Made by a program: the position numbers and the translations under genes. The notes below the pieces were generated by a model that searched no databases, was not told where the DNA came from, and saw nothing but the letters and a program-made list of their open reading frames with translations. This document shows, in pieces, positions 1 through 64,000 of a DNA stretch of 64,000 bases. How positions within the stretch are numbered: the stretch's first letter is position 1; every line of letters begins with the position of its first letter. The DNA comes from Candidatus Anstonellales archaeon (GTDB lineage Archaea; Micrarchaeota; Micrarchaeia; Anstonellales; J096): the NCBI GenBank assembly GCA_038890745.1, contig JAWAFD010000001.1, positions 156,907 through 220,906 on the forward strand, in the 5' to 3' direction.

Positions 1-244
1 ATTACCCCCCGAGGGAAGAAAGTTTAGAAATGCGAAAAGGGGCTTTGGGGATGTTATCCCCAAATGAGTTTAAGAATAGCGAAGGGGGGCGAGGCGGAAT
101 AAGCGCCAGGGGGGTATTACCCCCCGAGGGAAGAAAGTTTAGAAATGCGAAAAGGGGCTTTGGGGATGTTATCCCCAAATGAGTTTAAGAATAGCGAAGG
201 GGGGCGAGGCGGAATAAGCGCCAGGGGGGTATTACCCCCCGAGG
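1..244. repeat. 115-bp tandem repeat (2 full copies plus start of a third; may extend beyond window start) immediately 3' of tRNA-Arg(GCG)
   Basis: ATTACCCCCCGAGG recurs at 1, 116 and 231 with identical intervening sequence. Internal hairpins: GGGGGGTATTACCCCCC and TTTGGGGATGTTATCCCCAAA. Confidence 0.95.
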
Positions 245-248
245 CTTA

Positions 249-322
249 TGCCCCTGCCGAGATTTGAACTCGGATTTCAGCCTCCGCAGGGCCGCGTTCT
301 ATCCAGGTTAAACTACAGGGGC
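249..322 (-). tRNA. tRNA-Arg(GCG)
   Basis: Reverse complement reads GCCCCTG...CGGCC CTGCGGA GGCTG...CCGAG TTCAAAT CTCGG CAGGGGC A. Cloverleaf, no encoded CCA. Confidence 0.93.
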
Positions 323-381
323 GTAGTAGAAATTTTGCATTGCAACAGATTTAAAAAATGTTGTACAAAAATGTAAGAGCC

Positions 382-531
382 ATGAAAACCTGTATTACCT
401 GCGGAAGTCTTGTGAAGGATTATGTAGAATTTCCCTGCCCGAAATGTGGAGAAAAAATTGTGCGGTGCAATCATTGCAGAGAGATAAGTAATATCTATGT
501 ATGTAAAAAATGCGGGTTTGAAGGACCTTAG
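382..531 (+). CDS. small zinc-ribbon protein (DUF1610/HVO_2753-like); not in ORF track
   Basis: Manual translation MKTCITCG...FPCPKCG...RCNHCR...YVCKKCGFEGP; typical position upstream of aEF-1beta. Confidence 0.88.
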   Translation: MKTCITCGSLVKDYVEFPCPKCGEKIVRCNHCREISNIYVCKKCGFEGP

Positions 532-540
532 GTGAAGTCT

Positions 541-789
541 ATGGGAGAGGTTGCTGTTACTGTGAAAATATTTCTGGAAGATGTTGAGAAGTTAGAAGAG
601 ATAAAAAAAGCAGTGGAAAAAATTGTAAAGGTAGCAAAGAGCGAAAGCGAAGATATAGGGTTCGGGCTTAAGGCACTAAAAATTGTTTTTGTTATGGATG
701 ATGCCGGCGGAGTTGATGAGATAGAACAGAAGCTTTCCTCTATTCCCGGGGTTTCTCAGGTTCAGATTGAGGACGTGAGGAGGATATAA
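541..789 (+). CDS. ef1b: translation elongation factor aEF-1beta
   Basis: MGEVAVTVKI...EDIGFGLKAL motif, ~82 aa. Confidence 0.9.
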   Translation: MGEVAVTVKIFLEDVEKLEEIKKAVEKIVKVAKSESEDIGFGLKALKIVFVMDDAGGVDEIEQKLSSIPGVSQVQIEDVRRI

Positions 790-2323
790 GTTTTCTTATT
801 CTCTCCAACCCAAAAACCCTTAAAACAAGCACGAGTATGATCAGCCCTGCGGCCAAGAAAACAAGCACAAGCGGCGAGCCCTCAACGTCAACATAGATTT
901 TCTTTTCTTCAAACCCATCCTTTTTGAAAACTATCTCAACCCTCCCAGCATTTCTCATGGTTAGGACAGCATTGCCATCCTTTTTGTACTGCAGTCCCCC
1001 CATCTCAACTATGTAATCTCTTACAGGATTTCCTTCCTCATCCGTAACGGTGAAAGTTACTTTTTGCCCTTCTTTTATTTTTTCAGGATAGGAAACAATG
1101 AATTTTCCCTTAGGCATATCAGGGCTTCTTAAAAATTTCTTATAAGTGAATGGAGGGTTCTCTTCTCCAGAGCTGTCTAGTATTTTGCACTCGACCAGAA
1201 TCTCTCCAAAATTGTACTTATTTGGGTCAAGCCAGAAGTTCCATTCCTCCCCTCCTTCAGCACTCTCCCACCCACCATTATTAACTCTTATAAATACACT
1301 TATCTCTCCTTTTCCATGCGCATTTCCTTCTATCTTTACATCCTTGTACCCGAAAACCTCTGTTTCAGGTGTTTTGATTGAGCATCCCCTAAGAGGGTTT
1401 GAAGCGTATATCTTGCTTTCGGTTGAAACTACCGCCGGATTATTCCCTGCTTTTCCAGTTATGCTTTCTTTTGGTGTGAATTCCACTAAAATTTTCCCTC
1501 TTTGAGCGTCGACAACATGGATGGCATTCCTCCCAAAAAAAAGAACATAAACATTATTCCCCTCAACAATAACATCCGGCTTGTAAAAATAGCTTTCATC
1601 CATATCTATCTTCCAAAGCGTTTTTCCATTCATCATATCAACAATATACCCTGCGCTTCCGGTTCCAACGCAAACTATGTTTCCGTATGCTTTTGGAGAG
1701 TAAACCCAATCGTTGAACTCTTTTTTCCACATCATCTTTCCTTCGCTTGTGAATGCATAAAGATTTCCGAAACTGTTTGCGTACACCATCCCCCCTTTTA
1801 TTTCAGGAATGGATTTCCACCACTTCCCTATTTCTCTTCTAAATCTCAAGTTTCCGGCATCTCCGTAAACAACGAGTTCGTTTCCTGAATAATATGCAAC
1901 CATCCCTTCTCCATAAACCGGAGGAGATTTTGTTGAATTTTCGCTTACATTCCATATACTCCTTCCATCATAATCAAATGCGTAAACCCCTGTATCCGAT
2001 GTAACAAAAAACCTATTGCTTGCAACGGCCATGCCGGTTAGATTGCTCATATTTTTCTCCCATTTTACATTTCCGCTTCCGTCCAAATAATATATCTTAT
2101 CCTTTGTCACTACAACAAAATTCTGTGCACCCGCGATAGCAATGCTTTTAATATTTTTTTCAAAAACAACCGCGCCCGTTTCTTTTTCTAAAACCATCGT
2201 TTTCTCTCCCGTAACCCCGACCTTTGTTCCAAGGTCAAAAAGCTCCCCGCCTCCACTCACGCTCCAGTATGCTACAGAATAAAAAACAGAGAAAAAAAGA
2301 AATAGAAGAAAGATTTTTTTCAT
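740..2323 (-). CDS. secreted/membrane-anchored PQQ-like beta-propeller protein with Ig-like C-terminal domains
   Basis: Signal peptide MKKIFLLFLFF, repeated 'G..kW' blades, C-terminal TM helix. Confidence 0.7.
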   Translation of the reverse strand: MKKIFLLFLFFSVFYSVAYWSVSGGGELFDLGTKVGVTGEKTMVLEKETGAVVFEKNIKSIAIAGAQNFVVVTKDKIYYLDGSGNVKWEKNMSNLTGMAVASNRFFVTSDTGVYAFDYDGRSIWNVSENSTKSPPVYGEGMVAYYSGNELVVYGDAGNLRFRREIGKWWKSIPEIKGGMVYANSFGNLYAFTSEGKMMWKKEFNDWVYSPKAYGNIVCVGTGSAGYIVDMMNGKTLWKIDMDESYFYKPDVIVEGNNVYVLFFGRNAIHVVDAQRGKILVEFTPKESITGKAGNNPAVVSTESKIYASNPLRGCSIKTPETEVFGYKDVKIEGNAHGKGEISVFIRVNNGGWESAEGGEEWNFWLDPNKYNFGEILVECKILDSSGEENPPFTYKKFLRSPDMPKGKFIVSYPEKIKEGQKVTFTVTDEEGNPVRDYIVEMGGLQYKKDGNAVLTMRNAGRVEIVFKKDGFEEKKIYVDVEGSPLVLVFLAAGLIILVLVLRVFGLERIRKLISSSRPQSEPEKPRE

Positions 2324-2327
2324 ATGC

Positions 2328-2807
2328 TCACTTGAAAAGGGAATCATGCTTCCCTTCGTTTATTTCCTTTACGATTTCTTTTGCATTCTTTCCATTCACA
2401 GTAATCCCCATGCTCACGCAACTTCCCAAAACCTCCTTAACAGTATCCTTCAAACTCTTTGAAAGATTTTTTCCCCTTACGCTTTTTGCAATCTTCACGA
2501 CACTTTCAATGGTGATGTTTCCCTTTGCCTCCTTACCGGCTGTTCCACTCCCCTTCTCTACCCCGGCCTCTTTTTTAAGAAGCTCGGAAACAGGTGGGGA
2601 ACCAACCTCTATTTTAAAGGTTTTTGTTTTCGGGTCTACGATTATCTTAACAGGAACCTTTGTTCCAGCGAATGCAGCCGTCTGCTTGTTTATCTCAGCG
2701 ACAACCATACCCGCGTTTATCCCCAACGGTCCAAGTGCAGGCCCTATAGGTGGCCCCGCTGTTGCCTTTCCCCCTTCAACTATCGCGTTTATTATTTTTT
2801 CTGCCAT
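2328..2807 (-). CDS. rpl11: 50S ribosomal protein uL11
   Basis: GGKATAGPPIGPALGPLG and GSCVSMG motifs. Confidence 0.97.
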   Translation of the reverse strand: MAEKIINAIVEGGKATAGPPIGPALGPLGINAGMVVAEINKQTAAFAGTKVPVKIIVDPKTKTFKIEVGSPPVSELLKKEAGVEKGSGTAGKEAKGNITIESVVKIAKSVRGKNLSKSLKDTVKEVLGSCVSMGITVNGKNAKEIVKEINEGKHDSLFK

Positions 2808-2842
2808 AAGAATCACTTTGATTATTATATTTCATAAGTATT

Positions 2843-4603
2843 TTAACTTTTGCCTTTTTTTCTTATTATTTCCATTACTTCCTCTGCCTCCACCCTGGTC
2901 CTGTATTTCTGCATTATTTTTTTCAGGTCCCATCCTTCCTCCTCCACTACCCTCTCAAGCTCCTTTCCGCTTATTCTCCCCATCCTTTCAACTACCTCTT
3001 TTTCGCTCTTTCCGTTCGCAAACATTCTCAGCGCTTCTTCAATTCCGTTTTTTGCTAGTTTCTTTTCACCATACATCAGCAAAACTTTTTCTACCATTTT
3101 TTCATCAATCTTAAGCCCCTCTCTTCTAAGCGCTCTCCATCTGTCCTCTATTACGCTTGCAGCAACCTTCGCATCCACTCCTTTTCCAACGAGGCGCTCG
3201 AACAATCCATAGCACTTGCTTCTCAACATTTTCTCAGTCAAATCCCTTCCAAGCATATTTTCCAACCAAGCGCGCTTTTCCTCCAACCCCATTCCCATAC
3301 CCTTTCTAATCCCATCAATCCTTTCCTTTGTTATTCTCACAACAGGTATATCTGTTTCAGGATACATCCTCGCCTTTCCCGGAAGCGGGCGCATGTATGC
3401 AGTTGTTCCATTGGGAAGAGCCTTTCTCGTCTCACCCGGAACAAAATCCATTTTTGCCCTTTCAAAAACAAACCCGAGCGCCCTTTTTGCTGTTTCTGCG
3501 CTCGCAACAACAATCGCAAATCCATCCTCCTTTCCACATCCCAGCGCATTCGCAATTTCATCCACATTTTCAATTCCGTATTTTTCCAGATTTTCATCTG
3601 AATGTACTATTCCCTTCACACCTGCTTTTTTTGCATAATCGCTGAGCTCGCTTCCGTACCTTCTATTCTCACCAAGCTCTACCCCAAGCATTCCTTTATG
3701 TCCGTTGAGTTTTAAACCTAAAATTTTTTCGCCTTTTTCAACCGCATTTTTTATGAAACCGCCCCTCAATTTCACTACTCCAGTAATATCTTTTGGTTCG
3801 AATTTTAATTTTTCAAAAGCATTTTTTTCTTTTAATTTTTTTATTATCTCAATTATTTTTCTCTGCCTCTCAGCTTCGTTTTCTATCCACTTAGGAAGCA
3901 TGTTCAGTTCCTGCGCACCTTTTATCTCAACCCTTGCCCCACCCTCTATGCTCACGTTCAAATCCTGCCTTATTGTTCCTATCCCTCTCATAACCTTTCC
4001 TGTTGCCCTGAGCATCAGCCCTATTTTTTCAGCGACCTCCTTTGCATGCTCCGGGTCCTTTATATCCGGCGCGGTTGCAATCTCAATAAGCGGAATACCC
4101 AACCGATCCAATCTAAAAGAGTTTTCGCTTACTATCCCTGCACTCTCCTCTTCCAAACAAAGTGTTTCTATCCCAACCTCTCCCTTAGATGTTTCCATCC
4201 TGCCGTCCACCGCGATTATCGCGGTCCTCTGAAAGCCAGCGGTATTGCTTCCGTCTATTACAATCTTTCTCATCACGTGTACCTCATCAAAAATTTCCAT
4301 GTTCATTCTAACCGCCATCTCTATTGCAACATCCAATGCATTCTCATTTATAGAATGGGGCGGCTCTTCATCAGCCTCAACCAGGCATGATGAATCCGAG
4401 AAATAATGATACTCAAATACCCTTTCCCTTACTCCTTCCAGTAATGCCGCTTTATCTATTTCTCCAACCTCTGAATACACAACATGCAGATTTCTTTTCA
4501 ATATCGCATCCGGCTTTTTATCCCCCTCTTCATAAAGCGAAGGGCAGTTGCAGAAAAGTTTTTTTGTCGCAAGCCGCTGATGGATCTCTATTCCTATTTT
4601 CAT
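2843..4603 (-). CDS. gatE: Glu-tRNA(Gln) amidotransferase subunit E
   Basis: KIGIEIHQRL, IDGSNTAGFQRT, RPLPGKARMYPETD. Confidence 0.96.
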   Translation of the reverse strand: MKIGIEIHQRLATKKLFCNCPSLYEEGDKKPDAILKRNLHVVYSEVGEIDKAALLEGVRERVFEYHYFSDSSCLVEADEEPPHSINENALDVAIEMAVRMNMEIFDEVHVMRKIVIDGSNTAGFQRTAIIAVDGRMETSKGEVGIETLCLEEESAGIVSENSFRLDRLGIPLIEIATAPDIKDPEHAKEVAEKIGLMLRATGKVMRGIGTIRQDLNVSIEGGARVEIKGAQELNMLPKWIENEAERQRKIIEIIKKLKEKNAFEKLKFEPKDITGVVKLRGGFIKNAVEKGEKILGLKLNGHKGMLGVELGENRRYGSELSDYAKKAGVKGIVHSDENLEKYGIENVDEIANALGCGKEDGFAIVVASAETAKRALGFVFERAKMDFVPGETRKALPNGTTAYMRPLPGKARMYPETDIPVVRITKERIDGIRKGMGMGLEEKRAWLENMLGRDLTEKMLRSKCYGLFERLVGKGVDAKVAASVIEDRWRALRREGLKIDEKMVEKVLLMYGEKKLAKNGIEEALRMFANGKSEKEVVERMGRISGKELERVVEEEGWDLKKIMQKYRTRVEAEEVMEIIRKKGKS

Positions 4604-4656
4604 GCATTCCATTCTATGCTTAGATTTAAAAATGGTTGTCGCCATAGAAATAAAAC

Positions 4657-5628
4657 ATGGCAAATCATGTTGCTTTTAACGAATACTCAATCGCGCCGCT
4701 CAAGAGAGTGGAGAATGCTGTGCGAAGGATAGTCCGTGAGGTCGGCCCTTTTTCTTTTGATGTAAGGTTTATGGGCCGGGAAGGAAGAGAAATAAAAAAA
4801 GCGCTCGGAAGGTACGAGGTTCAGTGCGAGGAGCTTTGCAAGGAAGGGGTCGCGCACAATGTTCTTAACTATGTTTGGCGAAAATACCGCTCCGCTCACG
4901 AAGAGGATATCTACCTTTTTTTGCTTGAAACATACGAAAAAAGAGATCTTCTGGGCATCTCAATAATTCTTAATGAGGATGGAACGATTACAATAAACGA
5001 TAAGAAAGTTGGAAGCGTGCAGAGGGCAGCTAGGCAAAAAACACACGTGATTAGTTGGGAGGAAAGGGATTTTGCAGAAAACCAATTCATCATCGCTATG
5101 CTTGAGGATATAATACAAAATATTTCTACTTCTACCTGCCCATTCTATCTTGAAAAGCTTAAAGAAGCCCATGAGAGACTAAAAAGAAAGATAGACCCGA
5201 ACAAGGTTGAGGCAAGGGAATTTATAGAAGGGGGCTTGGAGCTTATTGAAAAAAGAAGAAACTGGCCCGCAGCGCTTTTCAAGCTTCGGGCTGCTGCTGA
5301 TCGCTTGGAAAGGAGAGAAAAAATAATCGAAGGAAAAATTCTTCCTAAAGCAGAGAGGGAGAGAAGGGCTTTGCTGCTTTTTCTTTCAAGTTCCATGAAT
5401 GCGGATTACCTTGCCCTGAAAGCGATTGAATTAAAAGAAATTGAAAATTTCCAAAATGCAAGAGACGCGCTTCTAAAAATAGGTGGCGATTATGCTGAGA
5501 ATGTTTGCAAAATTTTTTCAAGAATAATAGAGTTAAAAGAGTATGGGGATAACCAGATGGCTGAGATTCTGATGGGCGAAGCAAAAAATGTTGTTTCCGC
5601 TCATCTGGACCTTCTTCTTAAAGAATAA
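4657..5628 (+). CDS. hypothetical protein (helical)
   Basis: 323-aa ORF with host-like composition; no recognised motif. Confidence 0.6.
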   Translation: MANHVAFNEYSIAPLKRVENAVRRIVREVGPFSFDVRFMGREGREIKKALGRYEVQCEELCKEGVAHNVLNYVWRKYRSAHEEDIYLFLLETYEKRDLLGISIILNEDGTITINDKKVGSVQRAARQKTHVISWEERDFAENQFIIAMLEDIIQNISTSTCPFYLEKLKEAHERLKRKIDPNKVEAREFIEGGLELIEKRRNWPAALFKLRAAADRLERREKIIEGKILPKAERERRALLLFLSSSMNADYLALKAIELKEIENFQNARDALLKIGGDYAENVCKIFSRIIELKEYGDNQMAEILMGEAKNVVSAHLDLLLKE

Positions 5629-6862
5629 GCTTTTCAACCTTTTTTGCGAGCTCTTCGCATTTGCTTTTTTCTTTTGCTTCAACCGTTAATCTTACAACCG
5701 GCTCTGTTCCGCTGGGCCTTACCAAAACCCAATAATCCTCTCCATCTATTCTTATCCCATCAGTTTCGCTTCTTTTTCCTTCAACATCCATCTCATTTTT
5801 TACTCTCTCCATCACCGCTTCTTTATTCTCAACTTTAAATTTTTTTCTTACGATCGGGTAATGTTTAAATCTTTTCATTCTTTTCCAAAGTTTTTCTCTC
5901 TTATCCATGTTAAGCAAAAAAACAGTTGCGAAGATTCCATCCGGGCAAAGGGAGATCTCTGGGAATATAAATTCACCGGCAGGCTCGCCTCCAAACAAAG
6001 CATTCTTCTCCATCACCCTCTCCCCAACATAAGCACTTCCCACATTTGTTATCTCTATTTTTCCACCCATCCTCTCAACCGCTTCCCGTACGCACAAACC
6101 AGCCTCAACGGTTGTAACAATTATTCCTTTTTTGTCTCTCAAAACCTCCTCAACAATCATCCCAAGAAGAATATCGCCAGGAATTATTTTTCCATCATAA
6201 AAAACCATTACCCTGTCCCCATCCCCATCATGCGCGAAAAATATTTTTTTTCCGAATGCTTTTAGGTATTTTAGGTTTTCCTCATTTGGCTCAGGGTTTC
6301 TGTTAAACCCGCCGAAGCAGTTTGCTCCAAATACCCTCACGCCCATCATAGAAAGAATTCTTGGAGTGAGGAGGGATGCAACACCATTCCCATCCACCCC
6401 AACTACTCCATCATATTTTTTTGCTTTACTCAAAACAAAATCAAAGTACTCATGCGCATCCATTCTGAAAAACCTGCCATTTTTTTTCTTAACTTTTTTG
6501 TTCAAAAATTCATTTGCTTTTTCTTTTGTGAGCTCCATTCCATCTTCAAAAATTTTTATTCCATTATACTCTGGAGGGTTGTGGCTTGCAGTGATCATTA
6601 TCCCCTTTGTCTTGTTTTTTCGTGAATAAAAAGAAACAACAGGTGTTGGTACAAAGCCCAAGGAGTAAACATCCGCGCCGGCGGAAAGAGCGCCAGAAAC
6701 CGCAGCCCGGTGGAGTATTGGACTTGACTCTCTTCTGTCCATTCCGATGAATACCTTTGTTTTCTCATCTGCAAAAGCATTCGCAACTTGAAAAACAAAA
6801 TCCTGCGTTATTTCTTTTCCGTATATCCCTCTTGCCCCCGAAGTTCCAAAGAACAAAGGCAT
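5618..6862 (-). CDS. phosphohexomutase (phosphoglucosamine/phosphomannomutase family)
   Basis: FGTSGARG, ITASHNP, DGDGDR, RPSGTEP. Confidence 0.93.
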   Translation of the reverse strand: MPLFFGTSGARGIYGKEITQDFVFQVANAFADEKTKVFIGMDRRESSPILHRAAVSGALSAGADVYSLGFVPTPVVSFYSRKNKTKGIMITASHNPPEYNGIKIFEDGMELTKEKANEFLNKKVKKKNGRFFRMDAHEYFDFVLSKAKKYDGVVGVDGNGVASLLTPRILSMMGVRVFGANCFGGFNRNPEPNEENLKYLKAFGKKIFFAHDGDGDRVMVFYDGKIIPGDILLGMIVEEVLRDKKGIIVTTVEAGLCVREAVERMGGKIEITNVGSAYVGERVMEKNALFGGEPAGEFIFPEISLCPDGIFATVFLLNMDKREKLWKRMKRFKHYPIVRKKFKVENKEAVMERVKNEMDVEGKRSETDGIRIDGEDYWVLVRPSGTEPVVRLTVEAKEKSKCEELAKKVEKLIL

Positions 6863-6928
6863 GTTTTTAAAGAAGAGGGAAAACATTTAAATACAATTTG
6901 TTTAAAAAGAAAGAAAGAGGGAGCAATT

Positions 6929-7525
6929 ATGTATAGGCTTATTACCGCAGAGGATAGGGTTAGGGTTTCTCCGCAGATGCTCATAATGGATAGGGAAGAG
7001 GCTGTTAAAAAAGTCCTTAAGGAAAAATATGAAGGAAAGATTAACAAGGATGTTGGCTTGATTTTGGAGATAACAAAAGCAAAACCGAAAGCTAGTGGCC
7101 TGGTTTTTCCCGGAGATCCATACATCTACCATGAGGTTGAGTTTGAGGCTATTGCGTTTACTTTGGAGGTGAATGAGGTTTTCCGCGGGATAGTAAGGGA
7201 AGTAATGGACTTCGGTGCTTTTGTTTCCATAGGACCGTTTGAAGGGTTGCTACACATCTCGCAGATAGGGAAGGAAAGATTTTCATATGATAAGAAAAGC
7301 AAAGTACTCTCCTCTTCTGATAAAAAGAAGTCTGTTAAGAAAGGGGATGAACTTATAGTTAAGGTTTCAACAGCCAGCCTTAAGCCATCCCCGCAGGATA
7401 CTAAAATAGGATTAACCATGAGAGCGGAGGGGCTGGGAAGCGAGGCTTGGATAGAAGCAGAGAAGAAAAAAGAAAAAACAAAGAAAAAGGAGGAGAAGAA
7501 AGAAGAAAAGGAGGGTAAAAAATGA
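6929..7525 (+). CDS. rpo7: RNA polymerase subunit Rpo7 (RpoE')
   Basis: S1 domain FGAFVSIGPFEGLLHISQI; KIGLTMR. Confidence 0.95.
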   Translation: MYRLITAEDRVRVSPQMLIMDREEAVKKVLKEKYEGKINKDVGLILEITKAKPKASGLVFPGDPYIYHEVEFEAIAFTLEVNEVFRGIVREVMDFGAFVSIGPFEGLLHISQIGKERFSYDKKSKVLSSSDKKKSVKKGDELIVKVSTASLKPSPQDTKIGLTMRAEGLGSEAWIEAEKKKEKTKKKEEKKEEKEGKK

Positions 7526-7704
7526 AGGCATGCAGAAACTGCAACTATATTATAGAGGAAGGGAAGAAATGTCCGGTATGCCAGGGTGAAGACCTTACAG
7601 ATAATTTCTCGGGCTTCATATACATTCTTGATGTTGAAAAAAGCGAGGTTGCAAAGATGCTTGAGATAAAAACACCCGGAAAGTATGCAGTTAATGTTAA
7701 ATGA
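7522..7704 (+). CDS. spt4: transcription elongation factor Spt4 (RpoE'')
   Basis: KACRNC...CPVC...SEVAKMLEIKTPGKYAV. Confidence 0.95.
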   Translation: MKACRNCNYIIEEGKKCPVCQGEDLTDNFSGFIYILDVEKSEVAKMLEIKTPGKYAVNVK

Positions 7705-7724
7705 TGTAAGCAATATAAATTTTT

Positions 7725-8369
7725 ATGAGATTTATAAGAGGCGAGCCGGCGCTTGTTTTCTATGATGCGCTTGTCGTTGCGGATGCGCATTTTGGAATAG
7801 AGGAGAAATATCTCAAAAAAAGAGAGCATTCATTTTCCTGGGGACTTGCGGAAAAACTATGCGCGCTTGCAAAAAAGCACAAAAAGAAAAAAATATTTAT
7901 TCTCGGTGATGTTAAGGACAGCATTCCCTCAACCCCACAATTCGTAGCGGATATTCTTAGGTTTATCTCTAATGATTTTGAGGTTTGGATTGCGAAAGGA
8001 AACCACGACGGCGGCTTGCAAAAACTAAAAATAAAAAATTTAAAGATCTTTCCAAAAGGGTTTATCTACAAAAATGCTGCATTCTTCCATGGCCATGCGA
8101 TCCCTCCGAAAAATTTTTTACATCAGCCTCTTGTCTTTATGTCGCATGGTCATCTAGAATACAACGGAGAGAAGGTATGGCTTGTTTCAGAAATGGGAAA
8201 GAAAAAGATCATCGTTGTTCCATCGTTCAATCCGATTGTTGGCAGAAATATACAATTTCCATTCGGACCTTTGTTTAGGAATAAGATATTTAAATGGTTG
8301 CCCTCAAAACTATACACTCTGAATGGTGTTTTGATTGGAAGGGTTGAAAATATTGTAAATAAAGTCTAA
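7725..8369 (+). CDS. calcineurin-like metallophosphoesterase
   Basis: DAHFG, GD, GNHD, HGH motifs. Confidence 0.88.
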   Translation: MRFIRGEPALVFYDALVVADAHFGIEEKYLKKREHSFSWGLAEKLCALAKKHKKKKIFILGDVKDSIPSTPQFVADILRFISNDFEVWIAKGNHDGGLQKLKIKNLKIFPKGFIYKNAAFFHGHAIPPKNFLHQPLVFMSHGHLEYNGEKVWLVSEMGKKKIIVVPSFNPIVGRNIQFPFGPLFRNKIFKWLPSKLYTLNGVLIGRVENIVNKV

Positions 8370-8374
8370 GGGGG

Positions 8375-8623
8375 ATGAGGATGGGTAGAGGAAGAGAGCC
8401 TTTGGTAAGGTGTGACGCATGCGGAAGAAGAATCCCGCGGGACAAATCTGTTGAATACGTAAAAGGAATGAGCTTTGATACTGGTGATCAGAAGGATATT
8501 GTGATAGACCTAACCGCGAGGAAGGTTTATTACTGTATAAGCTGCGGCAAGCATAGAGGCATATTCCAGAAAAAAAAGGAGCGGGCTGAGCAAATAAGAA
8601 AAAGGAGGGAGGAGGGATTATGA
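8375..8623 (+). CDS. rps26e: 30S ribosomal protein eS26
   Basis: GRGREPLVRCDACGRRIPRDK...YCISC. Confidence 0.9.
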   Translation: MRMGRGREPLVRCDACGRRIPRDKSVEYVKGMSFDTGDQKDIVIDLTARKVYYCISCGKHRGIFQKKKERAEQIRKRREEGL

Positions 8624-8913
8624 AAGCGCATGCAAATGGAAAAACAATTTCGTATTTTACCGAAAACCTCGGCAACCTTCCTTTGATCGTAATAAAAGCA
8701 AAGAGGGGGTATATTGCATGCTCTTACATAAGCAAGGAAACTGCGGAGAAGGTTGGGGATGTTGCGGTGTTTGTTTCCGGGGTTAAAAGTATTGATGATA
8801 TGATGAATGCAAAGATAAGGGACGTTACGAGCTGGGCAGAGGACCTCGGACTCAGGCCAGGCATGAGCGTTAAGAAAGCGCTGGAGATTCTTGATGGAGA
8901 AGAGGGAGACTGA
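8620..8913 (+). CDS. YunC/DUF1805 family protein
   Basis: GYIACSYI...VSGVKSIDDMMNAKI...AEDLGLRPGM. Confidence 0.8.
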   Translation: MKAHANGKTISYFTENLGNLPLIVIKAKRGYIACSYISKETAEKVGDVAVFVSGVKSIDDMMNAKIRDVTSWAEDLGLRPGMSVKKALEILDGEEGD

Positions 8914-8916
8914 TCT

Positions 8917-10110
8917 TTACCCAAGTCCGATGCTTTTTTCAACTATCCTTATTACATCCTCAGCATTATGACCTATTTTTATCAACCTCGTCCTTCCCCT
9001 AATCCCTTTCCCGCTGAACATCGTTGAAATCAGACCTAGAATTTCCAATTCGTTTAGGTACTCCCTATACCACCGGACACTCTTCGGCTTCTTTCCTATC
9101 TTTCTTGCTATTTTTACGTAGCTATTATACACATCTCCTGAAAAAAGGTAGCCGTCAAGCTCAGGGTCAAGGAACTTTGTTGTTGTTGAGAGTTTTGCTA
9201 TTGCATAAAGGACAAGCTGCTGGTTTATCGGAAGGGTTGTGATTGCTTCTGATGCAATGTCATACTCTACGCGCTTTCTCGCCTCTTCAACATCGCTTTC
9301 TTCAACCACTTCCTTCCCGGCGTTCTCTGCAATCTCACCGGCCTTTTCAAGAAGCTTGAGCGCATGCCTTGCATCGCCGGTTTCATGCGCAGCGATGGCG
9401 GCTATGAGGTTTATCGCACCTTGGCTTACGGAGTTTTTCTTGAACCCCGCAGCCACCCTCTGCTCCAGTATGGATTTCAACTGTGGCGCTTCATAAGGTG
9501 GAAATACAATCTCGGTTTCATAAAGGCTACTCTTGCTTCTTGGGTCAAGCTCGCTTTTGAATGAAAGCTTGTTTGAGATCCCAACAACCGTTACCCCCCC
9601 TTTTTTTTCTTTCAATTCATCATTTGCTCTTGTGATCGTGTACACTAAGTCATCAAGGTCTTTTACCATATCTATTTCATCTAAAACAACTACCAACTGC
9701 ATCCCTGAGTTCAGAAGCTCTATTAATTTTTCGTATATGAATGTAAGACCGAACCCTGTTTTTTCAAGCTCAGGCACGAAAAATTTCATTATTTTGTTCA
9801 TCACCCTGTATCTGGAGTTATACACCCGGCAGTTTATGTACAGCATTTTTGCGTTCAGTTTTTTCTCTTCAGCAAATTTGTTGAACTTATCAAGCACAAG
9901 CTTTATGCTGCATGTTTTTCCGGTCCCGGTTTTTCCGTATATGAATAGATTCTTTGGCTTCTGGTATTGGAGCGCAGGAGAGAGAACCTGCATTATCTGC
10001 TCCATATACTCTTCTCTAAAAGGAAGAAACGCTGGTATGTAGTGAGGAGATAAAACATTCTTGTTGACGAACAATGTGCTCCTGCTTAGTATATCCTCAA
10101 AATTAGCCAT
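8917..10110 (-). CDS. cdc6: Orc1/Cdc6 replication initiator
   Basis: Walker A GKTGTGKT, Walker B VVLDEID, GDARHAL, C-terminal wHTH. Confidence 0.95.
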   Translation of the reverse strand: MANFEDILSRSTLFVNKNVLSPHYIPAFLPFREEYMEQIMQVLSPALQYQKPKNLFIYGKTGTGKTCSIKLVLDKFNKFAEEKKLNAKMLYINCRVYNSRYRVMNKIMKFFVPELEKTGFGLTFIYEKLIELLNSGMQLVVVLDEIDMVKDLDDLVYTITRANDELKEKKGGVTVVGISNKLSFKSELDPRSKSSLYETEIVFPPYEAPQLKSILEQRVAAGFKKNSVSQGAINLIAAIAAHETGDARHALKLLEKAGEIAENAGKEVVEESDVEEARKRVEYDIASEAITTLPINQQLVLYAIAKLSTTTKFLDPELDGYLFSGDVYNSYVKIARKIGKKPKSVRWYREYLNELEILGLISTMFSGKGIRGRTRLIKIGHNAEDVIRIVEKSIGLG

Positions 10111-10176
10111 GCTCCTTTTAATTATCAGAAAGTTTTATTAATTGTTTGGTGGAATTCCCCTATTGAGGTGGCAGTA

Positions 10177-10584
10177 ATGGGAATACTTGATAGCATTTTT
10201 GGAAAGAAGCGCGAGGATACCGGTATAGAAGAGTACCTCGACATAAGCCTGGAAGAGGGAGACGTTGTTTCCCCGCCCCCAAAGTATTATATAAGGAGAG
10301 TGGATTTGAGGAACGAGGGAGACGCGGATTTGGCACTTAAGGAGATAAACGCAAACAACGTTATCATCCTTAATGTCAAGCCGCTTTCCAACCAGCCCAA
10401 CAGGCTTAAGAACATAATAGCAAAGCTGAAGGTGAACATCACTAAAATAGATGGAGATATCGCGCTTCTGACGCATGACTATGTCCTCCTAGCCCCTTCC
10501 AGGGTGAAGATTGTCAAGAGCAAGAAGAAAGCCGAGGAGGGCGGCGGAAGCCCGAGTCAGGGAGGAGAATCGGCTTTGGCATAG
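10177..10584 (+). CDS. sepF: cell division protein SepF
   Basis: N-terminal amphipathic MGILDSIFG; NVIILNV...DGDIA...LLAP. Confidence 0.85.
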   Translation: MGILDSIFGKKREDTGIEEYLDISLEEGDVVSPPPKYYIRRVDLRNEGDADLALKEINANNVIILNVKPLSNQPNRLKNIIAKLKVNITKIDGDIALLTHDYVLLAPSRVKIVKSKKKAEEGGGSPSQGGESALA

Positions 10585-10617
10585 CTATTTAATTCTTTAT
10601 TTTTCTTTATTTTTTGT

Positions 10618-11493
10618 ATGTCTGCAATAATCACATTTTTGGGCACTTCTGGAAGTATACCATCTGTAGAGAGGGGAATGCCCAGCTTTGCGCTTAATTG
10701 GCAGGGCGAAATTTTTCTCTTTGATGCCGGAGAAGGTTTTCAGAGACAGATGATGAGGCATCGGGTGGGGTACGGAAGCGTAAGCCATGTTTTCATAAGC
10801 CATCTCCATCTAGACCATTTTATAGGGTTGTATGGGTTCATAGAAACCCTCAGGCTTTCAGGTACGAAAAAACTTTTTGTGCACGCCCCGCGCGGTTTTG
10901 AGAAACTACTCATAAACAAATGGGATTTTCTTGAGGTTAAAGAAATAAAAGAAGGGGAAATTTTGAGAGGAAAGGATTACTCGATTTCTGCATTTAAGGT
11001 AAAGCATGGCGGGAGGGCATTTGGTTTTGTTTTTGAGGAGGATGATAGGATAAGGTTTGATGAGAAAAAAGCAAAATCCCTTGGTATAAGGGGAAAACTA
11101 TTTTCTGAAATAGAGAAAAAAAAGGAAATTGTTATAAACGGAAGAAAAATTCTGCTAAGCGAGGTTAGCTGGGTGAAGCCGGGCAGAAAGATTATATACA
11201 CTGGGGATACTTTAGAGGATGAAAGAATAGTTGAGCATGCAAAGGATGCGGATATTTTGATACATGAAGCAACTTTTCTTGAAGAGCATAAAGATGAAGC
11301 TGAGAAAAGAATGCATTCCACAGCGGCCCAAGCTGCGAAAACAGCATCTAAGGCAAATGTCAAAACCCTTGTTCTAACCCATATAAGCCCGCGGTACCAT
11401 CTTTCTGATGAGGAGAAATTCATAAAAGAAGCAAAAAAGTATTTTGATGGAAACGTAATGGTTGCGCGCGATGGAATGACGATTGAGGTTTAA
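10618..11493 (+). CDS. rnz: ribonuclease Z
   Basis: FLGTSGSIP, HLHLDH, HEAT, HST, HISPRY. Confidence 0.95.
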   Translation: MSAIITFLGTSGSIPSVERGMPSFALNWQGEIFLFDAGEGFQRQMMRHRVGYGSVSHVFISHLHLDHFIGLYGFIETLRLSGTKKLFVHAPRGFEKLLINKWDFLEVKEIKEGEILRGKDYSISAFKVKHGGRAFGFVFEEDDRIRFDEKKAKSLGIRGKLFSEIEKKKEIVINGRKILLSEVSWVKPGRKIIYTGDTLEDERIVEHAKDADILIHEATFLEEHKDEAEKRMHSTAAQAAKTASKANVKTLVLTHISPRYHLSDEEKFIKEAKKYFDGNVMVARDGMTIEV

Positions 11494-11517
11494 AAATATT
11501 TCTTCTCAAAACCTTCC

Positions 11518-12024
11518 ATGCCAGACCTTCTTACATTTTTACTCCTCATCCTTCCAGCTTATGTTGCGAATGCTGTTCCTGTTCTCCTCGGTGGCGGCAT
11601 GCCGATGGATTTTGGAAAAAATTTTTTTGATGGAAAAAGAATACTCGGGGATAACAAAACAATAAGAGGTTTTTTCGCAGGAATTTTTTCAGGCATAATA
11701 GCCGGCGGGGCGATAGCTTTTCTCCATCCTGTTCTTCCATTATTTCAGCATGTTCTCTCAGCCTTTTTCCTTTCATTCGGAACCATGTGTGGCGATGCTT
11801 TGGGAAGCTTCATAAAAAGAAGGATTGGTGCAAAACCCGGGGCGTATGCTATTTTTGATTCGTTCCTTTTTATTCTATTCGCACTGCTTTTTGCTTACCC
11901 ATTCCTTCCCTCACCCCTCTACTCCCCCCTTTCCATAGTTTTTGTTCTTATTCTCACATTTGCCCTTCACATCCTATCCAACTTTTTAGCGAATAAAATG
12001 GGATGGAAGAATGTGCCATGGTAA
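11518..12024 (+). CDS. carS: CDP-archaeol synthase
   Basis: PAYVANAVP, DGKRILGDNKTIRG, GDALGSFIKRR. Confidence 0.93.
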   Translation: MPDLLTFLLLILPAYVANAVPVLLGGGMPMDFGKNFFDGKRILGDNKTIRGFFAGIFSGIIAGGAIAFLHPVLPLFQHVLSAFFLSFGTMCGDALGSFIKRRIGAKPGAYAIFDSFLFILFALLFAYPFLPSPLYSPLSIVFVLILTFALHILSNFLANKMGWKNVPW

Positions 12025-12027
12025 AAT

Positions 12028-12807
12028 TTACTCTTCGTCCTCTTCGTATCTCAGCCCCTCTTTTCTCTCCACGTCTTCCTCAGGGTATCTACTCTCTATG
12101 AATATTCTTGGCACCCTTTTCTCAGCCATTCCTTCTTCCCCTCCTTCCTCCCTCCTTTTTCCGAGCATAGAGGTTGTGGTTGAGAGAATGGCAAGAAGAA
12201 ACAAACCAACTATGAAAGCCAAAAAAGTTGGAAAATCTATTTTTATTTCTCTTGATATCTCATAAGATGGGGTTAGGATCTCCCTTGTTTTCTCCCCGCT
12301 TTCAGCCGGAAACTGACTTCTTCTTTCTATTATAACAGTTGGCTCTTTTTTCTCTTCAATAATTACTTTTTTTTCAGTTTCATTTTTCTCAGTGATTATG
12401 TAATATGTGGTAAAAACCCTGGGTTTTTCTATGCTCAAATTATCGCCGACAATGATAAGCCTTTTCTTCTCCCATGGTTTAAAGGATGCGTTCCATGCAA
12501 TTACCGAGCCGTTTGTGTATACTGGCTCACTTATGTTTTTTATTTCGCCCGAGTAATCCAAAACAATCGTAACATTTTTGCTCTCGTTTCCGGTGCTCTC
12601 AGCACTGATCTCATACCCAGGTTTTGCATTCGGGATGGATATTATTTTTTTTGCAAAAATAAACTCCCCTTTTTCTGTTATGTAAACCTCACCGCTTTCT
12701 ATGTTTATCTTGAATCCACCGGATGCGAGGTAGCTTGGGGCAAAAAGACAGATTGCGAGAATTGCAAGCAGAAACACTGCCTCGATGAGCTCCTTCCTCG
12801 CGCCCAT
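12028..12807 (-). CDS. hypothetical membrane protein
   Basis: N- and C-terminal hydrophobic helices. Confidence 0.6.
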   Translation of the reverse strand: MGARKELIEAVFLLAILAICLFAPSYLASGGFKINIESGEVYITEKGEFIFAKKIISIPNAKPGYEISAESTGNESKNVTIVLDYSGEIKNISEPVYTNGSVIAWNASFKPWEKKRLIIVGDNLSIEKPRVFTTYYIITEKNETEKKVIIEEKKEPTVIIERRSQFPAESGEKTREILTPSYEISREIKIDFPTFLAFIVGLFLLAILSTTTSMLGKRREEGGEEGMAEKRVPRIFIESRYPEEDVERKEGLRYEEDEE

Positions 12808-12858
12808 GGATCTATTTCGTGCTTTTATATTTAAAATGTTATTCTTTCATTAAAGAGC

Positions 12859-13893
12859 ATGGTTCCGCAGAAAAAGGTTGCAAAAGAACAGGGATATTTC
12901 AGGCTCAAGGATGATTATGGCGAATATCCTGCCGGCACTGTTTTCATAAACAACAGGATAATCTATGGCTACCCTCACATAAAAAGAATATTCACTTTGG
13001 AGAACGGAATTAAAAAGAACATAGGAGAAGATGAGTTTTTTGTTGAGGAGAAAATAGATGGCTACAATGTACGCGTTGCGTATGTTGATGGAAAGGTTGT
13101 TGCGTTTACAAGGTCTGGAAAGGTTGAGCCTTTCGCCTCTGAAAAACTCGCCGGCCTAAAAAATTTTTTTGAAGAGAACCCTCAGCTCGTTGTATGCGGG
13201 GAGATGTTGGGCAACACGCCCTTCACCCCGCCTACCGATGAATTTGATTTTAAATTCTATGTTTTTGATTTCATGAATAAAAAAACCATCCTCCCGCTTA
13301 ATGAGAAACAAAAAATAATAAAAAAATACAAATTTCTTTCTGTTCCATTTCTCGGAAAATTCAGAAAAAGTGAAGAGCCGTGGAAAAAACTAAGGGAGAT
13401 TGCAACATTTCTGAACAAGGGAAAAAGGGAAGGAATGATAATGAAAGGTATCTCATGCAAGAGCGCTGTGAAATACGTTACACCGAATTCTGATATAGAA
13501 GACATAATGCAGAATGCTAGGTTTATTTTTGATATGCCGGTTGGTTTTTTTAATCAGCGTGTTTTTAGGAGTTCGCTCTTTCTTGAAGAGTCTGGTATGA
13601 GTGTTGAGGAGTATGAAAAAAAACTTGGAGAGGCATTCTACTCCTCTCTGCTTGATGGAATAAAGCAGTTCAAGAAAGAAGGGGCTGTAAAAGAGGAGTT
13701 TAGGATTTTTGTAAACAACGAAGAAACCTGGAATGCGATTTATTCAATGCTTAAGAGGAGCCGGGAGATAGAAATTGCAGATGTTTATAAATGGAGGCAT
13801 GGGGATAGGATAGGGGTACGCTTTTCAAAAATATACAGAAAAACAACACAGAAATTTAAGAAATTTCTCTCAGGACATGCGATAGAGGACTAG
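12859..13893 (+). CDS. ATP-dependent RNA ligase, archaeal Rnl3 family
   Basis: GYPHIKR, motif I EKIDGYN, GE, FD, EG, VKY. Confidence 0.9.
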   Translation: MVPQKKVAKEQGYFRLKDDYGEYPAGTVFINNRIIYGYPHIKRIFTLENGIKKNIGEDEFFVEEKIDGYNVRVAYVDGKVVAFTRSGKVEPFASEKLAGLKNFFEENPQLVVCGEMLGNTPFTPPTDEFDFKFYVFDFMNKKTILPLNEKQKIIKKYKFLSVPFLGKFRKSEEPWKKLREIATFLNKGKREGMIMKGISCKSAVKYVTPNSDIEDIMQNARFIFDMPVGFFNQRVFRSSLFLEESGMSVEEYEKKLGEAFYSSLLDGIKQFKKEGAVKEEFRIFVNNEETWNAIYSMLKRSREIEIADVYKWRHGDRIGVRFSKIYRKTTQKFKKFLSGHAIED

Positions 13894-14444
13894 CCTTTCT
13901 TTTTTAGTAGTTTTTCAAATTTTTCCCCTTCCAAATACTCACACCCAAGAGAGTTTGCAAGGGCAATTATTCCCTCATCGCTCGTAACAACAGTCCCATC
14001 CAGCTCTCTTGCAAGCAGAATAAGCTCGAAGTCCTCCTTACTATCCACTATCCCTGCGCGCATGGCCTCCCTATACTTTTCTCTCAGCGCCCTTAGCTTC
14101 ACATCATTATCAGGCCTATTGTCTATGGCAAACTGCTCAGCAATCCTCAGCCCTTTATTCACCCGCCGCCTAACATCATCTATGAATGCGTAAAAAACAG
14201 CAGCGGGGAGGTAGGTTGCATATATGTTTGGCGCTCTTTTTTTCACATACTCGGAGAGTTTTTCAGTTTTTGTTGAAAAATGACTTAACTCAGAGAAAAC
14301 AGAGGGAGGCATGTAGAATTCCATTCCCTTCTTTTTTTTCGCGAGCTTTATAAAATTCTCTATCGCATCATCCACGCTTCCACCAAAACCTTCCCGAGCC
14401 TTTGGGTTTACAAAAACGCTTGTGTCAAGGATGAATTTTTTCAT
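13890..14444 (-). CDS. HARP, protein-only RNase P (PIN domain; 'RNA ligase partner')
   Basis: FILDTSVF, RVNKGLRIAE, LREKYREAMRAGIVDSKED, TSDEG; true start MKKF at 14444. Confidence 0.9.
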   Translation of the reverse strand: MKKFILDTSVFVNPKAREGFGGSVDDAIENFIKLAKKKKGMEFYMPPSVFSELSHFSTKTEKLSEYVKKRAPNIYATYLPAAVFYAFIDDVRRRVNKGLRIAEQFAIDNRPDNDVKLRALREKYREAMRAGIVDSKEDFELILLARELDGTVVTSDEGIIALANSLGCEYLEGEKFEKLLKKKG

Positions 14445-14507
14445 TTTATCCCCATTTGATCTCTCTAATAAGAAATAAAAACCTATTCCAATAAAGAAAT
14501 CGATCGT

Positions 14508-17204
14508 ATGTACAGCTTCGCTAGTGTTGAAAAAAGATGGTGTGATGAGTGGGAAAAGGAAAAGGTTTTTGAAGCGAATGTAAGCAAAAAAGAAAAAAAA
14601 TTCATAACCGCTGCATTCCCCTACCCAAACAGCCCGCAGCACATAGGACATGCAAGGACGTACACAACTACAGATATATATGCCAGATACCTCCGTCTTC
14701 TCGGGTTTAATGTTCTTTTTCCTATGGGTTTCCACGTAACCGGCACGCCCATTCTTGCGATGGCAGAAAGGATAAAGGAAGGGGATAGGGAAATATTGGA
14801 GATATTTGAAAAGATATATGGTATCCCTCCAGAAAAAGCAAAATCCCTCACAAAACCAGAAGACCTTGTGATGTATTTCAGTAAGGAAATAGAGACAGGG
14901 ATGCGCGAGATGGGGTTCAGCATAGATTGGAGAAGAAAATTCTACACATTTGATAAGCATTTCAACAAATTTATAGAATGGCAGTTCCGCAAACTAAAAG
15001 AGCGCGGTTTGCTTATGAAAGGTGAGCATCCTGTCCCTTGGAGCGAGAAACTTAACAGCGCGGTTGGCGCGCACGATACAAAAGGAGACATAGACCCGGA
15101 GCTTGAGGAGGTTGTTGGGATAAAGTTCAGGTTTGAGGATGGGTTCATGGTTGTTGCGACATACAGACCAGAAACCCTGTATGGTGTTACAAACCTTTGG
15201 ATAAATCCGAATGCAGCGTATGTCAAGGTAAGAACTGATGATGAGTTTTGGTATATTGCAAAGGATGCGTACGAGTCTTTGAAACATCAAAAGGCTATGG
15301 AGATTGTTGAGGAAAAACAAAGTGAATACTTTATCAAAAAAACATGCGTTTCCCCGCTTGGGGATGAGGTGCCCATCTATCCTGCAACATTTGTAGACCC
15401 TGCTGAGGGAACAGGAGCGGTTATGAGTGTTCCTGCCCATGCGCCATTGGACTATTTGGCCATGCGGGATTTGGGTATAGAAGAGCTTAAGCAGGTGATA
15501 GAGGTAAAAGGTTTTGGAAAGTATCCCGCGAAGGAAGTTGTGGAGAAGCTTGGGGTTAAAAACCAAAACGACCCAAAGGCAGAGGAAGCAACGAAAATAG
15601 TTTATAAAGCAGAGGCGCATGAGGGGAGGATGGTGGTCTCGCCGTATGCAGGCATGCTTGCCATAGAAGCAAAGGAAAGGATAAAGGAGGATTTGATTAA
15701 TGAGGGAAATGCATTTACTTTCTGGCACATTGCGAACGGTCCTATTTTCAGCAGGGCAGGGGATAGGGTTTTTGTAAAAATTGTTAAGGACCAGTGGTTC
15801 ATAAATTACGGAGATCCGGAATGGAAAGAAAAGGCAAAGGAATGGATGAATAGGATGAGTGTTATCCCCGAGGATGAAAGAAAAGACATGCTTACGGCCA
15901 TAGATTGGTTCAAGCAGAAGGCATGTACGAGGGCAAGGGGGCTCGGGACAGAATTCCCTTTTGAAAAGGGACAGATGATAGAAGCGCTGAGCGATTCAAC
16001 CCTCTACATGATGTTCTACACAATTTCTCATAGAATAAAAGACATTCCTAGTGAAGAGCTTACAGAAGAGTTTTTCGATACATTGTTTTTTGGAAAAGGG
16101 AAAAACAAAAAGGCGCTTGAATTGAGGGAGGAGTTTGAATACTGGTACCCTCTTGACTCCCGGCACAGCGCAACAGACTTGATAAAAAATCATCTTCCTT
16201 TTTTTGTTCTCAATCATGTTGCCGTTCTTCCGGAAAGGTACTGGCCTAAGCAGATTGTTGTGAATGGTTTTGTGCTTATGGAAGGAAAGAAGATGAGTAA
16301 GAGCATGGGGAACATTCTTCCGCTGAGAAGGGCGGTTAAGGAATACGGAGCGGATGTTATAAGACTCTCTGTTGTCAGCGGTGCTGAGCTCCTTCAGGAT
16401 ACTGATTTCAACAAAACGGTTGCAGAAGGGATTAAATCCAGACTCTCATTTTTCTTCGAACTTCTAAGATACGCAAAATCATCAGATAGGAGCAGGGCCG
16501 GGAGATGGCTTCTATCAAGGATGCACAGAAAACTAAAGAATGCGAGATCGTTGTATGAAAAATTTGAACTCAGGGAGCTTGCTTTGGACTGGTTCTATGA
16601 GATGCACAAGGAGATCCTCTGGTATCTGAAGCGCTCATCCTCTCCAGGTTTGAAGGAATTTTTTGAGGTCTGGCCCATCGTTGTTTCCCCATTCATCCCA
16701 TTTTTTTCAGAAGAGGTTTGGCATCAGCTTGGTAAAAAAACCTTCGTGAGCTTAGAGAGGTTCCCGTCCGCAGATGAGGGGATGATAGATGATGGGCTGG
16801 AAAAGGCAGAGGAGGTTATTGTTTCTGTGCGCGATGACATTGAGAATATTTCTAAAATAATAGGAAAGAGACCGGCAAGGATTTATGTTTATGTTGCGAG
16901 TGAAAACAAAAGAAAAGCGTATGAAATTTTAAGGGAAAAGAAAAACATAGGAGAGTTTATGAAAAGCGCGAAAGGGATGATGCCTCCTGATGTGCTCCAG
17001 CAGATGGCCAAGGCTCTGATGAAAAAGGTTCATTCCCTCCCTCCTTCAATTCCGTTCGATTTGGAATTTGAGCACATTAAGGATGCGCGAGAGTTTCTCT
17101 CAAAAGAGTTTGGGGCAGAGGTCTTTGTTCTGAGTGAGGAAGAAGGGAGGCATGAGAAAGCAAGACAAGCGCTTCCGCTCAAGCCTGCGATAGTGATAGA
17201 ATGA
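14508..17204 (+). CDS. leuS: leucine--tRNA ligase (archaeal type)
   Basis: FPYPN..HIGH, GTGAVMSVPAHAP, KMSKS. Confidence 0.96.
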   Translation: MYSFASVEKRWCDEWEKEKVFEANVSKKEKKFITAAFPYPNSPQHIGHARTYTTTDIYARYLRLLGFNVLFPMGFHVTGTPILAMAERIKEGDREILEIFEKIYGIPPEKAKSLTKPEDLVMYFSKEIETGMREMGFSIDWRRKFYTFDKHFNKFIEWQFRKLKERGLLMKGEHPVPWSEKLNSAVGAHDTKGDIDPELEEVVGIKFRFEDGFMVVATYRPETLYGVTNLWINPNAAYVKVRTDDEFWYIAKDAYESLKHQKAMEIVEEKQSEYFIKKTCVSPLGDEVPIYPATFVDPAEGTGAVMSVPAHAPLDYLAMRDLGIEELKQVIEVKGFGKYPAKEVVEKLGVKNQNDPKAEEATKIVYKAEAHEGRMVVSPYAGMLAIEAKERIKEDLINEGNAFTFWHIANGPIFSRAGDRVFVKIVKDQWFINYGDPEWKEKAKEWMNRMSVIPEDERKDMLTAIDWFKQKACTRARGLGTEFPFEKGQMIEALSDSTLYMMFYTISHRIKDIPSEELTEEFFDTLFFGKGKNKKALELREEFEYWYPLDSRHSATDLIKNHLPFFVLNHVAVLPERYWPKQIVVNGFVLMEGKKMSKSMGNILPLRRAVKEYGADVIRLSVVSGAELLQDTDFNKTVAEGIKSRLSFFFELLRYAKSSDRSRAGRWLLSRMHRKLKNARSLYEKFELRELALDWFYEMHKEILWYLKRSSSPGLKEFFEVWPIVVSPFIPFFSEEVWHQLGKKTFVSLERFPSADEGMIDDGLEKAEEVIVSVRDDIENISKIIGKRPARIYVYVASENKRKAYEILREKKNIGEFMKSAKGMMPPDVLQQMAKALMKKVHSLPPSIPFDLEFEHIKDAREFLSKEFGAEVFVLSEEEGRHEKARQALPLKPAIVIE

Positions 17205-18211
17205 TTGGAATAAAAGTAAAAAAAGAAAAGGCAGAGAAGATAAGGAAAAAGCTTATTGCTGAAGATGCGCTTTCTAAAGAGTTTGTTCCGTTTTCAACTG
17301 GTGATTGTGTTTTCTTTCCATTAAAAAAAGAAATCAAAATCAAAGGTGCTGAGATTGTGGATGCGAATTTCAAAAAATCCATCCGCAAGCCCCGTTCCCT
17401 TGAAGAGGCTTTGGAAAATATGGGGATATATGCAAAGGGTATTCTTTCATCCTTTGATATAATAGGTGATATTGCGATTGTTGAGATTCCGGAAGCTCTG
17501 GAAGACAAGGAGAAGGAAATCGGAAAGGCGATAATGGATGTACACCCCAATGTTAAAACCGTTCTGAAAAAAGCAGGGCCGATGGCTGGTGAGTTTAGGG
17601 TAAGGGAGTTTGGTTTTGTCTGCGGAAAAAGAACGACAAAAACAACATACAAAGAGAACAATGTGAAAATGAATATGGATGTTGCACGCGTATATTTTTC
17701 TCCTAGATTGAGCTATGAAAGGATGAGGGTTGCGAGGAAAGTAAAGAATGGAGAAAAGGTTCTTGCCCTTTTTGCGGGCATAGGGCCATTCCCACTTGTT
17801 ATAAAAAAACACAAGCCAAAAACAAAGATAGTTGCAGTAGAGATAAACCCCGAGGCAGTAAAATACATGCGCGAAAATATGAAATTGAACAAATTAGATT
17901 TTGAGGTGATTGAAGGGGATGTTGCAGAGGTGCTTAAGGAAAAAAGGTTTCAGGGATGGGCAGACCGAATTCTTATGCCCCTCCCACGAGGTGGGGAACA
18001 TTTTTTAAAAAATGTTTTTGATGCTGCAAAAAACGGAACGATAGTTCACTTTTACACATTTGCCTCCCTCCCCTTTCCGCTTGAGGATGCAGAAGAAAAA
18101 GTTAAGCGCTATCTTCCTGCAGAAAGTTATAAAATAATAGAAAAAAGAATCGTCAGACCTTTTGCACCGAGAATTGTGCAGGTTGTTCTGGATATGAAAA
18201 TTATAAAATAA
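17201..18211 (+). CDS. tRNA G37 methyltransferase Trm5 / Taw2 family
   Basis: SFDIIGDIAI, YFSPRLSYER, FAGIGPF. Confidence 0.88.
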   Translation: MIGIKVKKEKAEKIRKKLIAEDALSKEFVPFSTGDCVFFPLKKEIKIKGAEIVDANFKKSIRKPRSLEEALENMGIYAKGILSSFDIIGDIAIVEIPEALEDKEKEIGKAIMDVHPNVKTVLKKAGPMAGEFRVREFGFVCGKRTTKTTYKENNVKMNMDVARVYFSPRLSYERMRVARKVKNGEKVLALFAGIGPFPLVIKKHKPKTKIVAVEINPEAVKYMRENMKLNKLDFEVIEGDVAEVLKEKRFQGWADRILMPLPRGGEHFLKNVFDAAKNGTIVHFYTFASLPFPLEDAEEKVKRYLPAESYKIIEKRIVRPFAPRIVQVVLDMKIIK

Positions 18212-19049
18212 AATAATTTAGCAGCAGAGCAACCCCATACGCCACCGCGATCCCTAATGTAATCGGTGGAATTGCTGGAATAGTTTTTTTCTGTGCGTGG
18301 AGAAAGAATATCATAATCCAGAAGCCCAGGACTGCGCCTACGAATCCAGTAAGCATCGCCCCCATCCCGATTTTGTACGCAGCAACCTCAACCATTATTG
18401 GGGCAAGAAAATCTCCTGTTCCTATATCTATTCTTTCCTTTTTCGGCTTTCCTTCTACTATTACTGTTCTTTCCTGCGAAACAGTGAATGCAACATCCTT
18501 TTTTATTATCTCCTCAGCCATCGTAACCATGTGCTTTGTTCTGAAAACAGCGATATAATCATAGATTGTAAGCAAAACAAGAAATAGAAATGCGGCCCCT
18601 AGGGAAAGGGAAAACCCGAAAACAGCTCCTGCGCCGGCTGTTGCAACAACCGCAACAAGATTCTTCCATTTTCTCGTAATCAACCTTACAGCAGCGACAA
18701 AAAGCCCAAAAATGATAGAACTTATCATCGCGACCTCAACCTGCAAAAAGGGCCTGATAAATGCGTATATCACAACAGAGGTTGCCATGGAAACAATTCC
18801 AAACTCTATAATCCTGAGCAGCAATTCTTTGATCTGAAATTTTACGAATTTTATGATGATTAGCATCATAGCTGCACCTATGAGGATGTAGAGCATAATT
18901 TGAAAAGATGCAAGCGGAGAGGCTCCATCCTCAACAATTTTCATCTCTCTTATAATCTCATTTGTTTTCGCATCCTCAGTAATGAACGCTCCAACATACA
19001 TTCCTAAAATCTGAGCAAGAACGAAAAGAAGAAAAATTCTTTTTATCAA
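18201..19049 (-). CDS. presenilin/SPP-like intramembrane aspartyl protease
   Basis: Multi-TM; YD, GTGD and PA(I)P motifs. Confidence 0.88.
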   Translation of the reverse strand: MIKRIFLLFVLAQILGMYVGAFITEDAKTNEIIREMKIVEDGASPLASFQIMLYILIGAAMMLIIIKFVKFQIKELLLRIIEFGIVSMATSVVIYAFIRPFLQVEVAMISSIIFGLFVAAVRLITRKWKNLVAVVATAGAGAVFGFSLSLGAAFLFLVLLTIYDYIAVFRTKHMVTMAEEIIKKDVAFTVSQERTVIVEGKPKKERIDIGTGDFLAPIMVEVAAYKIGMGAMLTGFVGAVLGFWIMIFFLHAQKKTIPAIPPITLGIAVAYGVALLLNYFIL

Positions 19050-19051
19050 AA

Positions 19052-21100
19052 CTATCCCCTTTCTGAAAGCCTTATATACCCTTGGCCTGGGGAGTAGATT
19101 ACGCCCTTTCTGAGCAACTCCTCTATTATCCTCTCAACTTCATATTTCTCTATTTTATATTTCTTTGCTTCTTCATAAACCCACTCAGTCTCCACATTAT
19201 CAAATTTTGAATTCAGGTGTCTTATTATATCCATCACAGTCATTGCTTTTTCTCTTTCCGATTGGCTCTTGCCCGTGCTTATTATGTCAACATCTAATTT
19301 TCCAGTTTCTTTATCTGTCATGGTTTGCTCCATCATGTATCTCATAAGATTTATCGCTGCTTCCGCATCCTTCTTTTCAACATTGCTGCTTAGTCTCATC
19401 TTTGCGTTTGCCTCTGCAAGCCTTACTAGTCCTTCTAGATACCTGGGTGTTATCGCTACGCTCCCGCTTTTTTGACCCATCCTCCTAAGTTCAACATAAA
19501 ATTCCTTTATTAGGTCTACTGCTTCCTGTGTAAGCTTTGGCCTTATGTTTCTCCTTGCATACGCAATGTACTTTCTCAGAAGTTCTGTATCTATTGGGGG
19601 TTTTGGCATTTCTTCAACATGCATGGATCCCATGTGCAGTTTTAGAATGTGGCTGGCAAGCTTCTCGTCTTCTTTTGTATCCAGGACGTCTTTTATGGGA
19701 AAAATCAGGTCAAACCTTGAAAGTAGTGATGGCGGCACATCAAACTGCTCAGGTATGTTTTTTGCCTGCTGGAACCTTCCGAACCTTGGGTTTGCTGCTG
19801 CGATTATTGCTGTTTTTGCTTTGAACCTCGCAACTATTCCCGCCTTTGCTATGCTTACCGTTTGGCTTTCCATAACCTCGTGCAGCGCTGCCCTATCATC
19901 CTCATTTATTTTGTCGAATTCATCTATCGCTGCTAACCCACCGCTCGCAAGGACAAGTGCCCCTGCCTTTAGCGTCCATCCACCTTCCCCCAACTCATCC
20001 TTTTCTGCTGACGCCGTAAGCCCGACACCGCTTACGCTCTTTCCGCTTACGTATATACTTTTCGGCGCTATCTTATCTACCTGAAGCAGGAATCTTGTTT
20101 TTGCAATTCCCGGATCACCTACTAATAGAATGTGGATATCATCCCTTATGGATGCGCCGCTTTGCGTAACCTTATCCTTCGTACCCCCAAAAAGCTGGAG
20201 GGCAATTCCTTTCTTGATTTCAGTATGCCCATAGATATCAGGAGCGATTGAGGCAACTATTCTTTCCTCAATATCCGGCATGCTGGCGAGTTCAAGTATC
20301 TTTTTTTCATCCTCCTTACTTATCTCCACTTCCTCAAAATCCCTCTTCATTCTCTTTATATGAACCGTATCTAAATACCTTGAAAAAATTAGCTCTCTTT
20401 TTCCGGTTGTTTTGAGCGGCGGCATCAATCGAAGTATTCCAGTTATTTCTACATTCTCTCCAGGAACAATAGAATTTACAAGGTCATCTTCCATTACAAT
20501 ATGAAGCTTTGCAGCCGGTGTTCCTCCCCTCACCCTTTCAAGCAAATCCTGTATTTCTGCTCTCTGCAGATCTACAAATTTACTCTCCTCTATTATTTGA
20601 ACGAGGTTTCCTTTTTTGCAAATCGGACATTTTGTCGGAGGAGCAAACTCCCGCGTAACATGAAATCTAATGATCTCATCGCATGCCTGGCATTTGTAAA
20701 CAGCAACACTTACCCTATGCATCACCTCTGCCCTTCTCGTAATAATTCCCTTGAATGTAATAAGTTTGTTTATCATTTTCGAATCTATCTGCTCTATGAG
20801 CATGTCGCTTCCCGGAAGATTGTAAAACCTTACATGCGGGGCGAACTTCATTTCTGTTGGCAGGGCGAACTCCATTTCTTGTATCTTCTCCTCGGCTGCT
20901 TTTATTACACTGTCCGGCTCATTTATGAGGAGGTCTGCTAAGGATGGGTCGTATTTTTCAACATCCCTGTAATCTATCTCCAAGCTCCGCTTTCTAGGAT
21001 AATCCGAGAGTAGTTGGTTTATCTGATCTTTATATTTTTTTATAGAATACAGCTCTTCGAACGCATTCTTTATGTTTGTAAGGTCTATCTCCTCCACCAT
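19052..21100 (-). CDS. mcm: MCM replicative helicase
   Basis: Zn finger, GDPGIAKT, IDEFDK, LLSRFD. Confidence 0.96.
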   Translation of the reverse strand: MVEEIDLTNIKNAFEELYSIKKYKDQINQLLSDYPRKRSLEIDYRDVEKYDPSLADLLINEPDSVIKAAEEKIQEMEFALPTEMKFAPHVRFYNLPGSDMLIEQIDSKMINKLITFKGIITRRAEVMHRVSVAVYKCQACDEIIRFHVTREFAPPTKCPICKKGNLVQIIEESKFVDLQRAEIQDLLERVRGGTPAAKLHIVMEDDLVNSIVPGENVEITGILRLMPPLKTTGKRELIFSRYLDTVHIKRMKRDFEEVEISKEDEKKILELASMPDIEERIVASIAPDIYGHTEIKKGIALQLFGGTKDKVTQSGASIRDDIHILLVGDPGIAKTRFLLQVDKIAPKSIYVSGKSVSGVGLTASAEKDELGEGGWTLKAGALVLASGGLAAIDEFDKINEDDRAALHEVMESQTVSIAKAGIVARFKAKTAIIAAANPRFGRFQQAKNIPEQFDVPPSLLSRFDLIFPIKDVLDTKEDEKLASHILKLHMGSMHVEEMPKPPIDTELLRKYIAYARRNIRPKLTQEAVDLIKEFYVELRRMGQKSGSVAITPRYLEGLVRLAEANAKMRLSSNVEKKDAEAAINLMRYMMEQTMTDKETGKLDVDIISTGKSQSEREKAMTVMDIIRHLNSKFDNVETEWVYEEAKKYKIEKYEVERIIEELLRKGVIYSPGQGYIRLSERG

Positions 21101-21171
21101 GCTCTCCCCCGGAGTTTAGTTTTTTATGCGTTCGTTTTTAAAATCTTCTGGACCTCACTTCCGCTAATTCT

Positions 21172-22347
21172 TTAAAGCTTCGTAAGCAGGTCGTACCTTT
21201 CATCCTCGCTCAAATTCAGTGAAAGAAGAAGCTCCTTCATTATTCTGTACCTATCCTCTTTTTCATAAAGCGCAGAGAGTTTTTTTGAGAATATCTTTAT
21301 TAGTGCAAACCTAAGTTTTCTTAGTAGTGTTATAACAAACTGAAATTCTCCCTCACCCTTTTTCAAAAACTCCTCCCCTTTTTCCGCCTCTTGAGTTCCT
21401 ATTATTGATATAACCCTTTTGTTCTTGAGCAAACCCATTTTTTTTATTTTCTCCACAATCTCCTGCGTTCCGATCTCTGCGGATGAAAACCCTGCGATCA
21501 AATCATCAACAGCCTTTATATTCTCTATATCCATACTCAATATGTTTGAGAATTTTATCTTTTCAGGAGGAACTTCTAAAATCTCTTCCCTGAACCTTTC
21601 CACGATACTCCTAGTGTAAGGAGGTAGAAGTGTCGTATCCATTTTCCCATCTTTTTTGAAGCTCTTTATTAATTCGAGCACATCCTCGCTTACATCTCTT
21701 ATGAAAAAAAGTAGAAGCGCTTCCCACTTTAACCTATCACTTTTTCCGGTGTATTCATCAAACTCTTTTTTCTCAAATATCCTCTCATATAAATCCTTTA
21801 TCCGCATTGCGATCAGCCGGCTGGATTGAAAATTACCAAACCTTTTCCTAAGCTCCTCGATTTTTTCGGGTTCTATTGGATAATCTTTTAGCATGTTGTA
21901 AATATCTATGAGCGTAGGGTCTGGGAAGAAAGAGTAGATGTCCTTATCTTCCTTTTCCATCTCTACATATACATCCATGGATATGAATGCAACCTCCTCA
22001 CCCAAAATATCTGAATTATCATATACATACTTATACTCTTCAACCGCTTTTTTCTCTTCACCCAATGAGGAGTATACCATAGCAAGTTTGTAATGTGCCT
22101 TTATGTTATCCGGCTCGCGCTCTATTACTTTCAACAGGTCCTCTCTCGCTTTTTTTAGGTATATACTCCTTTCTTCCAAAACCCTTGTAGAAAGTTTGTA
22201 GTATGTTGTTGCGCGGTTGTAAAGAATTTCGGGGTCTTCCTCAAAACTAACAGCCAAATCGTATGCTAGGTTCGCGTTTTTGTAATCGTTGTTTGCGTAG
22301 AACAGATTTCCCGCCGCATTGAACACCCTTGCATCCAAGGTTTCCAT
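21172..22347 (-). CDS. TPR-repeat protein
   Basis: N-terminal TPR-like helices (AHYKLAMVYSSLGEEKKAVEEY). Confidence 0.75.
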   Translation of the reverse strand: METLDARVFNAAGNLFYANNDYKNANLAYDLAVSFEEDPEILYNRATTYYKLSTRVLEERSIYLKKAREDLLKVIEREPDNIKAHYKLAMVYSSLGEEKKAVEEYKYVYDNSDILGEEVAFISMDVYVEMEKEDKDIYSFFPDPTLIDIYNMLKDYPIEPEKIEELRKRFGNFQSSRLIAMRIKDLYERIFEKKEFDEYTGKSDRLKWEALLLFFIRDVSEDVLELIKSFKKDGKMDTTLLPPYTRSIVERFREEILEVPPEKIKFSNILSMDIENIKAVDDLIAGFSSAEIGTQEIVEKIKKMGLLKNKRVISIIGTQEAEKGEEFLKKGEGEFQFVITLLRKLRFALIKIFSKKLSALYEKEDRYRIMKELLLSLNLSEDERYDLLTKL

Positions 22348-22387
22348 GGTTTTGATTGAGGGAGCATATTTTTAAATTATCTACATC

Positions 22388-22841
22388 CCTCGGGTCAAAC
22401 CACATAATAAATAAGATAGGGGGGTTGATAATAGGGGGGGTTAACTAATAAGTTGAGGTCCCCCCTGTTGTTTGGACTCGGAGGGATTTGAACCCTCTCC
22501 TCGGGTCAAACCACATAATAAATAAGATAGGGGGGTTGATAATAGGGGGGGTTAACTAATAAGTTGAGGTCCCCCCTGTTGTTTGGACTCGGAGGGATTT
22601 GAACCCTCTCCTCGGGTTAAATCCTCCTCTCTAACCCTTTTTGCTCCTATTACACTAGGGGTGGAAGCGCCAGGGGGATGAGAAAGAGTTAAAGCCCCCT
22701 GGGCTTTGGACTCGGAGGGATTTGAACCCTCTCCTCGGGTCAAATCCCATAATAAATAAGATAGGGGGGTTGACAATAGGGGGGTTAGCTAATAAGTTGA
22801 GGTCCCCCCTGTTGTTTGGACTCGGAGGGATTTGAACCCTC
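22388..22841 (-). repeat. array of tRNA-Ala 3'-half direct repeats separated by ~70-85-nt hairpin units
   Basis: TTTGGACTCGGAGGGATTTGAACCCTC at 22471, 22582, 22705 and 22815 (the last is the tRNA itself). Periods 111/123/110; partial end repeat CCTCGGGTCAAA at 22388. Confidence 0.93.
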
Positions 22842-22888
22842 GGCCTCTCCCGTGCGAGGGGAGCGATCTACCGCTGATCTACGAGCCC
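22817..22888 (-). tRNA. tRNA-Ala(CGC)
   Basis: GGGCTCG...CTCCC CTCGCAC GGGAG...GAGGG TTCAAAT CCCTC CGAGTCC A; G3:U70 alanine identity pair. Confidence 0.95.
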
Positions 22889-22947
22889 GGTACGTAAGAA
22901 ATAAGGTTTATAAGCATTCTGTTTTTAATCTTTACCGGGTGATTTTC

Positions 22948-23250
22948 ATGGCAAAGAAGAAAGCTGAGGCAAAAGGAAAGGACGATTTGGTGCTATTGTT
23001 TATAGGGTATATATTCTGGCTTGTTGCGTTGATTCTTTATGCTGTAAAGAAAGATGAGCTTAGCAGCTTTTCTAAATACCACTACATACAGGCAGTTGCG
23101 CTAGGTCTCATAGGTTTCGTTGTTAGCATTGTTACATTTGGTCTTGGCGGCATGCTTGTTTGGCTTTACATGGTCTATACAGGCTACCAGGTTTACTCGG
23201 GTAAGGACCCAAGACCCCTTGAAAAATACATTTCGAAATACGCAGAGTAA
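22948..23250 (+). CDS. small membrane protein (DUF4870-like)
   Basis: Three TM segments with KYHYIQA motif. Confidence 0.65.
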   Translation: MAKKKAEAKGKDDLVLLFIGYIFWLVALILYAVKKDELSSFSKYHYIQAVALGLIGFVVSIVTFGLGGMLVWLYMVYTGYQVYSGKDPRPLEKYISKYAE

Positions 23251-23306
23251 TTTTTTCTTTGCTTTTTCTTTTTCTATTTTTTCTCTATTCTCCATTATAA
23301 AAAAAT

Positions 23307-23628
23307 CGGGCCTGGTGGGACTCTCAGCCAAACCACCACATCCCCCCTAATAAAATAGGGGGTGGAGGCGTGATGCGGTGAAACAAGTGCGACCCAAAAG
23401 TTTAGGAGGGTTGGGTCGCACCGAAGCCCTCCGGGTTGTTTCATCGCATCAGTGATGCGGTGAAACAAGTGCGACCCAAAAGTTTAGGAGGGTTGGGTCG
23501 CACCGAAGCCCTCCGGGTTGTTTCACCCCATCAGGGGGATAAAAATGAGTTAAAGTCCCCCTGGGCTTTTGAACCCACGACCTTCAGCTTAGAAGGCTGT
23601 CGCTCTATCCAAGCTGAGCTACAGGCCC
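23307..23628 (-). tRNA. tRNA-Arg(TCT) with a 247-nt intron at 59/60 (intron 23321-23567)
   Basis: Exon 1 GGGCCTG...CTTCTAA...GTGGGTTCAAA, exon 2 TCCCACCAGGCCCG. BHB: TTCA/TGAG helix with AAA and AGT bulges. Confidence 0.87.
23370..23533. repeat. 82-bp tandem duplication of a nested hairpin inside the tRNA-Arg intron
   Basis: GTGATGCGGTGAAACAA...TTGTTTCATCGCATCA at 23370 and 23452; inner stem GTGCGACCCAA/TTGGGTCGCAC. Confidence 0.95.
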
Positions 23629-23670
23629 ATCGATTTAAGTAAGAATTATGCAGAAATCGTTTTTTTAAAC

Positions 23671-24288
23671 TTACCCATTTAACTCTTTCATAACCTCTCT
23701 TGCCTTGTTCCTCAAATTTAGGTTGGTTGTTATATCCTCCGTTCTATTCAATATACTTTTTAGAGAGTTTGTTTCTTCTGGATTTATTCTGTCTCTATGA
23801 TAAATCACACGCTCTATGATATATTCTTTTACATACCTTTGTACCTCTCTGTTTTCTAGAAGCATGGTAAGCGCTTCGAATGCATCGTGTGCTTTGTTTT
23901 TTGTTGTTGCATACGCAAGCCCATCAATTATTTCAAAAATCACTTCATCTATATCATGAAGGATCTCAGCCATTTTATACAGCTCAGATATTGCATATTT
24001 TTGTTTTTCTTCATCGTTATTGTTTAGATACAATACCATGGCATCAATTTTTTGTTTTATTTTGGTTATAGCTATTTCTCCGTTTTGCTTAACAATATCC
24101 CCAAGACCCTTTCCTACAGCAGCTTCCGCATGAAGCGGTTTTTCTATCGACATTTCTATAATTTTCGGTTTCTTATTCTCGCTACTCCCACCATCTCTTA
24201 TTTCTTCTTCAAGAATATTTTGCAGATATCTTTTTGGGGCGAATGGAACTTCTGTTTTTCTTATGTTCAAGGGTTTGCTTCTGTTCAT
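23671..24288 (-). CDS. hypothetical protein (HEAT-like helical C-terminus)
   Basis: 205-aa ORF with an upstream TATA; no firm family. Confidence 0.55.
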   Translation of the reverse strand: MNRSKPLNIRKTEVPFAPKRYLQNILEEEIRDGGSSENKKPKIIEMSIEKPLHAEAAVGKGLGDIVKQNGEIAITKIKQKIDAMVLYLNNNDEEKQKYAISELYKMAEILHDIDEVIFEIIDGLAYATTKNKAHDAFEALTMLLENREVQRYVKEYIIERVIYHRDRINPEETNSLKSILNRTEDITTNLNLRNKAREVMKELNG

Positions 24289-24372
24289 AGTTATAATATA
24301 TGTTAAAAAATGTATTTAAACATTTCGGTTTGCGCTTGTTTTTAAACATTATATAATTAAATAATACATACT

Positions 24373-25359
24373 ATGGTTGTTCAAATTCCTGATTGGGTAA
24401 AAGAAAAGTTGGAGCACATGCACTATGGGATTGCGGGCAGACATTCTGCCGTTGAGATCTGCGCATGGACAAAAAAAGCCCTGCGGGGAAAAGGGGTCTG
24501 CTACAAGCAAAAATTCTACGGAATAGATTGCCATCGCTGCGCCCAGGTTTCTCCGGCAGTTGTTTTCTGTCAGCAGAACTGCATTTTCTGCTGGAGGCCC
24601 ATGGAGTTTATGAAAAAAATTGAAATGAAAAAAGACGATGTTGATCCGCCGGAAAAAATAATCGGAGAAATTGTTAAGCAGAGAAAAAGGCTTCTCTCGG
24701 GAATAGGTGGAGCCCATGATGCCAATTCAAAACTCTGGAAAGAATCCTTCGAGCTTTTCCCCTCTCACTGGGCGATAAGTTTGAGCGGAGAGCCAACACT
24801 CTACCCTCTTCTTCCTGAACTTGTAAAAGAACTGAAAAAGCATAAGGAAGTAAAAAGCATTTTCATAGTAACTAATGGGCAGGAGCCAAGAATGCTGGAA
24901 AAACTATGGAAGGAAAATGCCCTCCCCACTCAACTGTACATAAGCTTGGATGCGCCGAACAAAACACTTTTCAAAAAAATAAACAAATCTCTATACAAAG
25001 ATGGTTGGGAAAGGCTGAACAGAACCCTTTCGCTCTTTGCAAAAATACCCACCCGCCGCGTAATTCGGTTTACAGTAATAAAAGGGTTGAATGATGATGA
25101 AAAGTATTTCCCGCAGTATGCAAAACTATTCGAAAAAAGCAAACCTGATTTTATCGAGATCAAAGCTTACATGTGGTTAGGGTATTCGAGAGAAAGGTTG
25201 AAAATAGAGAATATGCCGCGGCATCATGAGATTCAAAAACTCAGCGAAAAACTTTTGGAGTTTTTACCAAACTACGAGTACATGGACGAGCAGGAGGAGA
25301 GCAGGGTTGTTGTGCTAAAAAGAAAGGATTCGAAGTTTGGAAGGGGGATATTTCGATAA
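24373..25359 (+). CDS. taw1: 4-demethylwyosine synthase (radical SAM) Taw1/Tyw1
   Basis: CYKQKFYGI, CQQNCIFCWR, AISLSGEPTLYP. Confidence 0.95.
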   Translation: MVVQIPDWVKEKLEHMHYGIAGRHSAVEICAWTKKALRGKGVCYKQKFYGIDCHRCAQVSPAVVFCQQNCIFCWRPMEFMKKIEMKKDDVDPPEKIIGEIVKQRKRLLSGIGGAHDANSKLWKESFELFPSHWAISLSGEPTLYPLLPELVKELKKHKEVKSIFIVTNGQEPRMLEKLWKENALPTQLYISLDAPNKTLFKKINKSLYKDGWERLNRTLSLFAKIPTRRVIRFTVIKGLNDDEKYFPQYAKLFEKSKPDFIEIKAYMWLGYSRERLKIENMPRHHEIQKLSEKLLEFLPNYEYMDEQEESRVVVLKRKDSKFGRGIFR

Positions 25360-25401
25360 TTTTCGAAACATTTAAAAATAAGTTTATATAAAAATAGAAA
25401 C

Positions 25402-25992
25402 ATGCTGAAAAAAGAGATAATTTACAGGGAGATTCTTTCTAAAGCCATAGAAGAAAGAGTGTTTTCATTCACCCAGCTTTGGCTTTCTAAAAAATTCAGG
25501 TTTTCTCTGAGCACAGTGAACAATGCCCTCAAACCATTGGAGAGCATCGGTGCAATTGAAAAAAGAAAAAGGTCGTTTGCAATTATAGATACAAAAAAGG
25601 CGTTGCTGTACTGGGCATCAGAAAGAAACTTGGAAAAGGATATTTGCTATGCTACAAGAACAGATCTGCCCGTGGTAAGAGCTGAAGCATCCATGCCCGC
25701 AAGTGTTATTTTTACCGCATATTCAGGATACAGGATGGCATTTAATGATGTACCGGCAGATTACAGCGAGGTTTATGTTTACGCTGGTAAGAAAACTATC
25801 GAGGAAATAAAGGAGAGATTTCCTAAGAAGAAGGGGCCGCCAAATATTTTTGTTCTTACAGCCGACAATTTTTTGCTTAAAAGAAAAAAATTTATAGCTC
25901 CACTCCCGCAGATTTTTGTGGATTTGTGGAACCTTAAAGAGTGGTACGCTAGGGATTTTGTGAATGCATTTATGGATAAGGTGAGGGTATGA
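25402..25992 (+). CDS. wHTH protein, AbiEi-like antitoxin candidate
   Basis: N-terminal HTH (FTQLWLSKKFRFSLSTVNNAL); C-terminal PQIFVDLWN; overlaps the downstream NTase gene. Confidence 0.65.
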   Translation: MLKKEIIYREILSKAIEERVFSFTQLWLSKKFRFSLSTVNNALKPLESIGAIEKRKRSFAIIDTKKALLYWASERNLEKDICYATRTDLPVVRAEASMPASVIFTAYSGYRMAFNDVPADYSEVYVYAGKKTIEEIKERFPKKKGPPNIFVLTADNFLLKRKKFIAPLPQIFVDLWNLKEWYARDFVNAFMDKVRV

Positions 25993-26612
25993 AGCCAAAG
26001 GAATTCTGGAGTGAGATGGTAACAAGAAAAAGCTTTGAGAAACTTTTAGAGCTGACCAAAGACTACCCTGTTGTTGTTATCGGAGGATGGGCGGTCTATC
26101 TCTGGACAAAAATTCATAAATCAAAGGATATAGCCCTCGTAGTTGATTATGATACTCTCTTAGCGATGAGGGGAAGGTACTCGGTAGAAAAAAATGAACG
26201 TTTGAAAAAATACGAAATAAAAATGGAAGGTTTTGATGTTGATCTTTATCTTCCATCCTACTCAAAACTCGCTGTGCCTGTAGAGGTTATATTAGAGAAC
26301 GTTTCTAGTGTGGAAGGTATAAAAGTTCCATCCCCAGAGGTTCTTCTCATACTAAAACAATGTGCCGAGATAGAAAGGAGGGGGTCTATAAAAGGGAAAA
26401 AAGACCTGATAGATATTGCAACCCTTTTGATGAACTGCGAGTTTGATGTGAAAAAGTATAGAAGCATTTTAAAAAAACAAAAAATAGAGTATTTTGAGGA
26501 TGAACTTTTTAGAGAGATAAACAGTTTAACCGACAGGGACATGGTATATCTTGGTGTTAATCTAAAAGAATTTACAAAATGGAAAAGAAATTTTTTTGAA
26601 AAGTTTAAATGA
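25989..26612 (+). CDS. nucleotidyltransferase-fold protein, AbiEii-like
   Basis: VVIGGWAV, SKDI, LLILK, KDLID motifs. Confidence 0.7.
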   Translation: MKPKEFWSEMVTRKSFEKLLELTKDYPVVVIGGWAVYLWTKIHKSKDIALVVDYDTLLAMRGRYSVEKNERLKKYEIKMEGFDVDLYLPSYSKLAVPVEVILENVSSVEGIKVPSPEVLLILKQCAEIERRGSIKGKKDLIDIATLLMNCEFDVKKYRSILKKQKIEYFEDELFREINSLTDRDMVYLGVNLKEFTKWKRNFFEKFK

Positions 26613-26617
26613 GCCTT

Positions 26618-27307
26618 CTATTTATTCAATATTTTTCTCATCTCCCTCGCGTTGTTCAGCATATCATGGTTGTTGTTAAAGAAAATATAAGCGTATTTTG
26701 GGTTTGCTTTTTTTATCCTTTCAGCAATTTCTTCCAGCTCCTCCCGAGAATAATTATAGGAATACCAGCTCCCCCTTCCATGCATTCTCAAATAAACAAA
26801 GTCTGTAGTTTTGTAGATCTCCCGAGAAAACTCAGGCGCATCTATGGAAACCCAAGTGATTCTATTCTTTTTTGCCCACTCCAAATTTTCCGGCGAAAAC
26901 CATTTTTCATTCCTAACCTCGAGCGCAAATTTCTCTTTTAATTTTGTGAATCTTGCGAATTTTTCAATTTTTGTTTTCATCTGCGGGGTAGAATTCGGCG
27001 GAAGCTGAAATAGATAAAAATCGATACTCTTATCCAGCGGGGAAAAAATCTCCTCAAACCTTTTCCATGTGTGCTTTGCCCTTTCTCCAAACTTGAAAAC
27101 ATGCGTGATAAGCCGGTTAACCTTTACAGCCCATCTGATGTTTTTCGTTTTCTTTGCCCATCCTTTTACTTGGCTTGGAAACGGAAAACGATAAAAGCTT
27201 GCGTTTATTTCAACAGCATTCAATTCTGAATTTTCAACATACCATTGAAAATTTCCTCCTTCATTCCATCCATATGCCCAGCCGGATGTCCCAACAAAAA
27301 CCTTCAT
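26618..27307 (-). CDS. DUF72 family protein
   Basis: VGTSGWAY, VEINASFY, FQLPP, YLRMHG, FFNN. Confidence 0.92.
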   Translation of the reverse strand: MKVFVGTSGWAYGWNEGGNFQWYVENSELNAVEINASFYRFPFPSQVKGWAKKTKNIRWAVKVNRLITHVFKFGERAKHTWKRFEEIFSPLDKSIDFYLFQLPPNSTPQMKTKIEKFARFTKLKEKFALEVRNEKWFSPENLEWAKKNRITWVSIDAPEFSREIYKTTDFVYLRMHGRGSWYSYNYSREELEEIAERIKKANPKYAYIFFNNNHDMLNNAREMRKILNK

Positions 27308-28277
27308 TCTCTCAGATTTTTTCCTACCGATAGATTTTTAAACCCCTTCATCAATAAAATTAAGCCTGCTGCATGTGTTTGTCTATTGCGGCTCATCTTT
27401 CGTCTAGATTGATGGTAATGAGGATGAAGAGCGAGCAAATTTAGGATGTGCTGTTATTAGAACCCGCTTAGTGGATGGCTTGGCTGAGGCAAGCATGGCT
27501 CCGTGGCAAGCTGCGATAAGCCTAGGGTAGCCGCATGCAGGCTGTAATCCTAGGATCGGGCTGTGCACAGGAATGTGCAACAACCCCGGGAAATGAAGCA
27601 TCTTAGTACCGGGTGGAAAAGAAAGCAACTGCGATCCGGGTAGTAATGGCGAATGAACCCCGGACAGACCGTCACGAATGGCCCGTAGTAATACGGGTAC
27701 AGATGTGTGGGGGAGCATCCTTTCTCTGACTCAAAGTTCCCTGGAACGGGACGCCAAAGAGGGTGAAAGCCCCGTAGAGGAAGGAGAGAGGAGCGATCCA
27801 GATGAGTACCGTGCTCTGGCTGAGCTCGGGAAGATGGGGGTACTAACCTCCAAGTCTAAATATGTGCCTCAGACCGATAGCGAATTAGTAGCGCGAGCGA
27901 ACGCTGAAAAGCACCCCGGAAGGGGGGTTAAAAGAGCCTGAAACTATGCGGGGACAGGCAGCCAGGGCTCAAAAGGTTGGCCTGCTGAACTTCCTGTTCG
28001 AGAGGGCAGGTTGGAGGCAGGTGTTCCAGAGTTCTGGCATTCTTCTCGAAGCAAGAGCCAGGGAGTTACTTGCGGTGGCGAGCTGAAAGGCGAAGCGAAA
28101 GCAAAAGCCCGCAGGAAACGAGGGGCGTCCTCTTAACCGGGGACCAGTCACCGCATGCAGACCCGAAGCCCGTTGCGAACTACGCCCGAGCAGGGTGAAG
28201 CCAGCCGTCAGGTTGGTCGAGGCCCGCAACTAGTGGTGGTATATTCCCCTTAGGTGACTCGGGTGTAGGGGTGAAAG

Positions 28278-28325
28278 ACAGCGGTTCTTTTCAGGTTTTT
28301 AGGAAGGGAAGAACCGCTGGTCAAA
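28278..28325 (+). other. 48-nt BHB mini-intron in 23S
   Basis: Removal restores GGGGTGAAAG|TCCAATCG; stem CAGCGGTTCTT/AAGAACCGCTG; AGA and AAT bulges; central helix has one mismatch. Confidence 0.82.
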
Positions 28326-28855
28326 TCCAATCGAGCCGGGTGATAGCGGGTTCCTTCCGAGATGAGTCTCAGCTCAGCGTCGCCGGAGCTTGAAGGTGGG
28401 GTAGAGCACCGATTAGGGAGTAAGGGGGAGAAATCCCTCCCTTCCTTATCGAACTCCGAATCTACCTTCGGCGTAGATGGCGGCAGTGGGGTTCCTCGGG
28501 GTAAGCTTGAGGGCCATTACGGGAACGACCGTACGCGGGGCTAAGGACCCTAAGTGCTGGCTAAGTGTGAATCTTAAAGGAGGCCCCTCCCCAAGACAGC
28601 TGGGAGGTAGGCTTAGAAGCAGCCACCCTCCAAACAACGCGTAATAGCGGACCAGTCGAGGGAGCGGTCTCTAAAAATTTACGGGGCTAAGCCAGCCTCC
28701 GATTCCCCGCCCCTCCGAAAGGAGAGGAGTAGGAAGGCGTCCGGATTGCGGAGAAGTAAGGGCGTGAGCTCTTATGGAGCAATCTGGAATGAATATCCTG
28801 GCGCTAGTAGCAGCATATCCAGGTGAGAATCCTGGAGGGCTGATAGGGCACGGTT

Positions 28856-28886
<31 letters not shown>

Positions 28887-28931
28887 ACGCTGGTAGTTCA
28901 GGTTTTTAGGAAGGGACTACCAGCGGACCAA
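28887..28931 (+). other. 45-nt BHB mini-intron in 23S
   Basis: Removal restores GGGTTAG|GCGGTCCTAAG; GGTT/GACC helix with AGA and AAG bulges; stem CGCTGGTAGT/ACTACCAGCG. Confidence 0.88.
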
Positions 28932-29475
28932 GCGGTCCTAAGCGCACCCCTAATCGGAAGTGCGCGAAAGGGAAGCGGGTTAATATTCCCGCCCCATGAA
29001 GATAGGCGCGGCAACGCAAGGGGTTTTGCTGACGCCTTGGGATAGGTTCAGCGGAAGAGATTCCGTCTAAAGAGGATAGAACTGCAGAGTCTCATTGTGA
29101 GGAGAAGCAGTTCAAACTCTTATGGGGAAACTGGACTGATTCCTGGGGCCCATGAAAAGGCAAAACCCAACGATTCTTCATGCCCGTACCTAGAACTAGT
29201 ACAGGTGCCCCTAGCTGAAAAGGCTCAGCCCTGTAGGGAGAACCCAAGCGAGGGAATTCGGCAAGTTAGCTCCGTATCCTCGGTAGAAGGAGTGCCTGCT
29301 TTCGATGAGAAGGCAGGTGGCACTGACAAGGGGGGAGCGACTGTTTATCAAAAACACAGGTCATCGCAAAGCAGAAATGCCTAGTACGATGGCCGACGCC
29401 TGCTCACTGCTGGTACCTGAAAGCCCGGTTCAACGGGAAGAAGGGCCAGTAAAGAGCGGAGGTAACTCTGACCTT

Positions 29476-30181
29476 CAACCTAAGGAGGTCGTAAAATCTG
29501 GCTATATGCTGGGAACCCAGATGGTTCGCACTACATAGAATGTGAAAATGTGCGAATCGATGAGGGCAATCAGCAGGAAACTTCTAAACCTAAAAAAGAG
29601 GTGGTTGTATGAAAAAATATGCGCAGCTGAGTAAGCTGTTTAAAAAAGGAAAGTACCTAGCCTACTATTTGGTTGGGTTCGTTGATGCCGAAGGATGCTT
29701 CAGCGTGGCTCTGAAAAAGCAAGAGGGAACAAGGTTCGGATGGGTATTAGACCCAGTGTTTCATATTACGCAGCATGAAAGTGCAAGAGATGTTCTTGAG
29801 CTTGCTAGAGCCCATCTAAAATGCGGGCGAATAATCCAAAAACCTGGTCAAGAAGAAACCTTGCAGCTCGTGGTTGATAACAGAAAACAACTTGCAGAAA
29901 AAATAATACCGTTCTTTACTAAGCACAAGCTTTTAGTAAAAGCTAAAGACTTCGAGCTTTTCAAGGAGATTGTACTTGGATTGGAGAGAAAGGAACATTC
30001 CACGCTGGAAGGATTTAAGCGGCTGTTGAAGCTTGCCTTCTCAATGAATATGGAAGGGAAGCAGAGAAGGTATGATTTGGAAGAGGTGATAAAAGGTTTA
30101 GGAGGATCCTCAGAGACTCTACGCCAGACGCCATAGTGCGATGATAGAGTCCAATCCACACAGTAATGTGTGATAAGATTG
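29476..30181 (+). mobile_element. group I intron in 23S (approx. E. coli position 1923) with homing endonuclease
   Basis: Exon ends in U (GACCTT) and pairs with IGS GAGGTC. Core elements present: P (ATATGCTGGG), Q (AATCAGCAGG), R (TCAGAGACTCT), S (GATAGAGTCC). Terminal G precedes CTTAAGGTAGCG. Confidence 0.9.
29609..30136 (+). CDS. single-motif LAGLIDADG homing endonuclease (group I intron)
   Basis: YLVGFVDAEGCF, FHITQ; GAGGTG Shine-Dalgarno upstream. Confidence 0.92.
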   Translation: MKKYAQLSKLFKKGKYLAYYLVGFVDAEGCFSVALKKQEGTRFGWVLDPVFHITQHESARDVLELARAHLKCGRIIQKPGQEETLQLVVDNRKQLAEKIIPFFTKHKLLVKAKDFELFKEIVLGLERKEHSTLEGFKRLLKLAFSMNMEGKQRRYDLEEVIKGLGGSSETLRQTP

Positions 30182-30221
30182 CTTAAGGTAGCGTAATACC
30201 TCGCCGCTTAATTGGCGGCTT

Positions 30222-30933
30222 AAGAGCATGCCTCCTTACTCTGGAAGCGAAGCGTCGTAAAGTATTTAACCGCAGCAGTGAAAAGAGTATCATGAAAAAC
30301 CTCTCTTATCTCCTCGGCGTTTTAAGAGACGGTTCGTTGCCAACGTGCAGGGAAAAAGCCGAAGTTACCCTTGCAGCCGATTATTCAAGAGATTGGCTCG
30401 TTATGATTGCAAAGATGGCCAGTGTAGAATTTTCAATTCCGCTGAAAAGATTCAAAATTTATAAAGTGTGGGCAAACAAGAGCAAGAGATATTGTTTTCG
30501 TCTTAAAGTATATTCAAAAGAGCTTTACGAACTACTGCTTAGGTATTATCCAGCAGGAAGTCAAATTTACTGGAAAACACCTGCTGTGGTAAAAACCTCT
30601 TTTGAGAATAGACTTGCCTATCTTGCTGGATTTTATGATGCAGAAGGTGGATGCAGAAATGCTGAACGTTTCGTAAATGGATTTACAAAAAGTTTTCAGT
30701 GCTGGTGTTCAATAAGGTGCAAACATTATTTTTCCCCAAATGAGCCTTTGTTGTTCTTAAAAAATGTGCTGCAGGGTATGAATGTGACTTCGAGCATTTA
30801 CGATTCTGACGAGTTGGTTTTAACGGGCATTAAAAATATTAAGAGATTTTACACTCTTGTGCCTTTAAAACATCAGAAAAAGAAAAAAGACTTGGAAAAT
30901 ATGATTCTTTTTTCAGAGGCATGCTCTGCCGAA
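30222..30933 (+). mobile_element. 712-nt BHB intron in 23S with homing endonuclease
   Basis: CGGC/GCCG helix, TTA and AAG bulges, AGAGCATGCCTC/GAGGCATGCTCT stem; removal restores GCGGCTT|GCATGAATGG. Confidence 0.9.
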
Positions 30934-30939
30934 GCATGA
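30292..30939 (+). CDS. two-motif LAGLIDADG homing endonuclease
   Basis: YLLGVLRDGS and YLAGFYDAEGG. Confidence 0.88.
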   Translation: MKNLSYLLGVLRDGSLPTCREKAEVTLAADYSRDWLVMIAKMASVEFSIPLKRFKIYKVWANKSKRYCFRLKVYSKELYELLLRYYPAGSQIYWKTPAVVKTSFENRLAYLAGFYDAEGGCRNAERFVNGFTKSFQCWCSIRCKHYFSPNEPLLFLKNVLQGMNVTSSIYDSDELVLTGIKNIKRFYTLVPLKHQKKKKDLENMILFSEACSAEA

Positions 30940-31408
30940 ATGGCGTAACGTCTCCCCCACTGTCCCTGCTTGGGACCCTGTGAAGTCACTTCCCGGTGAA
31001 GATGCCGGGGACTTCCAGTGGGAAACGAAGACCCCATGGAGCTTTACTATAGCCTGGTGTTTTTTCATCGGTGGGATTACAGAGCGTAGGTGGGAGCCTT
31101 CGAAGCAACCCTTTCGGGGGTTGTGGAGGCGCCAATGTAACACCACCTTATCTTGTCGGTGAGGATTACCCGCAAGGGAACAGCACCAGGTGGATAGTTT
31201 GGCTGGGGCGGTACGCCCACGATAAAGAAACATGGGCGCCCAATGGTCAACTCACCCGGGTCAGAAATCCGGGGAAGAGGGTGAAGGACATATGTTGGCC
31301 TGACTGTATCCCTAAAAGCGTGGGATGCAGATGCGAAAGCAGGGCCTAGCGAACCTGGGCTGCCTATTAGTAGGGCATCCAGCTGTCAAACAAGCTACCC
31401 TGGGGGTA

Positions 31409-32051
31409 ATTTGTTCTGCGGTATATTTCTCGGAGACGAGGTATCGCAACGTATTTAAACGACTCAATTAGAATAAGTAGTATGCACAGCGACTTGGCAT
31501 ACCTACTCGGAGCAGGAGGAGACGCAACTGCAATCTACTACAAACCAAAGAATGAGTACTATATTGAATACGAGCAAAAATCGAAAGAATGGCTAGAGAA
31601 TTCAATACTGCCGCGCGTGGAAAGAGTATTTGGAAAGAAAACAGCATCGAAGCAAAGAAAGTCAGGGATGTACCGTGTTAGGTTCTATTCAAAGGATGCG
31701 TTTTTTCTTTTCTTAGAAATAAGAAAAAATCCTTTGAAAATCCTCCGATGGAGCAAAGAAGCACAGGTGAATTTTGTGAAAGGTTTTTTCGATGCAGAGG
31801 GCTCTGTTCAGTGTAAACCGCGAATGCGAATTCAGATATATCAAAAATCAAAAGCAGTATTACATGTGATTTCTAAGATCTTAACTGCCGTTGGAATAAA
31901 ATGTGGAAATATCACTACCTCACGGGATGTTTTTATTCTACCAATCCGGTCGAAAACAAATTTGATTAAATTTAGTCGTTTTATCGGCTCCGAGGATCCG
32001 CAAAAACTAAAAGTGTTTGCGGATTTGAAATACCGTTGAACAAAACCCTTA
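31409..32051 (+). mobile_element. 643-nt BHB intron in 23S peptidyl-transferase loop (approx. E. coli 2450/2451) with homing endonuclease
   Basis: GGGG/CCCT helix, two TAA bulges, TTTGTTC/GAACAAA stem; removal restores CTGGGGGTA|ACAGG. Confidence 0.85.
31482..32039 (+). CDS. two-motif LAGLIDADG homing endonuclease
   Basis: [10 protein letters not shown] and [11 protein letters not shown]. Confidence 0.88.
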
Positions 32052-32078
32052 ACAGGCTCGTCGCGGGCGAGAGTACAC

Positions 32079-32151
32079 AAACCCTTTTCTTTCTTGTAAG
32101 AAAGAAAAGCGTTTACGGAAAAGAAAGAACTTTTTTGTAAAGTTTGTACAA
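32079..32151 (+). other. 73-nt AU-rich BHB mini-intron in 23S
   Basis: GTAC/GTAC helix, ACA and AAA bulges; removal restores GAGAGTACAC|ATCGACCCC; internal hairpin CTTTTCTTTCTT/AAGAAAGAAAAG. Confidence 0.82.
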
Positions 32152-32641
32152 ATCGACCCCGCGGCTTGGTACATCGCTGTCGGCTTGGGCCATCCTGGTG
32201 GTGCAGGAGCCACCAAGGGTTGGGTTGTTCATCCATTAAAGGCCCACATGAGCTGGGTTCAGTACGTCGCGAGACAGTACGGTAGTATCTGCTGGAAGTG
32301 TAGCTCTTTGAGGGAAGGGGTCTTTTAGTACGAGAGGAACTTGGACCCGGGGCCTCTGGTTTACCGGTTGTCACAGGCACTGCCGGGCAGCCACGCCCCA
32401 TGGTGATAAGACCTGAAAGCATCTAAGGTCGAAGCACCTCCCAAAACTAGAGAGCAAAGCCCGCCCATAGCAGATGGGTTTGATAGGACGGTGGTGTAAG
32501 CAGCAAGGGCAACCGAGCTGCTCAGCCAGCCGTTACTAAAGGGATAATCCATCTTAAATTTGCTCGCTCTTCTCCGATGATTTCTAAATCTTTGCGTTGA
32601 CAATGCAAATATTTATAAAATCTTCGCATTTCTATTTAAAT

Positions 32642-33919
32642 ATGGTGAATGTTGAGGATATTAAAACTGCTATAGTTGATAGAGAAGCTGATTTGGAAAC
32701 AAGATTTCGGGAGGAAAAAATAGTGGACCGCGAGGCCCGCGCTTATGCCGAACGTCTTATTTCTAAGGATGCTGCCCTCGTTATAACAGGGCCAAGAAGA
32801 TGTGGTAAGTCTATCCTTGCTTTTATGCTTGGTTCTGGTAAGAATTTTGCGTACGTTAACTTCGAGGATGAGAGGATTGCCATCCGTGCCTCGGAATTAA
32901 ACAAAGTGCTTGAAGCCATATATTCGCTTAAGGGAGAAGTTGACCTTTTGATTTTTGATGAAATCCAGAATGTTCCTGGTTGGGAAAGGTTCGTATCCAG
33001 GCTTATGGGAACAAAAAAAATAATTCTTACAGGAAGCAATGCGACACTTCTTAGTAAAGAACTTGCCACATATCTAACAGGAAGGCATATAGATATAATG
33101 CTGTTTCCGTTCAGTTTTAGGGAATTTTTGGATTTAAAGGGATTTGCGTACAATGTGTACAAAACGTTTGATAGAGCCAGAATCAGAAACTATTTTGAAG
33201 AGTACATCGAGATAGGAGGTTTTCCCTTAGCACAAAAGCTTGGTAGAATTTTTCTCGCAGAGAATTACAAAGATATAATTGAGAGGGATGTTACTCAACG
33301 TTATAAAGTTAAACATCCTGCTGCTTTGAAAGAACTTGCAAAATACCTTATTTCAAACGTTTCTAATGAGATTTCTTTCAACAAAATAAAAAATATTTTA
33401 GGAGTTAAGAGTTCTCATACAATAAAACAATATTATTCCTATCTCTCAAATGCGTACTTAATTTTTATGGTTGAGCGTTTTTCATTCAAGCTTAAGGAAC
33501 GGATCCTTGCACCTAAGAAAATATACTGCATTGACAATGGCATAGTAAGCACAGTCGGGTTTAAGATTTCAGATAATAGAGGAAGGGCAATGGAAAATCT
33601 AGTTGCTGTGGAACTTCTCAGAAAGGCGAGCAAAAACAAAAAATTTGAGGTTTACTATTGGAAGGACTACCAGCAAAGAGAGGTAGATTTTGTAATCAAA
33701 AATGGAAAGAGTGTGATTGGGCTTGTACAGACCACAGCGATATCCTCTAGAGAAGAGATGGATGGAAGAGAATTGGGCGCGCTGGTTAAGGCGAGCAAAG
33801 AGCTTAGGTGCAACAACCTCCTTGTAATAACAAGAGATTATGAAGGAGAGGAGAAGGTTGGTCAGAAAAGCATTCGGTTCATTCCATTATGGAAGTGGCT
33901 TATTTTAGAACCAGAATGA
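32642..33919 (+). CDS. AAA+ ATPase (AAA_14 + DUF4143 PD-(D/E)XK-like tail)
   Basis: GPRRCGKS, FDEIQ, TGS, LTGR, GGFP, KKIYCID, ENLV, EVDF. Confidence 0.9.
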   Translation: MVNVEDIKTAIVDREADLETRFREEKIVDREARAYAERLISKDAALVITGPRRCGKSILAFMLGSGKNFAYVNFEDERIAIRASELNKVLEAIYSLKGEVDLLIFDEIQNVPGWERFVSRLMGTKKIILTGSNATLLSKELATYLTGRHIDIMLFPFSFREFLDLKGFAYNVYKTFDRARIRNYFEEYIEIGGFPLAQKLGRIFLAENYKDIIERDVTQRYKVKHPAALKELAKYLISNVSNEISFNKIKNILGVKSSHTIKQYYSYLSNAYLIFMVERFSFKLKERILAPKKIYCIDNGIVSTVGFKISDNRGRAMENLVAVELLRKASKNKKFEVYYWKDYQQREVDFVIKNGKSVIGLVQTTAISSREEMDGRELGALVKASKELRCNNLLVITRDYEGEEKVGQKSIRFIPLWKWLILEPE

Positions 33920-34005
33920 GAGTATTGTAAGCGCTTAGTGTATTAATTATGACATAGCTAATTAGACTACACTAAGCTTTTTATACCCAACCATCTAATT
34001 TTAGA

Positions 34006-34440
34006 ATGGGTGAGCGTATGAAAGATAAGGTTTTGAGCTGGGTGTTTCTTGCACTTGGAATAGTAATAATATTGGCTTCTGTGTATGCTGTTCTTGTTTT
34101 CTCCGGGAGCGTTCTGAGCGCTATCGTTGATTTTGTTGCAAACAACGATCTGAACAAAATAAAATCCCAATGTGCAGCTTATGTTCCTGCCCAGTTTGAG
34201 GATATAAAAAGGGATTTTGCAACCATCATCCTTCCAATGCTCTACTTAGGTGTTCCGGTAACCCTGATCGTTCTCTCTGCCTTGATGTTCCAGGCGGGGT
34301 ATTACAGGAGGAAAGCAGAGGAGGCTGAGAGGGAAAAACCGCTTGAGCATAAATACAAAGAGAAGATTAGCAAGGGAAGGGAAGAGCATGAGGAGAAGCA
34401 TGGAGGAAGGCATGAAGAGGAAGGGATGGAGGAGATGTAG
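34006..34440 (+). CDS. hypothetical membrane protein
   Basis: Two TM helices and a charged tail. Confidence 0.6.
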   Translation: MGERMKDKVLSWVFLALGIVIILASVYAVLVFSGSVLSAIVDFVANNDLNKIKSQCAAYVPAQFEDIKRDFATIILPMLYLGVPVTLIVLSALMFQAGYYRRKAEEAEREKPLEHKYKEKISKGREEHEEKHGGRHEEEGMEEM

Positions 34441-34500
34441 AAGAGTCGGGTCTTAGGGGAAGTGGAAAAATTTTTATTTTAATGCGCCGATAAATAAGAG

Positions 34501-36033
34501 GTGAGAAAAACGACATCAAATGGCGCAAATCTTGGTTTTGAGCAGAAACTCTGGCAGGCAGCAGACAAGTTGAGAAGTAACATGGACGCTGCAGAGTATA
34601 AGCATGTTGTTCTTGGCCTGATTTTCTTGAAGTATATCTCTGATGCATTCAAAGAAGTCTATGAAGAATTAAAAAAAGATCCAGACGCTGATCCAGAAGA
34701 TGTTGACGAATACATTGCAAGAAGGATTTTCTGGGTTCCAAAAGAAGCGCGATGGGAGTATTTACAGGCTAACGCAAAAAAGCCAGAGATAGGAGAACTT
34801 ATAGATCATGCAATGGATGTTATCGAAAGAGACAATCCCTCATTGAAAGGTGTTCTTCCAAAAATTTATGCACGTCCTGCATTAAGCAAACAGCGCCTAG
34901 GAGAGCTAATAGATTTAATTGGCACAATAGGGCTTGGTGATAAAGAAAACAAAAGTAAGGACATTCTCGGGAGAGTTTACGAATATTTTCTTGGACAATT
35001 TGCTGCCGCAGAAGGCAAGAAAGGCGGCCAATTCTATACTCCAAGATGTATTGTAAAATTACTTGTCGAGATGCTTGAACCATACAAAGGCAGAATATTT
35101 GATCCTTGCTGTGGCTCTGGAGGAATGTTTGTTCAATCAGAAAAATTTGTTGAGGCTCATGGTGGAAGAATAGGTGACATTTCAATTTATGGTCAAGAAA
35201 GCAATCCGACAACATGGCGTCTTTGCAAAATGAACCTTGCGATAAGAAGGATTGATGCAAACATAAAGTGGGGGGATTCTTTTCATAATGATCAATTTAA
35301 GGATTTAAAAGCAGATTTTATCTTAGCAAATCCACCTTTTAACGATTCAGATTGGGGTGGCGAGTTATTGCAGGAAGATGTAAGATGGAAGTTTGGTATT
35401 CCTCCAAAAGGAAATGCTAATTTTGCATGGGTTCAGCATTTTATTCATCATCTATCACCAACAGGAATGGCTGGCTTTGTTCTTGCTAACGGCTCTTTAA
35501 GCTCAATGACTTCTAATGAAGGTGAGATAAGAAAGAATATTGTTAAAGCAGATTTGGTAGATTGTATTGTTGCTCTACCTTCACAATTATTCTATAACAC
35601 AATGATTCCAGCTTGTCTATGGTTTATTTCTCGTGATAAAAAAGATAACAAATTCAAAGATAGACGAGGGAAGATTCTGTTTATTGACGCGAGAAAAATG
35701 GGTGTAATGATAGATAGAAGACATAGAGAATTAACTGATGAGGAAATAAAGAAAATTGCCGATACTTATCATGCGTGGAGGGGAGAAAACAAACTTGAAT
35801 ATAAAGATATTCCTGGCTTTTGTAAGTCTGCTACATTAGAAGAAGTTGAAAAAAATAATTTCATTTTAACACCAGGCCGATATGTTGGCTTTGAGGAAGT
35901 AGAAGAACCAGAAGAAGTTTTCGAAGAAAAAATGAAAAAGCTAACAGCAGAACTAAAACAGCAAATGGAAGAGAGCAAAAGACTTGATGAAGAAATAAAA
36001 AAGAATTTGGAGATGCTGGGGTGGAGGGTGTAG
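34501..36033 (+). CDS. hsdM: type I R-M methyltransferase subunit
   Basis: [27 protein letters not shown] (m6A). Confidence 0.96.
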
Positions 36034-36034
36034 T

Positions 36035-36556
36035 ATGTTAAATAGGTTTTCAAAAATTATACTTTTTTATTTCTCGTATCTTCCGTTATTTAGCATTTTA
36101 ATAATCAGAAACATACATCATACTCAAACCATGTTGATAACTCTTGCTTCTGCTATCATCGTTGGTTTTATTTTGGTCACTTTATTGTTTAAAACCATAC
36201 AATCCGTTGTACCAAGTGAAGAAAAAATAACAATAACTGAACTTAAAAATAGTGAATATCTAAGCTTTTTAGTAACGAACATATTACCATTTATATTAGA
36301 TGACTTATCTGGAATTAGAGATATTATCTCATTTTCAATACTGCTGGTTTTAGTTGCTTACTTGTATATAGATACTTCGTTATTTTGTGTAAACCCTTTG
36401 CTAAAAATCTTTTTTAGATTTAATCTATACCATGTTATGATGGGGGATAGAAGATATTACTTAATCTCAAAAAACAAACATAAGATGATCTCATCAAAAT
36501 TAAGTGTTAAAAGAATCGGTGAGGACATCTTAATAGAGGATCAAAATGAACAATAA
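36035..36556 (+). CDS. Kiwa KwaA-like 4-TM protein
   Basis: SYLPLF, EYLSFLVTNILPF, NPLL.I.F pattern; paired with a DUF4868-like gene. Confidence 0.65.
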   Translation: MLNRFSKIILFYFSYLPLFSILIIRNIHHTQTMLITLASAIIVGFILVTLLFKTIQSVVPSEEKITITELKNSEYLSFLVTNILPFILDDLSGIRDIISFSILLVLVAYLYIDTSLFCVNPLLKIFFRFNLYHVMMGDRRYYLISKNKHKMISSKLSVKRIGEDILIEDQNEQ

Positions 36557-37484
36557 AATAAAATTTCCAGAAATAAAGAAAAATGCGGAGCTACGCTTTG
36601 TTAGGAGATACAGGCAAAAAGGTGTAACCAGGTATATTTTTTATAGAGCTAACATAAACACTGAAGTGTCACAAGTGCTTAAAGAATGGCTGAGTAAAGA
36701 AATTTCTAAAATCAGCGATAGAGAATTGACAGATTATACGGTAGATAATTTTCAAGATGTGGAGTATATCAATCTTAAAACTATTGATACCTGGGGCGAG
36801 TTCGAGCAAAAAGCGTTCACATTAGAACATCAAGAAAATGAAATATTGGAAAAAATAAAAAATCATCTAATAGCCTTTATAATTTATGTTAAACAAGATG
36901 ATGAAATAATTGGATATGTGCGAAAAATAACCCCGAAAAGTTTGTTAAATAAAAAAGGGTGGTATGTTATTTTTTTAAAAGATTCTAGCTTTAATGAAAT
37001 CAAAAAGCAAGAAGGAGTAGAGATAGATGATTTGGCTGATCTTGTGTTCAAAATCAGTAAAAATAAATCAGAAGGAGCAATTTTACAAAAGTATAATTTT
37101 AATTCCATATTTGATATTTTTGAACAGCAAAAAAATGATTCTATTAAAATACTAGAAATGAGTGACTTAATCACAAAACATCCTGAAAAAGCAGAAATTG
37201 AGAATATGGTAAAATCCGATAGACAAATCCAGCAAATGCTTCTTAATCCATTATTTAAAAGTCATGCAAAAGAGGTTGACTTTGCCACTCTAAAAAAATT
37301 AAAGGAAGAAGTAGGTGATAAAATCCATTTTGAATTAGATGAAACTAATAAAATTCCAATATTCCCTGCTGACAAAAGAAGGGAGGCCATAAAAGATTTC
37401 ATAAAAGTAATTTCTTATAGATACCAACGAGACTTGGATAGTAAGCACATATTAGAAAGTAAACCGATTAAGATGATAAAATGA
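36546..37484 (+). CDS. Kiwa KwaB-like (DUF4868-like) protein
   Basis: 312-aa soluble protein; IDDLADLV...NFNSIFD segment; size and position match KwaB. Confidence 0.62.
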   Translation: MNNKIKFPEIKKNAELRFVRRYRQKGVTRYIFYRANINTEVSQVLKEWLSKEISKISDRELTDYTVDNFQDVEYINLKTIDTWGEFEQKAFTLEHQENEILEKIKNHLIAFIIYVKQDDEIIGYVRKITPKSLLNKKGWYVIFLKDSSFNEIKKQEGVEIDDLADLVFKISKNKSEGAILQKYNFNSIFDIFEQQKNDSIKILEMSDLITKHPEKAEIENMVKSDRQIQQMLLNPLFKSHAKEVDFATLKKLKEEVGDKIHFELDETNKIPIFPADKRREAIKDFIKVISYRYQRDLDSKHILESKPIKMIK

Positions 37485-38788
37485 GCCCCAAAACCAAATT
37501 CAAACAAACTGAAATCGGAATGATTCCCGAGGATTGGGAGGTTGGAAATTTTGAAACGGATTTAATTGTAAGAGGTCGTATTGGTTGGAGAGGTTATAAA
37601 CTCTCTGATCTAAAAAATTCTGGACCATTTGTACTTGGCGGAGAGAATATCAAATCTTTTTATTATCTTGATTTTTCAGATGTTAAACACATATCAAAAG
37701 AAAAATATGAGGAATCTCCTGAAATACAATTAAAAGCAAATGATGTATTGTTAGTTACTAGAGGAAATTTGGGTGATGTTGGACATTTTAAAGGAGAATA
37801 TGAAGAAGTCACAATTAATCCAAGTATTGTCATTCTCAGAGAGTTTAAAGGTGATTCGAGATTTTTATTCTATTTTTTAATTTCCAAACAAGGAAAATCG
37901 TTAATTGAGTCAATAAAAAGCGGTAGTTCTGTACCTGCCATTTATCAATCTCAAATACGAAAGATAAGGTACCCAAAACCGCCCCTCCCCGAGCAACGCG
38001 CCATCGCCAAAGTTCTTTCGGCATTTGATGATAAAATAGAACTCAATCAACGAATGAACAAAACTTTAGAAGCAATAGGCCAGGCAATTTTCAAGCATTG
38101 GTTTGTTGATTTTGAGTTTCCAAACGAAGAAGGCAAACCATATAAAAGCTCGGGCGGAGAGATGGTTTATAGTGAGGAATTGGGAAAAGAGATTCCAAAA
38201 GGTTGGAAAGTACAAAATATCCAAGACATATTAATATTTGAAAGAGGAATAGAACCGGGATCTAAATATTATCTTACTAGACCTTCTGAAAATAGTGTAA
38301 AATTTATTAGAGTTGGAGATATGAGCACTCCTGGAAGAGATCAAATTTTTATTCCATTAGACGTGGTTAAAGGAAAATTCTGTACTGAAGATGATATTTT
38401 ACTGTCTCTTGATGCCACACTAGGAGTTGTAAGAGTAGGAATAAAGGGTGCTTTTTCTAGTGGAATTAGAAAAGTTTATAGTAAAGAAAAAGAAATTATT
38501 CCAAAAAGTTATATTTATTGGTTATTAAAGAGTAATTATATTCAAAATACGATCTATACTTTTGCTAATGGTACAACCATACTTCATGCCGGTAAATCTT
38601 TAGATTACATGGATTTAGCAATTCCAGATAAAAATATCTTTTCGAAGTTTTCTGAAATAGCTGAGCCTCTATTTAAAAAAATTATTAATAATCTGATTGA
38701 GATACAGTATTTAGAGCAAATCCGCGATTCTCTTTTGCCAAAACTTATGTCAGGCAAAATCAGAGTACCACTGGAGGTCAGAACATGA
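37481..38788 (+). CDS. hsdS: type I R-M specificity subunit
   Basis: [15 protein letters not shown]...[23 protein letters not shown]. Confidence 0.95.
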
Positions 38789-41700
38789 AAAAAGCAATCT
38801 CTGAATCGGATGTTGAAGAATTTGCTTTGTCAGTTTTGGGTAGTTTTGGCTATGAAATAATAAGAGGGAATAATGAGGATTATTTACCTAATGGAAAATA
38901 TGCATTAAGGCAAAGATACGAAGATGTTGTGCTTGTTGATAGATTACGCGGGGCTTTGCGAAAGATTAATCCACATGTTTCAGAACAAGCAAGGGAGCAA
39001 GCAATAAAAGAAATTCTAAGGATAGGAAGCCAAAAACTAATTGTTGACAATGAAACCTTTCATAAGATGCTTACGGATGGAGTTAGTGTTCCAATCACAA
39101 AAGCAGGTGAAGAAAGACATGTTTTGATTAATTTGTTTGATTTTAAAGATATTAAAAATAATGATTTTCTTGTTGTTAATCAATTTACAGTAATAGAAAA
39201 CAATGTTGAAAGAAGGCCGGATATTGTTTTGTTTGTTAATGGTTTGCCTTTGGTTGTTATAGAGTTAAAAAATCCTGCTGATGAAAATGCAACAATTTGG
39301 ACAGCATATAACCAATTTCAAACATATAAAGAACAGATACCCTCTCTATTCAAATATAATGAGATATTGGTTATTAGTGATGGTATAGATGCAAGAGCAG
39401 GCACGATTACTTCTGAGCCAGAGAGGTTTATGCAGTGGAAAACAATAGATGGAGAAAAACCAAAGAAAGGGTTAACGGAAATAGAAATCCTGCTTAGAGG
39501 CATGCTCGAAAAAAACAGGCTTTTGGATATTGTAAGAAACTTTATTGTTTTTGAAAAAGATAAAGAAACAAAAAAGAAACTAGCGGCTTATCATCAATAT
39601 TGGGCGACAAATAAAGCGGTTGAATCAACTTTACAAGCAAGAAAAACAAACAAAAAAGCCGGCATTGTCTGGCATACTCAGGGTTCTGGAAAAAGTTTAA
39701 CAATGATTTTTTACACTGGAAAAATTATCAGAGAATTAGATAATCCCACGATTGTTGTTCTTACAGACAGAAACGACCTCGATGATCAGTTATTTGGCAC
39801 TTTTAGCAAGTGTCAAGATATATTAAGACAAAAACCAGTTCAGGCAAACACGAGGAAAGAACTGCGGGAATTACTAAGTGTTTCTTCCGGCGGAATAGTT
39901 TTCACAACAATACAGAAGTTTTTCCCAGAGGAAGAGAGGGAGAAATATCCTGTGCTTTCTGAGAGAGACAACATTATCGTTATAGCAGATGAAGCCCATA
40001 GAAGCCAGTATGGTTTTGCAGCAAAAATACTAAAAAAAGAAGATAAGACACTTATAACATATGGTTATGCAAAGTACTTAAGAGATGCTTTGCCCAACGC
40101 ATCATTCATTGGCTTTACTGGAACACCAATAGAAAAAGAGGACAGATCAACCCCCGCCGTGTTTGGAAAATATGTTGATGTTTATGATATAGAGCAAGCA
40201 GTGAATGATGGTGCGACTGTAAGAATATTCTACGAAAGCAGACTGGCAAAATTAGAGCTCAAACCAGAAGAAAGACCAAAGATTGACCCAGAGTTCGAGG
40301 AGGTAACAGAAGGCGAAGAAGTAGAACATAAAGAAAAGCTCAAAAGAGAATGGTCAAGACTCGAAAAGATTGCAGGCGCGCCTAGAAGAATAAGAAGGAT
40401 TGCAAAAGACATTGTAAATCATTTTGAGCAAAGGCTTTCTGTCCTTGATGGAAAAGGAATGATTGTATGCATGTCAAGGAGAATATGTATCGATCTTTAT
40501 AATGAGATAATAAAACTAAGGCCAGAGTGGCATAACAAAGATGATGATAAAGGATTTATCAAAGTTGTAATAACTGGCTCTGCTTCTGACCCGAAAGAAT
40601 GGCAACAACATATAAGAAACAAAGTCAGAAGAAAGAAAATAGGTGATAACTTCAAGGATCCGAAACATGAAACTAAATTGCTTATTGTAAGGGATATGTT
40701 CTTGACAGGTTTTGATGCGCCATCTTTACATACAATGTATCTTGATAAACCAATGAAAGGACATACTTTGATGCAGGCAATAGCAAGAGTAAACAGAGTT
40801 TATCCTGGAAAGGAAGGTGGTTTAGTTGTTGACTATATGGGTGTTGGGGCTGAATTAAAAAAAGCTCTTAGGGATTATACAGAAAGTGGTGGTAAAGGAA
40901 AACCAACGCTAGATCAAGAAGAAGCCGTCAAATTAATGTTAGAGAAATATGAAATTGTAAAGGATATGTTTTATGGATTTAATTATAGAAAATTCTTCGA
41001 GCTTTCACCACAAGAAAGAGTCAGCTTTATACCTAATGCAATAGAGCACATACTAAAAGAACCTGGGAAAAAAGAGAGATTTGAAAAAGAGACTACCGCT
41101 CTTGTTAAAGCATTCTCTTTGGCAGTTCCCCATGAAAAAGCTATGAAGATCAAGGAAGAAGTTGGCTTTTTTCAGGCATTAAAATCAACAATATCAAAAA
41201 CGATCGAAACCAAAAAAGATGTAAAGGAACAGTATGAAATAGCAATCAAACAGATTATTTCAAAAGCTGTAATCTCTGATAGAATTATAGATATATTCGA
41301 GGCCGCTGGAATTCAAAAACCAGAGATTTCAATTTTATCAGAGGATTTTTTAGCTGAAGTAAAAGAGATGCCTCAGAAAAATTTGGCTTTTGAAGCCCTA
41401 AAAAAATTATTGAACGATGAGATTAAGATAATTTCAAAAAGAAACCTTGTTCAAGGCAAATCTTTCATGGAAATGCTAGACAGAACAATAAAAAAATATA
41501 CAAATAGGGCTGTAGAGGCTGCGCAGGTTATAGAAGAATTAATAGAGTTAGCAAGAAAAGTTAGAGAAGAAAAAAACAGGGGAAAAGAGCTTGGAATGAG
41601 TGAAGATGAACTTGCATTTTATGACGCACTTGAAGTCAATGATAGCGCAGTTAAAATACTTGGCGATGAGACTTTACGAAAAATAGCACTCGAACTAACA

Positions 41701-41883
41701 CAAATGATAAGAAAAAGTGTTACAATAGACTGGACACAAAGAGAAAGCGTTCAAGCAGAGTTACGCCTCAAAGTAAAGAAAATACTAAGAAAATACGGCT
41801 ATCCACCTGATAAAGAGAAAAAGGCAACAGAAACAGTTTTAAAACAGGCCGAATTAGTTGCTGGAAATTTACTTGCTGTTTGA
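38785..41883 (+). CDS. hsdR: type I R-M restriction subunit
   Basis: [37 protein letters not shown]. Confidence 0.96.
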
Positions 41884-42244
41884 ATATGCACAAAAAATAG
41901 ATGTCTGGATTAAGTCTGTTTAGAGAGGATTTTATGATATTCCTTATACCTCCCGCAAGGGCACACATCAGGCTTGGGCAAAGTTCAATCCAGACTTCTT
42001 TATCAAAATTGGAAAGTATATCTTAGTTGTGGAAATAAAATCCAATGAAGATATCACAGAAGAAAATAAAGCCAAATTGAAATATGCTAGAATACATTTC
42101 GAAGAGTTGAATAAAAAACAGAAGAAATTCAAATATTATTTCAAATTCCTTTCTCCGCAAGATTTCCCACAATTTTTTGAAGCTATAAGATCTGGGAATT
42201 ATACGAAATACACTAGCAATCTTGAAGCTGAGTTAAAGGGCTAG
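41882..42244 (+). pseudogene. C-terminal remnant of a type III restriction (Res) endonuclease
   Basis: Frame reads ...IDVWIKSV*RGFYDIPY...FNPDFFIKIG...VVEIKS; PD-(D/E)XK motif, in-frame TAG at 41921, no N-terminus. Confidence 0.72.
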
Positions 42245-42348
42245 TCTGGCTATAACTTACCATTCTGTGATATGGTGGAACAAATTCTCTTCTTACTTTG
42301 CCTAACTTCCACCAATGGTTCATCTCCACTAGTTTCTCAACTGTTAAC

Positions 42349-42376
42349 ATATTCGTTAATTATAGTTAACGAATAT
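42349..42376. other. 11-6-11 inverted repeat (dif/tyrosine-recombinase-like site or operator)
   Basis: ATATTCGTTAA TTATAG TTAACGAATAT; arms are perfect inverted repeats. Confidence 0.55.
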
Positions 42377-42397
42377 TTAAATCTTTCGTTTTGGTGA

Positions 42398-42489
42398 GCC
42401 TGCCCGCAAGATGCCGTATCCGATAAAAGTTTTATGTCCTGGGCGCAAAGGAGACCGAGCTCCAAAGGATGAGAGCCCGCGGGGCTGGC
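42398..42489. ncRNA. candidate structured small RNA (unassigned)
   Basis: GC-rich patch in AT-rich intergenic DNA; ends GCCTGCCCGC/GCGGGGCTGGC can pair; TATTTAAA on both sides. Confidence 0.4.
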
Positions 42490-42529
42490 AAAAAGAAACC
42501 TATTTAAACCCAATTTCTCAATAAATCCC

Positions 42530-43327
42530 ATGAAGAAAATTTTTGCTTTGGTTTTGTTTTTCCCCCTGCTTTTTTCGTTGCAGTTAGTTTCACCTATAAT
42601 AAAGGAGATAAAAGAGAATGAGACGGTTTATTTAGGAAAAATAGGCCCGGGACAGACGATAGCCGTGGAGATCTACCCAAAGGTTTTTGAAGGAGGAAAA
42701 TTTGGAAGGGGAGGAAACTATGATTATGCATATGCGTGGGCAATTCCTCTTAAATGGAAATCAACACCGAGCAAGATATACGGAAATCCATTGCAGGTTT
42801 CCCTTACCTCAGCGCCCGATGCTGCAGAGGGGAATTATACAATAGAGATAGATGTTGAGGATGAGGGGAATGGGGAGCTTTTGGGGGTTTTCTCATTCTT
42901 TGTTGTTGTTGAGGTAACGCATGACAACATGGCGCTTTCAGTTGAACCAAAAAAACAAACAGTTGGAATAGGCCAGCCGGCTGTTTTTGCCATAACAATA
43001 GAGAACAAAGTAGATTCTGGGGATATTTTTATAATTTCTTCAAAAGGGGTTCCTGGATGGGAGTTCTCAAAACCGGTGTATGTTCCACCGAGAAGCAAAA
43101 AAACCATAAACTATGAGATTGTGTATGAAGAGGAGGAGCTTTTTGTTGGAAAGATATACGCTCAGTCTCAATCCAGCTCTGTTGTGAAACAAGAGGAAGG
43201 GTTTGCTGTTGATGTTCATTCAGATTTTGTTTCTGACTGCAAGGCAACAAACCATGGCACCCTTCTCTTCTCACCCTTTGAGGGTTTGATCTACTCTCTC
43301 GCAGGAATTTTTGGAATGTTCTTTTAG
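42530..43327 (+). CDS. secreted/membrane-anchored Ig-like protein
   Basis: Signal peptide, beta-rich body, C-terminal hydrophobic tail. Confidence 0.65.
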   Translation: MKKIFALVLFFPLLFSLQLVSPIIKEIKENETVYLGKIGPGQTIAVEIYPKVFEGGKFGRGGNYDYAYAWAIPLKWKSTPSKIYGNPLQVSLTSAPDAAEGNYTIEIDVEDEGNGELLGVFSFFVVVEVTHDNMALSVEPKKQTVGIGQPAVFAITIENKVDSGDIFIISSKGVPGWEFSKPVYVPPRSKKTINYEIVYEEEELFVGKIYAQSQSSSVVKQEEGFAVDVHSDFVSDCKATNHGTLLFSPFEGLIYSLAGIFGMFF

Positions 43328-43828
43328 ATCTACATCAACAAGAATTTTTGAAGTAATGCTATCCACCATTCTATAAAGCCTTTTCGGCAACTCTCCTCTA
43401 AGCATGCTAAGCTCAAGAAGCAATTCGGCTATTCCGCCGTAGAAAACAAAACCAACATTTCCTGAATAGAACACAACTATTTTTCCATCTATAACTATGA
43501 ATGAATTGTACTCCTCCATTTCAATTTTTCTATATTTTATTTCATCATCCGGAACCCTTACCTCTCCATAAACTTTCTTCGCTTCCGCAAGTTCCTTGTG
43601 GGTTGCTTCTTCTTTCCAGCTAAAAGAATCTTCATATATTAGGCTCAATCTTCCATTAGCTTTTTTTATTTCATCAGCAAGCACTTCTCTTGCAATAATC
43701 ATTCTTTTTGTCTTTCCACTCTCCCCTAAAGAAAACTTCAATCCACGCAAAAAACCTTCATCTAAGGAAGAGGTTTGTATGAGCGATATCTTTTGTAGTT
43801 TTCTTGGCAACCTTTGTCTCGCGATCAT
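43271..43828 (-). CDS. hypothetical protein
   Basis: 185-aa ORF; no confident motif. Confidence 0.5.
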   Translation of the reverse strand: MIARQRLPRKLQKISLIQTSSLDEGFLRGLKFSLGESGKTKRMIIAREVLADEIKKANGRLSLIYEDSFSWKEEATHKELAEAKKVYGEVRVPDDEIKYRKIEMEEYNSFIVIDGKIVVFYSGNVGFVFYGGIAELLLELSMLRGELPKRLYRMVDSITSKILVDVDLKEHSKNSCERVDQTLKG

Positions 43829-43911
43829 ACTATATATTAGTGTTTATATCTGTTTTTAAATGTATGTGTTTAGAGGAGGGATTTTTAAACTCTGCACGCA
43901 AAAATATATCC

Positions 43912-45414
43912 ATGAATGAAGCTATAGAGTGGATAGTACAAGAACTAGTAAGGGGAAGGAAGGACATAGAGCAGATTAAAAAAGAGGCTGCCCTAAAATT
44001 CTCCCTTTCCTCCATGCCAAAAAATTCACAGATATTGGTGGGTTTTCCGAAAAACAAACTAACAAAAAAAATCAAAAAAATTCTTTTCAGAAAGCCATCA
44101 AGAACAGCTTCAGGGGTTACACCCATAGCGCTTATGATAAAGCCCGAAAATTCATGCAGATGGAATTGCGTCTACTGCCCCTATACTGGAAAAGCTCCTA
44201 AAAGCTATACTGGTGAGGAGCCTGCTGCACTGCGCGCGAGAATGGCAAACTTTGACCCAGAGGTGCAGATAAAAAACCGGTTAAAACAATACGAGATTCA
44301 GGGCCATCCTACGGATAAGTGCGAAATAATCATCATGGGAGGAACTTTTTTGCAGATGGAGAGGGGGTATAAGGAGGATTTTGTTGAATCAATATACAAC
44401 ACACTGAACGGAAAAAAATCAAAAAATATTCTGGATGCGAAAAAACTAAACGAGCGTGCAGAGCATAGGGTAGTTGGTTTAACGATAGAAACCCGTCCGG
44501 ATGTTTGCATTCCTTATATAGATGAAATGCTTTACTATGGTGCGACTAGGGTTGAGTTGGGCGTGCAGAACCCGGATGATAAAATCTATAAAATGATAAA
44601 CCGGGGGCATGGGGTGAAAGAGGTTGTGGAAAGTACGCGCGCATTGAAGGATGCATGCTTCAAAGTTGTTTATCATATTATGCTTGGCCTGCCCGGATCA
44701 AATCCAAAAAAGGATGTAGAGGTTTTCAAAAAGCTTTTCAGTGAGGAAAGGTTTCAGCCGGATATGTTGAAGATCTACCCAACCCTTCTCATTCCAGGAA
44801 CAAGGCTTTATGAGATGTATAAGGATGGAGGGTATGAACCATATTCTTCAGATGTTGCAGCAGGGGTTATTGTTGAGGCATACAGGTATATTCCCGAGTA
44901 TGTTCGTGTGATGAGAATACAACGAGACATTCCTGCAAATTTAATTTCTGCAGGAGTGAAAAAGAGCAACCTCAGAGAGTTGGTTGAGGAAAGGGCTAGA
45001 GAAAGAGGGAGGGTTTGGGAGATAAGAGCGAGGGAGCCAAGAGAAAATAAGAAATTGCCCAATACATTAGAAATTTTTAGGAGGGAATACATGGCGAGTG
45101 GAAGAAAAGAAATTTTTCTCTCATGCGAAGATGAGAATAGAGAAAACATTTTTGGTTTTGTTCGCTTAAGAATTGGCGAGATCGGATTGATAAGGGAACT
45201 GCATGTTTATGGGCAGGAGGTCGGGATAGGAAAAAGAGGAGGTGTTCAGCATAGAGGAATCGGGAAAAAGCTGATGGGAGAAGCAGAGAGGATTGCAAAA
45301 GAAGAGTTTGGACTGGAAAGGATGAGGGTGATAAGCGGAGCAGGGGTTAGACCTTATTACTATTCTTTGGGGTATAAATTAAAAGAGCCATATGTGGAAA
45401 AGGATTTAATGTAA
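43912..45414 (+). CDS. elp3: tRNA uridine(34) acetyltransferase Elp3
   Basis: RTASGV, CRWNCVYCP, ETRPD, KIYP, RELHVYG, QHRGIG. Confidence 0.95.
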   Translation: MNEAIEWIVQELVRGRKDIEQIKKEAALKFSLSSMPKNSQILVGFPKNKLTKKIKKILFRKPSRTASGVTPIALMIKPENSCRWNCVYCPYTGKAPKSYTGEEPAALRARMANFDPEVQIKNRLKQYEIQGHPTDKCEIIIMGGTFLQMERGYKEDFVESIYNTLNGKKSKNILDAKKLNERAEHRVVGLTIETRPDVCIPYIDEMLYYGATRVELGVQNPDDKIYKMINRGHGVKEVVESTRALKDACFKVVYHIMLGLPGSNPKKDVEVFKKLFSEERFQPDMLKIYPTLLIPGTRLYEMYKDGGYEPYSSDVAAGVIVEAYRYIPEYVRVMRIQRDIPANLISAGVKKSNLRELVEERARERGRVWEIRAREPRENKKLPNTLEIFRREYMASGRKEIFLSCEDENRENIFGFVRLRIGEIGLIRELHVYGQEVGIGKRGGVQHRGIGKKLMGEAERIAKEEFGLERMRVISGAGVRPYYYSLGYKLKEPYVEKDLM

Positions 45415-45426
45415 CTATAGTTACAA

Positions 45427-46347
45427 TCACTCCCCACTCTTTATACTAGCTCCATATTCGTTTAACAGTTTCACCACTTCACACTGATTAGTCTCTATAG
45501 CAAGGGCAAGGGCAGATGGTTTCCCTGGTAAATCCATAGCTACCGCATTTGGGTCTGCACCAAAACCCAAAAGTTTTTCAACCGTTTCAACATCCTTTTC
45601 CTTAATAGCTTCTATTAATGCCATATTGCATAGGTATTGCTCTGGGCAAAGGATTTCCATAAAATTAGATGGTGGTTTTGTTCTGGTAATTTTAAATGCT
45701 TCATCAATTCCAAACCTTTCGACCATTTCTGCTATGAAGTGATATCCTGGGATGTATGGGTTGTATTTTGCCATCAGTTTAGCAACTAATTCTACATCCC
45801 CCCTAAAAAAAATTTTCGCAATAGTTATGTTTTTCGACATCCATTCTCCAAAATAATCCCCAGCCATTCCCTTTGCCATTTCAAAGTTCCCTAAACTATA
45901 AAGCCATCCAATAAATGCTGCCCTCCCTTCCATCAAACACATCCTCGTTATCGTTCCGTCATAATAAAGTTGGTTTTGAAAATCTAGGATATGCATCAAT
46001 TCATGTGCCAGAAGGTATCTTACGCTCTTATAGTAGTTCTTCCTCTCGCTAAAATCTGCTTGTTTCCCTATCCATACTACTGGCGGGTCTGCTGTGGCGA
46101 TATGATAGCTTGGATGGTTCCTTATCTTTTGTGGATTAAGGAGCAAAAACATAAGCCACATTTTTTTTATTTCAGCAAAATGCTCCTTACTTACTTTTTT
46201 TCCTACATCCCTGCTTGTGTCCACTACTGGCTCTTTTATAAATTCCATGCGTGTAACATTTCTAATAAATTTCATGGCGTCATTAAGCTCCTTGTTAAGC
46301 CTAGCTACTCTCACTCCATTTTCTATCTTCTCTTCTAGACTCTTCAT
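45427..46347 (-). CDS. zincin metallopeptidase-like domain fused to C-terminal ankyrin repeats
   Basis: LAHELMH...MEGRA; ALIEAIKEKDVETVEKLLGFGADPN and SALALAIETNQCEVVKLLNEYGA. Confidence 0.75.
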   Translation of the reverse strand: MKSLEEKIENGVRVARLNKELNDAMKFIRNVTRMEFIKEPVVDTSRDVGKKVSKEHFAEIKKMWLMFLLLNPQKIRNHPSYHIATADPPVVWIGKQADFSERKNYYKSVRYLLAHELMHILDFQNQLYYDGTITRMCLMEGRAAFIGWLYSLGNFEMAKGMAGDYFGEWMSKNITIAKIFFRGDVELVAKLMAKYNPYIPGYHFIAEMVERFGIDEAFKITRTKPPSNFMEILCPEQYLCNMALIEAIKEKDVETVEKLLGFGADPNAVAMDLPGKPSALALAIETNQCEVVKLLNEYGASIKSGE

Positions 46348-46404
46348 GTATAATATTTGGCGTAAATACATTTTTAAACATTTTGTATTACTAATTGAAA
46401 ACTT

Positions 46405-47205
46405 TTAATCCTTATACTTTTTTACGTAATCCTCCCTTATTTTCAAAAGTTCCAAATATTCCCTCTGCAACTCCTCAAACTCCCTCTCCTCTTCCTCAGA
46501 GAATTTTTTTATCTGCCTCTCAGCATTTTTTACCTGTATTTTCACGCTTACAGCCTCAAGCTTTTTCTCATTCAGAAGAACATTCTCAGCTTCTTTTTCC
46601 GGAACCCATATTACCCCCCCATTTATCCTTACCATCACCTCGCTTTCATCAGGTTTTCCTTTAAGAAGTTTTTTGTTCCTGAAAATTACATCCATCCCGA
46701 GCCTTCCCATCCTTTTTGCTATTCTCGCAACGAGCGCGCTCTTTTCCCCATCGGTTCTTATCTCCTCTTTCAAACCACCATTTCTTACTGCCTCAACAAC
46801 CTTTTCCTTTTTCTTCAGTTTATTCACATCATCAATAAGCTTTCCTATTTCCTCCTTCAATTCCACATTCCTTTTTATTATCCTTCCCCTCGCTGAAAGA
46901 ATTTCCCATGCCTCACCGGTTTTTGTTTTTAGCGCCCTATCTATTTCATCTTCTTTGAACTCCTTAAGTTTTTTGTTCAACCTCTCAAGCTCTGTTTCCA
47001 TGGGAACAAAAAACACATACTTTTTCTCCTCAAGTATTTTTTCTATTTTTTCAATCTCCTTCTGCAGGTTTTCATTCTCGCTTTTTACCAATTCCTTTGC
47101 GTTCTCATCAGCGCCGGTCCTTTCCATATACCTAAGCTTGTAGTCATTCTCAGCTTTCATCTTTCTAAACTCTATTAGCCTTGCGCACTCTCTCCATAAC
47201 TCCAT
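46405..47205 (-). CDS. coiled-coil hypothetical protein
   Basis: E/K-rich heptads. Confidence 0.6.
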   Translation of the reverse strand: MELWRECARLIEFRKMKAENDYKLRYMERTGADENAKELVKSENENLQKEIEKIEKILEEKKYVFFVPMETELERLNKKLKEFKEDEIDRALKTKTGEAWEILSARGRIIKRNVELKEEIGKLIDDVNKLKKKEKVVEAVRNGGLKEEIRTDGEKSALVARIAKRMGRLGMDVIFRNKKLLKGKPDESEVMVRINGGVIWVPEKEAENVLLNEKKLEAVSVKIQVKNAERQIKKFSEEEEREFEELQREYLELLKIREDYVKKYKD

Positions 47206-47228
47206 GCTAAGTATATTGGAAGAAACAT

Positions 47229-48779
47229 TTAATAATGGTTATTTTTAGCAACGGCTGCAGCAAAAAGCAGAGCAAAAATTATCATTGTGCTATAACATCC
47301 ACCACCGCTTTTTTCCTCCTTGCTACCCTCCTCCCACACTGCGTTTTCTTCTGCTTCCAAAAAGAACTCTTCTAGATAGTTTGCAAGGTTTGTAACCTCA
47401 GCCCCACCCGAGAATCTTGCCTGGCTTCCGTATAGTTTTCCCCACATTGTTCTATACTCCGTTCCGACCTCGCTCTTTTTGCCTGTTCGCGCATCGTTTA
47501 TGGATTTTGCAAAAATGGCCTCATACCCTGCGGCAAGGTATTTCCCCTCATCATAAAGCTTCTTTGCATTCTCAACATGATTTGCGGCCTCAAGCGTAAC
47601 AATCTGTTTTTCGACCTTCCCTATTATCTCCTTTGCGCGCTCTTTGTAAGCACTTTCATTCAAAACCTTTCCACCGCTTTTTTTGTTCAGTTGTTGTGCA
47701 ATCTCGCACCATCCATGTGCGTATTCCAACTTGTTCATGAGAATGTACTTCTCTTCTTTCAGCTCAGGCTTTGCAGCCTTTACGACCTTTACCTCATTCT
47801 CAGCCCATTTTTTTCTTACTTCAGCTCCGACAACCCATTCCCAGTTTTCCTCTGTTTTTTGATTCAGCGTTGTTGCATTGATGCATTCCTCAACCTCAGA
47901 TATTTTTTCCTCAAGCGTTTTTGAATTAACATCCCTGATTGTTCTCAGGTCTGTGAGAATGGTGAATGCATCGTTTGCTGCGCTGTACTGATACCCCATT
48001 CTCAACAGTTCTTTCTGAAGCGCGATGCTCTCCTGCACATAGTTATAAATCTCTTGCGGAATTTTTGCATCGCTCAATTCGCTTTCTTCCATCCCCATCA
48101 TTTCTTCCGCAATCTCATCAAACCCATCCACCTTCCATCCATTCTCTTCTTCCGGGATTTTTTCTGTTCTTTTCAGCTTTATTCCTTCTGGGGTTATGTT
48201 GAGAAACATGAACCCAAGCGCTTCCTCAACACTCCGCACGTACAAAATCGTAAAATTCTCATCCTCAAGCTTCTTTGTAAGCATGTATTCAGATATGCTT
48301 GGCTTAGGTGCCAAAAAGAATTTTTTTCCTATTTTTTTTGAAACCAATGCCTTTTCATACACACCCCCTACGCTCCCGATATTACCGTTTTCATCAACGC
48401 TCCCCGTTGCCATCGTATCCTCTCGAGGGGTCATGTTTGCGAGCAGGGAGTATGCGTATATTGTAAAAACTATTCCCCCAGAAGGCCCATCTATGTTTTC
48501 CACATTTGTGTGAGGAAAAGATATTCTGAAAGAGCATTCCTTTCCAGAGATTTTTTTCGCCAGGTTTGTTGCAGTCATGAAAGAATTTTGCGTTGTAATA
48601 CCTATGTAAGGTGGGATTTCAAGATAGGTTGAATTTCCTTCTCCGATAACCATCACGGCATTAACAAGACCCCCTTCCTCTCCTGCTATTGCCGGAACAT
48701 AAAAAACTACAGACCCATTGCATGCGCTCGCAGCAACGGAAAACAGGGCCAGGATGAATAAAAAAATTCTCATTTTCAT
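47229..48779 (-). CDS. secreted Lon-like (S16) serine protease
   Basis: Signal peptide, DGPSGG, TGSV, VGGVYEK (Ser-Lys dyad), C-terminal anchor. Confidence 0.85.
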   Translation of the reverse strand: MKMRIFLFILALFSVAASACNGSVVFYVPAIAGEEGGLVNAVMVIGEGNSTYLEIPPYIGITTQNSFMTATNLAKKISGKECSFRISFPHTNVENIDGPSGGIVFTIYAYSLLANMTPREDTMATGSVDENGNIGSVGGVYEKALVSKKIGKKFFLAPKPSISEYMLTKKLEDENFTILYVRSVEEALGFMFLNITPEGIKLKRTEKIPEEENGWKVDGFDEIAEEMMGMEESELSDAKIPQEIYNYVQESIALQKELLRMGYQYSAANDAFTILTDLRTIRDVNSKTLEEKISEVEECINATTLNQKTEENWEWVVGAEVRKKWAENEVKVVKAAKPELKEEKYILMNKLEYAHGWCEIAQQLNKKSGGKVLNESAYKERAKEIIGKVEKQIVTLEAANHVENAKKLYDEGKYLAAGYEAIFAKSINDARTGKKSEVGTEYRTMWGKLYGSQARFSGGAEVTNLANYLEEFFLEAEENAVWEEGSKEEKSGGGCYSTMIIFALLFAAAVAKNNHY

Positions 48780-48780
48780 T

Positions 48781-48902
48781 TGCGGCCGCCGGGATTTCCA
48801 AACCCTTTTCCGCTGAAGCGCTTTTAGGCAGCCCGAAAAGGGCTCTTTGAACCCGGGTCGTTGGCTTGGAAGGCCAAAGTCCTACCACTAGACTACGGCC
48901 GC
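48781..48902 (-). tRNA. tRNA-Gly(TCC) with 51-nt intron at 59/60 (48795-48845)
   Basis: GCGGCCG...TTGGC CTTCCAA GCCAA...CCGGG TTCAAA[GAGCCCT...AGGGTTTGGAAA]TCCCGG CGGCCGC A; BHB helix TTCA/TGGA. Confidence 0.93.
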
Positions 48903-48957
48903 TAGGGTTTTTTATTTTCTGGAAAGTGTTTTTAAATGTTCCACGTATTATGCTGGT

Positions 48958-49587
48958 GTGGAAGCCCTGATTTTTATACTCAGCAAAGGAGGAAGGAACG
49001 GTTTTATTCAGATTAAAAACAAAGAGCTGGCGGAATTTCTCGGCATTACTCCTCAAGCTGTTCCCTACGTTATTAGAAAGCTCGAATCAGAAAAACTTAT
49101 CACGAAAAAAGATGGGAAGATAAAAATTACAGAAAAGGGCGTGGAGGAATGCATGAGGTATTATTCGATCCTTAAATCTGCGTTTGAGCGCGATAGACTT
49201 TGCATTCGCGGAAAGGTTGCTTCTGGGCTTGGGGAGGGAAAAAAATTCCTTTCCATAAAAGAATACAGAAAAGGGATATCAGAAGCGATTGGTTTCATAC
49301 CTTTTGAAGGAACACTTAACATTGTTCTTCCGGATAGAGAGGTTTGGAAGAGGGAGGTTTTGATGAGGAAGGAGCCCATCTTTGTACGCGGTTTTAGGAA
49401 GGGGGAGGAGCTGTATGGGGGGCTCTACCTTTATCCATGCAGGATAAACAAAAGGAGGGCGTGTATAATCATTCCTCTTAAAAGCAGGCATCCCTCAAAC
49501 GTTGTTGAGATAATAGCAAGGGAAAATCTGCGAAAAATGCTTAGGCTTAAAAACAATTCGGAAGTAATTGTTGAAGTTGAATTTTAG
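48958..49587 (+). CDS. CTP-dependent riboflavin kinase with N-terminal HTH (RbkR-like)
   Basis: SGLGEGKKF, PFEGTLN, VEIIA..NLR. Confidence 0.88.
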   Translation: MEALIFILSKGGRNGFIQIKNKELAEFLGITPQAVPYVIRKLESEKLITKKDGKIKITEKGVEECMRYYSILKSAFERDRLCIRGKVASGLGEGKKFLSIKEYRKGISEAIGFIPFEGTLNIVLPDREVWKREVLMRKEPIFVRGFRKGEELYGGLYLYPCRINKRRACIIIPLKSRHPSNVVEIIARENLRKMLRLKNNSEVIVEVEF

Positions 49588-50796
49588 GTGGTTTGCTTGG
49601 CAAAAAACATTGTTGTCTCAAAAGGCGGATATACGCCTGTTCCTGAGCTTGATGTTGAGATCGTTGAGAGAAAAGGGCTTGGCCATCCTGATACGATCAT
49701 AGATGGAATAATGGAAGAGATAAGCGTAGAGCTTTGCAAGGCATACCTGAAAGAGTTTGGAACGATCCTCCATCACAATGTTGACAAGGGCCAGATAGTT
49801 GGCGGTGAGGCAAAACCCGAGTTTGGTGGCGGGAAGATCATCCAGCCGCTTTTCATCCTTCTTAGCGGAAGGGCGAGTTATGAGGCAGATGGCAAGGTTT
49901 TCCCTGTTCAGGAGATTGCTCTGGAAACAACAAAAAAATACATAAAACAGAACACAAGATTCCTTGACCCTGATGCTGATGTTGAGATAATGTCAAAGAT
50001 AAGACCCGGAAGCAAAGATCTGGTGGAGCTCTTTTTAAGAAATAAGGGTAAGGTCCCTCTTGCAAACGACACAAGCTTCGGTGTAGGGTATGCTCCCTTT
50101 TCGGATGCAGAGAAGGTTGTTCTTGCTGTTGAAAAATACCTTAACTCAAAGGAATACAAAAAACTTCATCCTGAGGTTGGGGAGGACATAAAGGTAATGG
50201 GGCTGAGAGAAAATAGAAGAATAAAGCTTACGGTTGCGGTTGCTTTTGTAGACCGGTTTATCCATTCAATAGACGAATATGTGAAAGCAAAGGAGCGTGT
50301 TACAAAAGATATTCTAAAAAAAGCGAAGGAAATTACAGATATGGATGTTGAGGTTTTTGTGAACACTGCAGATGATATAAAGAACAACTCTGTTTACATA
50401 ACCGTAACAGGGTTGAGTGCAGAAGCAGGGGATGATGGCTCTGTTGGAAGGGGAAACAGGGTAAATGGTTTGATAACCCCATTCAGGCTTATGACACTTG
50501 AGGCTGCAGCCGGAAAAAACCCAGTCAGCCATGTGGGAAAAATCTACTCCGTTCTTGCATTCAAGATTGCAGAGGATATAAGCAAAGAATACCCAAGTTT
50601 AAGGGATGTGAGCGTTTCTCTTCTCAGCCAGATCGGAAAACCCATAAATGAACCAAAGATGGCCTTTATAGAATTGGTTGGGGATGATGTTGAGCCACTC
50701 AAAAGTAAAGCACGCTACATAGCAGAGCAAAACCTGGAGAATATAGAGGAATTAACAAAACTTATAGTAGGAAAAAAGGTTGGAGTTTTTTATTGA
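49588..50796 (+). CDS. mat: archaeal S-adenosylmethionine synthetase
   Basis: [34 protein letters not shown]. Confidence 0.95.
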
Positions 50797-50875
50797 TTTT
50801 CTATTTTTTCGAATTCTGATGGCTCAGCGTTATGTTTAAATTCCTTACGGTTGGAAATCAAAAAGCCGTGATAGC

Positions 50876-51130
50876 ATGGAAGTGACGGTAGAGCTGACTG
50901 TTGCGGGCATGAAGCAAAGGCACAAATTTAAGACAATAAAGGAGACAACCCCCTTCGGAACCTATGAGCTCATAAACATCCCCCTGACCGTTTCAAAGCT
51001 TGAGCTTCTAAGGATTGCAAATGAAAAAGGGATGCCTGTTTTCAACAATGGTGAAAAATACTTCCCAAAAGGAAAAACAGCAAGGGATATCATAATGGAA
51101 AATAAGGAGAAAGGGAAAAAGAAAAAGTAG
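50876..51130 (+). CDS. hypothetical protein
   Basis: 84-aa ORF with upstream TATA. Confidence 0.55.
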   Translation: MEVTVELTVAGMKQRHKFKTIKETTPFGTYELINIPLTVSKLELLRIANEKGMPVFNNGEKYFPKGKTARDIIMENKEKGKKKK

Positions 51131-52726
51131 TTATGTTTTCAAATTTTCAATTTTCTTATCTAGTCTTTTTTCTGCCTCTATCCTCTCCAGCCCGTACTCT
51201 TTCATGTCCACAAATTTTGCATGTTTGAAAATTAAGGGATGCCTTTCTTTTACGAGCGAGTAGATTTTCTGTGCAACATGCCTATAATCTGGATGGCCTT
51301 GCATCCCGGTTCTCAACTCAGTTAAATGATAGACCTCCCTTGCGTTCATCGTCATGTAAAACCTTATCCTGTATGCGAAGGGAACGCAGTACTGCGCCTC
51401 CTCCCTAAACCTTTCCGCAATCTTTTGGTATGTTTTTTTCGCCTCGTCCATTGCTTTCTCAAATTTTTCTGAAACCCCCGCCTCTTTAAGCTCTTTCGGC
51501 ATATCATACCCAAGATTCGCAGTAAGAAGCTGCCTTTCCTGGGTCAGGATTCTGTGCCTGTGCAGATCCCTAAATGCTCCGAAATTGGTTACTATTTCAA
51601 AAGTATAGTAAGCGTTCTCAAATGCCCTTCCCGGCTTATGCCTCCTATTTTTCCTCTCCCCAACATACGCATTTATTATTCTTTCCTTTTCCTCATCATT
51701 CATCCTCCTTACTTTTTCCATCAACTCATCATAGGTTGTTTGTGAGTAAGGGAATAGAATTGCGCAAACAACTTTCTCTACCCCATCCTCATCCCACCCT
51801 ACAAGCCTTACATCATCACTTTTTTCATAGCTAATTTTTTGCGGGGCAAGATTCGCAGCGTTCTTTCGATTCTTTATGTATTCCTGCATCTCCTTCCCCT
51901 TTTCATCATTCGCTCTTTTCACAAAGGACGGAATAATCTTTTTTAGCTCTTCCTCCATCTCCTCAGCAATCTTCTGCGCTTCTCTGAGCCTTGATGCATA
52001 GAGGGTAGCAAGAAGGTATTCAAAAGCCCTTCCGTTTCCAAACAATCCGAGGTTTGTTAGTGTTGCTGCTGGCAGCAAGCCCCTAAGCAGGTCGCATGTC
52101 TTTGCCCTCGTTGCTGCCTCATAAGCCCTCTCGCTTTCCTCCCCCTTTGGATATTTTTTCCTAACATATTCACTCACTCTCGGGATCAGTTCTGCGTACG
52201 TATCAAAAAGAAAATCTAGCGTTTCCTCGTAAGCATCATCAAACCCAGATTCCATTATTGTTGGCTCTCTGTAATACATGTATCTTCCTTTTTCATCCCT
52301 CTTATCAAAATATACATACCTAGAGCTTTTTTCAAGAGGAGAGAGACCAATCCTTCTATCCTCTATTAATTTTGTTGCAACGTTGCTTACATTCTCAACA
52401 GCAATATGAACGCCAGCAAGCTCACCTACGCTATCATCCCCAAAACCTATGAGCACGCGCTCGTAAAATTTCTCTGCTTTTTCTGTTGCTATCGCGCTTT
52501 TTTCATCTTCCTTCCTCTCTCCGATTATTTCACCAAACCCCATCCCCTCTTTTTTTATAAACTCATCCAAAAGCGTTCTTCTCAAACTTTTTTCGCTTCT
52601 ACTGTACCTTGCAAAAAGCGTGCCTTTTACAACCTCCGGAAGGTTCACCACTCCAAATATGTTTTTATCTAAGTTTGTAAAATATTTTGCTATAATTTTT
52701 TTCTCCTCTTCACTAAATTCGCTCAT
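51131..52726 (-). CDS. thyX: FAD-dependent thymidylate synthase (two-domain form)
   Basis: EKSSRY and RDLHRHR motifs; LLPAAT. Confidence 0.9.
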   Translation of the reverse strand: MSEFSEEEKKIIAKYFTNLDKNIFGVVNLPEVVKGTLFARYSRSEKSLRRTLLDEFIKKEGMGFGEIIGERKEDEKSAIATEKAEKFYERVLIGFGDDSVGELAGVHIAVENVSNVATKLIEDRRIGLSPLEKSSRYVYFDKRDEKGRYMYYREPTIMESGFDDAYEETLDFLFDTYAELIPRVSEYVRKKYPKGEESERAYEAATRAKTCDLLRGLLPAATLTNLGLFGNGRAFEYLLATLYASRLREAQKIAEEMEEELKKIIPSFVKRANDEKGKEMQEYIKNRKNAANLAPQKISYEKSDDVRLVGWDEDGVEKVVCAILFPYSQTTYDELMEKVRRMNDEEKERIINAYVGERKNRRHKPGRAFENAYYTFEIVTNFGAFRDLHRHRILTQERQLLTANLGYDMPKELKEAGVSEKFEKAMDEAKKTYQKIAERFREEAQYCVPFAYRIRFYMTMNAREVYHLTELRTGMQGHPDYRHVAQKIYSLVKERHPLIFKHAKFVDMKEYGLERIEAEKRLDKKIENLKT

Positions 52727-54005
52727 GTTCTTCCCCTGTATACATACTTCTTTCGGTTATCTCACCCACAAAGTTCTGCATCATCTCTTCCTTTGCTTTT
52801 TTCGCATTCCTTTCATGCCCCAAAACCCAGGAAAGTTTAACAAAAGCGCATTCCGGAGTCCAGTCTGCAAGATGGCCTATTACCCCTATCTCTTTTAGTA
52901 TTCTTCCACTGGCGTACACATTCATGTTTATCCTTCCGTTTATGCACTGGCTAGCCATCGCAACAACAACATCGGATTCAACAAGCTCTCTTATCTTTCC
53001 AACAACCGGCTTCACGCTTTTTTCTCCGAAAGGATTTGTTGAAACATGACCCAACCCCGTCCCAACGATAACAATTCCTCTGTAATCAAAGAACACATCA
53101 AATATTTTTGGATTCATTCCAGGATAAAAATATATCAAACCAACCTCTTCGCTAAACCTATTATCAAACTTAATCCCGCCAGTATTTCTTTTTCTGTACT
53201 CAAAAGTTTTCTCAAATCTCTTTGTTCTGTAATCAACTTTTGCAAGCGGTGGAATGTTTATGCTTTTGAATGCATCCCGCCTACTCGTATGCATTTTTCT
53301 TACCTTCACCCCTCTATGAACAAATCCAAAATCGTCATTGGAGGTTGCATGCATCACAGCGACAACCTCACCCAAATCCTGTTTTGCAGTGAAGACAGCA
53401 TTGAGTAAATTCAGCTTGTTATCGCTGCTCGGCCTGTCTGCGCTTCTCTGCGCGCCAGTGAAAACAACAGGAACAGGAAGGTTTTGAATGGCAAAAGCCA
53501 TCGCAGAGCATGAGTAATGCATGGTATCTGTTCCATGCAGAACAACAATCCCCTTTGCCCCATCCTCTATCCCCTTTCTTATCTCATCAGCCATGATTCT
53601 CCAGTGCTCTTGATGCATATCTTCGCTCAAAACAGAAAAAACACTTTGCGCATCTATCGTTGCTATTTCCTCTATTTCCGGAAAAGTGGTTGCAAGCTCC
53701 TCTGCGCTCATGTAAGGATAGACAGCACCTGTTTTGTACTCAACCTTTGATGCAATCGTCCCTCCACATCCGAGAATTCTTATTTCCGCCTTTTTCCTTC
53801 TCCCGCTAACTTCCTTTGGCTTACTTATTTTTTCTTTTCCAACAATTTCGATTTTTTCCACATTCTTTCTATCCATTCCAACATTATACCCACTGTTTAA
53901 TTTTAAAACAATCCTTTCATTGTCCGTTTGCGGCATTACCATTCCTTCTATTGTTTTTCCCTTCCAAACAACCCTTACCCTATCTCCGCTTTCCATTTTA
54001 CTCAT
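52713..54005 (-). CDS. gatD: Glu-tRNA(Gln) amidotransferase subunit D
   Basis: KLNSGYNVG, GGTIAS, HGTDT, GAQRSADRPSSD. Confidence 0.95.
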   Translation of the reverse strand: MSKMESGDRVRVVWKGKTIEGMVMPQTDNERIVLKLNSGYNVGMDRKNVEKIEIVGKEKISKPKEVSGRRKKAEIRILGCGGTIASKVEYKTGAVYPYMSAEELATTFPEIEEIATIDAQSVFSVLSEDMHQEHWRIMADEIRKGIEDGAKGIVVLHGTDTMHYSCSAMAFAIQNLPVPVVFTGAQRSADRPSSDNKLNLLNAVFTAKQDLGEVVAVMHATSNDDFGFVHRGVKVRKMHTSRRDAFKSINIPPLAKVDYRTKRFEKTFEYRKRNTGGIKFDNRFSEEVGLIYFYPGMNPKIFDVFFDYRGIVIVGTGLGHVSTNPFGEKSVKPVVGKIRELVESDVVVAMASQCINGRINMNVYASGRILKEIGVIGHLADWTPECAFVKLSWVLGHERNAKKAKEEMMQNFVGEITERSMYTGEEHERI

Positions 54006-54937
54006 CCCATTAGCGCAACGAGTATTGCGTTCTGCGCATGCAATCTGTTCTCTGTTTCATCAAAAACAACGCTCCACTTCCCATCTATTACCTCATCCAC
54101 AACCTCATGCCCTCTATGCGCAGGCAGGCAGTGCATGAATATTGCATCCTTTTTTGCTTTTTTCATAACCTCCAGGTTCACCTGGTACGGTTTCAAATCA
54201 GCGAGCCTCTGCTGCTCGTTCTCCTGCCCCATGCTTACCCATGTATCTGTGATTACAACATCAGCACCATCCACCAAACTTACATCATGCCCGATTACTA
54301 TTTTGCCCTTTGCTTGTTTTTTGGCTTTCTCGAATACGTCTGGTTTTGGTATGTACTCAGGCTTTTTTGGGCATATTCCGTAAACATCTGCACCTAATTT
54401 CGAAAACCCTATCATTGTTGAGTGAAACATGTTAAAACCACAGTCCCCTAAGAAAACAACCTTCAGCCCTTTCACATCTCCTTTGTGCTCAAAAACGGTC
54501 ATCATATCTGCCATAGTTTGGCATGGATGGAACATATCTGTTAAGCCATTGATCACAGGAACGGTAGAATATTTTGCAAACTCCTCTATTGTGCTGTGCT
54601 TGTAAAGCCTGGCCATCACCCCATCCACATACCTTGAAAAAGTTCGTGCGGTATCCGCTATGCTCTCCCCCCTTCCCAGCTGGGTTGTTCTCATATCAAC
54701 ATAGAGTGCATGCCCCCCCAATTTTGTCATACCAACTTCAAAACTTACCCTCGTCCTTGTAGATGGTTTTTCGAAAAGAAGAGCCAAGCTCTTTCCCTTC
54801 AAATTTTTCTTTACCTTCCCTTTTTTCATCTTTATGGCCAGGTCGATAAGCTCCCTTACCTCGCTCTCTGTATAATCCAAAAGGGTTAGAAAATGCCTTC
54901 CCCTATATTTTTTCAGATTCATCTGCTCACCCGGCAC
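54002..54937 (-). CDS. argF: ornithine carbamoyltransferase
   Basis: STRTR, HPCQ, SMG, HCLP. Confidence 0.95.
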   Translation of the reverse strand: MPGEQMNLKKYRGRHFLTLLDYTESEVRELIDLAIKMKKGKVKKNLKGKSLALLFEKPSTRTRVSFEVGMTKLGGHALYVDMRTTQLGRGESIADTARTFSRYVDGVMARLYKHSTIEEFAKYSTVPVINGLTDMFHPCQTMADMMTVFEHKGDVKGLKVVFLGDCGFNMFHSTMIGFSKLGADVYGICPKKPEYIPKPDVFEKAKKQAKGKIVIGHDVSLVDGADVVITDTWVSMGQENEQQRLADLKPYQVNLEVMKKAKKDAIFMHCLPAHRGHEVVDEVIDGKWSVVFDETENRLHAQNAILVALMG

Positions 54938-54983
54938 TTATTCCAAATAAATGTTTTTAATGCTTGCGTTATCAATCAAAAAT

Positions 54984-55478
54984 ATGGAAAAGATTTTTGC
55001 GAATAGGCGGAGCATAAGAAGCTTCAAACCCAAACCAGTTGAGGAGAGCAAAATAAAAGAGATTATGGATGCGATAACCTCTGCCCCTTCAGCGGGAAAC
55101 CTCCAGGGCTACAGGGTTTTCTACACAAGAAAGAGCGAGGTTATAAAAAATGTTGCAGGGGCATGCTGGCAGGAATGGATAGAGGAAGCACCAGTTGTTT
55201 TTGTTTTTTTCGCAGACCCAAAAACCTCAGGGGCAAAATACGGAAAGAGGGGAGAAAGCCTTTATTGCATTCAGGATGCTACGATCGCGTGCGCGTATGC
55301 TCAGCTTCAGGCATCTGCCCTTGGGCTTGGTGCATGTTGGGTAGGGGCTTTTGATGATGAGAAAATAAAGGAAATTTTCAAAGCCCATTCCTTAATTCCG
55401 GTTGCTATCCTTCCGGTCGGTTATCCTAACGAATCCCCATTCCCAAGACAAAAGAAGAATAGAATTACGGAGATATGA
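54984..55478 (+). CDS. nitroreductase family protein
   Basis: RRSIRSF, APSAGNLQ, LGLGACWVGAF. Confidence 0.92.
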   Translation: MEKIFANRRSIRSFKPKPVEESKIKEIMDAITSAPSAGNLQGYRVFYTRKSEVIKNVAGACWQEWIEEAPVVFVFFADPKTSGAKYGKRGESLYCIQDATIACAYAQLQASALGLGACWVGAFDDEKIKEIFKAHSLIPVAILPVGYPNESPFPRQKKNRITEI

Positions 55479-55527
55479 TCAGAGTCAAGTCACCTCATCA
55501 TTAATCAGAGATCACTTCCATCATCAC
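55479..55527 (-). ncRNA. box C/D 2'-O-methylation guide sRNA
   Basis: Reverse complement reads GTGATGA-TGGAAGTGATCT-CTGA-TTA-ATGATGA-GGTGACTTGACT-CTGA (C, 12-nt guide, D', C', 12-nt guide, D); TATA-like box ~25 nt upstream. Confidence 0.9.
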
Positions 55528-55581
55528 TTATTCTATTTAACCAGCAGAAATGATTTTAAATGCTTTCTTTCAATTTTTTGC

Positions 55582-55821
55582 ATGAAAATAGAAAAGACAT
55601 TTGTTTGCAAAGGATGCGGAAACAAGCTGAACATAAACAGCGAGGTTGAACTTAACGAGATTGACCTTACACTTTTCGGCAAATGCCCGTACTGTGGAGC
55701 AACAGTCCAGGTTTCAGTGATAGTTGAGAAGAGCGCCCCGGCAGCAACGAACGTTGATGAGCAGGTGATAAAGGAAGAGATGGAGATACCTGCCGGAAGC
55801 TTGGACAACCTGTTCAAATAA
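55582..55821 (+). CDS. small zinc-ribbon protein
   Basis: CKGC...CPYC. Confidence 0.65.
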   Translation: MKIEKTFVCKGCGNKLNINSEVELNEIDLTLFGKCPYCGATVQVSVIVEKSAPAATNVDEQVIKEEMEIPAGSLDNLFK

Positions 55822-55858
55822 AACACTAAACTCCCCCATGGTTATGCATCGCTTTTCG

Positions 55859-56632
55859 CTATTCTAATTTATGCAAAACATCCGTCAATATTTCTATTTT
55901 TTCTATTTCATACGTTGGTTTATACCTTTTTGCTTTACCTATAAGAACGCTTCTCATCTTCATCCTCCTCGCCATCCTTATATCCGTTTCCTCACTATCT
56001 CCAACAACCAAAACCTCATCTTTTTTCAGCTCATTCTCTTTTAGTAAAAGATCAAGCACGAATCTTTCCGGCTTCCCAATCACAACCGGTTTTACACCGG
56101 TTGCAAATTCCAATCCTCTTACCGTCAGCCCGGCTCCAGGCAGCTCCCCATCCTCAACTGGATAGAATCTATCCTGATTTGAAGCTATAAAAAAAGCACC
56201 ATTTTTTATTGCTCTGAATGCAATGGAAAGCTTTTCATAGTTTAGAGTGGTATCAAAACCCACAGCAACAATTTCGGCTTTCTCCCCTTCTTTTCCTTCT
56301 TTAATCTCAAATCCCATTTTTTCTATCTCTTCAGCAAGCCCGCCTCCTGTGATTGTGTACACGCTTGTTGGTTTGAACCTATTTTTTAAATAAACAGCAA
56401 CGCCATAAGAAGAAACATATATCTCTTTCTCAGAGAAATCAAAACCCATTCCTCTAAGAAGTTTTGCATAGGAGCTTCTTGAATGGGAGGAGTTGTTTGA
56501 GAGAACGAATGTTTTGTAGTTTTCCCTGATTTTTCTTACGGTTTCCACGGCCCCTTCTGTTGGCGTTTTTCCCCTTATGAGCACCCCATCTACATCGAAT
56601 ATTACACCCTTAAGCCTAACCAATTCCATCAC
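55859..56632 (-). CDS. HAD-IIA (NagD-like) hydrolase
   Basis: FDVDGV, SNNS, GKP, GDSEETD. Confidence 0.92.
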   Translation of the reverse strand: MMELVRLKGVIFDVDGVLIRGKTPTEGAVETVRKIRENYKTFVLSNNSSHSRSSYAKLLRGMGFDFSEKEIYVSSYGVAVYLKNRFKPTSVYTITGGGLAEEIEKMGFEIKEGKEGEKAEIVAVGFDTTLNYEKLSIAFRAIKNGAFFIASNQDRFYPVEDGELPGAGLTVRGLEFATGVKPVVIGKPERFVLDLLLKENELKKDEVLVVGDSEETDIRMARRMKMRSVLIGKAKRYKPTYEIEKIEILTDVLHKLE

Positions 56633-56663
56633 CTTTTTATTATTTTCCTTTCAAATTTTGGAT

Positions 56664-58163
56664 ATGAGATTTAAAAACCTTTTAGTAGCACTTTTGCTCT
56701 TTGGAATAGTGTTTGGCGAGTTCGGCATCTCCCTTAACCCTACCGGTACGATTGAGGACGAAGAGCTCGAATCCATAAACGGGATTTTTTACGCTAACGG
56801 AAAACTTTATATCCTAAGCCCGGACCACGCAGGATATTTTGTATACAACCTAGAAACAAAGGATATGGACAAGAAAACATACGAAGAACTTAGCGGGCTT
56901 AGGGATATCTATGTTGATGAGAAGGGATACATGTACTTTACAAAATTCGGGAGCATATGGAAGAGAGCTCCATCCCTTAGACAAATCCGCGGGTACGATG
57001 GAGCGTACGGTATATGGAAGCTAGGTGACCTTTTCTACATTACAGATGACAAAGAGAATAGAATAGTTGTGATGGATGAGAACGGGGCAACGGTAAATTT
57101 TGTGGGTAGAAAGGGGGAGTACAATTTAATGTTTGACTCCCCAAAAGGAATATTCTACGATGAGGGAAAGTTTTATGTCGCGGACTATAACAACGGAAGG
57201 GTTCAGGTAATCTATGAAAACCTTACCCTTGCGGACATGTGCGGGCAGAAAAACATAAACATGCAGAGCGCGTACGATGTTTTTGTGGATGCGGACTATG
57301 TCTATGTTGTAGATAAAAGGGCAGGGGAGATTGTTTGGTTCACAAAGGACTGCTACCCAGTTTTCAGCTATGCCATCCAAGACCCTGTCGGGGTTTGGGT
57401 TGTGAACAACACACTTTTCATCGCCCAAGAGAATGGAAAAATACAAAGGTTTAATTATGAACGCATGACCCCTCTCCAATACATATTTTTGCAGATGAGG
57501 GAGTACATGGATGGAATAGACTATTACGAGAAACTTTATTATATCGGAAAAGAGATAGGTGTAAAGGGGGAGTGGAACATCCTTGCTTACTACCAAGCCA
57601 TGCAGGCAAAGTATGAAGAAAACAGGCCCGGTGAGGCATATTTCTATCTTAATCAGTTAAAATCATATGATCTGGCCGGTGAAACCTCAAAGCTTGAGAA
57701 TGCCATATCTTCGAAACTTCTTTCCCTTGCGGATGGAAGGTGGAATGAGAATAAGATTGTTGATGCGGTAAGAGCCAAAAACTTTGAGGAAGCACTCGAG
57801 CTTTTATCCGCAGAACAACCGTCCACCCAACCTACAAACATTACTAATGAACAAAACATAACCCAACCCGTGCAGAACATAACCAAAATACCAGAAGAGG
57901 TGTTTAGTGAGGTAGAAAAGAAGATTTCCAACCCTCCTCCGCTGGCGGATTATTCAAAGGCAAAAGAGTACTATGAAAAAGCTGTTGAATACAAAAAGAA
58001 AGACCCTCAGCTTGCGTACTCCTACCTCCAAAGCGCAAACAGCCTTATTGAGGAAGAGAACAAAAAGACATCCGTCTATCCACTCATAGCCCTTCTTGTA
58101 GTTGTTCTTGCCGGATTCGTGTTTTTCTTCCTTCAACAGAGAAAGAAAAAATGGAGGTATTAG
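56664..58163 (+). CDS. surface NHL/beta-propeller protein
   Basis: Signal peptide, FDSPKGI..YVADYNNGRVQ, C-terminal TM. Confidence 0.8.
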   Translation: MRFKNLLVALLLFGIVFGEFGISLNPTGTIEDEELESINGIFYANGKLYILSPDHAGYFVYNLETKDMDKKTYEELSGLRDIYVDEKGYMYFTKFGSIWKRAPSLRQIRGYDGAYGIWKLGDLFYITDDKENRIVVMDENGATVNFVGRKGEYNLMFDSPKGIFYDEGKFYVADYNNGRVQVIYENLTLADMCGQKNINMQSAYDVFVDADYVYVVDKRAGEIVWFTKDCYPVFSYAIQDPVGVWVVNNTLFIAQENGKIQRFNYERMTPLQYIFLQMREYMDGIDYYEKLYYIGKEIGVKGEWNILAYYQAMQAKYEENRPGEAYFYLNQLKSYDLAGETSKLENAISSKLLSLADGRWNENKIVDAVRAKNFEEALELLSAEQPSTQPTNITNEQNITQPVQNITKIPEEVFSEVEKKISNPPPLADYSKAKEYYEKAVEYKKKDPQLAYSYLQSANSLIEEENKKTSVYPLIALLVVVLAGFVFFFLQQRKKKWRY

Positions 58164-58777
58164 TCCTTTTTTCCGGCGGTAAGGATTCTGTTTTTGCTAC
58201 TTTCTGCGCCCTTCATACCGGCTGGGATGTTTCTCTCCTAACCGTTTTGGGTTATGATGAAAGCAAAATGTTTCATAAGCCAAATTTAAAATACACAAAA
58301 ATGCAGGCTGAGGCGATGGGACTAAAACATTATTTTGTTGAAAGCGATGATGAGCTTAACGGTGTTAAAAGGTTTTTGGAAAAAAACAATTTTGATGGGA
58401 TTGTTAGTGGAGCGATAGCAAGCGAATACCAAAAACAAAAAATAGACATGCTGGGCGAAGAGCTTGGGATTCCGACCTATTCTTTTCTTTGGCACAAAGA
58501 AAAACAGCTTCTTTCCGAAGTTCTGGAATATTTCGAGACATACATTGTTTCTGTTTCTGCTGAGGGTTTGGGGAAAGAGCTTTTGGGAAAGCCATTCCAA
58601 ATGCTGAGAACAAAATACCCGATCCATCCGTTGCTTGAAGGGGGAGAGGGAGAAACGTTCGTTGCATGGGCACCATTTTTCAAAAAAAGAATAAAGATTG
58701 AAAAGTGGAGGATAAAATGGGATGGGGTGAGGGGCGAGGCGGAGATAGAGAAAGCAAAGCTCATTTCACTCCGTTAG
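58151..58777 (+). CDS. diphthine--ammonia ligase family PP-loop ATPase
   Basis: SGGKDS, SGAIASEYQ, EGGEGET. Confidence 0.88.
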   Translation: MEVLVLFSGGKDSVFATFCALHTGWDVSLLTVLGYDESKMFHKPNLKYTKMQAEAMGLKHYFVESDDELNGVKRFLEKNNFDGIVSGAIASEYQKQKIDMLGEELGIPTYSFLWHKEKQLLSEVLEYFETYIVSVSAEGLGKELLGKPFQMLRTKYPIHPLLEGGEGETFVAWAPFFKKRIKIEKWRIKWDGVRGEAEIEKAKLISLR

Positions 58778-60602
58778 TCCTCCAAAACCTTTCCACATAT
58801 TTTTCTGGCTCATTCGTTATTACAAAACTCTCATCAGAAGAAAATAGTTTTTTGTAATTCTTCCACTTAAATCTTTCATCCATATAAACAATGGCTGCCC
58901 TATCTGTATGCTTCCTTATCGCCCTTCCAGCAGCCTGCATGGCTTTCATGATTGCTGGATAGATATACCCATACTCCCATCCTTTTCCGAATTTCTCCTG
59001 ATAGTAATCAATCAGCGCCTCAACCTCCAAACCCATCTCCTCCAAAGCAATCCCTGCTATGATAACAGTTTTTATCTGCCCCTTATTATAATCAATTCCT
59101 TCTGAAAGGGACCCTCCCTGCACAGCACAAAGCAATCCGCCCTCTTCGCTAAACCTCTTAAAAAGCTCATAAACCTCCTTTGGTCTCATTCCTTCTCTCT
59201 GCGCAAAAACCGGCCTTGTCTTAAGCATGGGCAGAACATTGTTCATGACCTTATAAGAGGCAAAGAAAACAGCAGTTCCTCCCGGTGTCATGCTCGCAAT
59301 TCCATCTATTTTCTCCGCAAACTTCTCATACTCCTCAAAGTTTCTTCTGCTATACTTGGTAGTCAGTCCCTCTACTATTATGTTTATTCTGTTCTCTTTT
59401 GAAAATGGTGAGCCATACTGCTTCATAACTGTTCTTTCTTTCTTCAGCCCCAATACATCCCGGTACATTTCAAGCGGAAGAAGGGTTCCGCTCATGAGGA
59501 TTAGAGAGTGCGCCTTTCCAAGCTCTGAGGTTGATATGCTCGGGTCTAGGAATTTTTTGCTTAAAGAAAAATACCCATCCTTTTTTCTTAGTATCCTCAC
59601 CGCAGAGGCTTCTTCCCCTTCCCAATTCTTTAAAAACTTTGCAAGTTTCAAGCAATAGCTTTTTCTTGTTGTTCTTTCCACCCATTCCAACCCAACAGCC
59701 TCAAAATACTCTGCCATCTCGCCAATTGGCATGTTGTAGTGTTCAACAAAAGAAGAAAACATCTCCTTCCCAAGAAGAATTTCTTTATTATCTCCCAAAA
59801 CTTCGCGCGCCCATTCATTAAAGGTTTTTTCCATTTTAGCATTCTCCAATCCCAATTGTTTCATCTCCTTATCCACTCTTCTCATCATAAAAGAATTGAT
59901 TGTTGTTGAAAGCTGTTCCCTCACCCTTTTTGGGAGGTTGTGCGCTTCATCCACTATGATTATAGAGTTCTCCAAACTTTTCTTTGTTTTAAGAAGAAAA
60001 AGCTGCCTCACACCCGGAATTGTCAAATGGAAATAGTCAGCAACTATCACTCTCGCTTTTTTAGCTAGCTCAACAGTCCATTCATACGGACATGCCTCAC
60101 ATTTTTTTCCGATCTCCACAACCTCAAGGTGGTTATAAGATTTATGAAAAAGTTTTTTGAAAAGCTCTTTTGCTTTTTGCTGCTCCGTTTTATTGTATCC
60201 TCTGGCTTTTTTATAATACTCGCACATTTCTTTTTTCCTCATTTTCTCGCATGCTTGGTAGAAAGAGTCCTGGTCCAACTCCTCCAGGGAAGGATGAATG
60301 CACATGTACCTCCTCCCAACAACATCAGCAGTGGGTATTCTCAAGCCATACTTTTCTTCTATTCCTTTCACAACATCCAGCGCTATTCTATGCTGGGAGA
60401 TTTTTGGGGTTAGGAAAAACACATCCAAGTTTTTCTCAAGGGCATGTGTAATCGCCGGGCTAAGAACAGCATCTGTTTTTCCCAACCCAACGGGGGCATG
60501 CGCAAGAAGGTGCATTCCCTTCTCTATAGCTTCGTATGTGTCGTTTACTAGCACATCCTGGTATTTTCTAAGTTTCTCATGCCTAAAATATATTTTTGCC
60601 AC
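58761..60602 (-). CDS. xpd: XPD/Rad3 FeS DNA helicase
   Basis: APVGLGKT, Cys cluster, DEAHN, SGTL, EGID, QAAGRAIR. Confidence 0.9.
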   Translation of the reverse strand: MAKIYFRHEKLRKYQDVLVNDTYEAIEKGMHLLAHAPVGLGKTDAVLSPAITHALEKNLDVFFLTPKISQHRIALDVVKGIEEKYGLRIPTADVVGRRYMCIHPSLEELDQDSFYQACEKMRKKEMCEYYKKARGYNKTEQQKAKELFKKLFHKSYNHLEVVEIGKKCEACPYEWTVELAKKARVIVADYFHLTIPGVRQLFLLKTKKSLENSIIIVDEAHNLPKRVREQLSTTINSFMMRRVDKEMKQLGLENAKMEKTFNEWAREVLGDNKEILLGKEMFSSFVEHYNMPIGEMAEYFEAVGLEWVERTTRKSYCLKLAKFLKNWEGEEASAVRILRKKDGYFSLSKKFLDPSISTSELGKAHSLILMSGTLLPLEMYRDVLGLKKERTVMKQYGSPFSKENRINIIVEGLTTKYSRRNFEEYEKFAEKIDGIASMTPGGTAVFFASYKVMNNVLPMLKTRPVFAQREGMRPKEVYELFKRFSEEGGLLCAVQGGSLSEGIDYNKGQIKTVIIAGIALEEMGLEVEALIDYYQEKFGKGWEYGYIYPAIMKAMQAAGRAIRKHTDRAAIVYMDERFKWKNYKKLFSSDESFVITNEPEKYVERFWRTNGVK

Positions 60603-60630
60603 AAAAAAATTTAGCAGTAAACCTTTATAA

Positions 60631-61317
60631 TTATGATTTAACCACTATTCCGCTCTTAGTAATCTCCATAGGGTAGAGCCTCATCTCATGCCTCGCTCCC
60701 TTCATTTTCAAGATTTCTATCATCCTTTCCCTCCTCTCCTCTCTCCATATATAATGGATGTGTATCCATCCATCCACAAGCGTTTCTATTCCGTATTTCG
60801 TTGATGGAAGAACATCCTGGGTTGTCGTTGGGGTATCCTCGGTGATTATGAATGTGGTTGTATTCCATTTCTTTATATTCTCTATGAGCTTCATGAACCC
60901 CCTCTTCCTCTCCAAATCCGTGTTGAAGTGAAGGGCGATGGGCATTATAGAATCTATCACAACCCTTTCGATCCCCATGGTTTCTATCAGCTCTTTTATG
61001 GGATTCATTTTTGAGATAAACTGATCTACTTCGTGTGGAGGGTAGTCAAGGAAAAAAAGCTTTTTGTTTTTTTCGAGAAAACTGATATTCCAAGAAAATT
61101 CGTTCATCTGTTCAACAACATCTTCCTTTGTGCTTTCTATCGGTATGTATAGGCCGGCCTCGCCCTGCTCTGCTCCACCCACGATAAAATTCATTCCAAA
61201 TGTGGATTTTCCGCAGCCGGTTGGTCCGCTTATCGCAATCACGCTTCTCTTAGGTATTCCTCCACCCAAAATTTTATCAAGTCCCTTTATACCTGATTTT
61301 ATAAGCTCCATTTTCAT
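60631..61317 (-). CDS. KaiC/RAD55-like RecA-fold ATPase
   Basis: SGIKGLD, GPTGCGKS, VVIDS, KMKG. Confidence 0.88.
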   Translation of the reverse strand: MKMELIKSGIKGLDKILGGGIPKRSVIAISGPTGCGKSTFGMNFIVGGAEQGEAGLYIPIESTKEDVVEQMNEFSWNISFLEKNKKLFFLDYPPHEVDQFISKMNPIKELIETMGIERVVIDSIMPIALHFNTDLERKRGFMKLIENIKKWNTTTFIITEDTPTTTQDVLPSTKYGIETLVDGWIHIHYIWREERRERMIEILKMKGARHEMRLYPMEITKSGIVVKS

Positions 61318-61808
61318 CCCTTCTTTCTGCTTTTTTCAAGAAGCATCCTTCCCAATTTTATTCTGTTTTCAAGCTCCTTTTTTATCCTTTCCAAATCCTC
61401 TTTTTTTGCAACCCTTTCTAGAATGTACTTTTTATTGTCAAACATCATCGTTGACACAGACATCAGGAGTTCGTGTGCATCAGCCATGCTAATTTTTATC
61501 TCCTCTGGCTCGAGTATTTCAACAGAGAATGGATTGTACTTTCCTACAAAATTGACTAGTGCGGGCATGCTCTTCGCAAGAAGCTTAACTTCTATCGCAG
61601 TGGAAACCACATCCTTATCTTGGATGGGTTCATCTATCTCTCCCTTAACATAAACTATCCCGGGCTCGCTCAACATTCTCTTTATAAAACCGGTTGAAAA
61701 CTCTTTTATTTTCTCGCTATCAGTTCCATGCACATCAAAATAGAGTAGTGCCAGCACACCCCCATTCTTCACGGTTTCCTTTATCAGTTTTTCTTCATTG
61801 ATCTCCAT
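61314..61808 (-). CDS. hypothetical protein
   Basis: 164-aa ORF co-oriented and overlapping with the KaiC-like gene. Confidence 0.6.
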   Translation of the reverse strand: MEINEEKLIKETVKNGGVLALLYFDVHGTDSEKIKEFSTGFIKRMLSEPGIVYVKGEIDEPIQDKDVVSTAIEVKLLAKSMPALVNFVGKYNPFSVEILEPEEIKISMADAHELLMSVSTMMFDNKKYILERVAKKEDLERIKKELENRIKLGRMLLEKSRKKG

Positions 61809-61875
61809 GCTATCGCTTTCTTTCTTATCAGAAAAACTTTATAAAGTTGCTATATAAAACAATATAGGGGTTTTT

Positions 61876-62652
61876 ATGAAGCTCAGGGAGAAGTTTATCA
61901 AAAAAGCGCGCGCTGGGATAAAAGAAGCCGGCGAAAAAAAGGATGCCTATCTTGCTAATGTTGAGAGAACGCTCGAAGAAATAGATGAGGTAATAAACAT
62001 TCTTGCGGAGAGGCTTGAAGACTGGTACGGGCTTTACTTTCCGGAGCTTAAAAGCGATGATAAGGCAAGGTACGCATCAATCGTTCTTGCAATAGAAGAT
62101 AGAAAAAATATAGATGTTGATGAGCTGCGCAAGATTGCGGGAAAGAATGCAGAAAAAATTGCTGAATTGGGAAAAAGAAGCAGCGGCGCAGAAGAGTTTG
62201 ACCTCTCAGAACCGAAAAAACTTGCTGGCGAGATTGTTTCTTTGGCTCAGCTTCGCTCCCACTATGAAAAAACTATTGAGAGGATTGCAAAAGAAATCTG
62301 CCCGAATGCAACAGAGATCGCAGGTGGGAGGATAGTTGCAATGCTGATTGCCCATGCCGGAAGTTTGGAAAGACTTTCAAAAATGCCTGCCTCAACCATA
62401 CAGGTTCTTGGCGCAGAAAAGGCACTCTTCAAACATCTTAGGAACAAGAAAAAGATTGCACCCCCAAAACACGGCATACTTTTTTTGCATCAGTGGATAA
62501 GCAAGGCACCGAAAAAAGTTCGTGGAAAACTTGCCAGGACTATTGCGGCAAAGCTCGCAATAGCGTTTAAGGTTGATTATGGAAAGGGAGGGTTTATAGG
62601 TGATAAATTAAAGGCGCAGATAGATAAAAGGAGGAGGGAGCTCCTAAAATGA
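61876..62652 (+). CDS. nop5: C/D box sRNP protein Nop5
   Basis: WYGLYFPE, PASTIQVLGAEKALF, PKHG. Confidence 0.93.
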   Translation: MKLREKFIKKARAGIKEAGEKKDAYLANVERTLEEIDEVINILAERLEDWYGLYFPELKSDDKARYASIVLAIEDRKNIDVDELRKIAGKNAEKIAELGKRSSGAEEFDLSEPKKLAGEIVSLAQLRSHYEKTIERIAKEICPNATEIAGGRIVAMLIAHAGSLERLSKMPASTIQVLGAEKALFKHLRNKKKIAPPKHGILFLHQWISKAPKKVRGKLARTIAAKLAIAFKVDYGKGGFIGDKLKAQIDKRRRELLK

Positions 62653-63287
62653 TCCGCATCCTCGCGCTTGCAGACCTGCACAATGATGAAATGGTTTTGG
62701 ACCGGCTGAGGGTTTTGGAATCGGATAGAAAGTATGATTATTTGGTTGTTGCCGGTGATGTTACCGGAAAAAATATAAGCTACGCACAGGATTTCATAAG
62801 CATCGTTCAGCAGGTATTCTGGGTTCCCGGGAATAATGAAAGTGAAGAGGTAAGAAGGATGTTTGAGGATGCAAAATTTTCTGTTCATGGAAAAAGGGTT
62901 GAGATAAAGGAAGGGTTTAATGTCGTTGGTTTTGGTTTCTCCACCCCAACCCCTTTCAAAACCCCAGGTGAGATGCCTGAGGAGGAGATATACGCCCATA
63001 TGTCTTCTCTGAAAATAGATGCAAACACCATTCTCATAACGCATTCCCCTCCCCATGGACTTTTTGACAGCATTGGGGAAGGGATAAACATAGGAAGTAG
63101 ATCGATTAGAAAAATCATAGAGGAGAAACAACCCAAGCTTGCGCTATTTGGTCATGTTCATGAGCACTTTGGCAAAGCAAACATTGGAAGGACGATATGC
63201 ATAAAAATACCGCATGCCCCATCCCTCAAAGCTGCTGCTGTTGAAATCAGGCACGGGCATGCAGAAGTGTATTTTGTGGAAATATGA
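62649..63287 (+). CDS. metallophosphoesterase
   Basis: DLH, GD, GNNE, HSPP, GHVHE. Confidence 0.9.
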   Translation: MIRILALADLHNDEMVLDRLRVLESDRKYDYLVVAGDVTGKNISYAQDFISIVQQVFWVPGNNESEEVRRMFEDAKFSVHGKRVEIKEGFNVVGFGFSTPTPFKTPGEMPEEEIYAHMSSLKIDANTILITHSPPHGLFDSIGEGINIGSRSIRKIIEEKQPKLALFGHVHEHFGKANIGRTICIKIPHAPSLKAAAVEIRHGHAEVYFVEI

Positions 63288-63679
63288 TCAGAATACGCGC
63301 TTTAGAGAATAAAGAAAAGAAGCGAATAAAGCCGTTCATCTCAAAAATATTTCCGAATGCAAATTTTACAATAAAAAATTCTGATGAGATATTTGTTTAT
63401 GAGATAGATTCCTCACCGGTTGCGTTTGCCCACTTAAGGGAATACCTGCGCGGAACTGTCCTTCTCGGTTTTGGTGTTTTGGAGGATTTCAGAGGACAAG
63501 GAATAGGAAAACAACTTCTTTCCTTTGTTGTTAATCTTGCTGAGAAATCCCATAAAACAATATACCTAAAAGTGAGGAAAAACAACCATGCGGCAGTTTC
63601 TCTTTATAAAAGTTTTGGATTTAGAATAATAAAACGCAAGGGCGACAGACTCATAATGAAGCGCGCTTGCTTCAGTTAG
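63284..63679 (+). CDS. GNAT acetyltransferase (RimI-like)
   Basis: FRGQGIG, N..AVSLYKSFGF. Confidence 0.88.
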   Translation: MIRIRALENKEKKRIKPFISKIFPNANFTIKNSDEIFVYEIDSSPVAFAHLREYLRGTVLLGFGVLEDFRGQGIGKQLLSFVVNLAEKSHKTIYLKVRKNNHAAVSLYKSFGFRIIKRKGDRLIMKRACFS

Positions 63680-63682
63680 AAT

Positions 63683-63794
63683 GGGGAAGTGGGGTAATCT
63701 GGTTAGCCTGCGAGCTTTGGGAGCTTGCGATCCCGGTTCAAAGAGCCCTATTCAGTTGGATGGTAGAAAGGGCTTGGAAATCCGGGCTTCCCCA
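63683..63794 (+). tRNA. tRNA-Pro(TGG) with 38-nt intron at 59/60 (63743-63780)
   Basis: GGGGAAG...CGAGC TTTGGGA GCTTG...CCCGG TTCAAA[GAGCCCT...AGGGCTTGGAAA]TCCGGG CTTCCCC A. Confidence 0.93.
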
Positions 63795-63926
63795 CTAAAC
63801 CTCGGGAGGAATACCGATGTCGTTTGCCGAAAGGCTTACTTAAGTTATTTTTAAATTTACTTAACCTAACTTAAGTAAAATCCAAATTTACTTAAGTTTA
63901 AAAATTTTTAGGTTATACATCCACAT

Positions 63927-64000
63927 ATGTACTTTGAAATAGAACCTAAAAGTAAGAAAAAAGATTTTTTTAACTATGAAAACGAATACGAGCAGATAAA
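63927..64000 (+). CDS. N-terminus of a probable archaeal ATP-binding protein (truncated by window end)
   Basis: MYFEIEPKSKKKDFFNYENEYEQI resembles the 'F..PK...D.F.RE.E' start of archaeal ATPases. Confidence 0.45.
   Translation, partial: MYFEIEPKSKKKDFFNYENEYEQI

Follow-up and report, generated by a model that had tools for sequence, protein, structure and literature searches.

How intron DNA gets into archaeal tRNA genes is described as an open question in the accessible text of a 2026 preprint on Asgard archaea, in which copying, mobile elements and reverse transcription were tested (10.64898/2026.10.13.758758), and a locus of a Candidatus Anstonellales archaeon (Micrarchaeota) raises this question in a particular form. 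The stretch analyzed here (64,000 nucleotides, referred to as the window) contains short hairpin repeats at several tRNA genes, and the original prediction had seen in them one module at four tRNAs, which serves as an intron in one of them, follows the gene at the other three and possibly spreads as RNA. All sequence strings quoted in that prediction are present at their places. We compared the source genome of the window (G000) with two congeners (G001 and G002; 77-78% nucleotide identity between congeners). The tRNA set of G000 comprises 45 loci; introns were predicted by a T-loop rule, and 22 were called with bulge-helix-bulge (BHB) scoring. Most of these tRNAs are missed by standard tools, as ARAGORN reports 20 genes, several of them wrong. 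Furthermore, the assemblies are broken by repeats.

The intron of tRNA-Arg(TCT) (Table 1) is predicted to have a strict BHB with four of four central pairs, five exon pairs and three intron pairs, which is formed in the minimum free energy (MFE) fold of the precursor. Joining of the exons gives a canonical tRNA with a 7-nt T-loop and full stems, and this is the sole tRNA-Arg(TCT) among the 45 loci. With a BHB, a needed tRNA that is restored and both EndA (epsilon2-type, E 2e-88) and ligase encoded in the genome, the sequence qualifies as a predicted archaeal 59/60 BHB tRNA intron; RtcB and RtcA are encoded as well. The strings originally quoted for its ends are correct, but the ends themselves were off by 1 nt at the 5' and 2 nt at the 3' side. 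Two 82-nt palindromes, left unmentioned in the original prediction, account for 164 nt of the 247 nt, and this palindrome (B) has 16 copies genome-wide in both orientations.

After removal of the palindromes, the core of this intron was compared with the other copies of the window against a null of sequences keeping G and C runs (n=2000). It is identical to the odd Ala unit at 51/62 positions, a value reached by 0/2000 null sequences (p<=0.0005), and to ordinary Ala units at 48/70 and 51/78 positions, also above the null (p<=0.0005). The match between the Arg(GCG) trailer and the Arg(TCT) core stays within chance under this null (p 0.11-0.33) and that between the Arg(GCG) trailer and the odd Ala unit is weak (p 0.02-0.07, one common 13-mer), and the 20-mer behind tRNA-Pro matches the Arg(GCG) trailer alone (17/20; 0/2000 null). 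Because the Arg(TCT)-Ala and Arg(GCG)-Pro matches separate in these tests, the alignments place the copies in two subfamilies with a common architecture, and there is no single alignable module at four genes. Thus, what remains of the predicted module is the homology of Arg(TCT) intron and Ala units (p<0.001), with the trailers of Arg(GCG) and Pro as a subfamily of their own.

The individual loci differ in detail. Upstream of the window, the Arg(GCG) array stops at a 98-N scaffold gap. In the Ala(CGC) array the units are separated by three spacers, all of them exact 25-nt copies of tRNA positions 49-73 and thus of the 3' end, and each with a complete or partial inverted T-arm copy just before it; a 59/60 BHB considered for these tail duplications is not formed in the MFE fold. 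DNA contigs (4 runs, one study) cover pieces of the Ala/Arg region and none spans it, so that the tandem copy numbers are those of the assembly. The T-loop intron of tRNA-Pro(TGG) (BHB pairs 4/5/6, central/exon/intron), which belongs to the short 59/60 introns termed S-type here, had been missed in the original prediction. A similar truncated head is also found behind tRNA-Pro(TGG) in G001.

Table 1. Positions of tRNA genes, repeat units and RNA-processing genes within the window.
Feature	Position	Strand	Basis
Arg(GCG) 3' trailer array, ~2.2 tandem copies of hairpin unit type E, period 115, from the base after N73	1..248	-	repeat analysis
tRNA-Arg(GCG), intronless	249..322	-	tRNA call
RNase Z-like protein, removes 3' trailers of tRNAs; host machinery outside the element	10618..11493	+	Lactamase_B_2, Lactamase_B_4 (Pfam)
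Pab1020-type RNA ligase; host machinery outside the element	12859..13893	+	RNA_ligase, Lig_C (Pfam)
Trailer array of tRNA-Ala(CGC) with four units of 85, 98, 86 and 88 nt	22385..22816	-	repeat analysis
Odd Ala unit, homologous to the Arg(TCT) intron but without palindromes	22609..22706	-	alignment vs null
tRNA-Ala(CGC), intronless	22817..22888	-	tRNA call
tRNA-Arg(TCT) 3' exon, tRNA positions 60-73	23307..23320	-	intron call
tRNA-Arg(TCT) predicted 59/60 BHB intron, 247 nt (head 23567-23534, two palindromes, tail 23369-23321)	23321..23567	-	BHB, MFE fold
Palindromic modules (B) of 82 nt, two in tandem within the unit	23370..23533	-	repeat analysis
tRNA-Arg(TCT) 5' exon, tRNA positions 1-59	23568..23628	-	intron call
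tRNA-Pro(TGG), interrupted at 59/60	63683..63794	+	intron call
Pro(TGG) S-type 59/60 BHB intron, 38 nt; family across DPANN	63743..63780	+	BHB, genome comparison
Truncated E-type unit head, one base after N73 of Pro(TGG)	63796..63815	+	alignment

Genome-wide, 59/60 introns are found at 25/45 tRNA loci and 86 copies of hairpin units at 24/45. The units (50-115 bp, about a dozen subfamilies) are non-coding and oriented, with a head, a G-run/C-run hairpin and a second C-run, and they are nested in each other, tandem-amplified and present in either orientation. Units are found in introns at 59/60 and 37/38 whose BHB ends are intact, at the base following N73 and, in a few cases, between genes; the mosaic introns measure 130-407 nt and are made of repeats that also occur outside introns (trailers, upstream, intergenic). 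A search for the architecture gave 67 matches in the real genome and 1-7 in shuffled genomes, and 55/67 lie within 700 nt of a tRNA, a space that makes up 7% of the genome, which argues against copies scattered without tRNA association. The expected preference for tRNAs is therefore strong, but it is no restriction to four tRNAs or to tRNA loci in general, as more tRNAs carry units and six internal copies have no nearby tRNA gene. Arrays at the ends of contigs C3 and C4 were dropped as non-tRNA copies after a synteny check.

At 12 tRNAs a unit starts at the discriminator base or abuts N73, which is the RNase Z cut site. All of these first trailer units are sense (12/12) and start at most ~2 nt from N73, two of them via the 12-nt head of another unit. 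As the crude median free gap behind the other 30 tRNAs is 15 nt, this precision is not explained by selection alone. Single units have neither a constant target duplication nor visible terminal inverted repeats; inverted ends are a feature of the 82-nt palindrome and, in the form of inverted heads, of the array ends. Inspection by eye revealed palindrome flanks of 0-3 nt, depending on the host unit, and 0-2 variable nt before the heads. Tail duplications are 23-45 nt long or absent and were seen at Ala, Thr and Ser.

All 22 called introns have four of four central pairs, and the intron base facing exon position 57 is a pairing C in 8/20 rows with G57 and in 0/19 with A57 (p=0.003; as the copies are not independent, all p-values given here overstate the significance). 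This covariation within the predicted BHB suggests that splicing is maintained. Local de novo birth of the S-type introns was rejected, since no correspondence is seen between their ends and the host T-stem.

The comparison of congeners indicates how variable the sites are. At most orthologous tRNAs presence, type and position of units differ, with empty, S-type and repeat-filled states at orthologous positions and tail duplications and half-replaced introns as intermediates. In G000 the Arg(TCT) unit sits in the gene as an intron, and in G002 it follows the gene as a trailer; the Gly(CCC) unit shows the intron state in G001 and the trailer state, again, in G002. This confirms that homologous units exist as both BHB introns and 3' trailers and that the element is linked to intron turnover. 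In G002, an Arg(GCG)-type unit lies antisense inside the S-type intron of Lys(TTT), and the tail copies at Arg(GCG) include unspliced introns. In G000, the trailer of Ala(GGC) has the tail of Ala(CGC) and not its own, and an orphan Ser 3' half is located between two units far from its gene. Of the 24 intron copies, 10 are antisense to the tRNA, as are 10 of the 43 trailer copies; the other 14 and 33, respectively, are sense.

Taken together, we slightly favor the interpretation that the units are short non-coding hairpin repeats, probably copied as DNA and not as RNA, both to tRNA loci and from one such locus to another, and probably kept where processing enzymes excise them. DNA-level parasites are likely because units are also antisense and lie within a gene in one sister species and behind it in another; copying of DNA is further indicated by the foreign Ala tail, the orphan Ser half and the unspliced introns within the G002 copies. 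Recombination or an enzyme in trans would copy the repeats, and removal by EndA or RNase Z would let them survive. The S-type intron, which is spread across DPANN, may be the platform in which units replace the body and keep the BHB ends; hairpin-rich loci could exchange units by ectopic gene conversion and template switching, which would account for the spread, the first entry possibly through an enzyme supplied in trans, and tail duplication with T-arm fold-back, followed by deletion, might interconvert trailer unit and T-loop intron. Against this stand the failure to find a mobilizing enzyme, single units without consistent target duplication or inverted repeats, the sense placement of all 12 first trailer units precisely at N73, the S-type introns, which are sense in 12/12 cases, and the intron-like junctions in G002.

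An alternative is a spread as RNA. EndA/RtcB would attach excised introns to tRNA ends, or the introns would enter T-loops by reverse splicing; a reverse transcriptase (RT) in trans would then fix them in DNA, and antisense copies would arise from later DNA rearrangement. EndA, RtcB, RtcA, RNase Z and the Pab1020 ligase are all encoded, sense placement is exact at N73 and at 5' splice sites, RTs exist in 3/18 family members, and the tandem trailer junctions in G002 carry a tetranucleotide like the intron central-helix strand, which hints at an intron origin. However, these junctions resemble the intron circle junction without being equal to it, as they are 2-4 nt short. Furthermore, 20/67 intron or trailer copies are antisense, CCA precedes the unit at 0/12 junctions abutting N73, and no RT was found in the three genus genomes or in five other unit-bearing genomes (completeness of the assemblies 82-95%). 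Heads also adjoin promoters, which are not RNA ends: in G000 5/6 chosen outward heads have a TATA-like box at a distance of at most 12 nt (null 26%). For the sister unit U2, seven of 23 outer heads are at script-flagged stop/start codons and 12 at tRNA ends. The originally proposed reverse splicing or re-integration of RNA is not supported by these data, and we consider the RNA route rather unlikely.

It seems even less probable that insertion of the units at the ends of tRNAs and genes is due to a dedicated enzyme of a virus or plasmid, namely a structure-specific integrase or transposase of HUH, casposase-like or other type. Nine of 401 genomes, from four families and with a patchy distribution, share an identical 17-mer head (9/401), which suggests horizontal spread; in addition, the tail duplications resemble att sites, and a casposase is described in the accessible text to read the T-loop of tRNA-Pro, although its duplication overlaps the tRNA by 5 bp only (PMC5137440). 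No match was obtained in five scans of viral contigs and in a first metagenome pattern scan. In G000 searches for Y1, tyrosine integrase, IS110, serine recombinase and DDE_Tnp_1 were negative, TnpB gave a weak zinc-ribbon match alone, and the Pfam scan of 187 of the 876 ORFs (basic, ~230 aa or more, plus three shorter intron ORFs) revealed no transposase; 69 of the 187 were rescanned at E 1e-4, 22 of these 69 have no assignment, and the remaining 689 were covered by single-family searches only. The expected co-occurring RT or integrase was thus searched for and not found, and the same holds for a transposase. As candidate mobilizers, a TnpB element of G002 was rejected with ends unrelated to the units, and a casposase was rejected as the Cas1 of G000 is part of a type III CRISPR locus (59 spacers) and was found in neither G001 nor G002. 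The spacers have only short low-complexity matches (15-22 nt) to the genome.

That the units are selected host elements, namely terminators, RNA stabilizers or blocks against virus integration at T-arms, is very improbable despite the BHB covariation and the published idea of introns as defence (PMC4090602, PMC3293823, accessible parts), as presence, type and position differ among congeners at most orthologous tRNAs, copy number and orientation vary, and pattern and BLAST searches gave no match in the other 16 family members searched.

Clusters of units consist of short palindromes in alternating orientation, as in REP/BIME elements. The hairpin foot of REP/BIME carries the conserved tetranucleotide GTAG. 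In the heads inspected by eye, GTAG is absent from the hairpin foot. As far as the accessible parts of the sources go, REP/BIME with TnpA-REP are likewise short, extragenic, non-autonomous hairpin mosaics (PMC3333891, PMC8266576), but here Y1 was not found, a second C-run is present and many units lie in introns predicted to be spliced. Prokaryotic MITEs, as outlined in the available text (PMC10969869), are also non-coding and presumably mobilized in trans, and the 82-nt palindrome with inverted ends in both orientations is comparable, whereas single units lack terminal inverted repeats and constant target duplications and no matching IS was found. Like in attL/attR duplications (PMC3293823, in part), the tRNA 3' part is repeated behind the insert, but our inserts are ~85-110 bp without integrase, and an inverted host T-arm copy precedes the duplicates. 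Casposons and mini-casposons combine a stand-alone Cas1 with a 14-15 bp tRNA-end duplication, in contrast to the CRISPR-linked Cas1 and the duplication lengths observed here.

Near-identical BHB introns in unrelated tRNAs are a system cited from 2010, with a spread supposed at DNA level in the text accessible to us (PMC4090602; bioRxiv 10.64898/2026.10.13.758758); here, the intron bodies are repeat mosaics that also occur outside introns and antisense. Ca. Micrarchaeum acidiphilum ARMAN-2 shares phylum, 59/60 position and epsilon2 EndA (PMC3239211, PDB 4FZ2), and over half of its tRNAs are interrupted as in G000, but its tested 59/60 intron has 13 nt and the available part of the paper reports no repeat cargo (PMC3239211), unlike the repeat-filled introns described here. 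A literature search, mainly outside subscription journals, yielded no publication in which tRNA introns of Micrarchaeota are built from repeats.

With repeats in introns, behind tRNAs and between genes, a donor of intron sequence is visible in these genomes, and with the states and intermediates among congeners the gain and turnover of introns can be tested by comparing strains. As DNA parasites the units would likely allow new intron sequence in tRNA genes to be traced to its source. It is doubtful, but conceivable, that they represent a transposase-free and RT-free class of non-coding mobile elements in DPANN, with the head at gene boundaries such as tRNA N73, splice sites and stop codons and new spliceable T-loop introns made by tail duplication with T-arm fold-back; if true, this class would generate tRNA introns in archaea, and the process would be visible here while it is under way.

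The assembly of Candidatus Anstonellales archaeon (GCA_038890745.1, G000; 989,524 bp in five contigs, 93.8% complete) contains 45 curated tRNA loci, 25 of which carry an intron at position 59/60 (22 from T-loop intron calling, with Gly(GCC), Ile and Leu(CAA) added). Fourteen introns are short (type S), seven are head-to-head mosaics (L1) and four, including that of tRNA-Arg(TCT), are single-unit introns (L2). A search with the architecture pattern of the hairpin units revealed 67 matches, 55 of them no more than 700 nt from a tRNA, a zone covering 7% of the genome, whereas five shuffled genomes gave 1-7 matches each. This confirms the tRNA association of the original prediction on a scale that exceeds the four genes noted. 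A BLAST map with 17 modules yielded 119 copies in 42 clusters. The 86 unit copies lie in introns (14 sense, 10 antisense), in trailers (33 sense, 10 antisense), upstream of tRNAs (5) or at sites with no tRNA within 170 nt (14). These last comprise seven copies at contig ends, which synteny with the congeners G001 and G002 puts behind tRNA-Arg(GCG) and tRNA-Ala(GGC), one at another contig end and six internal ones. In 12 of the 45 tRNAs a sense unit begins about 2 nt or less from the discriminator base N73, two of these units being joined through the 12-nt head of another unit. S introns are all sense (12/12), and the 82-nt palindrome nested in units occurs 16 times, in both orientations. Further non-canonical introns were seen in the D-arm (two Val genes) and in the variable region or T-stem (two Pro genes and His), and a tandem module D inside the anticodon introns of Leu(TAG) and Leu(TAA).

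The original prediction had assigned the Arg(TCT) intron and the trailers of tRNA-Ala, Arg(GCG) and Pro to a single family, and every sequence quoted for it was found at its place. At position 59/60, tRNA-Arg(TCT) contains a 247-nt intron with a strict BHB, which is reproduced in the MFE fold; the intron consists of one hairpin unit split by two 82-nt palindromes. Without the palindromes, its core shares 51/62 positions with the odd unit of the Ala(CGC) trailer array and 48/70 and 51/78 with ordinary Ala units, which exceeds nulls with G and C runs held fixed (p<=0.0005). The Arg(GCG) trailer showed no significant likeness to this core (p 0.11-0.33, run-preserving nulls) and resembled the odd Ala unit only weakly (p 0.02-0.07). 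The 20-mer behind tRNA-Pro represents a shortened Arg(GCG)-type head (17/20). Therefore, the homology between the Arg(TCT) intron and the Ala units stands, but two subfamilies with a common architecture had been merged. tRNA-Pro has an additional 38-nt T-loop intron.

The congeners, whose flanking genes are 77-78% identical to those of G000, were surveyed with 52 tRNA-model matches over 40 stretches. Arg(TCT) of G002 has no T-loop intron, and the homologous unit stands twice behind N73 in the alignment; the Gly(CCC) unit is an intron in G001 and a trailer in G002. In G002, Lys(TTT) carries an S intron with an antisense Arg(GCG)-type unit inside, and Arg(GCG) has three tail copies, in two of which the copied T-loop contains an S intron. 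An inverted copy of the tRNA's own T-arm stands ahead of the tail copy at three genes, G000 Ala(CGC), G002 Arg(GCG) and G002 Leu(TAA), an arrangement that suggests template switching. The G000 Ala(GGC) trailer bears the Ala(CGC) tail, which shows that unit and tail had been copied from one locus to another as DNA. Synteny with both congeners, which would have Arg(GCG) followed by ftsZ (C4 end) and Phe by a marC-like gene, suggests that the scaffold join directly upstream of the window is either a misassembly caused by repeats or a rearrangement.

A spread of units by an RNA route would fit their exact sense positioning at N73 and the intron-like junctions between tandem G002 units, but we nevertheless consider it unlikely. 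The reverse splicing proposed originally was not upheld: no reverse transcriptase was detected in G000, its congeners or five other unit-bearing genomes (3/18 family members have one), none of the 12 N73 junctions contains CCA, and antisense copies exist. The searches made for a mobiliser identified no candidate enzyme. Y1 transposase was absent from nine unit-bearing genomes, tyrosine recombinase including XerA from the near-closed genome G000 and from both congeners (tyrosine integrase was positive in 3/8 tested genomes), and IS110 and serine recombinase from four genomes each; DDE_Tnp_1 was present in G058 only, and a Pfam scan of 187 of the 876 G000 ORFs gave no transposase. Cas1 of G000 is part of its type III CRISPR locus and was not detected in G001 and G002, and five scans of viral contigs gave no match.

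Beyond the genus, the 407-nt mosaic intron matched 4/121 genomes (G000, G001, G002 and one contig start of G058) and the S-intron pattern 10/176 genomes of the order; the latter also appeared at tRNA loci in further Micrarchaeota and in Aenigmatarchaeota, mixed with chance and IS-end matches (38 stretches). The head of the sister unit U2 occurs in 9/401 genomes of four families and matched 101 metagenome stretches, many by chance (80 retrieved). Among 46 distinct U2 junctions classified by eye, some being one locus from related assemblies, 17 are nested in arrays, 10 adjoin N73, six lie in introns and two adjoin a tRNA 5' end in antisense; script-flagged were five adjoining or overlapping a stop codon and two adjoining a start codon in antisense. 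Stop or start codon contact is probable for two more, and the remaining two have no explanation. A TATA-like box lies at most 12 nt from five of six hand-selected outward-facing G000 heads (null 26%), with five others set aside (one 5 nt past a stop codon, one 4 nt ahead of a start codon, three beside other repeats or a tRNA-end copy). Both observations indicate that heads face gene boundaries in general, with tRNAs strongly preferred. The free gap behind 30 other tRNAs has a crude median of 15 nt, and compact gene spacing accounts for part of this placement, though probably not for the whole of it. Where U2 lies in antisense immediately ahead of a start codon (stretches L218, L268), a Shine-Dalgarno-like GAGGT comes to stand 6 nt before the ATG.

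G000 encodes an epsilon2-type EndA (top PDB match 4FZ2, E 2e-88), RtcB and RtcA; genes for an RNase Z-like protein and a Pab1020-type RNA ligase are located within the window, which spans C1:156907-220906. The RtcB match is contiguous in G000, but a large insert that is probably an intein divides it in G001, G002 and G058.

Locations of introns, repeat-associated loci and related genes
Feature	Location	Remark
Arg(TCT) intron	window 23567-23321	
Odd Ala unit	window 22609-22706 (-)	
23S rRNA gene	window 27447-32559	about six introns
23S group I-like intron	window ~29478-30183	by eye; LAGLIDADG_1 ORF
23S intron	window ~30224-30938	ORF without Pfam match
23S intron	window ~31393-32044	LAGLIDADG_3 ORF
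23S short BHB-like introns (three)	window ~28280, ~28888, ~32079-32151	last resembles S-type tRNA intron
Val/Pro/His/Leu extra introns (joint list)	G000 C1:141697-141808, C4:91661-91773, C1:258488-258581, C3:133192-133308, C2:307745-307867	
Orphan tRNA-Ser(TGA) 3' half	G000 C2:227690-227874	flanked by two repeat units; gene distant
Tandem paralogous cassettes (L148)	G000 C5:12936-22059	divergent gene pairs, common N-termini, RelE-like ORF; repeat unit at two junctions
Type III CRISPR locus (L334)	G000 C3:24800-35600	cas10, csm-like, cas4, cas1, cas2; 59 spacers
Scaffold join (N gap)	G000 C1:156809-156906	
TnpB-only IS605-type element (L154)	G002 C43	hairpin units unrelated
Short derivative of its ends	L049:1630-1740	downstream of tRNA-Ala(CGC); unrelated to hairpin units
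Split RtcB match	G001 C35:23181-25869, G002 C38:26765-29437, G058 C22:186-3008	
U2 overlapping EndA stop codon	L168:1499, L184	metagenome contigs

The T-loop introns belong to the established BHB class and occupy a position already described, and introns common to several tRNAs have been described in Thermoproteales, as cited at second hand (PMC4090602; 10.64898/2026.10.13.758758). In the literature searched we found no account of Micrarchaeota tRNA introns built from repeats. The units resemble REP/BIME mosaics and MITEs in their working but failed the enzyme and end tests for both, so we place them in neither class. Common units occur in both orientations, nested and grown in tandem; they are copied between loci and turn over site by site, and the BHB ends are intact. 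They are probably non-autonomous repeats acting at the DNA level and sheltered by EndA and RNase Z, and we infer that the S intron is the platform invaded by units, with the G002 Lys intron as an intermediate. Tail duplication and fold-back would place the complement of positions 54-57 beside a spare 3' exon, and a single subsequent deletion could then yield a consensus intron end. In 39 called T-loop introns, with about four false calls kept in and rows that are not independent, rows with exon G57 have C as the first intron base in the central helix in 8/20 cases, those with A57 in 0/19 (Fisher p=0.003). This covariation indicates that the intron ends stay spliceable while the intron body turns over.
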